DNA of 63,945 nt, filler included, from Caldilineae bacterium (GCA_037446815.1; 7 parts of 7 records of this genome joined end to end with filler, not necessarily neighbours in it); one strand, 5' to 3'. Counted from the whole stretch's first letter, positions 1 through 63,945 are shown. Numbers and translations are program-made. The notes: generated from the sequence alone by a model not told the origin.

Positions 1-2607
1 GGCGCGGCAGACGATGGGTATCTCGCTCACAACCTCGCCCACCGGCTCAATGGACAGACTTCCGGGAACCAGCAGCGTGCCATCCGGAACCTGATCCGTA
101 AACGTCATGACCGACGGCAGCGACAGGTTGTTCTGCACCAGAATCTCATATTCAATCGTGTCCCCGGGCGAAGGCAAGCCATCCCCGTCGCCGTCCACAA
201 CGAGCAAGTCGGTCTTCCATGCGCAAACATCATCGGTGCACCCGGGCGGCGGTGGCTGGGTCGCTGTCGGGGTCGCCGTTGCCGTCGCCGTGGTCGTGGG
301 CGTTGCCGTGGGCGTAACCACGTCAAAGCATGTCGGATCGTCATCGTAGGGTGTGTACAGATCGTCCGTCAGTTCATCACAAATGCATTGCTCCACCTCG
401 CAGCGCGTGGACACAAGCCCCTGGTTGCAGACGCGCGCTGTCCCCGCGAGAATGACGACCCTGAAGGTTACGATGAACGATTGTCCAGGATCTACAGGGG
501 CGGTACAGATAATGGGTATCTCGCTCACCACGTGTCCAACCGGCGTAATGGACAGACTGCCGGGCACGAGGGCAGTGCCCGGGGGCACCTGGTCTGTGAA
601 CGTCATCACCGCCGGAATCGGCAGGTTCGTGTGGATAAGGATCGTGTACTCAATCACATCGCCGGGCGACGGCAAACCGTTGTCGTCCACGTCCTCCGCG
701 ATGGCAAAGTACTTCCACGCGCACACAGCCTCATTGCAGACGGGCGGCGGGATGCGCGTCGCTGTAGGCGTCCGCGTGGGCGTTACCGTCGGCGTATTCG
801 TCGGCGTGAACGTTGGCGTGGCGGTGGGCGTCCTCGTCCGCGTGGGAGTACGGGTAGCCGTGGCCGTCCGCGTAGCGGTTGGCGTGCGCGTGTTCGTGCT
901 CGTATAGGTGGCCGTAGCCGTCGGCGTGCGGCTCGGCGTGAAGGTAGGTGTGGCAGTCGGCGAAGGCGTATGAGTAGCCGTCGCCGTAAACGTATGCGTT
1001 GCCGTATGCGTCGCCGTCGGCGTGTGCGTCGGTGTCGCTGTTGGCGTAGGGCTCGGCGTGAACGTCGGTGTAGCTGTAGGTGTATTCGTGGGCGTGTGGG
1101 TGGCCGTCGGCGTGGACGTGGGCGTTGCCGTCGGCGTGTTCGTAGGCGTGGATGTCGGGCTCGGTGTCGCCGTGCGCGTGGACGTGGCCGTTGGCGTTTG
1201 TGTCGGCGTGGCGGTAGCCGTAGCCGTTGGCGATGCCGTGCTGGTCGCCGTAGACGTGCGCGTGGCCGTTGGCGACGGCGTAAGCGTGGGTGTGGCCGTC
1301 GCTGTCGGCGTTGCGGACGGTGTTGGCGTGTCTGTGGCCGTCGGCGAAGGCGTGGGGGTCCCCGTCCGCGTAGGTGTGCCCGTAGCCGTGTGCGTCGGCG
1401 ATGGCGTCAGCGTTTCCGTAGGTGTGGGCGTGGCCGTAGGCAACGGCAAGTCAAAGAAATATAGACAGTCGGAATGGGTGGGCACGGGATCGCCCTGGAT
1501 CTCGTTGGGTGTGATGACATGCCAGTACGCATCGCCCACCGCGCGCGTGGAGTAGAAGCCCGCCGGATCCGTCTCCACCAGCAGCAGCGTGATGTTCGGC
1601 CAGTTACCAACGAACTCAAAGAACCCGAATTCGTCCGTAACATCCTCTGCCAACAGGACAAGCGAATCGTCCGGCAGTTTCTGGTACAGCGTTACGGTAA
1701 CCCCAGGAATGGCTATAGGCTCCAGCAGGTCTTGGAGCACGTAGCCCACGATACGGCTGTCCACGGGCGTGTTGGTCGGCGTCGGCGTCGGAGCCTGGCG
1801 CACGAACGTGGCCGTGCCCCACGTCCCTGGGGATGGCAGCGTCGCCAGGATCGTCGTCGCGTCCACAATAACGCTGCCGGGCAGCGTGCTGGACGCGCTG
1901 ACGGCTGTGTAGCCATCTCGCATCTGCCACTGGACAATGCGGAAGTAGCCCGGCAACCCGAGTGTATTCACCTCCAGCGTGAAACTCCCATCCCACGCCG
2001 TGCTCACAAGGTCAGCCGAGATCTGCCACGATGAGCCCGTCCACAAGTCCGCGCGCACCGTCCACCCCGCCAAGCCAGTCCCTACGGTGTCCTCAACGCG
2101 GCCCTGTATGCGGTACAGCGTAACCACCGATGGCGTCTTCGTGGGCGTGTTGGTGGGGCCGGGAGTGCTGGTCGGGGTGCGCGTCCGTGTCGGGGTAGAT
2201 GTGGCCTGGGCAGGGCGGTCAATGAAAGTGGCGCAACTGGGCGGTGGCGACGTAGCCTCCACGCGGTCGGCGTTCACCGTCGTCCACCCCAGGCCCGATG
2301 CGGATACCGACACATATCCCGGCGGATTGTTCTCGGTAACTGCATAGCGCTCATACTCCGGGCCTGTGTAAATGAGAAGCCGGTTTCCCGTAGAGTCGGT
2401 GTAGCCGCTCGCGAGGCTATACCATGTGCTGCCGCTTCGCCCCCACAACGTCATCAGCGCGCCGGGAATGCCGTTGCCCAGTTCATCCTTTGCCCAGGCG
2501 CAGACGCTCAGGGACGGATCTGCGCTCGCCGGGCCTCTGACCAGCAGTGGGGCAAACACAAGCGCCAGAGCCACGCCTCCCACCCACAGCCAACGAGTGC
2601 GCATCAT
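1..2607 (-). CDS. Large secreted Thr/Pro-rich surface protein with Ig-like and DUF11-like repeats (3' end runs off the window)
   Basis: Not in the ORF track; translated manually from ATG 2607 with a GGGAGG RBS. Signal peptide [22 protein letters not shown], a (T-P/T-A)n linker of about 230 aa at ~750-1445, and two repeats of '[42 protein letters not shown]'. Confidence 0.8.
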
Positions 2608-2730
2608 AACAACCTCCCGCGGCAGACACGCGCGCGACTACCCGGCCACAACAATCAAGCGTAGCATAGCGTGCATTTCCAAATATGTCAAGGTGCTTGG
2701 AAAAACTCGCCCGCCGGTCCGCCGTCAAAG

Positions 2731-2759
2731 TTGACGCTGCAGGCTATTTCAGATAAACT
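2731..2759 (+). promoter_or_regulatory. sigma70-type promoter of tRNA-Sec
   Basis: TTGACG-17 bp-TAAACT. Confidence 0.6.
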
Positions 2760-2764
2760 AACAT

Positions 2765-2861
2765 GGGGGTGGTTGAGTCCCGGTGGGCTCCGCGGTCTTC
2801 AAAACCGTCTGTGGGGCGCTGCAGAGGTGTCCCAGGTGGGTTCGACTCCCATCCACTCCCG
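2765..2861 (+). tRNA. selC: tRNA-Sec (anticodon TCA)
   Basis: 8-bp acceptor stem GGGGGTGG/CCACTCCC, anticodon arm GCGGT-CTTCAAA-ACCGT, long variable arm, GGTTCGACTCCC T-arm, G discriminator; CCA not fully encoded. Confidence 0.93.
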
Positions 2862-2873
2862 CCTGGCAGAGTC

Positions 2874-2910
2874 AGAGGGGCGCGCAGACCGATCGCGACC
2901 CCTTCTTTTT
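2874..2910 (+). terminator. Probable intrinsic terminator after tRNA-Sec
   Basis: Imperfect hairpin AGAGGGGCGCG...CGCGACCCCTTCT followed by a T-tract. Confidence 0.5.
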
Positions 2911-3003
2911 GTCCGGGGCCAACTTGCCGGCCGCATTCGGCGTTGCCCTTCCCGCACGAACAGAGTACAATAGCGCGAGAGCCTCATCCGGAGTTGACGA
3001 GAA

Positions 3004-3924
3004 ATGACCATTGCGATGATCGTCCACGGCGGCGCGTGGGCCATTCCCGATGACCAGGTGGACGCACACGCGCGCGGTTGTCGGGATGCCGTCCAGACAG
3101 GGTACGCCATCCTGCGCGAGGGCGGCTCGGCGTTGGACGCCGTTCAGGCGGCCATCCGCCTCATGGAGGATGACCCCATCTTTGACGCGGGCAAAGGCTC
3201 GTGCCTCACTCAGGACGGTGAGGTAGAACTGGACGCCAGCATCATGGACGGCGCGACCCTCAACGTTGGGGCCGTCGCCTGCGTGAAGCACATCGCCCAA
3301 CCCATTCAACTGGCCCGCCTGGTCCTGGAAAGCCCCCACGTATTGCTGGTCGGCGAGGGCGCCGAACGATTCGCCCAGCACCACGGCATGTCCTTGTGCA
3401 ACAGCGAAGACCTCATCGTGGACCGCGAGCGACAAATCTGGGAGGAGTTCAAGCGGCAAGGGCAGGCGAGTTACGGCGATGCCTTTGAGCCGCGGCAGGA
3501 TACCGTTGGGGCGGTTGCCCTGGACGCCGCGGGGAATATCGCGGTCGGCCTGTCCACGGGTGGCACGCCCAACAAACTGCCCGGCCGCGTGGGTGATGTT
3601 CCACAGATAGGCTGCGGCTTCTACACGGACAACACCGTTGGGGGTGTGGCCTGCACCGGCCTGGGGGAAGCCATCGCCCGCATGGCCCTGGCGCGGCGCA
3701 CCATGCAGATGCTAGAATCCGGTGCCGCACCGGAGCAGGCAGCAGACCAGGCCATCCGAACACTGGCCGCTCGGGTGGGCGGCACCGCCGGATTGATTGT
3801 CCTGGACCGCCTGGGACGGGTGGGGGTCGCCTATAACACGAAGCGCATGGCGCGCGCCTTCCTCGTGGAGGGCATGAGCCATCCCTATGTTGCCGTGGAC
3901 CGCACCGAATGGCAGGGAGAGTGA
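3004..3924 (+). CDS. iaaA: Isoaspartyl peptidase / L-asparaginase (Ntn hydrolase)
   Basis: IVHGGA N-terminus, D-TVGAVA autocleavage Thr, STGG, GRVGD, TGLGE motifs. Confidence 0.9.
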   Translation: MTIAMIVHGGAWAIPDDQVDAHARGCRDAVQTGYAILREGGSALDAVQAAIRLMEDDPIFDAGKGSCLTQDGEVELDASIMDGATLNVGAVACVKHIAQPIQLARLVLESPHVLLVGEGAERFAQHHGMSLCNSEDLIVDRERQIWEEFKRQGQASYGDAFEPRQDTVGAVALDAAGNIAVGLSTGGTPNKLPGRVGDVPQIGCGFYTDNTVGGVACTGLGEAIARMALARRTMQMLESGAAPEQAADQAIRTLAARVGGTAGLIVLDRLGRVGVAYNTKRMARAFLVEGMSHPYVAVDRTEWQGE

Positions 3925-5132
3925 GCGCCTTGACAACAATACAGCAGACACCGCTCCGTATCTGCATGGTAACTGATTGCTATCCGCCGAGTGTGGGCGG
4001 CATTGAAAACCATGTCTACGCCCTGTCGCGCGAACTGGGGCGGTTGGGGCATCACGTAACCATCGTAACCCACAGCGAAGTCAGACCCCGTAAGTCTCCG
4101 CCGGCACCTGTAACCGTGCCTCCTGGCGTAGAAGTGGAACGGCTGCGCGGGCTGACATTGCGCCTACCCGATGGCTCCGACCCCGCCGTGGATCCCTCCA
4201 TGGTCGGGCAGCTGGCTCGCCTTCTGCGCGAGCGTGAATTTGACATCGTGCACGGCCATACCGTGGAAAGCCCCTTCGTCCTGGCGCTGATGCGCAAGGC
4301 TGCCCGCATGGGATTCCCCACAATCATCACGAAACACTCCATGGTGGAGCGCCCCAAGCGCCTGCCGCTCGTGGGCGCCCTCATGCGCGCGTGGATGGTT
4401 GCCGTGGTCAATCAGTTCACAGCATACATCGCCGTCAGCGAGCCCGCGGCCGAAGAGTTGAGCCGCAGCAAGAGCAAGCCCTTCGTCATCCACAATGCCA
4501 TAGACATGGACGCGTTCCGCCCCGACCCATCCTTGCGGGCCAAGATGCGCGCCGCACTCGGCTTTGGCGACCAGAATCTCGTCATCGGGTTCCTGTCGCG
4601 GTTCGTGCCGAGCAAGGGCGTTGTGGAACTGGTGCGGGTCGGCGAACAGTTGGCGGAGCGCGACGACCGCCTCCGGTTTCTTCTCGTCGGCGGCGGCCCG
4701 CTGAAGCGGAGGGTGGAGAACGACGTCGCCAAGAACGGCATGGCCGACCGCTTCCGTTTCGTGGGATTCCAACCGTGGGACCAGACGCCGGCCTACCTCA
4801 ATGCGATGGACATTTTCGCCTTTCCAAGCCAGAGCGAGGGGTTTGGCATGGCGCTGCTGGAGGCGATGGCGTGCGGTTTGCCCGCGGTAACGACCGATCG
4901 CTCGGGCACGCAGGACATCGTGCGCCCCGGTGAAACGGCCATCGTCGCCGACTCGCTGGAAGAACTTGAGGCAAGCCTCGCGCTGCTCATCAACGACGAA
5001 GCGCTGCGCAAGCGGCTCAGCATTGCCGCCAGGCAGGCCGTGGAGAACAGCATGGACTGGAACGCCGTCGCCCGGCGGACCGCCGAAGCGTACCGCGAGA
5101 CCATCGCCCTAAAGCGAGGGGAGGAGAGATGA
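3921..5132 (+). CDS. GT4 glycosyltransferase (PIG-A-like N-terminus)
   Basis: ICMVTDCYPPSVGGIENHV and EGFGMALLEAMACG motifs; GTGA overlap with the iaaA stop. Confidence 0.88.
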   Translation: MSALTTIQQTPLRICMVTDCYPPSVGGIENHVYALSRELGRLGHHVTIVTHSEVRPRKSPPAPVTVPPGVEVERLRGLTLRLPDGSDPAVDPSMVGQLARLLREREFDIVHGHTVESPFVLALMRKAARMGFPTIITKHSMVERPKRLPLVGALMRAWMVAVVNQFTAYIAVSEPAAEELSRSKSKPFVIHNAIDMDAFRPDPSLRAKMRAALGFGDQNLVIGFLSRFVPSKGVVELVRVGEQLAERDDRLRFLLVGGGPLKRRVENDVAKNGMADRFRFVGFQPWDQTPAYLNAMDIFAFPSQSEGFGMALLEAMACGLPAVTTDRSGTQDIVRPGETAIVADSLEELEASLALLINDEALRKRLSIAARQAVENSMDWNAVARRTAEAYRETIALKRGEER

Positions 5133-6145
5133 AAGCACCTCGGGGAAACGGCACAACAATCGCTATCGCCCTTCTCGGTGTCGCGCTACTAACCGCGCTG
5201 GCAGGTTGCGGCGGACGGAGCGGGGACACACCGGCTGTAGCAGCCACGCCCACACGCGCGCCGGCCACCATCCAGACCGCGACGCGCACTCCCCGGCCAT
5301 CGCCTGCGGCACGGCCTACCAATACCCTCGTGCCCACGCTGACCGCGGCACCCACCCGCACCCCGACGCCGCCGCCCGACCTGGAAACCTTCGCCCGCTA
5401 CATGATGGACCTCGTCAACCGAGACCGCAAAGCGGCAGGACTCGCGCCTGTGCAGTGGGACGAGACCGCAGCCCACGCCGCCAAGGCACACGCCGAGGAA
5501 ATGGCGCGTTATGTCTACTTGAGCCACTGGAATCTGGACGGCTACGGCCCCGAACACCGCTACTACTTCGCGGGCGGGCGCGACGCCGTCCGCGAGAACG
5601 TGTACGCCTACTACCAGCGCTCCTCCGCGGGCGCCGGGATTCCGATTGAGGACTGGCAGAAGGTCGTAGAAGAGGCCGAGGAAGCGTTGATGCAGAGCGC
5701 CGGCCATCGGGACAACATCCTGCAACCCTCTCACACTCACGTAGGCATTGGAATCGGCTACAACCCCGCGCTGGGCGAGGTCCGAATCGCGCAGGAATTT
5801 GTGGACCGATACATAGCCCTGGACCCCGTGCCCGAAGCCGTGCGCGCTGGCGACACCATAGAAATTAGCGGCAGGATGCTATCCGGCGCATCTTCCCCCC
5901 TCATCAACCTCGCCTACGAGCCCCTGCCAACGCCCATGAGCGCAGGCGACCTGAACAAGACCAGCACGTACACTTCCCGCGCAGAGGTGTTTGAGGCCCT
6001 CAAACCGCAGGTGGAGGGCACCCGCTTCCGCGCAACAATCCGATTCACCGAATCGGAACGCCTAGGCCTTTACCACATCCGCGTATGGGTAGAGCGAGGC
6101 GGACAACCCATCTTCGCGGGGAATGCCATCATCCCCCTGCGCTAA
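5129..6145 (+). CDS. CAP/SCP-domain lipoprotein
   Basis: Lipobox LAGC, PT linker, 'VNRDRKAAGL', 'HAEEMA', 'SAGHRDNIL', 'HVGIG'. Confidence 0.85.
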   Translation: MKAPRGNGTTIAIALLGVALLTALAGCGGRSGDTPAVAATPTRAPATIQTATRTPRPSPAARPTNTLVPTLTAAPTRTPTPPPDLETFARYMMDLVNRDRKAAGLAPVQWDETAAHAAKAHAEEMARYVYLSHWNLDGYGPEHRYYFAGGRDAVRENVYAYYQRSSAGAGIPIEDWQKVVEEAEEALMQSAGHRDNILQPSHTHVGIGIGYNPALGEVRIAQEFVDRYIALDPVPEAVRAGDTIEISGRMLSGASSPLINLAYEPLPTPMSAGDLNKTSTYTSRAEVFEALKPQVEGTRFRATIRFTESERLGLYHIRVWVERGGQPIFAGNAIIPLR

Positions 6146-6532
6146 TCAGTAGGCCCCGATCTCGCGCAGGCGCTCATCCGAAATGCCAAAGTGATGCGCG
6201 ATTTCGTGCAGGACAGTGCGAGCAATCGTCCGCCGAACGTCATCCACGGTACGGCACGCCATCAGTATCGGCTCGCGGAACAGCGTGATGCGGTCCGGCA
6301 AGACCATGTTGTACCCCGCCGTTCTGCCCGTCAGCGGGACGCCCTCATACAAGCCGAACAGCAGCATCCCTCTCCCGACGCCGCCTGCGCGAAGCTGCGC
6401 CCTGCTTGGATAATCCTCTACCATGATGGCGACGTTATCCAGTTTCTGGCGAATCTCGTCGGGCAGAGACGCCACGGCCTCCAGGACCAGTTCGTCAAAT
6501 GCGGCTGGACTCATCCGCACCGGCACGCGCAC
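6146..6532 (-). CDS. Zincin_1 family small metallopeptidase
   Basis: LFGLYEGVPL, PDRITLFR, HEIAHHFG (HExxH). Confidence 0.88.
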   Translation of the reverse strand: MRVPVRMSPAAFDELVLEAVASLPDEIRQKLDNVAIMVEDYPSRAQLRAGGVGRGMLLFGLYEGVPLTGRTAGYNMVLPDRITLFREPILMACRTVDDVRRTIARTVLHEIAHHFGISDERLREIGAY

Positions 6533-6559
6533 CCTCGCAACCCAAGTCTCACTCCATAT

Positions 6560-7075
6560 CTATAGGACCTGCTTCAGCGCGTCCAATGCGGCCTCGTAAT
6601 CGGGCTCCTGGCCCAAGTCCGGCACAATCTGCACGTATCGCACAATGTCGTGCTCGTCCACGATGAAGATGCTGCGCGCCAAGAGCCGCTTCTCCTTGAT
6701 GAGCACGCCGTATGCAAGGCCGAAGTTCGTATCGTAGTGATCCGAAAGCGTCTGCAACCTGTCCACACCCGCCGCGCCGCACCACCGCTTCTGGGCGAAC
6801 GGCAAATCCACGCTCACCGTCAGGATGCGAACCTTGTCGCCGAGCCTGTCGGCCTCCGCATTGAAGCGCCTCGTTTGCAGATCGCACACGCGCGTATCCA
6901 GCGACGGCACGACGCTGATGAGACGCACCTTGCCTGCCGTGTCCGCGAGGGTAACAGGCCGCCCGTCATTGTCCAGCAGGCGAAAGTCGGGCGCCTTCTG
7001 CCCCACAACAACTGGCTGCCCCACGAGCGTAAGGGGCTGCCCTCCCGCGCTCACAATCCCTTTCCGTTCCTCCAT
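6560..7075 (-). CDS. tpx: Thiol peroxidase (atypical 2-Cys peroxiredoxin)
   Basis: VPSLDTRVC and DLPFAQKRWCGA motifs; start MEERKG after GAGGAGG. Confidence 0.92.
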   Translation of the reverse strand: MEERKGIVSAGGQPLTLVGQPVVVGQKAPDFRLLDNDGRPVTLADTAGKVRLISVVPSLDTRVCDLQTRRFNAEADRLGDKVRILTVSVDLPFAQKRWCGAAGVDRLQTLSDHYDTNFGLAYGVLIKEKRLLARSIFIVDEHDIVRYVQIVPDLGQEPDYEAALDALKQVL

Positions 7076-7258
7076 GGTGTACCCCTCCTCATCGGTGTTT
7101 TCAAAAGGATAGCATCCATCCCCGCCCGCGACCATGACCTGCATCATGAAACAGTGGCCAAAAGCGACAAGCGTTTTTGACGAATTTCACAAACCGCGTA
7201 TAGTAATCGCGAATTGAGCCGGCGACGCGGCCAAGATTTCAAAGCAAGGAGTGTTCCC

Positions 7259-7432
7259 ATGGCGCACAAAATTGACCCCGAACTGTGTATCTCTTGTGGC
7301 GCATGCGCCGCAGTATGCCCCGAGGAGGCCATCAGCGAGGGCGACGAGTCCTACGTGATTGACCCCGAGAAGTGCGCAGACTGCGGCACGTGCGTAGATG
7401 AGTGCCCCCAGGAAGCGATCTCCGCTGCCTAG
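7259..7432 (+). CDS. 2[4Fe-4S] ferredoxin
   Basis: Two CxxCxxCxxxCP motifs in 57 aa; AGGAG RBS. Confidence 0.92.
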   Translation: MAHKIDPELCISCGACAAVCPEEAISEGDESYVIDPEKCADCGTCVDECPQEAISAA

Positions 7433-7450
7433 TGGCCCGCTCAGCAACAC

Positions 7451-7483
7451 AAGCCGAGGAGATTCCTCCTCGGCTTTTTCTTT
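7451..7483 (+). terminator. Intrinsic terminator
   Basis: AAGCCGAGGAG-ATTC-CTCCTCGGCTT followed by a T-tract. Confidence 0.85.
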
Positions 7484-7496
7484 GGCGCCATCGCGC

Positions 7497-7670
7497 GACT
7501 CGGTTCCATCTTGTGTTGGTCTGCCCCGCACGCCGCCTCCCCGCTCTGTCATGCTGAGCCGAAGGCGATACGCCCTCGCCTTTCGGGAGAGGGCTGGGGT
7601 GAGGGGCGAGATTCTTCGCTCTCCGTCGCTCAGAATGACAGTAGATGCCAACAGACTTTAGAACCGAATT
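7497..7670. mobile_element. MITE-like element, cargo variant 2
   Basis: Ends GACTCGGTTCCATCTTGTGTTGG ... CCAACAGACTTTAGAACCGAATT; flanked by CCATCGCGC / CCATCACGC (9 bp, 1 mismatch). Confidence 0.75.
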
Positions 7671-7745
7671 CCATCACGCACGCCCGCAACGATTTCCGGC
7701 CACGCGGGTTATGATATTCAAGAACACTTACTTAGGAGGAAACCC

Positions 7746-7961
7746 ATGGACTTCGTCGGTTTCATGAGCAGCACCGCAGGCCGCGCGTTGCGCATCGTAG
7801 TGGGCCTCATCCTTATTGTGCTCGCACTGTTCGGCCCCAATTGGAGCACAGCCCTTGAGATCGTTCTGCTCATTCTGGGGATCTTCTTTGTCCTCGTCGG
7901 CGCGCTCAATCTGTGCGTGCTCGCCCCCCTGTTCGGCAAACCGATCAAGGGCGGAAAGTAG
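7746..7961 (+). CDS. DUF2892/YgaP-like small membrane protein
   Basis: Two hydrophobic helices, 'RALRIVVG', Cys after TM2; AGGAGG RBS. Confidence 0.75.
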   Translation: MDFVGFMSSTAGRALRIVVGLILIVLALFGPNWSTALEIVLLILGIFFVLVGALNLCVLAPLFGKPIKGGK

Positions 7962-8030
7962 CAGGCCACATCCTAACCCACCGCGCTCAAACGACCACTG
8001 CTCCCAACCCATGGCCCGGCCCGCGCCGGG

Positions 8031-8669
8031 TCACTCTTCTGGCCGCGCCATGCCCCGGAGGAGCCACACCAGTTCGCCCAAGATGACCGCCGTAGCCCCC
8101 CACACCTTGTGCCCATGTATCAAGAAATATGGCACATGAAGATGACGGCCATCGGGCAAGTCCCAGTCCTCCTCATGCCGAATCCGCTCATCCAGCAGCA
8201 TCCCTAGCGGCGTCTCCAGCACCTCGGCCACCTCCTGCGGATTTGGCGAGAACGCTGGTCTGGCCTCCAGGTATCCCACGAACGGGAATACCTGAAAATC
8301 GCTTACTGCAACGTAGAGCGGAGTGAGGTTCCCAAGAATCTGAACCTTATCCGTCGCGGTGCCGATTTCCTCGCCGGTTTCGCGCAGCGCGGTGCGCTCC
8401 AGGCTCTCCAATCCTTGGCGCGCCCCTCCCGGCAGCGAGACCTGGCCCTGGTGCGTCGCAACGGCGTTCGTGCGCAGGGTCAACGGGAAACACCACCCGG
8501 CGTCGGTGGGGTACAGCAGCACCAGCACAGCCGCCAAGTGCGGCTCGTGGTCGGCATCCATCGGACGCGGCTGCGGCGCCATCCAGAGTTGGGCACGCCG
8601 CCCAGGCAAGGGCAACTGCAATGCGCGGCGCAGATCTTCCAGCGAGGGCCACAGATTCGGCGCGGCCAT
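8031..8669 (-). CDS. Nudix CoA pyrophosphatase (PCD1/NudL family)
   Basis: HQGQVSLPGG, Nudix box ALRETGEEIG, VWGATA. Confidence 0.88.
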   Translation of the reverse strand: MAAPNLWPSLEDLRRALQLPLPGRRAQLWMAPQPRPMDADHEPHLAAVLVLLYPTDAGWCFPLTLRTNAVATHQGQVSLPGGARQGLESLERTALRETGEEIGTATDKVQILGNLTPLYVAVSDFQVFPFVGYLEARPAFSPNPQEVAEVLETPLGMLLDERIRHEEDWDLPDGRHLHVPYFLIHGHKVWGATAVILGELVWLLRGMARPEE

Positions 8670-8673
8670 GTCC

Positions 8674-9879
8674 CTACTCCCACACGATGCCACAGAACGA
8701 AACGAAGGACGCTCCTTCGGAGTCGGCGGGCGCATGGTCATACGCGACAACGTGCCCGGTAACCGGCCCCAGCAGTCGCAGTGCGAGGTAGATGGGAGGA
8801 AGTCCGCAGATGTGCCGTCGGTCTCCCTCCTCGCGGATGAGGGCAAGAAAGCCTTCTGCATCGCCCTGGCACATGCGCGTCATGAGCGCCTCATCGGCCT
8901 TCTTCCCCAGCGCACGCTGCACCAAACCCGCGGGCAGTGAATCCCCAAAGGCGGGCCCCGTGTGCGCCAAATCGGCAGCCGCAATGACTATCGCACGGCG
9001 GCCCTCAAGCGCGCGACGCAACGCCTCTATGCCCGCGGCGATCACTTCATCCCGTTGCGCGCATTCCTGGCCAGAGATGAAGCGCTCAAAGGAGCCGCTC
9101 AGGATGGGAACCACCGGACACGGCTTCCCATCCCTCACGTAGTGCAGCCACACCGCCGCCAGTTCCACCGAGTGCTCGTTCCGATGGTGAATCTCATCGC
9201 GAAACGCCCATTCGCGCCCAATAGCAGCGGCCACGGCATCAACGATCTCCGTGGCCGTAGGCAGCACGCTGAAGGGCGTGGCGTAGTTCTGCCGCGTCAG
9301 GGTAAACGGCCAGAAGTCGCCCATGTGATCGGTGCCGAATATGACGGCAACCTCCGCGTGGCGCACAGCGTCTGCCGCCGCGGTCCACACCTTGCCATAC
9401 ACCGCGCCGCCGCGCATGTAGTCAATATGCGGCGAGACAAGGCCCCTGGCGTTCGAGAACCGAGGCACGTCCCCCACAGCCGCGCAGGAACGCTGCAACA
9501 TCTCCCGCAGCGCCGCCGCATCCGCGGGGTACCCGCTGCCCGCCGAGGCCGGGGGGCGAAACGGAGCGGCGCGATACGCTTCCAGGGCGGCCCTCAGCGC
9601 CTCGGCCGACCGCTCATTCTCCAAAAGCAGCGCCTCGTCCAGTTGGCGCAGGATTGTAGCAAGCACGTCAGGCGGAACGCGCACGCCTGCGCGGATTTCC
9701 AGCGCCGCACGCAAGGCGCTCTCGTCCCTCGTGCCATCGCACAGCGCAAGCAACGGCGCGAGGGCCTGAGGCATCGCCAGTACCTTGTCGCTAAGCGCAA
9801 GTGGATCGCGGAGCACCAGCACCGGACGCCCATTCTGTTGTGCCCACTGGGGCTGGATTTGGCGCAACTTCGGTCGCAT
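8674..9879 (-). CDS. MEMO1 family (AmmeMemoRadiSam protein B) with N-terminal extension
   Basis: PHIDY, GTDH, EHSVEL, AADLAHTG, ICG motifs; the ORF-track extension overlaps tRNA-Glu and was trimmed to MRPKLR. Confidence 0.85.
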   Translation of the reverse strand: MRPKLRQIQPQWAQQNGRPVLVLRDPLALSDKVLAMPQALAPLLALCDGTRDESALRAALEIRAGVRVPPDVLATILRQLDEALLLENERSAEALRAALEAYRAAPFRPPASAGSGYPADAAALREMLQRSCAAVGDVPRFSNARGLVSPHIDYMRGGAVYGKVWTAAADAVRHAEVAVIFGTDHMGDFWPFTLTRQNYATPFSVLPTATEIVDAVAAAIGREWAFRDEIHHRNEHSVELAAVWLHYVRDGKPCPVVPILSGSFERFISGQECAQRDEVIAAGIEALRRALEGRRAIVIAAADLAHTGPAFGDSLPAGLVQRALGKKADEALMTRMCQGDAEGFLALIREEGDRRHICGLPPIYLALRLLGPVTGHVVAYDHAPADSEGASFVSFCGIVWE

Positions 9880-9935
9880 CCACCATCCTCGCGGGATCCC
9901 CAAATAAGCAAAAGCCCCGACCGTGCGGGGCTTCC

Positions 9936-10012
9936 TGGTAGCGCATGGGGGATTCGAACCCCCGATCTCCTCCTTGAGAGGGAGGTGTCCTAGGCCGCTA
10001 GACGAATGCGCC
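9936..10012 (-). tRNA. tRNA-Glu (CTC)
   Basis: Reverse complement GGCGCATTCGTCTAGCGGCCTAGGACACCTCCCTCTCAAGGAGGAGATCGGGGGTTCGAATCCCCCATGCGCTACCA folds as a cloverleaf with encoded CCA. Confidence 0.95.
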
Positions 10013-10022
10013 ACACACGGCC

Positions 10023-10051
10023 ATTCTATTGGGAAGGCCCCTTTCTGTCAA
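10023..10051 (-). promoter_or_regulatory. sigma70 promoter of tRNA-Glu
   Basis: TTGACA-17 bp-TAGAAT on the minus strand. Confidence 0.75.
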
Positions 10052-10066
10052 ATTGAGCCGCCGAAC

Positions 10067-10077
10067 GACTCGGTTCC
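10067..10077. mobile_element. MITE terminal repeat truncated by the contig end
   Basis: GACTCGGTTCC immediately before the N linker. Confidence 0.55.
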
Positions 10078-10177
10078 NNNNNNNNNNNNNNNNNNNNNNN
10101 NNNNNNNNNNNNNNNNNNNNNTTAATTAATTAANNNNNNNNNNNNNNNNNNNNNNNNNNNNNNNNNNNNNNNNNNNN
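10078..10177. other. Artificial contig linker
   Basis: N-run / TTAATTAATTAA / N-run, 100 nt. Confidence 0.98.
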
Positions 10178-10260
10178 AACGTGCGACGCATCTCGGAGGT
10201 GCGTCTCACGTGAAGACACGCCCCCTCGCCCGCGGCGCGGGAGAGGGCTGGGGTGAGGGA
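10178..10260. repeat. REP-like palindromes
   Basis: ACGTGCGACGCATCTCGGAGGTGCGTCTCACGT hairpin (related copies at ~40045 and ~63897) plus a CCCTC...GGGAGAGGGCTGGGGTGAGGG unit. Confidence 0.75.
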
Positions 10261-10336
10261 GGCCCTCCGCGTTTCGCTTGCGCGCCGCCGCCCTTTGTAG
10301 TACACTGCGGCCATCGGCAACACTGGGAGGAGCGCG

Positions 10337-10837
10337 ATGAACATCCTGGACCTGGAGCCCCTACGGCACATTCGCCAGAACCATGCGTTGGAGCATGCGA
10401 CCATTCACCTGCTCACCCGCGGCGACCCTTCGCGCCACTTCGTGGGCAGGAGCACGCCGCGCGGCTTCTACATCTACGGCGACGTGGACACGCAGGCGGT
10501 GGCCGACGCCGTGTCCGAGGCGCTGGCGCGGCTGCGGGCCGGGGAAAGCCAACTCGCCATCCACCCGCGCTGCGGGACCGGCGTCGCCACCACCGGCATT
10601 CTCGCCGGGCTGGCCGCCTTCGCCACGCTGGGCCTGCGCCGCAAGCGCCGCCTGGCCGACCTGCCCGCCGTCATCACGGCGACAACCCTGGCCGCGCTGG
10701 TGGCCCAACCGCTGGGTCTCGCCGTCCAGCAGCGGGTAACCACCGACCCCGACCTGGAGGGCGTGCGCATTGCGCGCGTGGAACGGCTGGAATCGGGCCG
10801 ACTGGTGGCGCACCGTATCATCCTGGAACGGGATTGA
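10337..10837 (+). CDS. Conserved hypothetical membrane protein (DUF6391-like)
   Basis: RQNHALEHAT, STPRGFYIYG, LAIHPRCGT, two TM segments. Confidence 0.7.
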   Translation: MNILDLEPLRHIRQNHALEHATIHLLTRGDPSRHFVGRSTPRGFYIYGDVDTQAVADAVSEALARLRAGESQLAIHPRCGTGVATTGILAGLAAFATLGLRRKRRLADLPAVITATTLAALVAQPLGLAVQQRVTTDPDLEGVRIARVERLESGRLVAHRIILERD

Positions 10838-10839
10838 GC

Positions 10840-11886
10840 ATGTTCTACATCCTTGACGGCGACGACGACTTCTCGCGCGACGAGGCCCTTGCCGCGCTGA
10901 AGGCCAAACTCGGCCCGGCGGACATCCTCAGCCTGAACACGACTGTCTTTGACGGCGCGTCGGTCTCGCTGGATCAACTGCGCCATGCCTGCGACAGCAT
11001 CCCGTTCTTCGGCGACGCGCGCCTTGTCGTGGTCCAGGGCCTGCTCACGCGCCTTCACGCCTCGGGCCGCAAGAAAGCGGGGGCCGCCCAGGGGGAGGAC
11101 GACGAAACCGAAGAGCCCGTCGCCGCCGGGCAGAAGGAATACCGCGCGCGGCTGTTGGAGTACCTTCCCTCGCTGCCGCCGACGACGCACCTGGTGTTCC
11201 TGGAGCCTGCGCTCCTGCCGGCCAAAAGCCCCTTCGTCGCGCTCCTCGCGCAGCACCCCGAGCGAGGCCGCCGTCAAGCCTTCTCCCTGCCCAATCCAAG
11301 AAGCGCCGACGGCCAAGCCGAACTGGCGGCATGGATACGCGCCCGCGCCCAGGCCAAAGGCGCGCGCATAGACCCGGCGGCCGTGGCCGCGCTCATTGAC
11401 CTCATCGGAAACGACCTGCGCCTGCTGGATTCCGAACTGGAGAAACTGGCCGCTTACTCCGCCCAGGGCACCATCACCCTCAAGGACGTGCGGGACCTGG
11501 TGCCCCTGGCGCGGGAGGCGGTCGTGTGGGACCTGATAGACGCCATCGCGCAGAAGCGTCTGGGCGCTGCGATGGACGTCCTGCGGCGGCTCCTCAACGA
11601 GGGCGAGCCCGCGCTCCGCATCTTCGGCCTGATGGTGAGCGAGTATCGCCTGCTCATCCAGGCCAAGACACTAGCAGACGAGGGCTACTCCGAGGATCGC
11701 ATCGCCAGCAGGCTTGGGGCCCATCCTTGGCGGCTCCGTCAGCGGATGGACGCCGTGCGCCGCACGCCCGCGGAGGGGCTGAAGGCCACGTACCGCCTGC
11801 TGCTGCAAACCGACACGGAGATGAAAACGGGGGTGCAGGAGCCAGAGGCCGCGCTGGAGTTCCTGGTCGCGCGCCTGTGCCGCTAA
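10840..11886 (+). CDS. holA: DNA polymerase III subunit delta
   Basis: MFYILDGDDDF, SIPFFGDARLVVV, ELEKLAAY, DTEMKTG. Confidence 0.9.
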   Translation: MFYILDGDDDFSRDEALAALKAKLGPADILSLNTTVFDGASVSLDQLRHACDSIPFFGDARLVVVQGLLTRLHASGRKKAGAAQGEDDETEEPVAAGQKEYRARLLEYLPSLPPTTHLVFLEPALLPAKSPFVALLAQHPERGRRQAFSLPNPRSADGQAELAAWIRARAQAKGARIDPAAVAALIDLIGNDLRLLDSELEKLAAYSAQGTITLKDVRDLVPLAREAVVWDLIDAIAQKRLGAAMDVLRRLLNEGEPALRIFGLMVSEYRLLIQAKTLADEGYSEDRIASRLGAHPWRLRQRMDAVRRTPAEGLKATYRLLLQTDTEMKTGVQEPEAALEFLVARLCR

Positions 11887-11900
11887 CGCGCCGAGGCGAC

Positions 11901-11940
11901 AAAAAGCGGGAGCGGAGCCAGCCCCGCGCCCCGCTCCCGG
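11901..11940 (-). terminator. Terminator closing the SOS-boxed operon
   Basis: Minus-strand hairpin CGGGAGCGGGGC...GCTCCGCTCCCG followed by CTTTTT. Confidence 0.7.
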
Positions 11941-11952
11941 AACCATCGCGGC

Positions 11953-12198
11953 CTACGCCGCGCGGTTCTGCGACTCCTCATCGTATCCGACCCACACATG
12001 ATTGCGCAGAATGTTGGACGCGGCCAACACGCGGACTCCCTCAAGCGCCAACGCGCGCCCGTTCAGGTCGGCCGGATGAATGTAGCACGTGTTGGGCGCG
12101 CGCCCGAACTTCTCGCGGTACCGATCCATCGCCTCGCGCACCCGCTGTTCCAGCGCCTTCTTGGGGTCGTTGTCATACCACAGCAAGCCGATTCTCAT
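11953..12198 (-). CDS. Small hypothetical protein (81 aa), last gene of the SOS-boxed operon
   Basis: GGAGG RBS; ATGA overlap with the upstream gene; sequence MRIGLLWYDND...NHVWVG. Confidence 0.8.
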   Translation of the reverse strand: MRIGLLWYDNDPKKALEQRVREAMDRYREKFGRAPNTCYIHPADLNGRALALEGVRVLAASNILRNHVWVGYDEESQNRAA

Positions 12199-12557
12199 AG
12201 CACACCTCCGCGCCGTCCGGGATCAATGGACACGGTGTCTTCGTCGCCGATGAGCGTGAATGCCCGCTGGCCGTCGCCGCCATAGTTGGCGGGGGGCAGG
12301 TAGGGCGCCCGCATCGGCTGGGTCTGCCCGCTGCCCGTTACCACGATGACGGGCGGGTACGCGGCCTGCCGGCGTTCTTCTTCCTTCTTGTCGCGCCGCC
12401 CCAGGAACAGCAGTATGATGAGCACCATGGGGATGCTGGCCGCCACGCCCAGCACCACCCCCACGACCACCCCCATCGCTTCGGTGGACATGCGGTTGCC
12501 GATAACCACCCCCAGCCCGGCCAGGAATACGGCCGCCAAGAACCAGAGTTTCTTCAC
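12195..12557 (-). CDS. Hypothetical 2-TM membrane protein with Pro-rich tail
   Basis: Two hydrophobic segments, then RRDKKEEERR and YPPVIVV; AGGAGG RBS. Confidence 0.8.
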   Translation of the reverse strand: MKKLWFLAAVFLAGLGVVIGNRMSTEAMGVVVGVVLGVAASIPMVLIILLFLGRRDKKEEERRQAAYPPVIVVTGSGQTQPMRAPYLPPANYGGDGQRAFTLIGDEDTVSIDPGRRGGVL

Positions 12558-12588
12558 GGGATCAACCTCCTAACCGACGAGTTCAGAT

Positions 12589-13695
12589 TCAGGATTGCCT
12601 GGTCAGCCCGTTGGCTACGCGCTCAACCAAGCGCGGGACAAAGCCATCAGACTGCCCGCCGCCTGCGAGGAGCCGAATCTGCGGCCTGGCAGGCTCCTGC
12701 GCCGCGAGGCGCGCGATTTCGGGCAGGGAGATGTACGCGCCCTGAAGGCGGATCACCTGCCCTTTCGCCACCACGAGAAAGTCGCCCCGGCCCAGCAGGC
12801 GCTCGGCTCCGGTGCCCGCGATGCCCGTGGCCACCTTGGCGTCCTCCGGGCTGGTAACGCTGCCCACAACGCGCACCGGGAAGTTGCTCTTCACCAGCGA
12901 GCCGATGACGGCGGCGGTGGGCTTCTGCGTGCAGGCCACCACGTGGATGCCGGCTCCCCGCCCCCGCTGCACCAGCCGCGTGATGGCGTCCTCCAGCGGC
13001 TTGCCGCCCACCGACACCAGGTCGGCCAGTTCGTCAATGAACACGGCCACGCGGGGCAGTTCGCACCCTTCGGCGTCGCGCCGCTCCATCTCGGCCACGA
13101 GCCGCTGCAGGACGGTCAGGGCGTCATCGGTTCGGCGCACCACCGGGCACAGCAAATGCGGCAACTCCGAGAACGGGCCGAATCCGCGCCACTTGGGGTC
13201 AATGAGCACCATCTGGAGCGCCGACTGGCGGTTGAACAGCGCCAGGGATGCGATCATGGCGCGGGCCAGTTCCGTCTTACCGCTGCCGGTGGTGCCGGCG
13301 ATGAGCACGTGGGCCACGTCCGGGCTAGATAGCCGCAGGAGCAGGGGCGCGCCCCGCTCGTCCAGGCCCAGGACGGCCGTGTGCGGCGGTACGCGCTCCA
13401 GCCGCGCGCACAGGGGCAGCAGGTGCACCACATCGCCCCGCTCCCTCGGAACCTCCACGTGCACCTCGCCATTCTGGCGGAACACGCGGCACGAGGGCAC
13501 GCCCAGCGAAAGCGCCAACTCCTCGGCCAGGCCCGCAACCTGCCGCACCTTCGCGCCCATGGGCAGCGATAGCCGAAAGCGGACAAATCGCGGCGTTACC
13601 ACCCCGCCGCTGACCCTTGTCGGCAGGCGGTGGCTATACAGGACCTCCTCAATTCGGTCCGCCTGATAGTTGAGCACTTGCTGAAAGGCGCTCAC
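12589..13695 (-). CDS. Stand-alone FtsK/SpoIIIE motor domain (no TM region, no gamma domain)
   Basis: Walker A AGTTGSGKT, LIDPK, Walker B FIDELAD, RGRGAGIH, NFPVR, GAERLLGRGDFL; only 368 aa. Confidence 0.9.
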   Translation of the reverse strand: MSAFQQVLNYQADRIEEVLYSHRLPTRVSGGVVTPRFVRFRLSLPMGAKVRQVAGLAEELALSLGVPSCRVFRQNGEVHVEVPRERGDVVHLLPLCARLERVPPHTAVLGLDERGAPLLLRLSSPDVAHVLIAGTTGSGKTELARAMIASLALFNRQSALQMVLIDPKWRGFGPFSELPHLLCPVVRRTDDALTVLQRLVAEMERRDAEGCELPRVAVFIDELADLVSVGGKPLEDAITRLVQRGRGAGIHVVACTQKPTAAVIGSLVKSNFPVRVVGSVTSPEDAKVATGIAGTGAERLLGRGDFLVVAKGQVIRLQGAYISLPEIARLAAQEPARPQIRLLAGGGQSDGFVPRLVERVANGLTRQS

Positions 13696-13710
13696 GGCTC
13701 ACCTCCCGCG

Positions 13711-14103
13711 TTACGACACCGCCGCCACCGGCTGCGGGAACACCAGGATGTTGCCCGCCCGCGCCGCAGGTTCCGCCTCCTCAGCGACTCGGCACGTCCG
13801 CGCCGAGCACGCCAGGCACTGGCTCACGCTCTGGACGGGCGCCACCTTCAGCGCGCAGGCCGCCGTATGAAAGCGCACCGCAGGTGGGTCGTTGTTCCAC
13901 ACCTCCACCCGCCCCGTGGCGTAGCGCACCACGATGGGGCTGGGTTCGGTCTTCGCCAGCGTGAACCGCAGATGGTCGCACCCCGCCTGGCGCGCAGGGC
14001 ACGCGCGGCACAGGTTCGGCGAGACCTCGCGGTCGCCCTCGCGAATCTTCTGGCAGATGATGCGCCCGTCTTTGTCCACCGAACGATGCTGACAGACTGT
14101 CAT
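13711..14103 (-). CDS. Cys-rich hypothetical protein (130 aa, possibly metal-binding)
   Basis: Start MTVCQH after AGGAGG; 9 Cys including CRAC, CDH and CLAC. Confidence 0.75.
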   Translation of the reverse strand: MTVCQHRSVDKDGRIICQKIREGDREVSPNLCRACPARQAGCDHLRFTLAKTEPSPIVVRYATGRVEVWNNDPPAVRFHTAACALKVAPVQSVSQCLACSARTCRVAEEAEPAARAGNILVFPQPVAAVS

Positions 14104-14123
14104 GATTCCCCTCCTAAACCTGC

Positions 14124-14768
14124 CTAGCGAGTTGCGGCGTCGGCGTTCCAGTATTCGGTGCGAATGACGCCGACAACCCGGCCCTGCACCTGGACATCGT
14201 GCGCGGGCACGAATCGCGCCGGATAGCGCGGGTTCTCCGACCGCAGTTCCACCAGCGAGTTGCGCTGGTAGAACCGCTTGCACAGCCATTCGCCCTCCGG
14301 GAACTGCTCGCTGGCGACCCGCACCACGGCCAACTGGCCGTTCTCCACCCGATCCGCCGCCAGCACCAGGAGCAGGTCGCCGCTGCGAATCAGCGCGTCT
14401 TCCAGCGAATTCCCCTCCACCTGCACGGCGTAGAGATTGTCCGCAGGGACGAACAGGTCGGGCGGGACGTCCACCGTGCCGACAACATCGGTGAAACTGA
14501 TGCCTTTGCCTGCCGACGCCTTGCCGCAGAACGGCACCGCGAACGGCCGCGAAGCGATCTCCAGCGCCCTGGGCGAGTTGGCCTTGCGGCGCAGATAGCC
14601 TTTCCGCTCCAGTTGGCGCACGTAGTGGAGCGCGTGGGACTTGGTCTTCAGCCCAAACTCGGCGACCATCTCCTCGTACGTGGGGGCGTACCCGTGCTTC
14701 CGCACGTAGCGCACGAGTTTCTTCCAGAATTCCTCTTGCGACGGAGTCAGGGTTTCGGGACTCATCAT
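14124..14768 (-). CDS. LexA-family repressor paralog (wHTH + S24 peptidase)
   Basis: GYAPTYEEM...LERKGYLRR...PRALEI, Ala-Gly site GKASAG, catalytic Ser GNSL, catalytic Lys CKRF. Confidence 0.88.
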   Translation of the reverse strand: MMSPETLTPSQEEFWKKLVRYVRKHGYAPTYEEMVAEFGLKTKSHALHYVRQLERKGYLRRKANSPRALEIASRPFAVPFCGKASAGKGISFTDVVGTVDVPPDLFVPADNLYAVQVEGNSLEDALIRSGDLLLVLAADRVENGQLAVVRVASEQFPEGEWLCKRFYQRNSLVELRSENPRYPARFVPAHDVQVQGRVVGVIRTEYWNADAATR

Positions 14769-14792
14769 GCACCTCCTGACCGACAACAAATA

Positions 14793-14839
14793 GAACGCCT
14801 GTTCTAGCCTATTATACTAGAACATGCGTTCTATGTCAA
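14793..14839 (-). promoter_or_regulatory. Consensus sigma70 promoter with two SOS boxes
   Basis: TTGACA (14834-39)-17 bp-TATAAT (14811-16); GAACGCCTGTTC at 14793-804 and GAACATGCGTTC at 14820-31. Confidence 0.9.
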
Positions 14840-14871
14840 GAGGTTTTTCGGTTGTGCACGTAATTTTAAAC

Positions 14872-15516
14872 TTAAGCGACGCGATCCAGGCGGCGGATGA
14901 CGAGCACGACCTTGCCCTGAATCTCCACGTTGGCGGGGTGCACGTAGATGGGCTCCATGGTGGGGTTAGCGGGCTGCAGGCGCACGCGGTCGCGCTCCCG
15001 ATAGAAGCGCTTCAGGGTCGTTTCCTTCTCGTCCTTGAGCCACACGGCCACCAAATCCCCGTTCTGCGCCTCCTTCTGGTGGCGCATGATGACCAGGTCG
15101 CCATCGTGGATGAGGGCATCCACCATGGAGTTGCCACGAACCTCCAGGGCGTACAAGCCGCGCTCGTCGCTGATGATGTCCCGCGTGAGTTCTACGACCT
15201 CATCCTCGCCCAGCATGGCGAAGTCACTGTCGGGGATGGGCACGGGCGCGCTGGCGACGATGACGCCGACGATGGGGATGCGCACGGGAGCCGCGCGCGG
15301 CGTCTCTACTCCGGCCAGTTGGATGCCGCGGGAGATGTCCCGACTGCGGGTGATGTACCCCTGGCGCTCCAGGATGTTCAGGTTGTAGTTGACAACGGAC
15401 GTGGAGGAGATGCCAACGGCCTGGGCGATTTCGCGAATCGTGGGCGGGCGGCGCTGCTCCGCGCTATACCGGCGGATGAACTCCAAGATGCGCTGCTGGC
15501 GTTCCGAGAGATTCAT
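14872..15516 (-). CDS. lexA: SOS repressor LexA
   Basis: LSERQQRIL, PPTIREI, STSVVNYNL, VRGNSM, TLKRF, LQPANP. Confidence 0.93.
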   Translation of the reverse strand: MNLSERQQRILEFIRRYSAEQRRPPTIREIAQAVGISSTSVVNYNLNILERQGYITRSRDISRGIQLAGVETPRAAPVRIPIVGVIVASAPVPIPDSDFAMLGEDEVVELTRDIISDERGLYALEVRGNSMVDALIHDGDLVIMRHQKEAQNGDLVAVWLKDEKETTLKRFYRERDRVRLQPANPTMEPIYVHPANVEIQGKVVLVIRRLDRVA

Positions 15517-15562
15517 GTCTGCCTCCTTTCGCAGCCTCGGGCGCTCTGCTGCTTCCGAGCAT

Positions 15563-15591
15563 ATTATACACGAACATTCGTTCTATGTCAA
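15563..15591 (-). promoter_or_regulatory. lexA promoter with SOS box
   Basis: TTGACA-17 bp-TATAAT with GAACATTCGTTC (15572-83) in the spacer. Confidence 0.9.
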
Positions 15592-15605
15592 GCCCCCGCG
15601 GGTAG

Positions 15606-15753
15606 GAGTCGGTTCATCTTGTGTTGGTGAACCGTGGGCGCACTCTCCTCGTGTGTCATTGCGAGCGAAGCGAAGCGATCGCGCCCCCGGAGATTGCTTG
15701 GGGCGCTCCGCGCCCTCGCAATGACAAATACCAACAGACTTTGGAACCGAGTC
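15606..15753. mobile_element. MITE-like element between the divergent lexA and hrcA promoters
   Basis: GAGTCGGTTC...TTGGAACCGAGTC ends; internal GTCATTGCGAG...CTCGCAATGAC inverted pair; no target duplication visible. Confidence 0.8.
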
Positions 15754-15772
15754 CCCTTCCCTTTCGCTAATC

Positions 15773-15828
15773 TTGACAAAATGGCTGTCTGGTGCTATGA
15801 TTTAGCACTCGGACAGCGAGAGTGCTAA
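15773..15828 (+). promoter_or_regulatory. hrcA promoter and CIRCE operator
   Basis: TTGACA-17 bp-TATGAT; perfect TTAGCACTC-N9-GAGTGCTAA at 15802-15828. Confidence 0.96.
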
Positions 15829-15852
15829 CACGCCTTGCTGGAGGAGATGCCC

Positions 15853-16875
15853 ATGGAACTCACAGAACGCCAGCGGATGATACTCGGTCTGGTCATCCGC
15901 GAATACATACAGAACCCCGTGCCCGTCGCGTCTAAGGTATTGGTGGAGAAGTATCCCCTGGGCATCAGCCCTGCGACGGCGCGGAACGAACTTGCCGTCC
16001 TGGAGGAGCGCGGCTACCTGACCCACCCGCACACGTCGGCGGGGCGCATCCCGACCGAGAAGGGATACCGCTACTTCGTGGAGTACCTGATGCAGCAGGT
16101 GGAACTGCCGCTGGAGGAGCGCCTCACCATCCGCCACCAGTTCTACCAGGTGCACGCCGAGATGGATCAGATGATGCGCCTGTCGGCGTCGGTGCTGGCG
16201 CGACAGACGCGGTCGGCGGCGCTGGTAACCCCGCCCCGCGCCCCTCAGAGCCGCTACAAGCATCTGGAACTCATCTCCTTGCGCGAGACGGTGGCGCTGC
16301 TCATCCTCGTGCTCCAGGGCGGGCTGGTGAAGCAGCAGGTGCTGACCCTGGACGCGCCCTACACGCAGGAGACGCTGAGCGCCATCGCGGGCAAGTTGAA
16401 CCACCTGTACGCGGGCGTTACGGTGGATCAGGTGCGGCTGGATGTCCTCGGCGCGGAGTCGCTGGAAGCGCGCGTCGCCCGCATCGTGCGCGACATCATG
16501 ACCCAGGAGGATCACCAAACGTCGCAGGGCATCTACCGCGACGGGCTTGGCTATATCCTGGAGACGCCGGAGTTCCGCGAGGCCCGTTCGCTGCGCCAGG
16601 TCGTGGATTTGCTGGAGCGCGGCATGTTCTTTGAGGAGATGCTGGCCGAGGCCATGGAGCGCGGCGGCGTTCAGGTCATCATCGGCGGGGAGGGGCGCTG
16701 GGACGAACTCGCCGATTGCAGCGTGGTGATGGCCCGCTACGGGGGCGAGTCCAGGGTGGGCGGCGCGCTGGGCGTCGTCGGCCCCACCCGCATGCCCTAC
16801 GCCCATGCCATTTCGGTGGTGCGCTACGTGGCGGAACTCATGGGCGACCTGATGTACGAGTGGTATGGATACTAG
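15853..16875 (+). CDS. hrcA: Heat-inducible transcription repressor HrcA
   Basis: SPATARNEL, HPHTSAGRIPTEKGYRYFV, GPTRMPY; CIRCE upstream. Confidence 0.96.
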   Translation: MELTERQRMILGLVIREYIQNPVPVASKVLVEKYPLGISPATARNELAVLEERGYLTHPHTSAGRIPTEKGYRYFVEYLMQQVELPLEERLTIRHQFYQVHAEMDQMMRLSASVLARQTRSAALVTPPRAPQSRYKHLELISLRETVALLILVLQGGLVKQQVLTLDAPYTQETLSAIAGKLNHLYAGVTVDQVRLDVLGAESLEARVARIVRDIMTQEDHQTSQGIYRDGLGYILETPEFREARSLRQVVDLLERGMFFEEMLAEAMERGGVQVIIGGEGRWDELADCSVVMARYGGESRVGGALGVVGPTRMPYAHAISVVRYVAELMGDLMYEWYGY

Positions 16876-16877
16876 AG

Positions 16878-17265
16878 GCGGGCACACGGGCAACCGGCTG
16901 GTCGCCCCTGCATGCTGGCAATGACGCAACGGCCGAGTCGGTTCCATCTTGTGTTGGTGAACCGTGGGCGCACTCTCCTCGTGTGTCATTGCGAGCGAAG
17001 CGAAGCAATCCCGCGCCCCGGAGATTGCTTCGGGCACTGCGTGCCCTCGCAATGACGGGTGCCAACAGAATTTGGAACCGAATCCAACGGCCCTGTCGTT
17101 CTGAGCGGCGAGGGGCGAAGAATCTCACGCCCGCGGGCACACGGGCGACCGGTCGGTCGCCCCTACGCGCTCGCAATGGCCTGGTTACTTGAGTGGCGAG
17201 GGGCGAAGAATCTCGCGCCCGCGGGCACACGGGCGACCGGTCGGTCGCCCCTACATGCTCGCAAG
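16878..17265. repeat. Composite REP cluster with embedded MITE
   Basis: Three copies of GCGGGCACACGGGC(G/A)ACCGG(T/C)(C/T)GGTCGCCCCT(A/G)C and two of GGCGAGGGGCGAAGAATCTC. Confidence 0.8.
16935..17084. mobile_element. MITE-like element with 8-bp target site duplication
   Basis: CAACGGCC|GAGTCGGTTCCA...TGGAACCGAATC|CAACGGCC. Confidence 0.85.
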
Positions 17266-17375
17266 GACAGGCGCGAGGGTGATGCGCTCGCCTACGACAT
17301 AGCCAAGACCGTGGGCCGTTGTGGGGCGAGGAACGGCAAGGCTTTCGCTACATTGACGTGGAGGGAGTGAGCGAC

Positions 17376-18053
17376 ATGGCAGAAGACACCAAGGCAAACG
17401 AGATGCAGCGAGAGACCGGAGAGCAAACGGCTCCCGCGGCGGGGGAAACCCCGACCGAGGAGGTAGCCGCAGCGACCGAGGCCGAAGAATCCGAAAAGGA
17501 ATCGCTGCGGCAGGCGCTGGAGAAGGCGCAGGCCGAGGCCAAGGACTATCTGGATCAACTGCTCCGCTCCCGCGCCGACTACGCCAACTATAAGCGCCGC
17601 GCGGAGCAGGAGAAGCAGGAACTGATCCGTTACGGCAACGCGAACCTCATCGCGCAACTGCTGCCGGTGCTGGATGACTTTGAGCGGGCCTTCCAGTCGG
17701 TGCCGTCGGGTCTGGATAAACTGACCTGGCTGGACGGCATCGCGCTCGTGCACCGCAAACTGCACCTGATTCTGGAAAAGGAAGGGCTTAAGCCCATCCA
17801 GGCCAATGGCCAGAAGTTTGACCCGATGCAGCACGAGGCCATTGCCTACGAAGAGCGCACCGACGTGGAAGATGGCACCATCCTCGCCGAGGTGCAGAAG
17901 GGGTACAAACTCGGCGACCGAGTCCTGCGCCCGACGCTCGTCCGCGTGGCGCGGCAGGTGAGCGTGGCCAGCGCGGAAGACAAGGGTGGCGAGGCGCGGG
18001 GTAGCGGTGAAGCCCCGTCGGCCGAGGCAGAGGCGGGAACGAGACAAGAGTAG
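17376..18053 (+). CDS. grpE: Nucleotide exchange factor GrpE
   Basis: ADYANYKRR, LLPVLDDFERA, FDPMQHEA, GYKLGDRVLRP. Confidence 0.95.
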   Translation: MAEDTKANEMQRETGEQTAPAAGETPTEEVAAATEAEESEKESLRQALEKAQAEAKDYLDQLLRSRADYANYKRRAEQEKQELIRYGNANLIAQLLPVLDDFERAFQSVPSGLDKLTWLDGIALVHRKLHLILEKEGLKPIQANGQKFDPMQHEAIAYEERTDVEDGTILAEVQKGYKLGDRVLRPTLVRVARQVSVASAEDKGGEARGSGEAPSAEAEAGTRQE

Positions 18054-18119
18054 GCTCATGGGGACGGCCTGGGGCCGCGCCCGTTGGGCTTTGGCGTTGA
18101 TTTCGCATAAGGAGACACT

Positions 18120-20000
<1,881 letters not shown>

Positions 20001-20044
20001 TGCGGGCGGGGCAGGCGTGTGGCCGCGCGGGGCCAACCCCCCGC

Positions 20045-20144
20045 TGTCATTCTGAGCGGCGAAGCCGCGAAGAATCTCGGTACGCGAGGTTGCTTCGCTT
20101 CGCTCGCAATGACACACGAGGAGAGTGTCCATGCGTTTCACCAA
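20045..20144. repeat. REP/MITE-internal sequence truncated by the contig end
   Basis: GTCATTCTGAGCGGCGAAGCCGCGAAGAATCTC and CTCGCAATGACACACGAGGAGAGTG. Confidence 0.75.
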
Positions 20145-20244
20145 NNNNNNNNNNNNNNNNNNNNNNNNNNNNNNNNNNNNNNNNNNNNTTAATTAATTAA
20201 NNNNNNNNNNNNNNNNNNNNNNNNNNNNNNNNNNNNNNNNNNNN
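20145..20244. other. Artificial contig linker
   Basis: N / TTAATTAATTAA / N. Confidence 0.98.
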
Positions 20245-20480
20245 GCCCTCACCCTAGCCCTCTCCCGTGGGGAGAGGGAACGGGGCTGCGCCACGCGGGA
20301 GGGGCTGTGGCATGGAAATTGCAGGTGAGTAGGATGGTGGGGCTTGCCTCCGAGCCCCTGGCTTTGGGATCCCGTCTCCGTCCCTAATGCTTGGGAGGAG
20401 GGGGTACTGGAGGCTGGCGCAGGGGGCTGGTGGCCCGCCGACATGCGATGAAACAAACAGCGTCATTTCCTCGCAGGGGC

Positions 20481-20509
20481 TTGAAACGCGACATAAAATG
20501 TGGTATAAT
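20481..20509 (+). promoter_or_regulatory. Strong sigma70 promoter of the giant surface-protein gene
   Basis: TTGAAA-17 bp-TATAAT with extended -10 TG. Confidence 0.7.
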
Positions 20510-20686
20510 ATGTCAAGAGTAGAGGGGATTCTCCTTTGGCATGTGTTATGCACACGTCCTCACGATGGCGTGCGGGGTCGTTTGTACCTTGTTGCTTGTC
20601 GCCTGGTGAACGTTTCGGTCGGGTTTAGCGTGGAGCCGTCAACGGTGTTCTGAACACCACCAGTAAACCAATTGGGAGGCAACAAA

Positions 20687-23600
20687 ATGCGAGCGAGACT
20701 CACTGTCCAAAGGATCGCCAACGTGCTGGCCGTGCTCACCATCGTGGCCATGTTGTTGGCGATCGTCCCCTCGGGAGTGGCGCCGGCCTCGGCTGCGCCG
20801 CCACAATCTCCTCCATCTGGCCCCACGGCACAGCAAGGTGTGGCCCACACGCTGCGCATCTACGGGACCGGATGGAACCGCGTGAACCTGCCCATTGAAG
20901 GAGACCCTCGGGCAGGCAACACGCAAGCGATTGATCCCGTTCTGGGTACCAGCCCAGAGGATCCGCCGTACACGGACCCCGCCTCCGTGTTTGACCCGGA
21001 AGGGTCGCAAGCCCCTAGTCGCGACCTGGTTACCTTCAACCCCGCATGGATGTACGAAGGCGCCACGCGCGACGAAAACTGGGCCAAGGGGCTGTATCAG
21101 CAGATCCTTACCCCCATCAACGCCTCGGAGAAGGTGTGGTTCCGGATGTGGTACGAGCCGGAGCACTGGGATAAGGATCTCAACGGCAACGGCATCCTGG
21201 ACATCGCCGCCCCGCGGTGGGAGTTTGAGCCTACCATGCCGGTTACCGACATCTGGTATCCGGCCCTGATGCAGGAGTTCACCTACCTGCTGATGGAGGG
21301 CAAGCAACTGACCGCCGAGCCGCCGCCGTTGCCGACCTGGGGCAACGTGGGCACGTCGTTTGTCTTCCCCGTGGGCATGAAGTACGAGGACCTGTTCACG
21401 CCCAATGGCGCGGTGGACATGACCTCTACGAACGCCCAGTTCGGGTATGGTCTCACCAGCCTGGACGGCGACTTTGACGGGGTGCCCGACATCGTCCACG
21501 TGGAGAGCGAAGGCTCGCTGTATGCCCTGACCAGCATCGCCGCGGACTTTGACGGCGACGGCCTCATTAGCCGCCTGGACCGCGACGGGACCGTCCTCAA
21601 CGGCAACGAACTGGCCGTGCTCCGTCTGGGCGCGAAGTCGGTGGACAGGGGCAAGGGTGTGCAGTTCCTTGACCACCTGGCCATGGTGGAGCAGGTGTCC
21701 GACAACGGGGTGCAACTGGGCATCTACTACACCGGCGACCTGACCCCGCGGCCCTTCCCGTCGGTAACGCTCCAGATCGGCGACATGGTGCTGGCCGGCT
21801 CTCAGGGGCCTGCGCAGTTGATCCGCGCCGTCCGCAACGGCGGTCCCGGCACCAACATGACCCGCTTCCCGACCGGGCCATGGTTTGTGTATCTTCAGGG
21901 TGTGGACCGCGACGAGAACCAGGCGATTCTCATCGTTGGGCGCGCTGTGGGCGCAACGCACAGCGCCATGGAAGACGGCATGTACCGCGAAGACCGCCGT
22001 CCCGGCGACCCGTGGTTCCTGAAGCGCTTCTACGTGGACGGCCACGAGTACAACGTGGTGGCGCTCATGACGCGGTACGGTGGCGTGTGGCAGGGAGGGC
22101 CGTTCGGGCCTATCGCGGACCTGGACGTGGACAACGACGGGTTCATTGATCCCGCCTACGATCCCTACACTCTGGTGCCCGACCTGACCCAGTTCCAGTT
22201 CATCACCATCCGCACGCCCATCCCGAAGGTGCCGGTTCGCATTTCGCAGCACTCGGTGCAGTTGCAGCCCTACGCAGCGAACGACAACCTGTCGGTGCTG
22301 CCGCCTTTCAACTACGAACACTACTACATCCAGGACATCAACGCCATCGCCAAGTTCAGCGAGTACGACATCTGGGATCCCGTGCAGCAGCGATGGGAGA
22401 TCAGTGTCAAGTCCGTTGGGCGGCTGGTAGGCCCTGTGCCGCCGATCTTGCAGAAGAACAAGACGCTGCCCTACGTGGGCAACGGGCCGAACAGCCCCTA
22501 CACGGACGCGCGCGAGACAAGCCTGTACTACGTGGAGGAGGACAAGAACCCGCAGTTCCTGGGCATGTTGCGCGAACTGTACTCGGAGCGCGAAGCAGAT
22601 GGCGCCCAGTACTGGACCACGCGGCAGTTCATGACCGTGCCCTGGTGGTACACGGAGATGGTCTTCCCCGACGTGCGCGAGGCCATCACGGGACAGGGCA
22701 ATCCTGACCTGTACCTGATGAAGAGCGTGTTCTTCAACTACCAGTCCGAGCGTCGGTACTGGCTGCGGACCGCGCCCGACTGGGCCGATCTGCTTGGCAC
22801 TGCGCAGCCGCCGGTTCCCATCATGTTCTGGTTTGATCCGGCGGTGGGCGGCAAGAAGTACAAGGACACCGAGGGCTTGCGCATCTACGGCGACCGCATC
22901 TACGGTGAACCGGTGCTCGGGCAGATTCAGGGCTGGACGTGGCCCGATGGCATCCTGGGCAACAAGGGCGCGGGCGACGTATCGGCGTACATGGACCCCA
23001 TGGCGCTGTATCCCGTGGAAGTGCTGCCGTACACCGATCCGCTTGCGCCGTTTGACCCGGATCACCCGCAGGCGCCGCGCAAGGACTTCGTTACGCTGAA
23101 CCCGGCGTACATGAACGAATACAACAATGGCGGCGAGCCGCTGGTGGACCTGTACCGGCAGATCTCCATCCGCGAGGGCAACGCGGGCGAGAAGGTCTTC
23201 TTCCGCATGTGGTACGAGCCCACCTATGTGGACAAGATCGTGCGGGCGACCATCGTGGGCACCGGCGCGCCTGTGGTAACACCGACCGAGGTGATGACGT
23301 TCCCGGCGGTCATGCAGGAATTCACCTACATGTACCTGGACATGAACGACCAGCCGAGCGCGGGTCAGCCGGGCAAGAGCGTCTTCGCCTTCCCCATCGC
23401 GACGGGCGCCAACGAACTGCCCAAGCCGGTCAATGGGTCTATCCCCGCCGGGCAACTGCCGTCCGCGGGCTATGGCCTGACGACCTTTGACGCCGACTTT
23501 GACGGCCTGGAGGACGCGGTTACCATCCACAGCGAGTGGACGCTGTCCAACACCACCGGTATCCGCGCCGACTTCAACGGCAACAACGCGATTGACTACT

Positions 23601-26404
23601 TGGACACGGACGGCACGGCGCTGTCGGGCGATGAGTTGGTCGTCTTCGCGCGGTCGGTGCACCTGCAGCGCGGCCAGAGCGCCCAGTTGCTGGATCACAT
23701 GGTCAGCCTCGCCAACATCGCGGTGCCTGCGACCTCGGCGGACCTGACGCTGTGGTACACCGGCGGCGGGATGCACGCCAACAACAGCAAGCACCCGGAC
23801 CTGGTGCCCGGCTCGCCTGTAACACTGCGACCCGGCGAGATGGCCATCGTGGACCGCACCGGCTACCGCCGCATCTTGGCCGGCGGCACCAACCTGGGCA
23901 GCCTCAACGGCGCGTGGTTCGTGTACGTGGACCAGATCAACTCGGCCACGGAGACGGTCAACCTCATCATCGGGCGCGCGTTGGGCGCTAGCAACTCGGC
24001 CATTGACAACGCGGTCGGCGGGCATGACCTGACGCCGGGCGACCCGTGGTATCTCAAGCGGTTCTTCGTGGATGGCCACGAGTACAACGTCGTCGCGCTC
24101 ATGACGGTGCCCAACACCTACGATTATCCCAACGAAGACCCGTATGAGTTCAAGTACATCACCATCCGCACGCCTGTTCCGAAGCCCGAGGACTTCGTGA
24201 ACTACGAGGACAGCCAGATTCTGGAGGGCTACTGGCTTCGGGACAACATCTCGGTGATGCCGCCGTTCAACTACCTGCACACGGTGCGCGAGGATGTCCT
24301 CAGCATGCCGGAGACCTGGAACAACCCGAGCCCGCTGGTAACTCCGCTGAACCGCGCGGAACTGACCCTGGGCAACCCGGCATACATGCTGGCGACGGAT
24401 CCGAACTGCATCGGGCGCGTGCTCACGCAACGGCCTCCGCTGGCGATTGCCATCGTGGACGAGGCGCGCGAGCCGCAGTTCTACGGCGAGTTGAAGGAAA
24501 TTTACCTGTTTGGCGGCATAGATGTCCCGCCACTCTGGCTGCTCACCGAGTACCGGACATCGCCGGACAAGTACACCGAGCTGCAATTCCCCGCCGGCGA
24601 GAAGTATCTGATGACGACCGACTGGTGGTGGTACAACCTGCGCGAGAACTTTGAGTGCACGCAGTACCTGCCGCCGGTGGGCGCTGCTCAGATGTCGCCG
24701 TATCGGGTGATGTTCTGGTACGATCCGACGGACCCGAAGGACATCTACATCAACACGACCACCGCGTGCGAGCCGCCGCAGGCCGACTTCATCGCCACGC
24801 CGACGCAGGGCCAGGCTCCGCTGACGGTCGACTTCACGGATCAGTCGGTCGGCGCCATCACCTCGTGGGCGTGGAACTTTGGCGACGGTGGAACGTCTAA
24901 TCAGCAGAACCCATCGCACGTTTACAACGCTCCGGGCGTGTACACGGTAACGCTGACGGTCTCCGGCCCGTGTGGCGTGGACACCGAGACCAAGGTTGAG
25001 TACATCCTGGTAACGACCTGCGCGCTGATCCACCTGTCGCCGACGACCCAGACGGTGGGTGTGGGTCAGACGGTGGCGGTGGACATCCGCGTGGAGAACG
25101 TGTCCAACCTGTACGGCGTGGACCTGCAACTGTCGTTTGACTACACCCGCGTGCAGGTGGTGGACGATGATCCGGCCACGCCTGGCATCCAGATCACGCC
25201 TGGGCCGTTCCTGCCCGTCGGCAGCGGCTACTTGCAGAACAACTCGGCCAACAACGGAACCGGCGTGATTCGGTACACGTTCACGCTCCAGAACCCGGCT
25301 CCGCCGGCCAACGGCAGCGGCGTAGTGGCCACGATTCACTTCATGGGTCTGGCCACAGGCACGGCCAATGTGGCCTTCACGCTGGGCCAGTTGGTGGACC
25401 GGTACGGCACGCAACTATGCAGCACCACGCAGGGCGGGTCGCTGGAGGTCGTGATCACCACCGGCTCCATCAGCGGCCAGGTGTCGCTCCAGTCGCGGAC
25501 GGACCACAGCGGCGTGTCGGTAACGGCGGGCGCACTGCCTCCGGTTAGCACCGGCAGCGGCGGCGCGTTCACCATCGCCGGCGTGCCCGCGGGGACGTAC
25601 ACGGTCATCGCGAGCAAGCCCGGGTATCTGTCGGCCCGCAAGACCGGGGTCGTGGTGCCGGCCTCTGGCTCGGTCAACATCGGCAGCACCATGTTGCTGG
25701 GCGGCGACGCCAACAACGATGGCACCATCAACATCGTGGACCTGGTCATCGTGGGCGCCATGTACGGCTCCACGCCGCCGGTGGACGGCCGCGCCGACAT
25801 CAACGGCGACGGGACCTGCAACCTGATTGACCTGGTGCTGGTGGGCGCGAACTACAACCGCACCGGCCCGACCGACTGGGGCACGGTGGCGGCTAGTTCC
25901 GCGGCCGCACGCGGCCAGGCCAAACTGGGCTTCTCGCCGTCGTTCCGCATCCTGCCGGCGGGCGCGCAGACAACCCTTGAGGTTGTGGCGAGCAGCGTGG
26001 CCGACCTGTACGCGGGCGCGTTTGAGGTTCGCTACGATCCGGCTGCGCTGGCCGTCGTGGATGCCGACCCGAACAAGGACGGCGTGCAGATTGGCGTTGG
26101 CGACGTGTTCGCGGGGGATGGCGCGTTTGTGGCGCTGAACTCCGTGGACGAGGCCGCCGGCGTCATCCGCTTCGCTGCCACCTTGCTGGATCCGGCTCCG
26201 GCGCTCCAGGGCAACGCGGTGCTGGCGCGCATCACGCTGAAGGGCGTGAAGTCCGGCCCGACCATGCTCCGCTTCGGCGACGCGCAGTTGCTGACGGCGC
26301 AGGCCGACGCGCTGGACGTGAAGGCTCAGGACGGTTCCCTGTGGCTGGGGCCCATCCGCGGCATCGGCGCTGACCCCGACACCAAGTTGCTGCGGATTCA
26401 GTAA
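20687..26404 (+). CDS. Giant secreted protein: two ~650-aa unknown repeats + PKD + cohesin + Ig-like + dockerin + cohesin
   Basis: Signal peptide; duplicated LRIYG...EKVxFRMWYEP...KRFxVDGHEYNVVAL...MFWxDP; PKD WNFGDG; cohesin-like VSNLYGVDLQLSFD; dockerin GDANNDGTINIVDL / ADINGDGTCNLIDL. Confidence 0.85.
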   Translation: MRARLTVQRIANVLAVLTIVAMLLAIVPSGVAPASAAPPQSPPSGPTAQQGVAHTLRIYGTGWNRVNLPIEGDPRAGNTQAIDPVLGTSPEDPPYTDPASVFDPEGSQAPSRDLVTFNPAWMYEGATRDENWAKGLYQQILTPINASEKVWFRMWYEPEHWDKDLNGNGILDIAAPRWEFEPTMPVTDIWYPALMQEFTYLLMEGKQLTAEPPPLPTWGNVGTSFVFPVGMKYEDLFTPNGAVDMTSTNAQFGYGLTSLDGDFDGVPDIVHVESEGSLYALTSIAADFDGDGLISRLDRDGTVLNGNELAVLRLGAKSVDRGKGVQFLDHLAMVEQVSDNGVQLGIYYTGDLTPRPFPSVTLQIGDMVLAGSQGPAQLIRAVRNGGPGTNMTRFPTGPWFVYLQGVDRDENQAILIVGRAVGATHSAMEDGMYREDRRPGDPWFLKRFYVDGHEYNVVALMTRYGGVWQGGPFGPIADLDVDNDGFIDPAYDPYTLVPDLTQFQFITIRTPIPKVPVRISQHSVQLQPYAANDNLSVLPPFNYEHYYIQDINAIAKFSEYDIWDPVQQRWEISVKSVGRLVGPVPPILQKNKTLPYVGNGPNSPYTDARETSLYYVEEDKNPQFLGMLRELYSEREADGAQYWTTRQFMTVPWWYTEMVFPDVREAITGQGNPDLYLMKSVFFNYQSERRYWLRTAPDWADLLGTAQPPVPIMFWFDPAVGGKKYKDTEGLRIYGDRIYGEPVLGQIQGWTWPDGILGNKGAGDVSAYMDPMALYPVEVLPYTDPLAPFDPDHPQAPRKDFVTLNPAYMNEYNNGGEPLVDLYRQISIREGNAGEKVFFRMWYEPTYVDKIVRATIVGTGAPVVTPTEVMTFPAVMQEFTYMYLDMNDQPSAGQPGKSVFAFPIATGANELPKPVNGSIPAGQLPSAGYGLTTFDADFDGLEDAVTIHSEWTLSNTTGIRADFNGNNAIDYLDTDGTALSGDELVVFARSVHLQRGQSAQLLDHMVSLANIAVPATSADLTLWYTGGGMHANNSKHPDLVPGSPVTLRPGEMAIVDRTGYRRILAGGTNLGSLNGAWFVYVDQINSATETVNLIIGRALGASNSAIDNAVGGHDLTPGDPWYLKRFFVDGHEYNVVALMTVPNTYDYPNEDPYEFKYITIRTPVPKPEDFVNYEDSQILEGYWLRDNISVMPPFNYLHTVREDVLSMPETWNNPSPLVTPLNRAELTLGNPAYMLATDPNCIGRVLTQRPPLAIAIVDEAREPQFYGELKEIYLFGGIDVPPLWLLTEYRTSPDKYTELQFPAGEKYLMTTDWWWYNLRENFECTQYLPPVGAAQMSPYRVMFWYDPTDPKDIYINTTTACEPPQADFIATPTQGQAPLTVDFTDQSVGAITSWAWNFGDGGTSNQQNPSHVYNAPGVYTVTLTVSGPCGVDTETKVEYILVTTCALIHLSPTTQTVGVGQTVAVDIRVENVSNLYGVDLQLSFDYTRVQVVDDDPATPGIQITPGPFLPVGSGYLQNNSANNGTGVIRYTFTLQNPAPPANGSGVVATIHFMGLATGTANVAFTLGQLVDRYGTQLCSTTQGGSLEVVITTGSISGQVSLQSRTDHSGVSVTAGALPPVSTGSGGAFTIAGVPAGTYTVIASKPGYLSARKTGVVVPASGSVNIGSTMLLGGDANNDGTINIVDLVIVGAMYGSTPPVDGRADINGDGTCNLIDLVLVGANYNRTGPTDWGTVAASSAAARGQAKLGFSPSFRILPAGAQTTLEVVASSVADLYAGAFEVRYDPAALAVVDADPNKDGVQIGVGDVFAGDGAFVALNSVDEAAGVIRFAATLLDPAPALQGNAVLARITLKGVKSGPTMLRFGDAQLLTAQADALDVKAQDGSLWLGPIRGIGADPDTKLLRIQ

Positions 26405-26530
26405 CCTAGTGCGAAAGGGTGGGCCTGGGGCGCAAGACCAAGCCCCAAGGCCCACCCCGGAGGCCGGGCCTATCCCCCGTCCTCACCAAGATTGCCAAAG
26501 GACACTGGTCGGTAAAAGGAGGAATGACAC

Positions 26531-27867
26531 ATGAACGGAAGAGAGAAAGTGCCACTGGCCCGGCGCATCGTTTCTCTCGTCGTGGCAGCGGTTACCATCC
26601 TGGTGGGGTTGGGGATACCGTTTGCGGGAGATGGTGTCGCGCGGGCCGATGGCGCAACGGTGGCGCTTATCCCAAGCGCCTCAAGCGTGCCCGTCGGCGG
26701 CACCGTTACCCTGGACATCCAGGTTCAGAACGTAACGGGACTGTTCGGGGCAGAAGTGCGACTCAGTTTTGACCCCACGCGGTTGCAGGTGCAGGACGCG
26801 CTGGCCTACCAGACGGGCGTGCAAATCCAGCCGGGGACGTTCCCGAACCCCGCCGACGGGTTCGTGGCGGTGAACTCGGCGGATAACGCCTCGGGCACCA
26901 TCATCTACGCGATGACGCTGCTGGCGCCGGCCTCGCCGGTTTCAGGCAGCGGGACCCTGGCCCGAATCGTGTTCCAGGGGGTGAGCGGCGGGTCGGCCAG
27001 CGTGATCTTCACGTCGGTGTCGCTGCTGAACAACCTCACGCAGCCGATTCCGGCGGCCACGCAGAATGCGACCATCACGGTTACGGGCGGTGCTACATCC
27101 ACGCCCGCGCCGAGCGCGACGCCCACACGCACCCCCGGCCCTACGGCGACGCCCGGCCCTACGGCCACCCCCGGCCCCACGGCTACGCCGCGTCCGTCGG
27201 CGACGCCGGTGCCCCCTGGCCCATGTGTGGCGTACCACACGGTGTGCTGGGGCGACACGCTGTACTCCATCGCGCGGCGCTACGGGACCACNNNNNNNNN
27301 NNNNNNNNNNNNNNNNNNNNNNNNNNNNNNNNNNNNNNNNNNNNNNNNNNNNNNNNNNNNNNNNNNNNNNNNNNNNNNNNNNNNNNNNNNNACACGGTGT
27401 GCTGGGGCGACACGCTGTACTCCATCGCGCGGCGCTACGGGACCACGGTGCAGGCCATCGCCGCGGCGAACGGCATCACGAATCCGAGCCTGATTCGCGT
27501 TGGGCAGGTGCTGTGCATCCCGGGCGTAACCCCGCCGCCGCCACCGCCGCCGCAGGATTGCTGGTACATCGTGCAGCGCGGCGACACGCTCTACTCCATC
27601 GCGCGGCGCTACGGGACCACCATCTGGTACCTGGCCAGCATCAACGGCATTTCCACCTGCTGCTTCAACATCTACGCGGGGCAGCGGCTGCGGGTGCCGT
27701 GCGCGGTAACCCCGCCGCCACCCGGGCAGTGCTACGTGGTGCAGCGCGGCGACACGCTGTACTCGCTGGCCATCCGGTGGGGCACGACGGTGCACGCCAT
27801 CATGGTGCGGAACAACCTGGCGAACCCGAACTACATCTACGTGGGGCAGGTGCTGTGCCGACCGTGA
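26531..27867 (+). CDS. Secreted cohesin + PT linker + multiple LysM domains (spans an N gap)
   Basis: Signal peptide, cohesin-like LFGAEVRLSFDP...GSGTLARIVF, (TPGPTA)n linker, at least three GDTLYS-type LysM repeats; joining across the gap is inferred. Confidence 0.82.
27292..27391. other. Scaffold gap (100 N) inside the LysM repeats
   Basis: An identical LysM-coding sequence of about 55 nt lies on both sides. Confidence 0.95.
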
Positions 27868-27886
27868 GGCAAGTCTAACAGCGAAT

Positions 27887-29725
27887 CTAGCGCAACTCTC
27901 CTTTCGCAGTCAGAAGGCCGCTCGCAGATGAGCGGTCTTCTGTTTTCTGCGCGCCCTGCGCCAAGCCCTGGTGATTCAGGTACAGGTCGGCGAAGAAGGG
28001 GTACAGGTCCCGCGCGTTGGCGATGTCCTCGGTGGGGATGGTGTAGGCCGCGGGATAGAGGATGAACGGGTAGTCCTGGGGGCCGCCGATGCCTCCATGG
28101 GTGCTCACCTGGTCCTCAAAGGCGACGATGACGCCCGGCCTGTGCCAACCGCCGAACAGGATGAGGTCGCCGCTGTGGGGAAAGGCGGCCAGGTCGCGGA
28201 GTTGCGCCGCCGCGATGTCGGGCTCGTCTGCCAGGGCCAGCGGATTCTCCCCCTCCACCTCCGCGCCGCGGGGGGTGAGCAACGCTTGCCCCTTCTTGCT
28301 GATGGCGATGGCACATTCGGCTTCGCAGGCGAGGATGATGCCGATGCCCGGATGGTCCGCGAGGCTCGCCAGCAGGTCGGGGTACAGAACGGCAATCTCG
28401 CCCAGGCGCAACTTGCGCGGGGCGACGTTGAAATATACGTGGGCCGCCGAGCCGGAATTGCGCACCACGATGTCGCTGATGCGCGTCAAATCCCAGTCGG
28501 AGGGGTCCACGTGGGTGGGGATTCGCCGGCGCAGGAACTGGCGGAGGCGGCGCAGGAGGGCGCTCTGAGTCTTGCCGAGGCGCTCCTCCATGCCCTTGAG
28601 TTCGTCCAGGAGGAAACGCATCCGCAGGGCGGCCAGGTCCTCGCCCGCCGCGCCCTCGTCCAGTTGCACAGGCTGCCGGACGTGCTCGCGGATGTACTGG
28701 CCGATGGTCTGGCTGTACAGGTGCTGGAACGGCACCGAGGGCGTCATCCCATGATCCGATAGCACGTACAGGTCGTACTGGCGGCGGGTGTAATGCCTGC
28801 GCATGCGGTCAATGCGCTGGATTTGCTTGTCAATGCCGCGCAGCGTTCGGAACGCCTGGGGGCTGTCGGCGCCGTAGTGGTGGGCCACGTCGTCGTAGGA
28901 GTTGTAGTTGGTGGCGATGGAGGGGACGCCGCGATATACGTCCAGCATGGCGGCGAAGGTCTGGATTTCACGGAAGATCACGTCGTTGGCGACCTTCAGG
29001 AACGGCGAGGGGTGGGCGTAGGGCCGCCGCAGGCTGGGGTAGAGCAGGGCGCGCGCCTGCCGCCAGAAGTGGGCGAGGTACTCCCATGCGGCCCGGCCCA
29101 GGATAATGCCGATGCGCCAGGGGCTGAGGGCGAGCAGGATGAGGAACCCGACGCCACGCATGTTCTCAAAGAAGCGGTGGCGGCCGATGGAGCCGAGGGT
29201 GAGGAGGGACAGGGTCGCGCCGCCGTCAAACATATTGACATAACTGGAGCCGCCTTGCAAGATTCCCGGGCGCGAGGCGGCGATCCGCTGCTGCAACTCG
29301 GCCATGAATCCGGGCGACTTGCACCCGACGGAGGCGTGGCGCTCTTTCTCATACCAGCGGAAGGCGGGGATGTCGTAGTTGTCGCCGTAGAAGATGCCAG
29401 CCTGGACGGCGGGGGTGGTGGTGGGCTGGCCGCAGCGCCACCGGGCCAGTTGCGCCTCACCGCTCCGCACGAGGCTCGCGATGAAGGGCATGTAGCCGCG
29501 CTCCATGGCCTGGAGGAGATGCCTGTGCGACAATGCGTCAATCTGGATGAGGATGAAGCCGCGGGCGTCCTTGTCCTCAGGCGGCACGGCATGGCCGACC
29601 GTCCGCTCCCACGTGCGGTACTTGCGCGTGTGGTAGGCACGCGAGATGCGGTCGGCCAGGTCCAGGATCTTGCGCAGGTGCCAGGCAATGCCGCTGCCTG
29701 CTGCCGGCTCGCGTTGCTCGGACAA
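27887..29725 (-). CDS. Alkaline phosphatase superfamily (NPP/phosphodiesterase-like) protein
   Basis: IQIDALS, PTTTPAVQAGI, YDDVAHH, LSDHG, HGGIGG. Confidence 0.8.
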   Translation of the reverse strand: MSEQREPAAGSGIAWHLRKILDLADRISRAYHTRKYRTWERTVGHAVPPEDKDARGFILIQIDALSHRHLLQAMERGYMPFIASLVRSGEAQLARWRCGQPTTTPAVQAGIFYGDNYDIPAFRWYEKERHASVGCKSPGFMAELQQRIAASRPGILQGGSSYVNMFDGGATLSLLTLGSIGRHRFFENMRGVGFLILLALSPWRIGIILGRAAWEYLAHFWRQARALLYPSLRRPYAHPSPFLKVANDVIFREIQTFAAMLDVYRGVPSIATNYNSYDDVAHHYGADSPQAFRTLRGIDKQIQRIDRMRRHYTRRQYDLYVLSDHGMTPSVPFQHLYSQTIGQYIREHVRQPVQLDEGAAGEDLAALRMRFLLDELKGMEERLGKTQSALLRRLRQFLRRRIPTHVDPSDWDLTRISDIVVRNSGSAAHVYFNVAPRKLRLGEIAVLYPDLLASLADHPGIGIILACEAECAIAISKKGQALLTPRGAEVEGENPLALADEPDIAAAQLRDLAAFPHSGDLILFGGWHRPGVIVAFEDQVSTHGGIGGPQDYPFILYPAAYTIPTEDIANARDLYPFFADLYLNHQGLAQGAQKTEDRSSASGLLTAKGELR

Positions 29726-30006
29726 GGCTACCTCCCTTCCGTGCTCGCGAAGGGTGAATGGGCGCGTGTGGTGGGATTATAGACAACGGGCGGGCTGCGG
29801 GCAAGTGGCAGCGGCGGATGTGTGGGCCTGCTCCACGGATTGGGCGGATGGGGGAGGTATGGCCGTGGGCGGGAGATTCTTCGCGGCTCCGCCGCTCAGA
29901 AGGACAGATTGCCGCGCGCGAGGGAGCGTGCCCCTCACCCCAGCCCTCTCCCGGTGGGCGAGGGCGCGGCGCCGCGCGAGGCTGGCGGCTAAAGGCTAAC
30001 GGCTAA

Positions 30007-30106
30007 NNNNNNNNNNNNNNNNNNNNNNNNNNNNNNNNNNNNNNNNNNNNTTAATTAATTAANNNNNNNNNNNNNNNNNNNNNNNNNNNNNNNNNNNNNN
30101 NNNNNN
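30007..30106. other. Artificial contig linker
   Basis: N / TTAATTAATTAA / N. Confidence 0.98.
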
Positions 30107-30232
30107 ATTTGTCATTGCGAGGGCGCCGAGCGCCCGAAGCAATCTCCGGGGCGTGAGATTGCTTCGCTTCGCTCGCAATGACACATGAGGAGAGTGTACG
30201 TGCGGTTCACCCACACAAGATGAAACCGTCTC
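30107..30232. mobile_element. MITE-like element (reverse orientation, truncated)
   Basis: Close reverse-complement match to 15606-15753; ends CACAAGATGAAACCGTCTC. Confidence 0.8.
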
Positions 30233-30315
30233 CGCCGTCGCCGCAACTTGCCACGGGGTGTGGTGTTTCCCGAATAAACACGCCACGCGAATCTTCTTGA
30301 CGGAGGGACGCAATC

Positions 30316-30954
30316 ATGTGGACGGATCTCCTGGTTATCGCTGCGGGCTACCTGCTCGGTTCCATCCCGTTTGCCTACCTGGTAACGCGCGCGCTGACCG
30401 GCAAGGACATTCGCTACGAGGGCGAGGGGAACGTGGGGTCGCGCAACGTGATGTACGTGGTCGGCCGCGTGCCTGGGTTCCTGGTGCTGGCGCTGGACGT
30501 GGCCAAGGGCGCGGCGGCCTACTGGGTCGGGCGGCGGTTCGGTTCGGGCGACATGGCGCTGTACCTCACGGGGTTCGCGCTCATGTTCGGGCACGGGTTC
30601 CCCGTTTGGCTTCGGTGGCGCGGGGGCAAGGGGCTGGCCGCGGCGGCGGGGTTCCTGCTCCAGATGTGGCCCTATTCCGTCCTGGGCGCGGCGACTGTGC
30701 TCGTCATCGCTCGCATGTTCATCCCCGACTTCAACCTGGCGTTCACCGTGGCAGGCGTCGCGCTCCCCCTCCTGACCTTCCTGGAGGGCAACAATCTGCA
30801 GGGCCTGCTGTTCATCGTGTTCTTCTTGGGCGTCGCGGGCCTGAAGAAGGTCCTAGACCTGCCCCATGAGCGCGCCATCCGCGCCAAGAGCGGGTGGATT
30901 GAGGGGCTGGATCACGTGCGGGAGCGGCGCGATCAGCAGGCGAAGCGCGGGTAG
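30316..30954 (+). CDS. PlsY-family membrane acyltransferase (possibly CruD-like)
   Basis: YLLGSIPF, GEGNVGSRN, DVAKG, GHGFP, GGKGLA. Confidence 0.85.
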   Translation: MWTDLLVIAAGYLLGSIPFAYLVTRALTGKDIRYEGEGNVGSRNVMYVVGRVPGFLVLALDVAKGAAAYWVGRRFGSGDMALYLTGFALMFGHGFPVWLRWRGGKGLAAAAGFLLQMWPYSVLGAATVLVIARMFIPDFNLAFTVAGVALPLLTFLEGNNLQGLLFIVFFLGVAGLKKVLDLPHERAIRAKSGWIEGLDHVRERRDQQAKRG

Positions 30955-30965
30955 GAGGGCCGGCC

Positions 30966-32120
30966 ATGTCCCTCTGGTACCAAGCCTTTGCCAGCGTGGT
31001 TATGCTCTACGTCCTGCTCACGGCGCTGTACAACCTGCGTTTCATGCCGCGCTTGCCGTCGGAGGCTCCCGTGCCCGCGAGCCTGCCGCTGGTGTCGGTG
31101 CTGGTGCCCGCGCGCAACGAGGAGCGCAACATCGGCGCGTGCCTGGAGTCCCTCATGGCGCAGGATTACCCCCGCATGGAGATTCTCGTGCTGGATGACG
31201 ACTCGTCCGATGCGACGGCGGCCCTGGTGGAGGCGATGGCGGAGCGAGACGGGCGCATACGCCTCTTGCGCGGGAAGCCGTTGCCGCTGGGCTGGCACGG
31301 CAAGGCGTGGGCGTGCCACCAGTTGGCGGAGGCGGCGCGGGGAGAGTGGCTCCTCTTCGCCGACGCCGACACGCGCCATCGCCCCAACTCGGTGTCGTCG
31401 GCCCTGGCGCTGGCCCATGCCCGCGACCTGGATTTATTGAGCCTCATCCCCGATATGGGGCTCAAGGGGTTCTGGGAGCGGGTGATGATGTCGGTGATTC
31501 CGCTGGTGTTCGTGGGGTGCGTGCCGCATTTCGCCTTCACCCGCACGCGCTGGCCGGTGCTGGCGGGGGCCATTGGGCCGTTCATGCTGTTCCGCCGCGA
31601 GACCTACGAGCGATTCGGCGGGCATGAGGCCGTGCGCAGCGACATCGTGGAAGATGTGTTCATCGCGCGGTGGGTGAAGCGCGTGGGCGGGCGCATCGCC
31701 CTGGCCGACGGCGTGGATACGCTGCGCGTGGACTTCTACAGCGGGTTCCGCGAGACGTGGAACGGCCTGAGCAAGAGCACCTTCGCGGCGTTCAACTACT
31801 CGCTGCCTGGGATACTGGCGGCCATCTCGGCGTTCGTCGTGCTGTTTCTGGGGCCGTACGCGGTGCTGTACCACGCGTGGCGCGCCGGGCTTTCAGATTT
31901 GGCCCATTTCTCCCTGCCGCTGACGCAGATTATCCTGGCCTGGGTCGCCATGTGGTTCATAGACGGGCGGTTCGCCATTCCCCGCCGCTACGCCATGCTC
32001 ATCGGCCTGACCATCCTCATGGCCGCGCTCTTCTGCTTCAACTCCGTCGCGTCGTCGCTGTTCGGCGCGGGCACCGTCTGGAAGGGGCGGGCGTACCAGT
32101 TCAGGCATCGGTCTGGATGA
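30966..32120 (+). CDS. GT2 glycosyltransferase (CruC/CrtQ-like)
   Basis: VPARNEE, LDDDSSD, GWHGKAWAC, FADAD, VED, C-terminal WKGR. Confidence 0.85.
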   Translation: MSLWYQAFASVVMLYVLLTALYNLRFMPRLPSEAPVPASLPLVSVLVPARNEERNIGACLESLMAQDYPRMEILVLDDDSSDATAALVEAMAERDGRIRLLRGKPLPLGWHGKAWACHQLAEAARGEWLLFADADTRHRPNSVSSALALAHARDLDLLSLIPDMGLKGFWERVMMSVIPLVFVGCVPHFAFTRTRWPVLAGAIGPFMLFRRETYERFGGHEAVRSDIVEDVFIARWVKRVGGRIALADGVDTLRVDFYSGFRETWNGLSKSTFAAFNYSLPGILAAISAFVVLFLGPYAVLYHAWRAGLSDLAHFSLPLTQIILAWVAMWFIDGRFAIPRRYAMLIGLTILMAALFCFNSVASSLFGAGTVWKGRAYQFRHRSG

Positions 32121-33078
32121 GGCGCGGCGACGGCCCAGGCCCGCATGGAATCACCCGCTGCACAAAGGGGAGCGACCGGAGCCGTTCGGCGACATGCGGG
32201 AGGGCATCCGGCAGCGTGAGGATGTGCACGTTGGGCCCCGCGTCTATGGTGAAGTAGCACGGCAATCCCTCGGCGCGCCACCGCCAGATGTGGTGGATGA
32301 GTTCCACCGTCGCGGGCTGCCAGTAGAGCAGGGGCGGGACAGAGGTTACCACAATCGCGTGCATGGAGAGGGCGTCGGCCTCGGCTAGGACGCCCAGCGC
32401 GTGGAAGTCGCGCTCCAGGATGGCGCGGCGGACGGCGGGCAGGGTCGTTTCCACGTGGCGAAGGCGCGCCTGAAACAGGGGACTGGATGCGGCTCGCTCA
32501 TGCCCCTTGGCGGAAGGGACGGCTTTCGCCTCGGCGCTGACCACCGCCACCAGGTCGCGCACGTCCCAGTGTTCCGGCGGCGCGATTTGCACCGCATACG
32601 AGTCCTCGTGCCCCGTTCCGCTGAGCCATTCGGCCCAGCCGCCGATGACCGAGCGACAGGCCGATCCGGAGCCGAGCCGCGCCAGGGCGCTGAGTTCGCG
32701 CTCCGACAGGCGAAGGCCCAGGGCGGCGGCTGCGGCAACGGTGAGGGCCGCGAAGCCCGACGCCGACGATGCGATGCCGGCCCCTTCGGGGAAGGTGTTG
32801 GCAGTCTCCACCAGCGCAGGGACCCGCACGCCGGCGAGCGCGCGCAATCGGTCCAGGTGCGCTGAGACGCGCGCCAGCGCCGCGCCGCCGGTCTCGCGGC
32901 CGTTCAGGATGAGCGCGTCGGCCCCGTAGGCGGGGTCAAACCGCACCGTCGTGGTCGTCCGCGCCGCGTCCAGGGTGAGCGAGATGCTGTTGTTGGCGGG
33001 CAGGTTCAGCGCGGGGTCGCGTGCGCCCCAGTATTTGACGATGGCGATGTTGGCGCCCGCCGTCGCGGTGGCCTTCAT
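32101..33078 (-). CDS. mvaD: (Di)phosphomevalonate decarboxylase (GHMP family)
   Basis: NIAIVKYWG, NSISLTL, GIASSASGFAAL, RLGSGSACRS, DAGPNVH. Confidence 0.9.
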   Translation of the reverse strand: MKATATAGANIAIVKYWGARDPALNLPANNSISLTLDAARTTTTVRFDPAYGADALILNGRETGGAALARVSAHLDRLRALAGVRVPALVETANTFPEGAGIASSASGFAALTVAAAAALGLRLSERELSALARLGSGSACRSVIGGWAEWLSGTGHEDSYAVQIAPPEHWDVRDLVAVVSAEAKAVPSAKGHERAASSPLFQARLRHVETTLPAVRRAILERDFHALGVLAEADALSMHAIVVTSVPPLLYWQPATVELIHHIWRWRAEGLPCYFTIDAGPNVHILTLPDALPHVAERLRSLPFVQRVIPCGPGPSPRLIQTDA

Positions 33079-33177
33079 GGCATCCCTCCGCGCGTATTGT
33101 ACGAGGGTTGTGGCGCGACGCCAACTGGCGTGGTGGCGCATTCGTCGCCGTATCGTGCGCGGCGGGCGCGTGGCATT

Positions 33178-33241
33178 CGTAGGGGCGCTATTGAATCGGG
33201 GCACAATTACGTAGCGGCGCTATTCAATCGCGCTCCTACGG
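33178..33241. repeat. GTAG-type REP palindrome pair
   Basis: GTAGGGGCGCTATTGAATCG...GTAGCGGCGCTATTCAATCGCGCTCCTAC. Confidence 0.6.
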
Positions 33242-33243
33242 CC

Positions 33244-33738
33244 CTAATGCACGCCGAAACCGGCAGGATTGGCGTGGGCGTACCAGAAGTGCCCATCTGG
33301 CGAGGTCCCGTGGTCAAAGATCACCTCAAACTGGCCCCAGATGGGATAGCCGCCATCCCTCCAGTATGGGCTGTTCTCCAATTCGGAGCCGACCCAGATG
33401 ATCTTGTAGTGCCAGACCTCCCCACTGCCGCCCGGGACGCGGCCATTCCACTCGTTGGTGGTCCAGGCGTCTGGTCCCCAAGGCGCGCCGTGGAACCGGG
33501 CGTCATCCCAGGCTTTGGACCATTTCATCACCAGATGATCAGCGGCGTAGGTGGGGTCGCCCCAGACCTTGCCATCCAGAATGCGGTCCACGCCGTCGGC
33601 CGCGCCGACAAAAATGCGCGCTCCGTAGTTGTAGCCGAACTCGTCAAAGCCCGCGCCTGCGGGCGGTTTGGCGGCGACACTCGCCGCGGGGATGAGCACC
33701 AGGGCAACCACGGCCAACACAATCAGCAGTCTCCTCAT
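33244..33738 (-). CDS. Secreted Trp-rich hypothetical protein
   Basis: Signal peptide MRRLLIVLAVVALVLIPAASVAA; AAGGAGG RBS. Confidence 0.8.
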   Translation of the reverse strand: MRRLLIVLAVVALVLIPAASVAAKPPAGAGFDEFGYNYGARIFVGAADGVDRILDGKVWGDPTYAADHLVMKWSKAWDDARFHGAPWGPDAWTTNEWNGRVPGGSGEVWHYKIIWVGSELENSPYWRDGGYPIWGQFEVIFDHGTSPDGHFWYAHANPAGFGVH

Positions 33739-34109
33739 GGCAATGCCTCCTTAATCGTAGATGGGCTTTTCACAGCAGGAGATTACGCAGCAGTAGATGG
33801 GCGAAGCGTTGACACACCACCTCCTTCCCACAGTCCAATGGCCGGCGGCCCGGCGACGTCCGTTGAGATAGACCCACGGGCTGCCCTATGTTCAGGCAGC
33901 ACCGACCGGGGATGGGTGGCGGCAGCGGGCAGGACACGGTCTCGCCCGCATGTCTATTATACACAAGAATCGCCGAAATGTCGGTTAGAACTTGGTTTGA
34001 ATTGACGGCCTGATGCGCATTTCCGGCATTCTTCGGCGGCGCAACGTCTCGCCCCCTTCGCGGTTTTCATGGTAGAATACGTTGCGCGGCGGACACTCAA
34101 GGAGGCACC

Positions 34110-34928
34110 ATGAGCACACCGGTCTGGTTTGTGAAACTGCTGCAGAAGGTCTACCCGGCGCGGTTTGCCCTGGCCAAGGCGACCCATATTCGCCCCATCG
34201 GTCGGATCACCGATCGCCTGCTATTCCACGGCGACGACATCGTGTACCTGCCCAAGGACCGCGTCGTGCTGGAAGTCAACGCCCCGCTGGAGTCGCCCGA
34301 CAGCGTGGTGCTGCCGTCGCAGGTGGTGGACCACTTCATCCGCCAGGCGCGCGTCCACTGGATTATGAACTTCTGCATCTGCCGCGTGTCGGAGAAGTGC
34401 AAGGATTACCCCATAGAGTACGGCTGCCTGTTCCTGGGAGAGGCGGCGCTGGGCATCAACCCGAAATTGGGCCGCCGCGTGTCGCAGGACGAGGCGCTGG
34501 ACTACGTGCGCCGCTGTCGCGAGGCCGGCCTGGTGCACCTTATCGGGCGCAACAAACTGGACACGGTCTGGCTGAACATCGGCCCCGGGAGCAAACTGCT
34601 CACCATTTGCAACTGCTGCCCATGCTGTTGCCTATGGCGCATCCTGCCGCACCTCACGCCCGAAATTGGCAACAAGGTTGTGCGCATGCCCGGGGTGCAG
34701 GTGGCTGTGTCCGACCGCTGCGTGGGGTGCGGCGCGTGCGCCGAGGGGGTGTGCTTCGTGGACGCCATCCGCATGGTGGACGGGCGCGCGGTCATCGGCG
34801 TGGGGTGTCGCGGGTGCGGGCGCTGCGTGGAAGTGTGCCCCGCGCAGGCCATTGACCTGACCATCACCGACCCCACGTTTGTGCAGCAGGCCATCCAACG
34901 CATCACGCCGCTGGTGGATTTGTCGTAG
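34110..34928 (+). CDS. 4Fe-4S binding protein
   Basis: CICR, ICNCCPCCC, two C-terminal CxxCxxC ferredoxin motifs. Confidence 0.85.
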   Translation: MSTPVWFVKLLQKVYPARFALAKATHIRPIGRITDRLLFHGDDIVYLPKDRVVLEVNAPLESPDSVVLPSQVVDHFIRQARVHWIMNFCICRVSEKCKDYPIEYGCLFLGEAALGINPKLGRRVSQDEALDYVRRCREAGLVHLIGRNKLDTVWLNIGPGSKLLTICNCCPCCCLWRILPHLTPEIGNKVVRMPGVQVAVSDRCVGCGACAEGVCFVDAIRMVDGRAVIGVGCRGCGRCVEVCPAQAIDLTITDPTFVQQAIQRITPLVDLS

Positions 34929-35010
34929 GCTGCCGCCCGATATGACGCACGTCATGGCGCGCGGGGATGTCCAGTGGTATCCTTGAAACGCAAGCACTTG
35001 GAGCGCGCAT

Positions 35011-35232
35011 ATGGTTGAGCATACCGCAATCACCGAAACGACGTGCGTGGAGGACATGACGCAGGCGTACCCAGAGACGGCAGTCCTGCTGTTGAGGAAG
35101 GGCGTGCAATGCGTGGGGTGCTGGATCTCCCGCTATCACACCGTGGCCGACGTGGCGCACGAGTGGCACCTGGACCTCCCTCGCCTGCTCCGCGAGTTGA
35201 ACGAACTGGTGGACGAGGCGCAGGGGGAGTAG
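35011..35232 (+). CDS. DUF1858-like small CxxC protein
   Basis: YPETAVLL...CVGC...TVADVA...LLRELN pattern. Confidence 0.65.
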   Translation: MVEHTAITETTCVEDMTQAYPETAVLLLRKGVQCVGCWISRYHTVADVAHEWHLDLPRLLRELNELVDEAQGE

Positions 35233-35467
35233 CCGCCCGTTGTCGTTGCACCCCATAATGAACGCGAATCTACGCGAACGGAGAGACAGTATCCGCGGAT
35301 TGCGCGGATTGCGCGGACGTGGGATAGACCCCGATGTAGGGCGAGCGGCCGGTCGCCCCTACATATGTGCCCGCTGTCAACCCGCCCATTGACACGCCCG
35401 CACCCTTGCGCTACAATGGGCTAGGCACCGGAAATACGGGATTCCCCAATCCCCATAGGAGGCAACC

Positions 35468-36523
35468 ATGGACGAGGACCTGTACGCACGCCTGGCCGAC
35501 GCCCTGAACCGCCTGCCCAACGGCTTCCCCCGGACTGCCACCGGCGTGGAATTGCGCATCCTGCAGAAGATCTTCTCGCCCGAAGAGGCCGCCCTGGCCG
35601 TGCAACTGCGCGGCGAGATGGAGCCGCTGGACTCCATCGCGGCGCGGCTGGGCATGGCGGAAGACGAGGCCCTTGCCCGGCTGAAGGCGATGGCGCGGCG
35701 CGGGCTGGTGTGGGGCGACAAGCACGAGGGCAAGCGCCGCTACCGATTGGCCCCCTTCGTCGTGGGCATCTACGAGGGGCATCTGGAGGAGATGGACCAT
35801 GAGTTCGCCCACCTGTTTGAGGAGTACATGGCGGCGGGTGGCACGGCGGGCATCATGGGGCTCCAGCCGGCGCTGCACCGCGTGGTACCGGCGCGCGGAA
35901 CGACCAAGACCGAGTGGATTCTGCCCTATGACGACGTGAAGGCGCTCCTGATGGGCGGCAAGACGTTTCGCGTGCGCGACTGCATCTGCCGCGTCCAGCA
36001 GAAACTCATCGGCAAGGGGTGCGACAAGCCGCTGCATACGTGCCTGGCGTTCTACGACATTCCCCTGCCGCCCTCGCCCGACGATGTTACCCTGGACGGG
36101 GCGCTGGCCCTGCTGGACATGGCCGAGGAGGCGGCGCTGGTGCACACGGTGAGCAACGTGGCGAAGGGCGTCAACTACGTATGCAACTGCTGCGGGTGCT
36201 GCTGCGGCATCCTGCGGGGCATCACGGAGTACGGCCTGGCCGATTCGGTGGCCGCCGCCAACTACTACGCGGTGGTGGACGAGGCGGCCTGCACCGGCTG
36301 CGGCATCTGCGAGAGCCGCTGCCAGGTGGGGGCCATCGCCGTGGGGGGCGGAGGGGTGGCCGTTGTGGAGCGGGCGCGGTGCATCGGGTGCGGGCTATGC
36401 GCCAGCGGCTGCCCCGAGGAGGCCGTCGCCCTGCACCTCAAGCCGGAGTCGGAGATCGTGCACCCGCCGGAGGATTTCGCCGCGTGGGAACGCGCACGGC
36501 TCCGCAATCGCGGGATGTTGTAG
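35468..36523 (+). CDS. 4Fe-4S binding protein with N-terminal wHTH-like domain
   Basis: RILQKIFSPEEA, CICR, VCNCCGCCC, two ferredoxin motifs. Confidence 0.85.
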   Translation: MDEDLYARLADALNRLPNGFPRTATGVELRILQKIFSPEEAALAVQLRGEMEPLDSIAARLGMAEDEALARLKAMARRGLVWGDKHEGKRRYRLAPFVVGIYEGHLEEMDHEFAHLFEEYMAAGGTAGIMGLQPALHRVVPARGTTKTEWILPYDDVKALLMGGKTFRVRDCICRVQQKLIGKGCDKPLHTCLAFYDIPLPPSPDDVTLDGALALLDMAEEAALVHTVSNVAKGVNYVCNCCGCCCGILRGITEYGLADSVAAANYYAVVDEAACTGCGICESRCQVGAIAVGGGGVAVVERARCIGCGLCASGCPEEAVALHLKPESEIVHPPEDFAAWERARLRNRGML

Positions 36524-36640
36524 GGCGCGCCTGCGAAGCGTTTGCCATCGCCGTGAGCACATAGGACTGAACGGGAAGCCACAGGCTGGATCCTGCGAGT
36601 GCCCCATCGTGCAGAACTCATGCGCACAGGAGGTTTGCCC

Positions 36641-38104
36641 ATGAACACGAATCCCTACCGCCTGCCCGAGAAGGGCATTCCCAAAGATGAAGTCCTCGCC
36701 GCCATGCGGGCGCTGCGCGAGAAGGACGTGAAATGGCAGGAGGGGCGCCTGTTCAGCCTCATCTATTACGCGGGCGAAGACATCACCGACATGCTGAAAG
36801 AGGCGGCCATGCTGTTCTTCTCCGAGAATGGCCTCAACCCGTCGGTTTTCCCCAGCCTGCGGCAGATGGAGGCCGAGGTGGTCGCCATGAGCGCTGACCT
36901 ACTGGGGGGCGGCCCGGAGGCCGTGGGGAACATGACGTCCGGTGGCACCGAGAGCATTCTCCTGGCTGTGAAGACGGCGCGGGAATGGGCGCGGGCCCAT
37001 CGCCCCGACATCCGCGAGCCGGAGATGGTCCTGCCGCTGACGGCGCACCCGGCCTTTGAGAAGGCGGCCCACTACTTTGACGTGAAGCCGGTGCGGACGG
37101 CCATCGGCCCGGATTTTCGCGCGGACCCCGAGGCGGCGCGCGCGGCCATCACCCCCCGCACGATTCTGATGGTCGGCTCGGCGCCGTGCTACCCCTTCGG
37201 CGTGGTGGACCCCATTGCGGAGTTGGCCGCCATCGCCCAGGAGCGCGGCATCCTGTTTCACGTGGATGCCTGCGTGGGCGGGTTCATGCTGCCCTTCGTG
37301 CGCAGGTTGGGCTACCCTGTTCCCGACTTTGACTTTCGCGTGCCGGGCGTTACGTCCATCTCGGCCGACTTGCACAAGTACGGCTATTGCGTCAAGGGGG
37401 CATCGGTGATTCTGTACCGCGATGCCGCGCTGCGCCGCCATCAGTTTTTCGCCTACACCGACTGGCCGGGGGGCATCTACGCCTCGCCGACGATGGCAGG
37501 GACGCGCCCGTCGGGGCCCATCGCGGCGGCGTGGGCCATCCTGCACTACCTGGGCGAGGAGGGATACACAGCGCTGGCGGCCCTGGTGATGGATACGGTG
37601 GGAAAAATCCGCGCGGGCGTGGAGGCGATTCCGGGCCTGCGCGTGCTGGGCAACCCGCACATGAGCATCATGGCGCTGGCGTCGGACACGCTGAACGTGT
37701 ACGAGGTGGGCGACGAGATGGCCCTGCGCGGGTGGCACCTGGATCGCCAGCAGTTCCCGCCCAGTCTGCACGTTACGGTGATGCCGGTGCACGCGGAGGT
37801 GGCCGATACGTTTCTGCGCGATTTGGCCGAGGCGGCCGATGCGGCGCGACGGGTAACGCCGGCGAAGGTGCGCGACCGGCTGCTGGTGGGGCTGGCAAAC
37901 GCGGCGGCGCGGGCGCTGCCCGAGGCGTGGGTGAGCCGCCTCATGGCAGGGGCGTCGGCGCTGCTGGGCAAGAGCGCCGGGTCGGCGTCGGGGCGCTCGG
38001 CGGCGATGTATGGGATGATGGGCACGCTGCCCAATCGCGGCGACCTGCACGAGTTGGTGCTGGACGTGCTGGACGGCCTCACCCGCGCGGGGAACCGTGA
38101 ATGA
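36641..38104 (+). CDS. Sphingosine-1-phosphate lyase-like PLP enzyme (fold type I, group II decarboxylase family)
   Basis: NGLNPSVFP, TSGGTESILLA, HVDAC, SADLHKYGY (PLP Lys), YASPTMAGTR, C-terminal AAMYGM. Confidence 0.85.
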   Translation: MNTNPYRLPEKGIPKDEVLAAMRALREKDVKWQEGRLFSLIYYAGEDITDMLKEAAMLFFSENGLNPSVFPSLRQMEAEVVAMSADLLGGGPEAVGNMTSGGTESILLAVKTAREWARAHRPDIREPEMVLPLTAHPAFEKAAHYFDVKPVRTAIGPDFRADPEAARAAITPRTILMVGSAPCYPFGVVDPIAELAAIAQERGILFHVDACVGGFMLPFVRRLGYPVPDFDFRVPGVTSISADLHKYGYCVKGASVILYRDAALRRHQFFAYTDWPGGIYASPTMAGTRPSGPIAAAWAILHYLGEEGYTALAALVMDTVGKIRAGVEAIPGLRVLGNPHMSIMALASDTLNVYEVGDEMALRGWHLDRQQFPPSLHVTVMPVHAEVADTFLRDLAEAADAARRVTPAKVRDRLLVGLANAAARALPEAWVSRLMAGASALLGKSAGSASGRSAAMYGMMGTLPNRGDLHELVLDVLDGLTRAGNRE

Positions 38105-38109
38105 CCGTT

Positions 38110-38230
38110 GGTATCCACGGATTGCACAGATTGCACGGATGAGGCGGATGGACAAGAGAATCATTCGTGATTATCCGTGCTATCTGCGCTATCCGTGGAT
38201 GAACTGCGTGGATTCGCGTTATTCGCGGTT
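38110..38230. repeat. Degenerate 9-nt-period repeats in inverted arrangement
   Basis: ATCCACGGATTGCACAGATTGCACGGAT ... ATCCGTGCTATCTGCGCTATCCGTGGAT; related to 35291-35317, 49323-49341 and 49529-49553. Confidence 0.6.
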
Positions 38231-38262
38231 ATTGTACCTAATTGTACCTAAAGGAGGCGGAG

Positions 38263-39696
38263 ATGACGACGGCACAGGAGAGGCCGCTGGGGCGGCTGGT
38301 GAAACTGGTCTACGGCTCGGGCGAGTGGAGTTACGCATCCTTCGGCACATTGCGGCAGATTTTCTACGCCATCTTCCTCACCGACGTGGTGGGGCTGGAC
38401 GCGCGGCTGGCGTCCTTCGCGGCGCTCATTGGCATCATCTGGGATGCCGTGAACGACCCGCTGGTGGGCGTGCTGACAGACCGGGCGCGCACCCGGTGGG
38501 GGCGGCGCAGGCCATTCCTGCTGTGGTTCGCCATCCCGTTCGGGCTGGGATTCCTGGCCCTGTGGTGGGCGCCGCCGTGGGAGAGCCAGGCCGCCCTGTT
38601 CCTGACGTGCATGTTGGCCTATATGCTCAGCGACACGTTCCAGACGCTGGTGTCGGTGCCGTATGCGGCGCTGACGCCGGAGATCGCGCCGGACTACGAT
38701 GAGCGCACCAGCGTTACGGGCTATCGCATGTTTTTCAACCTGCTGGCGTCGCTGGTAACGGCGGTGGCCGCGCCGATGGTGGTGAAGAGCACGCTGGCGG
38801 CGGGGGGCACGCTGCAGCAGGGATACATCACCGTGGCGGCGATGTTCGGCGGGCTGGCCGTCATCCCCTGGCTGCTCATCTTCGCCGTCGTCCGCGAGCG
38901 TCCGCGAACCGCCGCCCAGATGGCCGAGCCGATTTCCTTCGGCGAGTCGGTGCGGTCGGCCTGGGCCAATATCCCCTTCCGCTTCGCCACCGGCATCTAC
39001 ATGCTCAACTGGATTACCTTTGACCTGGTGGCGCTGATGTTGCCCTATTTCCTCACCTACTGGGTGTCGCAGGGCAACCTGGTGGCGTCGCTGAACGTGC
39101 TGGGCGACACGATGGCCATTGAGTCGGTGGTGCTGGGCCTGCTGCTCATCACGGCGGTGGTGTCGCTGCCGTTCTGGACGTGGCTGGCGCGGAGGTTGTC
39201 CAAGCGCACGGCCTATATCATCGCCATGGCGTTCTGGGCGGTGGTGCAGTTGGTTACGCTGCTGGTACGCCCGTTCCAGACCGGGTTTGTGCTGGCGCTG
39301 GCGGTGATGGCGGGCATCAGCGTGGGGACGGCGCACGTGTTGCCCGACGCCATCTTCCCCGACGTGCTGGAATGGGATGAATTGCGCACCGGCAAGCGGC
39401 GCGAGGGGATTTACTACGGCATCAAGAACTTCGTGCGGAAACTGGCGGGCGCGGCGGCTATCTTCCTGGCGCTGCAGGTGCTGGGGTGGTTCGGGTATCA
39501 GAGCCCGCCCGAAGGGGTTACGCAGTTCGCGCAGTCGGCGTCGGCGCTGGGAGCCATTCGCTTCATGGTGGGGCCGATGGGTGCGATTCTGTTGTGCGCG
39601 GCCATTGCGGTAACGTGGTTCTACCCCATCACGCGGGAGCGCCACGCGCGGATTCGCCGCCTGCTGGCCAAGCGCAAGGCGCGGCTGGAGGCATAG
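38263..39696 (+). CDS. MFS transporter, GPH/MelB (MFS_2) family
   Basis: WDAVNDPLVG, TRWGRRRPF, PELxxxYDERT-like motif, TGKRREGIY. Confidence 0.9.
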   Translation: MTTAQERPLGRLVKLVYGSGEWSYASFGTLRQIFYAIFLTDVVGLDARLASFAALIGIIWDAVNDPLVGVLTDRARTRWGRRRPFLLWFAIPFGLGFLALWWAPPWESQAALFLTCMLAYMLSDTFQTLVSVPYAALTPEIAPDYDERTSVTGYRMFFNLLASLVTAVAAPMVVKSTLAAGGTLQQGYITVAAMFGGLAVIPWLLIFAVVRERPRTAAQMAEPISFGESVRSAWANIPFRFATGIYMLNWITFDLVALMLPYFLTYWVSQGNLVASLNVLGDTMAIESVVLGLLLITAVVSLPFWTWLARRLSKRTAYIIAMAFWAVVQLVTLLVRPFQTGFVLALAVMAGISVGTAHVLPDAIFPDVLEWDELRTGKRREGIYYGIKNFVRKLAGAAAIFLALQVLGWFGYQSPPEGVTQFAQSASALGAIRFMVGPMGAILLCAAIAVTWFYPITRERHARIRRLLAKRKARLEA

Positions 39697-39761
39697 GGGG
39701 CGAAGGGCGCGCGAGGCGGGTCGGCTGCGGGGATGTAGAGCCTTGCCTCGCGCGCTACGTC

Positions 39762-39861
39762 NNNNNNNNNNNNNNNNNNNNNNNNNNNNNNNNNNNNNNN
39801 NNNNNTTAATTAATTAANNNNNNNNNNNNNNNNNNNNNNNNNNNNNNNNNNNNNNNNNNNN
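39762..39861. other. Artificial contig linker
   Basis: N / TTAATTAATTAA / N. Confidence 0.98.
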
Positions 39862-40183
39862 GAGAGGGCTGGGGTGAGGGGAAAGTCCCTCGTTCCCCCT
39901 CTCCGCTGGCGGAGAGGCACATGCGCGGAGGCGCGCGGTGTCGCCGGAGTCTAGAGCCTCGGGCTGAGCGCATGAAGCCTTGCGGGCTCGGCTCCCTCAG
40001 CGCGGGGGTTTAGCCCCGCGCGGTATGCGGCGCGGAGAGGGCTACGTGCGACCCACCTCGGAGGTACGTCGCATGTTGTACCCCGTCCGTCACTGCGGGC
40101 GAAGCGAATCAACCTTTCGGCTCAACAGGAGCCCATGAAGAGAGGAATGCTGTAGAATCGGCCCGACCGGCCGGGCGGCGCGC

Positions 40184-40861
40184 CTACTTCCCGTTGCGCC
40201 GCGTGTCCTCGCCGTTCCAGTCGGCCCCGATGAGGCCCATCTGCCGCGCCTGCTCCCACGTCAGGCCGCTGAAGACCTCGCTGCCCGTCTCCTCGGCCGC
40301 CTGCCACAGTTCCCGCTCCCAGTCGTCCAGGGCAGGCGCGGGGGCGGAAGCCGTCGCGGGCGCGGCCTCGGGGTGCGACGGTTCGCGGGCAGGGGTCTCA
40401 GGTGGTGCGGGCGGCTCCGGCGGCCTGGCCACTGCAACGACCGACTCCACCAGTTTCAGCAGTTCGGCGACGGCCTTCCGCGTCAGCACCCAAACCATGC
40501 CGATCTTGCCCGTCTGGGCCGTCTTGGAGAAGATGAGGGTGAGGAAAAGGTACTTGCCGATGTTGGCCGCGTACAGGTCATACCACACGCCATCGTGATA
40601 GTTCAGGTCAAAGGCCGCGCTATCGCCCAGGTACCAGCCGATTTCCGCCGCGGCGGCGAACCACTTGCCCACGAACAGGGCCAGCGTCTCCAGGTCAAAC
40701 CCCACGGTCATGCCCACGCGCGCCAGGATATTCCCTTCTCGGTCCGAGATGAAGGCGCACTCCGCACCGGCCTCGGCGTGCAGTTGCCGAAGCCGCTTCG
40801 TCAGCAGCGCAATCTGATCCACCGTGAGTGCCAGTTTCGGCTGTTCCTGCTCCTCAATCAC
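40184..40861 (-). CDS. Roadblock/LC7 (MglB-like) protein with Pro-rich tail
   Basis: AECAFISDREGNILA, YHDGxxYDLY, KIGMVW; GTG start after GGAGGG. Confidence 0.72.
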   Translation of the reverse strand: MIEEQEQPKLALTVDQIALLTKRLRQLHAEAGAECAFISDREGNILARVGMTVGFDLETLALFVGKWFAAAAEIGWYLGDSAAFDLNYHDGVWYDLYAANIGKYLFLTLIFSKTAQTGKIGMVWVLTRKAVAELLKLVESVVAVARPPEPPAPPETPAREPSHPEAAPATASAPAPALDDWERELWQAAEETGSEVFSGLTWEQARQMGLIGADWNGEDTRRNGK

Positions 40862-40905
40862 GATTCCGTTCCCTCCATGCCGCGCGATAGGGCCGCAGGT
40901 TCTCG

Positions 40906-42102
40906 CTACCACTCGGCCTGCGCCCGCTCCCGCACAACCCTATCGTACACGCTCAGCGTCTGTTCGGCAATTCGCAGCCAGTTGTATTGCTCCTTCACCA
41001 TGCGATAGGCCGCCTCTGCCCGCTGGCGCGCCCAGTCTGGCTCCTGCAACGTGTGCACAATGCCCCACGCCAGCGAGTCGGGATTCCCTGGGTACACCGT
41101 GATGCCGGTCTCGGCATGCTTGACCACCTCGGCCAGCCCGCCCACCGCCGACACGACCACCGGCGCGCGGGCTGCCATCGCCTCCAGCGCCACGATGCCG
41201 AACGGCTCGTACAGGCTGGGGAACACGACGCAATCCGCCAAAGCGAACAGTTTGTTCCGGTCCACGTCGGAGATGAACCCCGTGAACAGCACCTTGCTGC
41301 CGAGGCCGCGCTCCTGCGCTCTGTGCCGCAGTTCACCCAGCATGCCGCCCGTCCCCGCGATGACGAATTTCGCATCCGGAAAACCGGCCAGTACCTTCGG
41401 CACCGCGTCCAGCAGCACGTGCACGCCCTTCTCGTACACAATGCGCCCCACGTAGAACACGATGCGCTCGTGGGGCAGCGCGAACCCCTTTCGGAACTCG
41501 CGCAGGTCCGCGCCGCGCCACTGCTCAAACGGAGCCGTATTCACGCCGTTAGGGATTATGTCAATCTTGTCCGTGGGCACATGAAAGTACGTTTGCACTT
41601 CCCATGCCATGTACTGGCTACAGCAGATGACGCGCCACGCCTCATACGTGAGCCACCATTCCACGCTGTGGATAGATTGCTGCAGGTCGTTGTACAAGTG
41701 CCCGTGATTCCGCCCCATCTCCGTCGCGTGGATGGTTGCCAGGAGCGGCGTCTTGTGGGCGTGCTTCAGCCGTTCGCCCGCGAAGGCCGCGAGCCAATCG
41801 TGGGCGTGGATGACGTCAAATCCCCCGACGCGCCGCCACAGGTCCTCGGCAACATCCCCCAGGCGCACGTTGGTTCGCTCGGCCGCGTCGTGCACATCGT
41901 CAAACGGGCCTTCGGGCGGCGCAACGCGGTACACGTGCAGGTTGCCGCCATGCTCCTCCGCGGCGCCCCCCATCCATGCGGGCGTAACGATATGGACCTC
42001 GGCCCCCTGCTCGGCGAGAGCGGGAGCCAGTTCCATGACGTGCTTCCCCAGCCCGCCCACCACGTGCGGCGGGTATTCCCATGAGAACATCAGAACCCGC
42101 AT
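40906..42102 (-). CDS. GT4 glycosyltransferase (glycogen-synthase-like)
   Basis: SWEYPPHVVGGLG, HAHDWL, TIHATE, YEPFGIVALEAMA. Confidence 0.9.
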   Translation of the reverse strand: MRVLMFSWEYPPHVVGGLGKHVMELAPALAEQGAEVHIVTPAWMGGAAEEHGGNLHVYRVAPPEGPFDDVHDAAERTNVRLGDVAEDLWRRVGGFDVIHAHDWLAAFAGERLKHAHKTPLLATIHATEMGRNHGHLYNDLQQSIHSVEWWLTYEAWRVICCSQYMAWEVQTYFHVPTDKIDIIPNGVNTAPFEQWRGADLREFRKGFALPHERIVFYVGRIVYEKGVHVLLDAVPKVLAGFPDAKFVIAGTGGMLGELRHRAQERGLGSKVLFTGFISDVDRNKLFALADCVVFPSLYEPFGIVALEAMAARAPVVVSAVGGLAEVVKHAETGITVYPGNPDSLAWGIVHTLQEPDWARQRAEAAYRMVKEQYNWLRIAEQTLSVYDRVVRERAQAEW

Positions 42103-42207
42103 GTTGCCCGTTACCGTCCTCGTCCTGTCCTGCTTCGTCGGCTGTGGTGGTCGCCTAGAACGCCCGCGGCCGCCGACGGCTCCCTTTGCAGCCGCCTTGT
42201 GCTCACA

Positions 42208-43287
42208 TCACGGCTTCCGAGATGCCGCAAGCCTCACAGCCTCAAGGCCCATCTCGGTGCGCGTCCCATCGTCCCTGAACGCGACATGCCCCGTTAGGCC
42301 CGGCCAATCGGTCTGGCGCAGCGCACGCGCCACGCCCGCGCGGGTCAACTCCCCGGCCCCAGCCGCTCGCTCCATTGCGGCCAGGAGCACGTTCGTTGCG
42401 TCGTACACCACCGGCGCAAGGGATCCGGGCTCCGCACCGGCCAGCGCCGCGTACCGCTCTCGGAACCGCTCCCACGCGGCCGTGTCGGTTCGCGCCGCAA
42501 CCCGTGCGATCCACACACCCCCCGCGGCGTCGCCGGCCAGCGCCAGAAACACATCGCCGCCCAGGTCGCTGCCGCCCACCAGCGGAACGCCCTGCCCCGC
42601 GTAGGCTTTTGCCCATTCGGCGGCGCGGTCAGGCGGCCCGTCCAGCACTACCGCCTGCGCCTCGGGCGGCACGCGCTCGCCCGGCGCCACGACCATCGCC
42701 CACCACGCGCTCAGCGTGAGCCACTCATCGCCCCCGCCGATGACCGCCAGGCGCGCCCCCGTGCCCACGCCCGCCCCCTGCACTGCCGTCAACGCCTCGT
42801 GCAGGTAGGATGTCCCCGCGAAGAACACCCAACCCGGATGCGGATTGCCCGTGTATGCCGTTGGCGACACCAGCGGCAGGCCCAGCCTCGCGTACTCCGC
42901 CAGCGCCGCGTCGGTCGTGTGGCGCAGGGTGTGGCCTACGACTCCGAGCACATCCGCGTCTGCGGCCAGTTCCGCCGGCTGCGCGCGGGCTTGTGTCGCG
43001 CTCCCCGACTCGTCCAGCGCGACCAGTTCCACGGGATGGCCGCCCACGCCGCCGCGCTCGTTCCACTCGGTCAGCGCCGCCTTCGCCGCGTACAGCGCCT
43101 CGTACCCGCAACTGCGGTACAGCCCCTCAAAGGAGCCGACCAGCCCTATCTTGACCACGCGGGGAATCGGCGCTGCGGTGCGACACCCGGCAAGCCCGGC
43201 CATGGCAACGGCAAGCGCGCAGAGCACTATGCCCCTGAAAACCCCAGACCCTGGCCTATTATACACCGTTTTGCCGCCCGCGTCCAC
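42208..43287 (-). CDS. Branched-chain amino acid ABC substrate-binding lipoprotein (LivK-like); start uncertain
   Basis: LAGC lipobox, KIGLVG, VELVALD, YDA, GLTGHVAF. Confidence 0.75.
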   Translation of the reverse strand: MDAGGKTVYNRPGSGVFRGIVLCALAVAMAGLAGCRTAAPIPRVVKIGLVGSFEGLYRSCGYEALYAAKAALTEWNERGGVGGHPVELVALDESGSATQARAQPAELAADADVLGVVGHTLRHTTDAALAEYARLGLPLVSPTAYTGNPHPGWVFFAGTSYLHEALTAVQGAGVGTGARLAVIGGGDEWLTLSAWWAMVVAPGERVPPEAQAVVLDGPPDRAAEWAKAYAGQGVPLVGGSDLGGDVFLALAGDAAGGVWIARVAARTDTAAWERFRERYAALAGAEPGSLAPVVYDATNVLLAAMERAAGAGELTRAGVARALRQTDWPGLTGHVAFRDDGTRTEMGLEAVRLAASRKP

Positions 43288-43332
43288 AGACTTACGTAAA
43301 GATTCGCAAATGTTCGCTCTCGGAGAGCGTCA

Positions 43333-44481
43333 TCAGCGCCGGTACTTCGCCTGATTCTCCAGATGCTCTTCAAATGTGCGGCTGAACACGTGCGAACCGT
43401 CGCCCTTGACGTCATTGCGCACGAAGTACAGGTAGTCTACGCTGGCGGGATACAGCACGGCCCGAATTGCCTCCAGACCCGGGTTGCAAATCGGCCCGGG
43501 CGGCAACCCCAGGTGCGTGTACGTGTTGTACGGCGAATCCACCGACTGATAGTCCTCGGCCGTCAGCGGATTCCACCAGCGGCCCGTGTTCGGGTTGAAC
43601 CCCATGGCATACTGCACCGTCGGGTCCGCGCCCAGGTACATGCCCGCTTCCAGGCGATTCAGGTACACCGCCGCGATGATGGGCCGCTCATCGGGCACCA
43701 CTGCCTCCCGCTCCACGATGGCCGCAAGCGTGAGCACCTCGTAGAGCGACATCCCTTGCTCCTGCGCCCTGGCGCGCAGTTCGGGCGTAACCCTGCGGTC
43801 AAAGGTAGACAGCATCAGCGAGATCACCTCGCGCGCCCCGTAGGACGGCCCGATGCGGTACGTGTCGGGAAACAGGTACCCTTCCAGCGACGCGCCCGCC
43901 GGGCGATCTCGCAGAAACGCGAACTCCGGCCAATCCTGTGACGCCAGCGCGATGAATTCGGAGCGGGAAGCGATGCCGCGCTCCTCCAGGTACTCGGCGA
44001 TCTGCTCCAGCCGCCAGCCCTCGGGAATCGTGATGCTCGTCTCGCGCAGGCGGCCGTGCTGCAGGCGCTCGGCGATCTCCACCATCGTCATCGCCGGCGA
44101 CAGTTCGTACTCCCCCGCCTCCAGGCGGTTCGCCAGGTCGTAGTAGCGCACCAGCATCCGGAACAGATCCGCGTCCGTAATCAGTCCCGCCTGCTGCAAT
44201 TTGGCCGCGATGTCCGCCGCCGTCTCGCCGGGCTCCACCGTGAACGGCGTCGGCTTGCCCTGCGGATTCGCCGGCGTTTCCAGATCCGCCTGGCGCAATT
44301 GCAGGTACAGGCCGATGAGTTGCCTCTCCACACCCCCCGCGTCGGGCGTGGGCAGGCTGCCCACATCCACCATCGGCCCGGCTGTCATCTGCTTCCAGAC
44401 CAGATACCCGCCCCCCACGAACAGTGCGACAATCGCCAAAAGCGCCACCACAAATACGAGCACGCGCAGTGTCTTTCTCAC
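43333..44481 (-). CDS. mltG: Endolytic transglycosylase MltG
   Basis: [40 protein letters not shown]. Confidence 0.93.
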
Positions 44482-44897
44482 CCTTGCCCTCGCATGTGAT
44501 CAAGATAACTTTGCAGAATCAGAATCGCCGCGGCCACATCCACCCGTTGGCGGCGTTTGCGCCCGCTCACCCCCGCCTCCTGCATACGCCGGTCGGCTTC
44601 CAGCGTGGAAAGCCGCTCATCCCACAGCACAACGGGCACCGACGCGCGGGCGCGGAGCGCCTCCACAAAGCGCTCGGTCTCCTCGGCTTGCGGCCCGGGC
44701 TCGCCCGACATGGACAGCGGATAGCCCACAACGATGCGCTCGGCCCCCAGCGTCTCTACCAGCCGCTGCACCGCCTCCACGTCCTTGGTCAGCGACGTTC
44801 TCTGGACAACCTGCACGCCGCTGGCCAGAAACCCCGTCGGGTCGCTCGCCGCCACGCCGATGCGCCTGCGGCCCACGTCCAGCCCCACGATAATCAC
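44478..44897 (-). CDS. ruvX: YqgF/RuvX nuclease
   Basis: [30 protein letters not shown]. Confidence 0.93.
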
Positions 44898-46408
44898 GGC
44901 GTCTCTCCGGGGAGCGGAGCGCGCAAGGTCATGCGCATGGACAGCAACGGCAGTCGCCCCAGCCAGGCATTGCGCAGGCGGATTTCGGGCAGCGACTCCA
45001 GCCCCAGTTCGGACTGCAGGTATTGCGCCGCCCAGGATGCCGGTTTCCCTCGGATGGCGTTCAAGATGCCCGCTTCATCCACCACAGGGGCAGCCGTTCC
45101 TGCCGCCTCCATGACGAACACCACACGCTGATCCTCCACGCCCTTCACCTCCGTGGGGCGGAATTGCAGCGTCCGCGGCACCAGCGCCATGCCCGCAGGC
45201 ACCTTCCGCTCCAGCGCTTCCAGGGCCAGCGCGTTGGCGTCCTTCCCGCTGATGGCCAGGGCCTTCACCACCACGATCATGTCCAGCGTCAATTCCTCGG
45301 TCGGCTCATCGATGAACTTGTCGTACACCTCGCTGATGGGGATGGCAACCATCGTCTCGGGCAGGAGGAACTCCTGCTCCTGCAACTCATCGCGGAGCAT
45401 CAGATAGGCCTCCTGCTGGATGCGCTGAAGCAACTGCGCGCGGGCGCGGGCCTTGTCCTCGTTGCTGACGACCGACACGCTCTTGACCGACCCGCCGCTG
45501 GTGGCCTTCTCGTTCACCGCCGCCACGCCCGCGCCGGGCGGATACTCCACTCGGTTGATGACGTAGGGCTGCACGTTGCCGCTCAGTCCGGGTTCCACCG
45601 CCTCAATCTTGGCGGTCGCCTTCGCCCCGAAACCGGCGGGCACGGTAACCGTCTCCACCGTCTGGAAGCGAACGATAACCCCCGTGGACGTGGCCAGGAT
45701 AACCCCGGGGGGCAACATGATTTCGGACTCGGTCTTGTTGGAGAAGACGATCTCACCCTGGGCCTTGGCATCCGGCACATCCTTGCGGCCCGACACGCGC
45801 ACGCGCTCGGTGTCCTTGACCTCCACGCGGATGTCCCGCGCGGGCACGGCAGAGGTGATGGGCTGGGCCTGCATGAGCCGAGCATCGGCCTGGATGAGGA
45901 TGGACTCCGAGAGAGGCACGGCGGGCAGTTGCACTCGGATCTCCGCCGACGGCAGCACAACCAGCGCGACCCCCACAAGCAGCAAGCCGACCACCGCGAG
46001 GAGCACGAGGACGACACCCATCTGGCTCCAGCGCGCCGCGCGGCCAGGGGCAGAAGGCGCTGCCTTGGGGGTCGGGGCCTCGGATGGCAGGGCCGATGGC
46101 TCCGGAGTGAAGACGCCGACGGTCGGCACGCCGGCCCGGCGCACACGTTGCCCCCCTTCAACAGAGTGGGAAACGGCGATGCCCTGCTCCCGCGCCAACT
46201 CGGTAACCACGCGGTCGCGCGTTACCAGCACGATCCCCATCTCCCGCGCCGCCGCATGGCGCGCCAGAAGGCGCAGCGCAACCGGACTGCGCAGCGCCGC
46301 ATGCCCCTTGGGCAGAACCAGAATCACGCGCTTGGCCTCGGCCCAGTCCAGCCGATCCCGAATGGCGGGCAGGTCGTCGGTCGGCTCCAGGTAGATGATT
46401 TGCTCCAT
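44894..46408 (-). CDS. Single-TM protein with a baseplate J/gp47-like domain
   Basis: Cytoplasmic N-domain, one TM, then IVFSNKT...RFQT...IEAVEPGLSGNV...VNEKATSGG pattern. Confidence 0.65.
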   Translation of the reverse strand: MEQIIYLEPTDDLPAIRDRLDWAEAKRVILVLPKGHAALRSPVALRLLARHAAAREMGIVLVTRDRVVTELAREQGIAVSHSVEGGQRVRRAGVPTVGVFTPEPSALPSEAPTPKAAPSAPGRAARWSQMGVVLVLLAVVGLLLVGVALVVLPSAEIRVQLPAVPLSESILIQADARLMQAQPITSAVPARDIRVEVKDTERVRVSGRKDVPDAKAQGEIVFSNKTESEIMLPPGVILATSTGVIVRFQTVETVTVPAGFGAKATAKIEAVEPGLSGNVQPYVINRVEYPPGAGVAAVNEKATSGGSVKSVSVVSNEDKARARAQLLQRIQQEAYLMLRDELQEQEFLLPETMVAIPISEVYDKFIDEPTEELTLDMIVVVKALAISGKDANALALEALERKVPAGMALVPRTLQFRPTEVKGVEDQRVVFVMEAAGTAAPVVDEAGILNAIRGKPASWAAQYLQSELGLESLPEIRLRNAWLGRLPLLSMRMTLRAPLPGETP

Positions 46409-46426
46409 AGTCGCCAACCGAACCCG

Positions 46427-49156
46427 TTAGGCTGGAAGGTGCTCACGCACCCAAGCGGTAACGCTCTGCACCGCTTCGCTCAGTCGGCTCACATCGCGCC
46501 CGCCGGCCTGAGCCAGCGTGGGTTTGCCGCCTCCGCCGCCCTCAATCAGGCGAGCCGCATCCCGAACCAACGCCGCTGCGCTCAATCCGCGCTTCACCAG
46601 GTCTTCCGTAACCGCCGCCACGAGGCTGGGCTTCTCGTTGATGACCGCGCCCAGGAGCACCACGCCGCTGGGGTTGGCCTCGCGGAACCAGTCGGTCATC
46701 TCGCGCATGGTGTCCACGTCGGATGCCGAAACCACGGCCCCAAGGACCGGGACGCCGCGCACCTTCTCGGCCTGCTGAATCAGGCTCTCAAACTGCTGGC
46801 GCGCCTGGGTGCGCTTCCACGCCTCCAGGCTCTTCTCCAGGGACTGCACGCGCTCCATGAGATTCAGCACCTTGCGGTCCACCTCTTCGGGATTGCAGCC
46901 TAGGAACGCAGCGGCGGCATTCAGCGTCCGCATGCGCTGCGACGCCATACGCTGCGCCGCGCGCCCCGTCAGGGCCACGATTCGCCGCACCCCGGCGCCG
47001 ATGCTGCTCTCGCTCTGGATGAGGAAGAGGCCGATTTCGCCCGTGTACGCCACATGCGTGCCGCCGCACAGTTCCTGGCTGAACGCCTCTTCGCCCGAGC
47101 CAATCCGCACCACGCGCACGCGGTCCCCGTACTTCTCCCCGAACAGGGCGATGGCCCCTTTGGCCACAGCCTCTCTGTAAGGCTCCACCTCGGCGGAGAC
47201 GGGGTAGTTGGCGAGGATGGCGTCGTTCACCGACTGCTCCACCGCGTCCAACTCGTCTTGCGTGAGCATCGCCGAGTGGGTGAAGTCAAACCGCAGGTAG
47301 TCGGGCGTAACCAGGGAGCCCGCCTGCTGGACGTGCTCGCCGAGAACGTAGCGCAGTTCGCTGTGCAGGATATGGGTGGCCGTGTGATTGCGGGCGATGT
47401 CCTGCCGCCGCTCATAGTCCACCGCCGCCCAGACCTCGTCGCCGACCTTGGCAACCCCCGATGTCATCTTGCCAAAGTGAACGATGAGGCCGGACAGGAC
47501 CTCGCGCGGCTCTGCAACCTCAAACTCCCACGTGAGCGCATCCGTCGCCTGCTCATAGCCGGCGATGATGCCCGTGTCGCCCACCTGCCCGCCCTTCTCG
47601 GCGTAGAACGGCGTCTGCGGGATGATAAGCCCCACTTCTTCGCCTTCGCGGGCGCTGTCCACCAACTCGCCGTCTCGCAGGATGGCGACGAGCCGCGTGT
47701 CGGCCTCATAGGCTTCGTAGCACAGTTGAGTTACACCCGCCAGCGGCAACTTCCCCTCCGCCTGGAGTTTGTCCATGATGCGGCGGTACTGCGCCAGGCG
47801 ATCCTCGTCGCCCGTGGGGCCAAAATGCTGGGCCGCCCGCGCACGCTCCCGCTGCTCCGCCAACGCCCGCTGGAACCCCTCAATGTCCACCGTGAAACCC
47901 TGTTCCGCGGCCACCTCCCGCGTCAAATCCAGCGGGAAGCCGTAGGTGTCGTACAGGCGGAAAGCCTGCTCGCCTGGGATTTCGCGCTTGCCCTCGGCCT
48001 TCAGACTCTCCATCATCTCTTCCAGCAGCCCCAGCCCCGTGCTGAGCGTCTGCTGGAATCGCTCCTCCTCCTGGTTGATGACCTTCAGGATGAACTCACG
48101 GCGTAGGCTGAGTTCGGTGTACGGGTCGCTCATCTGGTCAATGACGACCTTTGCGATCTCGCCCAGGAACGGCTCGGTGAAGCCAAGCATCTTTCCATGC
48201 CGTGCCGCCCGCCGCAGGATAAGCCGCAGCACGTACCCGCGCCCCTCATTCCCGGGCCGCACGCCATCGCCCACCAGGAACGTTGTCGCGCGCCCGTGGT
48301 CGGCGATGATGCGGTAGCCCACAATGCGCTTGCGCATCTCCTCGTCCGAGTGCCCCAGCAGTTCCTGAATCCGCCGCATGATGGGCGTGAACAGGTCGGT
48401 ATCGTAGTTGCTGGGCGCGTCCTGCAGCAGCGAGACGAGCCGCTCAAACCCCATGCCCGTATCCACGCCCGGGCGCGGCAAACGCGTCATCTGCCCCTTC
48501 TCGTCCATGTTGAACTGCATGAACACCAGGTTCCACAGTTCCCACCAGCGGTCGCAGCCGTTGTCCAACTCCGGACGGCAATTCGGATCGCCGCACGTGC
48601 AGAACTCCTTGCCGCGGTCGTAGTGAATCTCGGAGTTGGGGCCGCACGGCCCTGTGTCGCCCATCATCCAGAAGTTGGTCTTCTTGCCCATGCGGGCAAT
48701 CTTTTCCTTCGGGACGCCGATCATGGTGTGCCAGAGGTCAAAGGCCTCGTCGTCCTCCTCGTACACGGTCGGCCACAGGCGCTCCGGCTCCAATTCCAGC
48801 ACGCACGTCAGAAAATCCCACGCGTACTGGATGGCCTCGCGCTTGAAGTAGTCGCCAAACGAAAAGTTGCCCAGCATCTCAAAGAAGGTGTGATGCCGCG
48901 GCGAGGGGCCCACGGTCTCCAGGTCGTTGTGCTTGCCGCTGACCCGCATGCATTTCTGGGCCGTGGCGGCGCGGGTATATTCGCGCTTCTCCAGGCCCAG
49001 GAACACGTCCTTGAACTGCACCATGCCCGCGTTGGTGAACAGCAGCGTGGGGTCGTTGACCGGCACCAACGACGAACTGGGCACGATCGTGTGCCCGCGC
49101 TCCGCGAAGAATCGCAGGAAAGCATCGCGCAATTCTTTGCTCGTCAGTCTCTTCAT
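46427..49156 (-). CDS. alaS: Alanine--tRNA ligase
   Basis: DPTLLFTNAGMVQFK, HHTFFEMLGNFSFGDYFK, HTATH, ELCGGTH, GGGGGKP. Confidence 0.98.
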   Translation of the reverse strand: MKRLTSKELRDAFLRFFAERGHTIVPSSSLVPVNDPTLLFTNAGMVQFKDVFLGLEKREYTRAATAQKCMRVSGKHNDLETVGPSPRHHTFFEMLGNFSFGDYFKREAIQYAWDFLTCVLELEPERLWPTVYEEDDEAFDLWHTMIGVPKEKIARMGKKTNFWMMGDTGPCGPNSEIHYDRGKEFCTCGDPNCRPELDNGCDRWWELWNLVFMQFNMDEKGQMTRLPRPGVDTGMGFERLVSLLQDAPSNYDTDLFTPIMRRIQELLGHSDEEMRKRIVGYRIIADHGRATTFLVGDGVRPGNEGRGYVLRLILRRAARHGKMLGFTEPFLGEIAKVVIDQMSDPYTELSLRREFILKVINQEEERFQQTLSTGLGLLEEMMESLKAEGKREIPGEQAFRLYDTYGFPLDLTREVAAEQGFTVDIEGFQRALAEQRERARAAQHFGPTGDEDRLAQYRRIMDKLQAEGKLPLAGVTQLCYEAYEADTRLVAILRDGELVDSAREGEEVGLIIPQTPFYAEKGGQVGDTGIIAGYEQATDALTWEFEVAEPREVLSGLIVHFGKMTSGVAKVGDEVWAAVDYERRQDIARNHTATHILHSELRYVLGEHVQQAGSLVTPDYLRFDFTHSAMLTQDELDAVEQSVNDAILANYPVSAEVEPYREAVAKGAIALFGEKYGDRVRVVRIGSGEEAFSQELCGGTHVAYTGEIGLFLIQSESSIGAGVRRIVALTGRAAQRMASQRMRTLNAAAAFLGCNPEEVDRKVLNLMERVQSLEKSLEAWKRTQARQQFESLIQQAEKVRGVPVLGAVVSASDVDTMREMTDWFREANPSGVVLLGAVINEKPSLVAAVTEDLVKRGLSAAALVRDAARLIEGGGGGKPTLAQAGGRDVSRLSEAVQSVTAWVREHLPA

Positions 49157-49265
49157 ACCCCCAATCCCTTCTCTCCTCCGGATGGCCCGCATTCTAGAGC
49201 ATCTGTGGGCAAGTGTCAAACGCGCGGCCGAGAGCGCGGGGTTCGGAAGTCCGCTGGCAACTGCC

Positions 49266-49412
49266 GCCATTCCGAGCGGCGAAGCCCCGAGGAATCTCGC
49301 GCTCGCAGGCTCACATCACCCCATCCGCGCAATCCGTGGATACAAACCCGAAGACGCTTCGCCTTCGGCTCAGCATGACACAATGAGGCTGTCATTCCGA
49401 GCGGCGAAGCCG
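49266..49412. repeat. REP cluster at the contig end
   Basis: Two copies of CATTCCGAGCGGCGAAGCC, plus CTTCGCCTTCGGCTCAGCATGAC. Confidence 0.7.
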
Positions 49413-49512
49413 NNNNNNNNNNNNNNNNNNNNNNNNNNNNNNNNNNNNNNNNNNNNTTAATTAATTAANNNNNNNNNNNNNNNNNNNNNNNNNNNNNNNN
49501 NNNNNNNNNNNN
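49413..49512. other. Artificial contig linker
   Basis: N / TTAATTAATTAA / N. Confidence 0.98.
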
Positions 49513-49588
49513 CGGTCTCCAGGGTTGTATCCGCGGATAACACGGACTGCGCGGGTGGAAGATGGTTCGCGGTCGCGCCGCCGCGTCC

Positions 49589-50437
49589 CTATGCCTCCAC
49601 CACGCGCACGGCGCCCGCGTCCTCCTGGAGTCGGCCCCACGGTACCCGCGGGTCGTGCTCAAAAATCAGGAGCGCGTTGTTTCGCAGCGCCCACTGCCGC
49701 ACAGACCGCTTCACGTCCACCGTCTGCAGGGGCTGCACGTCAAAGGCCGTCGTCCACGCCAGGCGCTCCAGGTGCACCGCCCACGGCGCCATGTCGCTCA
49801 GGTAGATGGCCGCCTCGCCCGCCGACTCAATCACCACCGACTGATGGCCGAAGGTGTGGCCCGGCGTCGGCAGGCAGCGGATTCCCTCCACGATGTGCTC
49901 CTCGCCGCGAATGAGGCGCAACTGCTGGCGCTCCTCCAGCGGCAGCAGGTTCTCGGCCAGGTACACCGCGCGGGTGCGCTCGTTGGGATGGGTCGCGTCG
50001 TGCCATTCCTGCTCCTGCACCACGTAGGTGGCCTTGGGGAACGTGGGGACGGGCTTGCCATCCACGAGCGTGGTATTGCCGCCGCAGTGGTCTGGGTGCA
50101 GGTGCGTGTTGATGACGATGTGGATGTCCTCGGGGCCGAAGCCAAGTTCGGCCAGGCTGGCCAGCAGGCGGCTCTCCGGAAAGCGATAGATGTCCCGCTC
50201 CTTGGGCGACATCTTGGGGCCGAAGCCCGTGTTGACCAGGATGACCTCGTCGCAGGTTTCAATCAGCAGGCAATTGAGTTCCATGGGGACGCGGTTCTGG
50301 GCATCGCACTCGGCCACGCGCTGCCAGATGGCCTTGGGCACGACGCCGAAGATCGCGCCGCCGTCCATCCAGCAGACCCCGTCCGACACCAGGTGGAGCA
50401 CCACGTTGCCTAGCCTACGCGTGCGGGCTTGTGCCAT
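49589..50437 (-). CDS. MBL-fold metallo-hydrolase (YtnP-like)
   Basis: MDGGAIFGVVPK, THLHPDHCGG, TPGHT, EHDP. Confidence 0.88.
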   Translation of the reverse strand: MAQARTRRLGNVVLHLVSDGVCWMDGGAIFGVVPKAIWQRVAECDAQNRVPMELNCLLIETCDEVILVNTGFGPKMSPKERDIYRFPESRLLASLAELGFGPEDIHIVINTHLHPDHCGGNTTLVDGKPVPTFPKATYVVQEQEWHDATHPNERTRAVYLAENLLPLEERQQLRLIRGEEHIVEGIRCLPTPGHTFGHQSVVIESAGEAAIYLSDMAPWAVHLERLAWTTAFDVQPLQTVDVKRSVRQWALRNNALLIFEHDPRVPWGRLQEDAGAVRVVEA

Positions 50438-50480
50438 GCTTCGCTCCTGAATCGGTATGATGATGTGCCCTACACCTGCC

Positions 50481-50582
50481 GCCCGTGGGGCAAATGTAAA
50501 TTAGCTCTATACGCGCCCGTGGGGCAAATTGACAATTTGCCCCACACCACGGCCCGTAGCGCAAACTGATAGTTGCGCCACA
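50481..50582. repeat. REP-like palindromic cluster
   Basis: Two copies of GCCCGTGGGGCAAAT; perfect hairpin GTGGGGCAAATTG-A-CAATTTGCCCCAC. Confidence 0.65.
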
Positions 50583-50590
50583 CCCCCGCG

Positions 50591-51151
50591 CTACATCCCT
50601 CGCGCGCCGACCGTCTCGGCGACGTACTGCATCCCCCGCTCCAGCGCCCGCTTGTTCGGCTCTATGATATGCTTGCGGTGGGCGGGGATCTCCTCCTCCA
50701 TGGCCCGCTTGACGGAATCCGGCGACACGATGGGCTTGGTGGCCAACAGTGCCCCCAAGAGCACAACGTTGGCCATCCGCACGTTGCCCAGTTCGTGGGC
50801 CAGGTCGTTGGCCGGGACGTTCACCACCGTCAGGTCGGTGCGCTGCGCGGGCCGCCGCACCAACGACGTGTTGACGACCAGGATGCCGCCAGGCGCTACC
50901 AGCGGCTCGTATTTGTCCATGGATGCGGGGTTCAGCACGATGGCGATGGTCGGGTTGCGCACGATGGGCGACCCGATAGGCTCGTCCGACAGGATCACGG
51001 TGCAGTGGGCGGTACCGCCGCGCATCTCCGGCCCGTAGGATGGAATCCAACTGACCTGCCGCCCCTCAAAAAGGCCCGCGTAGGTGAGGAGTTGCCCGGC
51101 GAACAGCGCGCCCTGCCCGCCGAATCCGGATATGATCACTTCTTCGTGCAT
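50591..51151 (-). CDS. 2-oxoacid:ferredoxin oxidoreductase gamma subunit
   Basis: GFGGQG, PSYGPEMRGG. Confidence 0.92.
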   Translation of the reverse strand: MHEEVIISGFGGQGALFAGQLLTYAGLFEGRQVSWIPSYGPEMRGGTAHCTVILSDEPIGSPIVRNPTIAIVLNPASMDKYEPLVAPGGILVVNTSLVRRPAQRTDLTVVNVPANDLAHELGNVRMANVVLLGALLATKPIVSPDSVKRAMEEEIPAHRKHIIEPNKRALERGMQYVAETVGARGM

Positions 51152-51173
51152 GGGATTCTCCTCTCGCTCTCGC

Positions 51174-51956
51174 CTATTTCTTCGCCATGAGTTCTTTGAC
51201 GCTGTCCTTCACCTTGTAGTCGCCAAGCGGGTAGTAGGCCAGCATGTTCTCCTGGAGCCATTTCAGCGACTCCAGCGGCGTCATGCCCCAGTTGGTGGGG
51301 CAGTTGGACACCACCTCCACCAGCGAGTAGCCCAGCCCCGCCATCTGCACCTGGAAGGCCGTCTTGATGGCCGCCTTCAGTTTGCGGATTTCGCTGGGGT
51401 TGTAGGCCGACCGCCGCACGATGTACGCGGAACCCTCCAGCGTGGACACCAACTCGCACACGCGGACGGGGAATCCGGCCAGTTTCGTGTCGCGGCCCGT
51501 GGGCGTGGAGGTCGTTACCTGGCCCGGCAGGGTTGTCGGCGCCATCTGTCCGCCGGTCATGCCGTAGATGGCGTTGTTGATGAAGATGGTGGTGATGTTC
51601 TCGCCGCGCGTGGCCGCGTGAATCAACTCGTTGGTGCCGATAGCCGCCAGGTCGCCGTCGCCCTGGTAGGTGAAAACCACCAACTCCGGATGCACGCGCT
51701 TCATCCCCGTCGCCATGGCCGGGGCGCGTCCGTGGGCCGCCTCCGCGAAGTCCGTGGCGATATAGTTGTACGCCAGCACCGAACACCCCACCGGCGCGAT
51801 GCCCACCGTAATCTCCTGGATGCCCAGTTCGTCAATGACCTCGGCGATGACGCGGTGTACGACGCCGTGCAAGCAGCCCGGGCAGTAATGGGTTACCACG
51901 TCGCACAGGGCCTTGGGCCGCTGGAACACGATTTTCTCTTCCTTTACCTCTGACAT
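51174..51956 (-). CDS. 2-oxoacid:ferredoxin oxidoreductase beta (TPP-binding) subunit
   Basis: YCPGC, HGRAPA, GDGD, NNAIYGMTGGQ. Confidence 0.92.
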   Translation of the reverse strand: MSEVKEEKIVFQRPKALCDVVTHYCPGCLHGVVHRVIAEVIDELGIQEITVGIAPVGCSVLAYNYIATDFAEAAHGRAPAMATGMKRVHPELVVFTYQGDGDLAAIGTNELIHAATRGENITTIFINNAIYGMTGGQMAPTTLPGQVTTSTPTGRDTKLAGFPVRVCELVSTLEGSAYIVRRSAYNPSEIRKLKAAIKTAFQVQMAGLGYSLVEVVSNCPTNWGMTPLESLKWLQENMLAYYPLGDYKVKDSVKELMAKK

Positions 51957-51973
51957 GTCGTCTCCTCCTATCT

Positions 51974-53029
51974 TTACGCCTCGGCCATGGCTTTCTTCAT
52001 GGCGTCCACGATGTCCTCGGGCATGGGAACCACGCCGCCCATCTTGCCGAAGAAGTGGATGGGCCGCCGATCCATCACGGCCAGCCGCACGTCCTCCAGC
52101 ATCTGCCCCGCACTCAACTCCACCACAAGGACACGCTTCGCCCGCTCCGCTGCCTTCCGCAGGGCATCATACGGGTACGGGTTGACCGTGATGGGGCGGA
52201 ACAGGCCGGCCTTCAATCCATCCCGCCGCGCCTGGGCGATGGACGTCTTGACGATGCGCGCCGCCGTCCCGTAGGCCACCATGAGCAGGTCGGCGTCGTC
52301 GGTCATGTACTCTTCGTGCCGCTGCTCGCTCTCGCGGATGCGCTTGTAAATCTCCTGCAGGCGCAGATTGACCTTCTCCAGGGTGGGCGGGTCCAGTTGC
52401 AGCGATGTGATAATGTTGCGCGGCCTGCCCTTCGCGCCGGTCAGCGCCCAGGGACGCTCGGGCCTCTGGGGCGGCTTCAGTTCGGGCAGTTCCACCGGCT
52501 CCATCATCTGGCCGATCATCCCGTCGGCGATGACGTACACAGGTTGGCGGTATTTGTCGGCCAGGTCAAAGGCCAGGATGACCAAGTCCACCGTCTCCTG
52601 CACCGTGGACGGAGCCAGGACGATGGGGCTGTAGTCGCCGTGCCCGCCGCCCTTCGTCATCTGGAAGTAGTCCCCCTGCGACGGTTGAATGTTCCCCAGG
52701 CCCGGCCCGCCGCGCATGATGTTCACCACGACCGCGGGCACCTCGGAGCAGGCGATGTAGGAAAGCCCCTCCTGCATGAGGCTGAAGCCCGGGCTGGACG
52801 TGGTCGTCATCGCGCGAGCGCCCGTGCAGGCCGCCCCGTATAGCATGTTCACCGCACCGAGTTCGCTTTCTGCTTGCACGAACGCGCGGCCCAGCGCCGG
52901 CATCCGCGCCGACATGTATTCCAAGACCTCGGTCTGCGGCGTGATGGGATACCCGAAATAGGCTTCGCAGCCCGCGCGAATGGCGGCTTCGGCGATGGCC
53001 TCATTGCCTTTCATCAGCACTTTCGCCAT
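51974..53029 (-). CDS. 2-oxoacid:ferredoxin oxidoreductase alpha subunit (Vor-type)
   Basis: [30 protein letters not shown]. Confidence 0.92.
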
Positions 53030-53047
53030 GATGACCTCCCTTGTCGT

Positions 53048-53257
53048 CTAGCGGTACGCGGTGATGGCTACGTCGGGGCACATGTTGGCACAGAAGGCGC
53101 AGCCGATACACTTCTTCTCGGGGTCCACAAACTTGGACGTGCGATACCCCTTGGAGTTGAACTCCTCGGACATCTGCACAAGGTCGCCTTTGGGGCAGAC
53201 CTGGGTGCACAGCCCGCACCCTTTGCAGCGCTCCACATCAATCACGATTCGCGGCAT
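53048..53257 (-). CDS. Oxidoreductase delta subunit (ferredoxin-like)
   Basis: CKGCGLC...CP and CIGCAFC...CP. Confidence 0.9.
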   Translation of the reverse strand: MPRIVIDVERCKGCGLCTQVCPKGDLVQMSEEFNSKGYRTSKFVDPEKKCIGCAFCANMCPDVAITAYR

Positions 53258-53278
53258 AGGAAACCTCCTACCGGTAAG

Positions 53279-54190
53279 TTATTTGGGCGGCATTGCCAGG
53301 TACACGCCGAGGGCAATGGACATCAGTTTCGTCTCGGGCGGGTCGGCCCGGGACGGCATGATGAGCGGGCTTCGGCTGCCCACCACCACGCCCGCCATCT
53401 TGCCCTTGGCAAAGTAGGTGATGGCCTTGGCGAGGATATTCCCCGCGTCCACGTCGGGCACGATGAGGATATCGGCGTGGCCGGCCACTTCGCTCTGGAT
53501 GCCCTTGACCTGCGCCGCGTGGGGCGAGATGGCGTTGTCCAGCGCCAGAGGGCCATCCACAATGCCCCCCTTGATTTGCCCGCGCTGCGCCATCTTGGAC
53601 AGGTTGCTGGCGTCCATGCTCACCGGAATCTTGGGGTTCACCATCTCGGTCGCGGCGAGAATGGCCACCTTGGGCTTCTCAATGCCCAGGGCGTGGGCCA
53701 CATCAATGGCGTTCTGGACAATGGCGACCTTCTGCTCCAGTGTTGGCGACACCACCACGCCGATATCGCTGATGAGGATAAGGCGGTCGGCGCCCGGGAT
53801 TTCAAAGATACTCACATCGGTGAAGAGCCGTCCGGTGCGCAGTTCCATTTCCGGCTCCAGCGCCACGCGCACCAGGTGGCCGGGCTGGGCGCGCCCGTTC
53901 ATCACCATATCCGCGAGGCCGTCCTTGATGGCGGCCACGGCTGCCCGCACCGACTCCTTGTGGTTGGGAACGTGCACCAATGTCAGGCCGGTGATGTCCA
54001 CGCCCGCCTCCGCAGCAGTCTGGCGGATAACGGTCTCGTCGCCGAAGAGGACGGCGGTTGCCAGGCCCAAGTCCCGGGCCTTGGCTACTGCGGCCAGCGT
54101 GTTGGCTTCGTCGGCGGCGGCTACCGCGACGCGAGCCGGCCCCCGCGCGACGGCCGCCTCCAGCAATTGGGCAAAGGTACGAATCTGCAT
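53279..54190 (-). CDS. Phosphate butyryltransferase paralog (divergent)
   Basis: VDGPLALDNA, GNILAK, PSRAD. Confidence 0.85.
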   Translation of the reverse strand: MQIRTFAQLLEAAVARGPARVAVAAADEANTLAAVAKARDLGLATAVLFGDETVIRQTAAEAGVDITGLTLVHVPNHKESVRAAVAAIKDGLADMVMNGRAQPGHLVRVALEPEMELRTGRLFTDVSIFEIPGADRLILISDIGVVVSPTLEQKVAIVQNAIDVAHALGIEKPKVAILAATEMVNPKIPVSMDASNLSKMAQRGQIKGGIVDGPLALDNAISPHAAQVKGIQSEVAGHADILIVPDVDAGNILAKAITYFAKGKMAGVVVGSRSPLIMPSRADPPETKLMSIALGVYLAMPPK

Positions 54191-54218
54191 CGGTCAACCT
54201 CCATCAACTCACCTACAA

Positions 54219-54935
54219 CTACCTTGTCCAGTGCATGTCAAAGAAGCGCCGAATGGCCAGGATCGGCACATCGCGCACCTCGCGGCGCACCGCATCGGCC
54301 AGACTCTCCTCAACCCCAAGCATGGCGACCGGCAAGCCCAGGGCGCGCGCCGCTCCCATTACCTGCTGATGCCCTGCCAACACCAATTCGGCCTCGGTCT
54401 CGTCCATCATGTTGGGGTTGCTCACCAGCGCCGAGACCGTCAGCCGCGACGTGCGCTCCACATCTCGGATGGCCGTCCGCAGGCCCTCCGTCGTGTCCAT
54501 GAACGGCCGATACGGGTTGACGACGAAGTACACGACATGGTGCTGCTGCTGGATGTAGGGGCTGTACTGGCCCAGCGCACGCGCCCCCTGGGGGTCACCG
54601 CCCACATCCAGCACAACCAGAACCTGGCTCTGCTCAATCGCGCCCAGAATCTCCGGCGAGATGGCCGGCAAGTCCAGATAGCGCCCCACTTCGGCAGGCG
54701 ACACGACCGCCACGCCCATGGGGCGCAGCGTCTCGCCCAACTCGCGGGTGCGGAAGTAGGGGGTTACGATGTCCAAGTCCACCAACGTGGGGTGCGAGTT
54801 GAACGCAGGCGGCATAGGAGTCCACCCCGTCGCCGTTGGATACTGGCCTTGGGCGAGTTGGACGGCGAAGTTTGCAGCGCACTCGCTCTTGCCGCTGCCG
54901 AATCGGCCGGCGAAAATGAACAGGCGCGTGAGCAT
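54219..54935 (-). CDS. Uncharacterised P-loop NTPase
   Basis: GRFGSGKS, DLDIVTPYFRTRE, LDVGGD. Confidence 0.8.
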   Translation of the reverse strand: MLTRLFIFAGRFGSGKSECAANFAVQLAQGQYPTATGWTPMPPAFNSHPTLVDLDIVTPYFRTRELGETLRPMGVAVVSPAEVGRYLDLPAISPEILGAIEQSQVLVVLDVGGDPQGARALGQYSPYIQQQHHVVYFVVNPYRPFMDTTEGLRTAIRDVERTSRLTVSALVSNPNMMDETEAELVLAGHQQVMGAARALGLPVAMLGVEESLADAVRREVRDVPILAIRRFFDMHWTR

Positions 54936-54950
54936 TCGCGTGCCCCTCGG

Positions 54951-55853
54951 TCAAGCCGACAGGAGAACGCCCAGCGCCATAGAGACGAGTTTGGTTTCGT
55001 GGGCGTCGGAACGGGACGCGACGATCATCGGGCTTCGGGCGCCCACGACGACCCCCGCCATCTTGCCGTTGGCGAAGTAGGTGATGGCCTTGGCCAGCAC
55101 GTTGCCCGCCTCAATGTCCGGCGGGATTAGAATGTCGGCATGGCCGGCCACCTGGCTCTGGATGCCCTTGACGGCGACGGATTCGGGGGAGATGGCGTTG
55201 TCCAGCGCCAGCGGGCCGTCCACAAGGCCGCCGGTGATCTGCCCGCGGTCGGCCATCTTCGCCAAGTTGGCGGCGTCCAGCGTGGCCGGAATCTTGGGGT
55301 TGACCATCTCGGTGGCGGCGAGAATGGCCACCTTGGGCTGTTCCACGCCGAGCGCGCGCGCCACCTCAATGGCGTTCCGCACGATTTCCACCTTCTGCTC
55401 CATGTCGGGGGCCACGACCACGCCTGCATCGCTGACGAAGATGAGCCTGTCCAGTCCGGGAATCTCAAAGGCCCCGACGTGGGTGAGCAGGTTGCCTCGG
55501 CGCAGGCCATACTCCTTGTTGAGCGCGGCGCGGAGGAAATCGCCCGTCTCCACCTTGCCCTTCATGGCGATCTGCGCGTGGCCGGCGCTCACCAGTTCCA
55601 TGACCTTGTTGGCGCAGGTCTTGGGGTCCGACTCGTGGATGATCATCATGCGCTGGAGGTCAATGCCTTCCTCGGCGGCGATGCGCTCAATGGTCGGGCG
55701 GTCGCCGACGAGGATGCACTCGGCGAGGCCGAGGCGCTCCGCATCGGCGGCGGCCAGCAGCACCTCGCGCTCATGCGCCGCCGCGATGGCCACCGTCTTG
55801 GGGCCTCGCTTGCGGGCCTCGTCCATCAACTGCTGAAAGTTCCGAATCTGCAT
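54951..55853 (-). CDS. ptb: Phosphate butyryltransferase
   Basis: MKG, SDAG, VDGPLALDNA, GNVLAK, SRSD; start MQIRNF after GGAGG. Confidence 0.88.
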   Translation of the reverse strand: MQIRNFQQLMDEARKRGPKTVAIAAAHEREVLLAAADAERLGLAECILVGDRPTIERIAAEEGIDLQRMMIIHESDPKTCANKVMELVSAGHAQIAMKGKVETGDFLRAALNKEYGLRRGNLLTHVGAFEIPGLDRLIFVSDAGVVVAPDMEQKVEIVRNAIEVARALGVEQPKVAILAATEMVNPKIPATLDAANLAKMADRGQITGGLVDGPLALDNAISPESVAVKGIQSQVAGHADILIPPDIEAGNVLAKAITYFANGKMAGVVVGARSPMIVASRSDAHETKLVSMALGVLLSA

Positions 55854-55894
55854 ACTCCATCCTCCGTTGGATTGAGTTTGCCGCAGCGCCTTTG

Positions 55895-58804
<2,910 letters not shown>

Positions 58805-58892
58805 GATACTCCGATTGTGAACCAGGATTGCCAGCGCCGCTATTATACCACAGGTGGAAACAGGGGGCGAAACGGCGCGGTTGCGGGATTTG

Positions 58893-58992
58893 NNNNNNNN
58901 NNNNNNNNNNNNNNNNNNNNNNNNNNNNNNNNNNNNTTAATTAATTAANNNNNNNNNNNNNNNNNNNNNNNNNNNNNNNNNNNNNNNNNNNN
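58893..58992. other. Artificial contig linker
   Basis: N / TTAATTAATTAA / N. Confidence 0.98.
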
Positions 58993-59046
58993 CGACACAC
59001 GAGGAGAGTGCCCTTGCGTTTCACCAACACAAGATGAAACCGAGTC
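58993..59046. mobile_element. MITE end (reverse orientation, truncated)
   Basis: ...TCACCAACACAAGATGAAACCGAGTC. Confidence 0.75.
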
Positions 59047-59061
59047 CGGTCGCGCATTCCG

Positions 59062-59091
59062 TTGACGGCGGAGTGCGTCGTGTGGTACAAT
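59062..59091 (+). promoter_or_regulatory. sigma70 promoter of the hybrid kinase gene
   Basis: TTGACG-18 bp-TACAAT with extended TG. Confidence 0.65.
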
Positions 59092-59117
59092 AATGGCAGG
59101 CAAACCGAGCGGGTGCG

Positions 59118-62100
59118 ATGTCTCCTGTACGTGTCCTACTGATAGACGATAACCCAGAGAACCGTCTCACAGCCATCCAGGAGTTGGCGCGGGAGTTTCC
59201 AGACCTACTGCCGGTGGAAGCGGAGGATGAGGCTTCGTTTCAGGCTGCGCTGGACGGGGAGCGCGCCGATCTCGTCGTCGCCAAGAACCAAATGGCGTGG
59301 GCCACAGGTCCCGATATCTTCCGCCAGGCGCGCGAACGATGGCCCGATGTCCCCGTCATCCTATTCACCGGCACCGAAGAAACAGCCGCAGAAGGCGCGA
59401 AGCAGGGGGCAGGGGGCCTTGCAGCAGAAGCCCCTACCGAGTTCCGCTGGCTTGCCGTTGCCGCCCGCGCCGCCTGGGAGAGCAGCCGAGAGCGCAGGCA
59501 GGCCCTTCAGTTGGAACAGCGCTACCGCCTGCTGGTGGATACCATGCCGGCGGTCGTGTACATGGCGGGCCCCGACCTCCGCCTGCGGTACGTCAGCCCC
59601 TACGTTCGGCAGTTGCTCGGTTTCAGCCCCGATGAGTTGCTGGGCAAGAACCCCTTTGACCTCGCCCCTCGCGAAGACCGCAGGGACCTCGTCGGAAAAC
59701 TTCGCACGGCGCTGCGGACGCGCCAGCCCTTTGTCCTAGAGCACCGCGTGCTCGCAGCGGACGGCTCCGAGCGATGGGTGCGGAACATCGGCACCGTTCC
59801 GGAAAGCCCCGACTTGCAGCGCCCTGTGATTCAGGGCGTGGCCCTGGACATCACCGACAGCGTGCGCGCTGAGTGGCGGCAAGCGGCAGTTTCCGACGTG
59901 AGCCGCGCGTTGGCCGAACTCCTCCCCGGCCAGCGGCTGCAGGGCGCGCTCGCCGCGCTGCAACGGCACATCCCGTTTTCCGTCGGCGTCCTGGGCGCCT
60001 GGCCGATGGGGCACGTGGCCCACGTCCCGGAGGAGGGCGAGGCCCTGGCGGGCTGCCTACGGGTTGCGGCCGATGTGTACGGCCCGAAGATGGACCGCGT
60101 GCCGCAGGACAGCGCCCTGGGCTTGGCGCTCTCGCTGCGCGCGCCGGTCGTCCAGAACGACACCCTCGCCAACGCCTACGCCGAAGACGCGGCGATGGCC
60201 GAAAGCGGCATCCGAAGCCTCCTCGCGTATCCCCTCATCCTGCGCGACGATTTGCGGGCGGCGCTGATCCTGTTCGCCGAAAGCGCCCATGTGTTCAACG
60301 ATACCCACCTTGACCTTCTGGATCAACTGGCCCCTGTCCTGTCGGCGGGCGTGGAGTCGTATCTCCACTGGCAGGCGTTGCAAGAACTCAATGCGGCGCT
60401 GGAAGCGCGCGTGCAGGAACGCACCGCCCAGATACAGGCGCTGTACGACCTATCCCAGCGGCTGGGGTACAGCCTGCGCCCCGACGACCTCTTCGCCGCC
60501 ATCGCCCAGCACCTGCTGGCCATAGGCAACGTGGAGGTGGCCGCGGTGGCCATCCCGCAAGCGGGCGTGGGAGCGCCCCTCGTAACCGTGCACGCGGAAC
60601 GCCCCCTGGCCGATTCCCTGGCGCGGACGCTGATGGAAGAGACCTGCCACCAATTGGGGGGACGGTTTGAGGAGTGCTCCCAGGCTGCGAACCTGCGGCA
60701 TAGCCTTGAGGTGAAGGTGAAGAATCCCCACGCGCCGATGCTGGAGCGGTTGGGCGACGTGCTTGTGGAACCCGTGGAAGCAGCGGGGGCACGCCTGGGC
60801 GGCATTGGCATCGCCTGCGAGGCCGAGGGCGTCCTCGGCGATGACCATCGCCGATTGCTGCGCGCGGTGGCCGGATTGCTCTCCAACACGCTTCAGCGCA
60901 TTCAGGCGCTGGCCCAGGCCGAGCGAACTCGGATGGAAGAAGCCATGGACGCCATGCATGAGGGGGTCTTGTTGCTGGACGACCACGATCGCCTTGTTGC
61001 GACCAACCCGTCGGCGCGACGCCTCCTTCCGCTGCTGGGCGTCGCCGACCTGCGCGAGGGGGACGTTCTGCGCGAACTCTGCGGGTTCTCGCTGGACGAC
61101 CTGCGCGCCCGCACCCGCGAGGCAGGCCCGTCCGAATGCGCCATCGGCGACAGGGAACCCCGTCTCATCGTGCAGTTGTCCGCCGTTTCCTACACGACCC
61201 CCACCGGCGCCACGGGCACCGTGCTGACCCTCCACGATAGCACCGAACAGCATCAGGCGCGCGTGCGGATGGAGCAGCAGGCCCGCCTGGCGGCGCTGGG
61301 GCAACTGGCCGGCGGCATCGCCCACGACTTCAACAACATCTTGACGACCCTCATCGGCCTGGCCCAACTGAACCTGGGCACGCCCGGCCTTTCGCCGGAA
61401 CTTCGCGCCGACCTGGAGCAAATCGTGCAGCAGGGGCAACGGGCCGCCCGCCTGGTGCAGCAGATTCTGGACTTCGGGCGGCGCTCCATGTCCCAGAAGA
61501 CCTCGCTGCGGCTGGACGCCTTCCTGCGCGAGGTGATCCATCTCCTGCGGCGCACCATCCCGGAGACCATCGCCATCCAGACGGACTTCCCGCCCGACGA
61601 TTACACCATCTTCGCCGACAGCACGCAGATTCAGCAACTCGTCATGAATCTGGTATCCAACTCCTGCGACGCCATGCCCCAGGGCGGCCTCCTGACCTTC
61701 CGGCTGCGCCGCATCGCCACGGATCCCGCGCTGTTGGCTCGCTATCCGATGATGAAGCCGGGCGCCTATGTGCACCTGCGCCTGGAAGATACCGGCCACG
61801 GGATGCCCCCCGAGGTGCTGGCCCACGCCTTTGAGCCGTTCTTCACGACAAAGGGCGTGGGCAAGGGCACCGGCCTGGGCCTGGCGCAGGCCTATGGCAT
61901 CGTGAAGCAACATGGCGGGTACATCTTTCTGGAAAGCCAGCCCGACATGGGAACCCAGGCGCTCATCTACCTACCGGCCCAGGGCGAACAAGCCGAGCCG
62001 CGCACCCCCGCCCCGCCGTCCTACCATCGGGGAGAGGGCCAGACCATTCTGGTCGCAGAGGACGAGGAGATGGTGCGCGAACTGGTAGAGCGGATGCTGG

Positions 62101-62441
62101 GGCGGTTGGGATACCGGGCGATCCCGGCGCGCAACGGGGCCGAGGCGTTTCGTCTGTTCCAGGACAACGCCGACGAGATTTTCGCCGTCGTGGCCGATAT
62201 GATCATGCCTCGGATGAGCGGGCTGGAACTGTTTGAGCGCATGCGCGAAATCAACCCCACCCTGCCCGTGATTCTGACCACCGGCTACGCCGACGACGAA
62301 GAGGTGGAGAGCCTGCGCAGGCAAGGGCTGCACGGCGTGCTCCAGAAACCCTTCCGCATGGCGGAGTTAGCAGCCCTCCTGGAGTCAATCCCCGCCAGGC
62401 CGCGGCCCGCCGATGAGGGCAGCGCGCCCGCTACACGTTGA
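59118..62441 (+). CDS. Hybrid sensor histidine kinase (REC-PAS-GAF-GAF-PAS-HisKA-HATPase-REC)
   Basis: [36 protein letters not shown]-terminal DMIMP...KPF. Confidence 0.92.
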
Positions 62442-63513
62442 AACGAATGTTCAGGATGTCCCCATCCTGCACCACGTAGTCGCGCCCCTGTAGCCGCACC
62501 AGGCCGCGCTGCTTCGCCTCGGCCAGCGACCCCGCGGCGATGAGGTCATCGTAGGCGACAACCTCCGCGCGGATGAACCCGCGAGCCAGGTCTGTGTGGA
62601 TGGCCGCTGCCGCCTGCACCGCCGTGTCGCCCTTGCGGATGGTCCACGCCCGCACCTCGTCCTCGCCCACGGTAAAGAAGGACTGCAAGCCGAGTAGATC
62701 GTACGAAAGGCGAATCATGCGCCGCAAACTCGGCTCCGAGATGCCGTACTCGGTCAGGAACAGTTCCGCGGCCTCGGCATCCAACTGCGCGATTTCCTTT
62801 TCCAGCGCGCCGCGCAGGGCGATGACGGCCGAGCGCTTGTGCGGATATGTCAGGATCGCCGAAGGGTCGGCCGGGCCATCGTCCCCCACATTGAGCACCA
62901 CCAGCACCGGCTTCAGGGTCAGGAGCGCGAACCCCCGGACCTGGCGCTCCTCGTCGGGCGTAAGGTCCAAATCGCGCAGGGGAATCTCGTTCTCCAGCGC
63001 CTGTTTGAATCGCTCCATGAGCGCCATCTCCGCGCGGGCCGTCTCGCCGACGGGGCCGCTCCGCCGGGCGTCCTTCTCCAGGCGCTCCAGGCGGCGCTCC
63101 ACAACGCCCAGGTCCGAGAGGATGAGTTCCACGTCCAGGTCGTGCAGGTCGCGGACGGGATCCACCTTGCCCCGCGCGTGGGGAACCGAGTCATCCTGAA
63201 AGGCGCGCACGACGTGCAGGAGCGCGTCGTTGGCCGCGATGGCGTTGAGCAGGGGGCCGGAGAACCCGCCGGATTTGCCCGCGCCTGGCACCAGCCCCGC
63301 GATGTCGTTGTACTGCACGCGGGCGCGCGTAACCTTGCGCGGCCGAAACATGGCGGCCAGGCGGTCCACGCGCGGGTCGGGCACGTCCACCACCGCCGAG
63401 TGAACCTCAAATTGCCCCGACGAGAACGGCGTCGTCTCCACGTTCTCCCGCGTGAGGGCGTCAAAGATGGTTGTCTTGGAACTGTTGGGCAGGCCGATGA
63501 TGCCGATCTGCAT
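62431..63513 (-). CDS. ychF: YchF/OLA1 ATPase
   Basis: GLPNSSKTT, DIAGLV, FFTVGEDEVRAW, IHTDLARGFIRAE. Confidence 0.92.
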   Translation of the reverse strand: MQIGIIGLPNSSKTTIFDALTRENVETTPFSSGQFEVHSAVVDVPDPRVDRLAAMFRPRKVTRARVQYNDIAGLVPGAGKSGGFSGPLLNAIAANDALLHVVRAFQDDSVPHARGKVDPVRDLHDLDVELILSDLGVVERRLERLEKDARRSGPVGETARAEMALMERFKQALENEIPLRDLDLTPDEERQVRGFALLTLKPVLVVLNVGDDGPADPSAILTYPHKRSAVIALRGALEKEIAQLDAEAAELFLTEYGISEPSLRRMIRLSYDLLGLQSFFTVGEDEVRAWTIRKGDTAVQAAAAIHTDLARGFIRAEVVAYDDLIAAGSLAEAKQRGLVRLQGRDYVVQDGDILNIRFNV

Positions 63514-63628
63514 GTGAACTGAACTCCCCGAGAAACCCGTGAGTCGCGGGCAAGAGATAAGCGGCGCAAGCGCCGCCGGGCCTATTGTATCACGCCTGCC
63601 GCGAGATTCAAAAATGGGGCGATTGACC

Positions 63629-63778
63629 GATTCGGTTCCAAAGTCTGTTGGTGGCTGTCATTGCGAGGGCGCAGAGCGCCCGAAGCAATCCCCGGGGCGT
63701 GCGATTGCTTCGCTTCGCTCGCAATGACACGCGAGGAGAGTGTGTCTGCGGTTCACCAACACAGTTTGGAACCGACTC
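63629..63778. mobile_element. MITE-like element with 9-bp target duplication
   Basis: CGATTGACC|GATTCGGTTCCA...TGGAACCGACTC|CGATTGACC. Confidence 0.85.
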
Positions 63779-63787
63779 CGATTGACC

Positions 63788-63945
63788 GATTCGGTTCCAA
63801 AGTCTGTTGGCATCTACCGTCATTCTGAGCGGCGAAGCCGCGAAGAATCTCGCTGCCCGAGATGCTTCGCCTTCGGCTCAGCATGACAGGGGGAGAACGT
63901 GCGACGCACCTCGGAGGTGCGTCGCACGTGGACCCTCACCCCGGC
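63788..63945. mobile_element. Second tandem MITE (cargo variant 2), truncated by the window end
   Basis: Begins GATTCGGTTCCAAAGTCTGTTGG; interior resembles the reverse complement of 7497-7670. Confidence 0.75.

Follow-up and report, generated by a model that had tools for sequence, protein, structure and literature searches.

Miniature transposons placed about 15 bp upstream of sigma70-type promoters in an Anaerolineae genome and their relation to a 1.5-kb insertion sequence

MITE copies of the window

The window, which is the whole stretch of DNA analysed (63,945 nt), is made up of seven contigs from an Anaerolineae MAG of 3.19 Mb, with 100-N spacers between them. An earlier note on this DNA described a promoter-targeting MITE family in a member of the Chloroflexota, and the host indeed belongs to this phylum (class Anaerolineae). 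The repeated end motif of the note, GANTCGGTTCCA-N5-TGTTGG, is real: at up to three mismatches it occurs 10 times in the window compared to 0.15 expected, none of 100 shuffles reached 10, and an element profile finds 8 non-redundant copies. A further TIR starts at 10067..10077 (+ strand), where contig C109 stops after 11 bases of the MITE end. The gene names used for the window are borne out by Pfam.

The complete copies include: (i) a 174-bp subfamily member with a different interior palindrome at 7497..7670 (- strand; found by motif and profile, profile span 7497-7669), which is placed between a terminator hairpin and the promoter of the next gene, (ii) a 150-bp copy between hrcA and grpE at 16935..17084 (- strand; sequence and profile), and (iii) a 150-bp copy near ychF at 63629..63778 (+ strand; sequence and profile). 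Each of the three is bordered by the target duplication that had been claimed for it: CCATC[G/A]CGC, with one mismatch between the left form CCATCGCGC (7488..7496) and the right form CCATCACGC (7671-7679); the 8-bp CAACGGCC (16927-16934 and 17085-17092); and the 9-bp CGATTGACC (63620-63628 and 63779-63787). A 148-bp copy, one TIR of which has lost 1 bp, resides between the divergent lexA and hrcA genes at 15606..15753 (- strand; profile and Pfam); no target duplication was found at its flanks, which are on separate contigs in 4/4 congeners.

The other four copies are partial because contig ends cut them: 20044..20144 (profile positions 27-131, end of contig C110), 30108..30232 (positions 26-150, start of contig C112), 58994..59046 (positions 98-150, start of contig C199) and 63788..63945 (profile span 63788-63909), all on the + strand. 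The whole and partial copies listed earlier are thus present, but the partial ones are truncations of the assembly and not products of decay. The copy at 63788 stands in tandem to that at 63629, carries the interior of the other subfamily and has the duplicated 9-mer in common with it.

All six -35 distances given in the note, as well as its 39 bp to a TATGAT box, match a recount by hand. The tRNA-Glu promoter (10023..10051, - strand) has its -35 TTGACA (10046-10051) 15 bp from the MITE end and its -10 TAGAAT (10023-10028) after a spacer of 17. On one side of the 15606 copy, the lexA promoter (15563..15591, - strand) has its -35 TTGACA (15586-15591) at 14 bp, its -10 TATAAT at 15563-15568 and a LexA box in the spacer; on the opposite side, the hrcA promoter (15773..15801, + strand) has its -35 TTGACA (15773-15778) at 19 bp and its -10 TATGAT at 15796-15801. 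The hexamer TTGCCA (30248-30253), followed by a weak -10 and located upstream of plsY, begins 15 bp past the 30108 copy and is the neighbour of this copy, not of that at 16935. The same 15 bp separates the 58994 copy from the -35 TTGACG (59062-59067) that, with the -10 TACAAT (59086-59091), precedes a gene for a hybrid histidine kinase. The ychF promoter (- strand; -35 at 63606-63611, -10 at 63584-63589) is 17 bp from the left end of the 63629 copy, and the distance from the end of the 7497 copy to the -10 TATGAT of its neighbouring promoter is 39 bp.

Family anatomy and genome-wide spread

The MITE family is non-coding, with a modal length of 150 bp, and is spread over about 400 loci, which make up 1.6% of the genome. 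The 687 end motifs of the genome form 217 plus/minus pairs, most often 150 bp (125 pairs), 151 bp (33) or 175 bp (13) in length, and the element profile gives 446 non-redundant matches that cover 52,415 bases; 182 of these are full length, while 93 of the 264 partial matches adjoin contig ends. An element end is present at 176/530 contig ends and, thus, the family accounts for fragmentation of the assembly. Among the long end pairs and unpaired internal ends of this genome, the longer variants consist of other small palindromic repeats stacked together and contain no genes.

The termini are 23-bp imperfect inverted repeats of a left type (GAnTCGGTTCCAAAGTCTGTTGG) and a right type (GAGTCGGTTTCATCTTGTGTTGG), in short form GAnTCGGTTCCA...TGTTGG, the consensus sequences of which agree at 17/23 positions. 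The ends are sharp, as conservation is at background level on either side of the stretch from base 1 to base 150. The interior forms a hairpin, and the fold of the element is a strong one (z of -5.8 and -6.5). In related genomes, the interior module is also found alone, as tandem arrays. The 150-bp copies have a median identity of 92.7% to their consensus; therefore, the burst was not recent.

By the gene calls of a crude caller of our own, 1.2% of the element bases fall within predicted coding sequence, compared to 80% of the genome. Occupied intergenic regions are 76/224 of the divergent, 100/1491 of the tandem and 14/299 of the convergent type.

Target duplication, empty sites and tandem arrays

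The target duplication of the family is 8 bp, rather than the approximately 9 bp previously proposed: it is exact in 79/204 copies (0.02 expected) and has at most one mismatch in 119/204 (0.3 expected). A sequence preference was looked for in the duplicated 8-mer, and none was seen. These exact duplications, together with the sharp 23-bp ends, bear out the earlier reading that the family is a non-autonomous transposon bounded by TIRs and flanked by duplicated target sites.

The orthologous sites compared were those of the 7497 and 16935 copies, and the empty sites that the earlier note had called for are present in related genomes. The 7497 site is empty in 4/4 congeners, and the intergenic region of the 16935 site measures 62-80 bp in congeners G001-G003 compared to 462-471 bp here. 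At the ychF site, the contig ends inside the array in the comparison with congeners. Among sequencing runs, no RNA data set was listed as containing the sequence, and the four DNA data sets that were listed are contigs with shares of up to 0.24. The contigs of one related strain are interrupted within the MITE at this position, and two others diverge at the left edge of the MITE. These metagenome contigs show neither an empty nor a filled site, and no usable joint of element ends was seen in them.

Adjacent elements are separated by exactly 8 bp at 34/49 junctions, and the spacer is usually identical to one of the outer duplications. Arrays with the same 8-bp duplication are what repeated hits on one promoter predict; the tandem pair had been taken as repeated use of one target, and the junctions agree with this.

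Parent insertion sequence and transposase

A transposase flanked by the same TIRs was not found in this genome; such elements are instead present in other Anaerolineae, where a single ORF lies between end pairs spaced 1520-1548 bp. This 1.52-1.55-kb element has both MITE end types in an unchanged left/right arrangement and perfect 8-bp duplications at 12 of its copies. The link between MITE and enzyme rests on the ends and duplication size in these other genera, since the parent transposase was not found in the genus (0/5 genomes, namely this genome and four congeners). Genes matching PF00872, ISKra4 (NF033572) or PF06782 were likewise not found in this genome, a MAG that is 93.6% complete and of a kind from which repeats are often unassembled. 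Control genomes were equally blank in the PF06782 search, which makes its negative result a weak one. ISKra4 matches are absent from all five genomes of the genus. The canonical IS256 elements of congeners G001 and G002 were considered as parents and rejected, as they are without MITE ends.

The parent transposase (427-428 aa) has an N-terminal four-cysteine zinc ribbon and a C255-x2-H258 motif. The predicted catalytic residues D171, D234 and E354, as well as H258, do not vary among 17 sequences with identities as low as 28%; D92, in the N-terminal part, is invariant too. PF00872 matches the parent transposases at 24.4 and 36.0 bits (cut-off 21) and is precomputed for most of the 120 homologues listed. 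The IS256 model is the best NCBIfam match at 38-42 bits (38 and 42.5), which is below its cut-off of 150, and the ISH6 model scores 29-38 bits. By contrast, PF06782, which we take to represent ISLre2-type transposases, and the ISKra4 model (NF033572) give no match at E 0.1. While a search of the PDB by sequence gave no meaningful match, the structure model (pLDDT 89.8) has the ISCth4 transposase (6xg8_A) as its best solved match (E 4.8e-9, TM 0.53/0.56, 369 columns). On profile scores and modelled fold, the parent transposase is assigned to the prokaryotic Mutator/IS256-like type, as an apparently unnamed branch. The Mutator-type classification of the earlier note is thus retained, while its narrower placement in the ISLre2/TnGBS group is not, given the lack of a PF06782 or ISKra4 match, the IS256 and ISH6 scores and the ISCth4-like fold.

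A parent among the ISLre2/TnGBS or ISKra4-group elements (p-MULT 3 or 4) is an alternative for the MITE, although an improbable one. The habit is the same: for these groups, Guerillot 2014 (PMC3942029) describes duplications of 8-9 bp and an insertion point that lies 15-17 bp upstream of the -35. ISKra4-type genes are also common in the class (past cut-off in 30/301 genomes and at E 0.001 in 123/301), and ISKra4 ends (GGGTGCGTTTCAT..GAGTTGA) loosely resemble those of the MITE. However, 0/30 ISKra4 loci from the class have MITE ends in flanking position (up to 5 mismatches); these loci have ends of their own that start GGGTG/GGGCG and duplications of mostly 9 bp. ISKra4 matches were not found in the five genomes of the genus, nor was PF06782 in this genome, the one in which it was sought. 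The elements with exact MITE ends encode a protein that matches neither model at E 0.1, and a comparison of this protein to 11 local ISKra4-like proteins is weak (hhalign probability 42%).

Distance to promoters

The MITE lands almost exactly 15 bp upstream of sigma70-type promoters, genome-wide and far beyond chance. This distance was determined with an outward two-box scorer (TTGACA-N17-TATAAT) on 304 clean flanks (155 left-end and 149 right-end); 232/399 loci, truncated or irregular, lie outside the evaluation. Across all 304 flanks, information content peaks only at positions 16-18 and 39-44; TTG is at positions 16-18 in 81 flanks, in 50 of which TAnnnT follows after a 17-bp spacer. An outward promoter is scored in 121/304 flanks, compared to 8 when the flanks are reversed and 11 when they are reverse-complemented, with no peak in either control. 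In 74 of the 121 promoters, the -35 begins at position 16; the starts at positions 15, 17 and 18 number 11, 15 and 5, so that 105 are at positions 15-18, in agreement with the proposed aim of about 15 bp upstream of the -35. Counted by locus, a promoter is present in 91/147 compared to 38/10,000 random intergenic flanks. The remaining 56/147 evaluable loci have no promoter at positions 14-18 by the two-box scorer, the 16935 copy among them. A same-direction gene is downstream of 100/103 of the promoters counted by locus, at a median of 50 bp. A hybrid promoter, formed from a TTGGAA 7 bp inside the element tip, was also considered and dropped, because a -10 signal is lacking from positions 11-16 of the flanks.

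Insertion is not oriented, in contrast to that of TnGBS/ISLre2. The 91 loci with a promoter have it at the left end only (39), the right end only (40) or both ends (12), and the promoter is present in 40/155 left-end and 41/149 right-end flanks; both orientations are, therefore, equally common.

An outward promoter is also present in 41/81 distinct flanks of the parent element, compared to 3 and 4 in two controls. Relatives in other genera are 3-9 bp (mode 5) from the -35, versus 15 bp here. The spacing rule is thus lineage-specific.

Random or merely intergenic insertion, followed by selection for promoters that work or are helped, is a still less probable source of the fixed distance. Selection alone would also give near-absence from coding sequence, and copies as old as these (92.7% to consensus) have allowed it time. 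A -35 at exactly position 16 in 74/121 promoters is, however, a single-base precision beyond selection; almost no promoters are found at positions 20-40, where insertion would be at least as harmless, the convergent intergenic regions are the safest and yet the least occupied (14/299), and tandem arrays reuse one 8-mer. Least credible of all is a resident promoter-associated repeat (a regulator site or REP-like structure) that is not mobile DNA, which the strong hairpin and the solitary, tandem interior module of related genomes would suit, but which is refuted by the 8-bp duplications of unrelated sequence at 79-119/204 copies and the empty sites of congeners, while the same ends bound a transposase gene in other Anaerolineae.

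Comparison with known systems

To our knowledge, promoter-anchored transposition occurs in only a few bacterial element families; as its mechanism, the literature proposes that the initiation complex of the polymerase is contacted. According to Guerillot 2014 (PMC3942029), TnGBS, ISLre2 (p-MULT 3) and ISKra4 (p-MULT 4) insert 13-17 bp upstream of the sigmaA -35 and generate duplications of 8-9 bp; the ISKra4 group inserts in both orientations and is present in Chloroflexi; unoriented insertion is tied to ends that are 83-100% complementary; and IS256 (p-MULT 1) insertion sites are without promoter enrichment. The MITE family is similar to TnGBS, ISLre2 and ISKra4 in its prokaryotic Mutator-superfamily DDE character, fixed distance upstream of the -35 and 8-bp duplication, and to the ISKra4 group in its insertion in both orientations. 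Unlike ISLre2/TnGBS, the right end is not favoured beside the promoter, and unlike promoter-targeting ISKra4, the ends are complementary at 17/23 positions, yet insertion is unoriented. The family further differs from all three in that the parent transposase matches neither the ISLre2 nor the ISKra4 model, the form that abounds, at about 400 loci, is a non-coding derivative of 150 bp, and the relatives in other genera lie only 3-9 bp from the -35.

IS256 elements have GA...TC termini, similar to the termini found here. The parent transposase also shares with IS256 a PF00872 score above cut-off, a whole-length fold, the DDE and C-x2-H residues and 8-bp duplications, whereas it differs in its NCBIfam score (38-42 bits, cut-off 150), in the additional zinc ribbon at its N-terminus and in the promoter anchoring of the lineage, and its identity to ISCth4 (PDB 6xg8, 6xgx) is 12-14%. 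As in other IS-derived bacterial MITEs, the elements are small, non-coding, intergenic, hairpin-forming and high in copy number, and they match the parent in terminal repeats and duplication size; unlike bacterial MITEs generally, they target a promoter element with single-base precision. Among the abstracts returned by literature searches, none describes such targeting by a bacterial MITE.

Proposed mechanism

An account that joins the MITE family, the 1.5-kb parent and promoter-anchored integration is highly probable, and builds on the findings above on element structure and copy number, duplications, distance to promoters, tandem arrays, empty sites, the parent element and the class and fold of its transposase. 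The MITEs are non-autonomous DDE transposons of about 150 bp, which would derive from the 1.52-1.55-kb Anaerolineae insertion sequence and have been moved in trans by its Mutator/IS256-superfamily transposase. Integration would be anchored on sigma70/sigmaA-type promoters in either orientation, with a staggered 8-bp cut that places the element end 15 bp (range 14-17) upstream of the -35 and leaves the core promoter intact. A second hit on a promoter would use the same 8-mer and form a tandem array. The transposase itself would read the promoter, most likely via promoter-bound RNA polymerase holoenzyme, and transposition may proceed by copy-out/paste-in, by analogy to IS256-family enzymes. The family is presumably immobile now in this genome for want of transposase.

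A broader reading, more tentative and somewhat doubtful, is that a third, unnamed lineage of the Mutator/IS256 superfamily, so far only of Chloroflexota, docks on the holoenzyme and sets the -35 distance, at 15 bp here versus about one helical turn closer (3-9 bp) in other genera; promoter anchoring may then be recurrent or ancestral in the superfamily.

Implications

The habit of keeping a fixed promoter distance is already known from a few transposons; the carrier here is a different IS256-like branch. With about 400 loci at single-base precision, the family is a large natural data set on promoter-anchored transposition. The transposase has a confident structure model (pLDDT 89.8) with a fold like that of the solved IS256-family transpososome ISCth4, and the sister lineages with another spacing offer a ready comparison of 15-bp and 5-bp enzymes. 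The copies also mark sigma70-type promoters in the genome of an uncultured member of the Anaerolineae. If the third-lineage reading is true, promoter anchoring would not be peculiar to TnGBS, ISLre2 and ISKra4, and the element positions would map more than 100 working promoters in an uncultured phylum.

Genome-wide targeting of promoters

The source genome is an Anaerolineae (Chloroflexota) metagenome-assembled genome of 3.19 Mb (265 contigs, 65% G+C) in which the ends of the MITE, a non-autonomous element of ~150 bp, are found 687 times at up to three mismatches. These end motifs pair in plus/minus orientation 217 times, with lengths that include 150 bp (n = 125), 151 bp (n = 33) and 175 bp (n = 13). 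A profile search yields 446 non-redundant matches that cover 52,415 bases (1.6% of the genome) and group by place into 399 loci; 182 matches are full length and 264 are partial, with 93 of the latter abutting contig ends. An element end lies within 300 bp of the contig end at 176 of the 530 contig ends. Sequence conservation ends sharply at the first G and last C of the element, copies of exactly 150 bp (n = 118) have a median identity to the consensus of 92.7%, and the predicted fold is a single long hairpin (z of -5.8 and -6.5). The two main subfamilies have their ends in common but differ in their interior palindromes. One interior palindrome, GTCATTGCGAG...CTCGCAATGAC (window 16986-17058), is also a repeat by itself: without the MITE ends, it recurs in tandem every ~81-83 bp in related genomes (e.g., G004:C110:7656-8377). 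Other small palindromic repeat families occur in intergenic DNA (window 17102-17264; 10178-10224, 40043-40089 and 63896-63942) and are also stacked within longer MITE variants.

Predicted coding sequence, as delimited by a purpose-made simple gene caller, holds 1.2% of element bases versus 80% of the genome, and by the same caller elements occupy 76 of 224 divergent, 100 of 1491 tandem and 14 of 299 convergent intergenic regions. When flank positions are counted outward from the element end, such that a -35 starting at position 16 leaves 15 bp between the two, 81 of 304 clean flanks (left 40/155, right 41/149) carry TTG at positions 16-18, and in 50 of these 81 the -35 is separated from a TAnnnT by a spacer of exactly 17 bp. 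Information content across all 304 flanks is raised only at positions 16-18 and 39-44. A two-box scorer detects a promoter in 121 of the 304, with the -35 starting at position 16 (n = 74), 15 (n = 11), 17 (n = 15) or 18 (n = 5); as controls, the flanks give 8 promoters when reversed and 11 when reverse-complemented, with no peak in either. Counted by locus, with 232 truncated or irregular loci and 20 too near a contig end left out, a promoter is present on at least one side of 91 of 147 evaluable loci, compared to 38 of 10,000 random intergenic flanks. Downstream of 100 of the 103 promoters in this count is a gene transcribed outward from the element, with a median distance of 50 bp. Selection acting on insertions, rather than targeting, might be held to fix the promoter distance; however, the distance is precise to a single base, convergent regions are poorly occupied and no signal is found farther upstream, all of which argue against selection. 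Targeting of promoters, which the earlier note had read from the window, is thus borne out across the genome by the flank peak and by the per-locus count against controls.

Copies within the window

The window (63,945 bases) consists of contigs C109, C110, C111, C112, C114, C115 and C199, with 100-N runs at the contig joins and one N run within C111 (10078-10177, 20145-20244, 27292-27391, 30007-30106, 39762-39861, 49413-49512 and 58893-58992); because the contigs are simply joined, their order across the N runs carries no meaning. The end motif occurs 10 times versus 0.15 expected, and the element profile matches eight copies and an 11-base stub that closes C109. The copies earlier described as partial are present, but for several the label reflects only the contig ends that cut them; these copies end where they do because the MITE repeat breaks assembly. 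Pfam confirms how the neighboring genes were named, and a hand recount agrees with the first reading of the distance from element to -35-like hexamer at tRNA-Glu (15 bp), lexA (14 bp), hrcA (19 bp), plsY (15 bp), the kinase (15 bp) and ychF (17 bp), with the 39 bp between the 7497 copy and its TATGAT, and with the letters of three target duplications. The pair at 63629/63788 is, as proposed, a tandem array that reuses one target, and is one of several such arrays in the genome.

The MITE at 15606-15753 has lexA and hrcA (14872-16875) on either side, and a LexA box, CGAACATTCGTTC (15571-15583), lies between the -35 and -10 of lexA. This copy is without a target duplication, and its two flanks are on separate contigs in all four same-genus genomes (congeners); the lexA-hrcA junction may have arisen by rearrangement through the MITE or may be an assembly error at this repeat. 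Elsewhere in the window, a tRNA-Sec gene (2765-2863; Rfam 69.9 bits) indicates that the organism probably uses selenocysteine, and a long run of imperfect, GTNGCC-like repeats (248-1230; spacing of 6, 12 and 18 bases) probably codes for a low-complexity repeat protein.

Mobility and tandem arrays

The MITE family is mobile DNA. Of 204 copies, 79 lie between exact 8-bp direct repeats (permuted flanks predict 0.02) and 119 between 8-bp repeats with at most a single mismatch (0.3 predicted); repeats of 7, 9 and 10 bp are found at only 4, 2 and 1 copies. The duplicated 8-mer has no consensus. An empty orthologous site, which had been suggested as a check, is found at the 7497 locus, where the flanks adjoin without the element in 4/4 congeners; at the 16935 locus, the hrcA-grpE gap is 62-80 bp in three congeners versus 462-471 bp here. 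Junctions between neighboring elements (n = 49) are 8 bp in 34 cases, 7 bp in 6 and 9 bp in 5, and the spacer is usually identical to the 8-mer of an outer duplication. Promoter-anchored integration predicts such arrays: a first hit leaves the same 15 bp in front of the promoter, so that a second would be expected to cut at that 8-mer again.

Parent element and transposase

A search of the source genome detects no PF06782, ISKra4-type or PF00872 gene. Of 301 genomes of the class, 30 have the end motif, with counts of 552 in the source genome, 4-38 in its congeners (n = 4) and 8-88 in six genomes from other families. Several genomes also have end pairs spaced by 1520-1548 bp, with one ORF of 427-428 aa between them. 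This parent element has an AAAGT-type end upstream of the gene and an ATCTT-type end downstream, an asymmetry identical to that of the MITE, and perfect 8-bp duplications at twelve full-length copies. The MITE is a trans-mobilised miniature of this IS256-like element.

The parent transposase passes PF00872 (24.4 and 36.0 bits; cut-off 21), scores 38-42 bits on the IS256 model, for which the cut-off is 150, and reaches 29-38 bits on ISH6; at E 0.1, neither the ISKra4 nor the PF06782 model is matched. When it is compared by profile with 11 ISKra4-like proteins from the class, the probability is just 42%. The enzyme includes an N-terminal four-cysteine ribbon and residues D171, D234, H258 and E354, which are invariant among 17 sequences with identity down to 28%. 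The structure model (pLDDT 89.8) aligns over 369 columns with the transposase of ISCth4, an IS256-family element (E 4.8e-9, TM 0.53/0.56). A large protein collection includes at least 1763 family members, most of them from 1.5-kb contigs and annotated as no more than "transposase-like" or hypothetical; only 573 representatives remain at 50% clustering. Of the 301 class genomes, 15 carry the family; in the source genus the count is 0 of 5. In the segment that joins the zinc ribbon to the predicted DNA-binding helices, an aspartate (residue 92, alignment A2) is invariant down to 28% identity. Guerillot 2014 (PMC3942029) gives a conserved aspartate at a similar position as the signature of promoter-targeting enzymes.

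Spacing in other lineages

Full or partial copies of the parent in other genomes have an outward promoter in 41 of 81 distinct flanks (controls 3 and 4). The -35 begins at position 6 in 12 of these promoters, within 3-8 in 20 and within 14-18 in 10. In the Anaerolineae genome G249, loci L164-L183 are 20 mini-elements that share these ends and measure 82-110 bp, 14 of which have exact 8-bp duplications; 17 have a one-sided promoter, with the -35 starting at 4-10 in 15 of these, leaving 3-9 bp to the -35 versus 15 bp in the source genome. The -35 starts at 16-17 in a congener and two other genera (4 promoter-bearing flanks), and at 5-6 in another genus (3 promoter-bearing flanks). The spacing is thus lineage-specific, at ~15 bp here and shorter by roughly one helical turn elsewhere. 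As the near spacing class is broader, the helical-turn reading is not pressed.

Proposed mechanism and relation to known systems

Integration occurs with an 8-bp stagger at a set distance ahead of the -35, and the element may face either way. Flank conservation is confined to the two promoter boxes, which begin 15 bp and 38 bp from the cut; this suggests that the transposase recognises the promoter via a bound protein and not by DNA sequence. The duplicated 8-mer would cover the stretch from ~8 to ~15 bp before the -35, a region usually occupied by the polymerase alpha C-terminal domains. The IS256-like fold suggests that the transposase may use copy-out/paste-in chemistry.

For TnGBS, Guerillot and colleagues (PMC3942029) propose that the polymerase initiation complex is contacted. 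In published work, promoter-anchored insertion with 8-9-bp duplications is (i) oriented in TnGBS/ISLre2 and (ii) in both orientations, with near-perfect ends, in the ISKra4 group; the same authors did not find promoter enrichment for IS256-family elements, among which a relative of the present family might nevertheless be listed. Going by that account, the ISKra4 group resembles the present family in insertion behavior but differs in its ends, which are just 17/23 complementary here, and the present enzyme is nearest to IS256 and ISH6. The family is therefore kept outside ISLre2 and ISKra4. The interpretation as a MITE that targets promoters and belongs to a Mutator-type element stands in substance; the family assignment does not, as the enzyme passes PF00872 without a match to ISKra4 or PF06782, and membership of ISLre2/TnGBS is set aside. 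Promoter-anchored insertion itself was already known; the transposase lineage is new. The parent is also promoter-seeking, at a different spacing, and the family is a well-supported and striking example of a promoter-targeting MITE.
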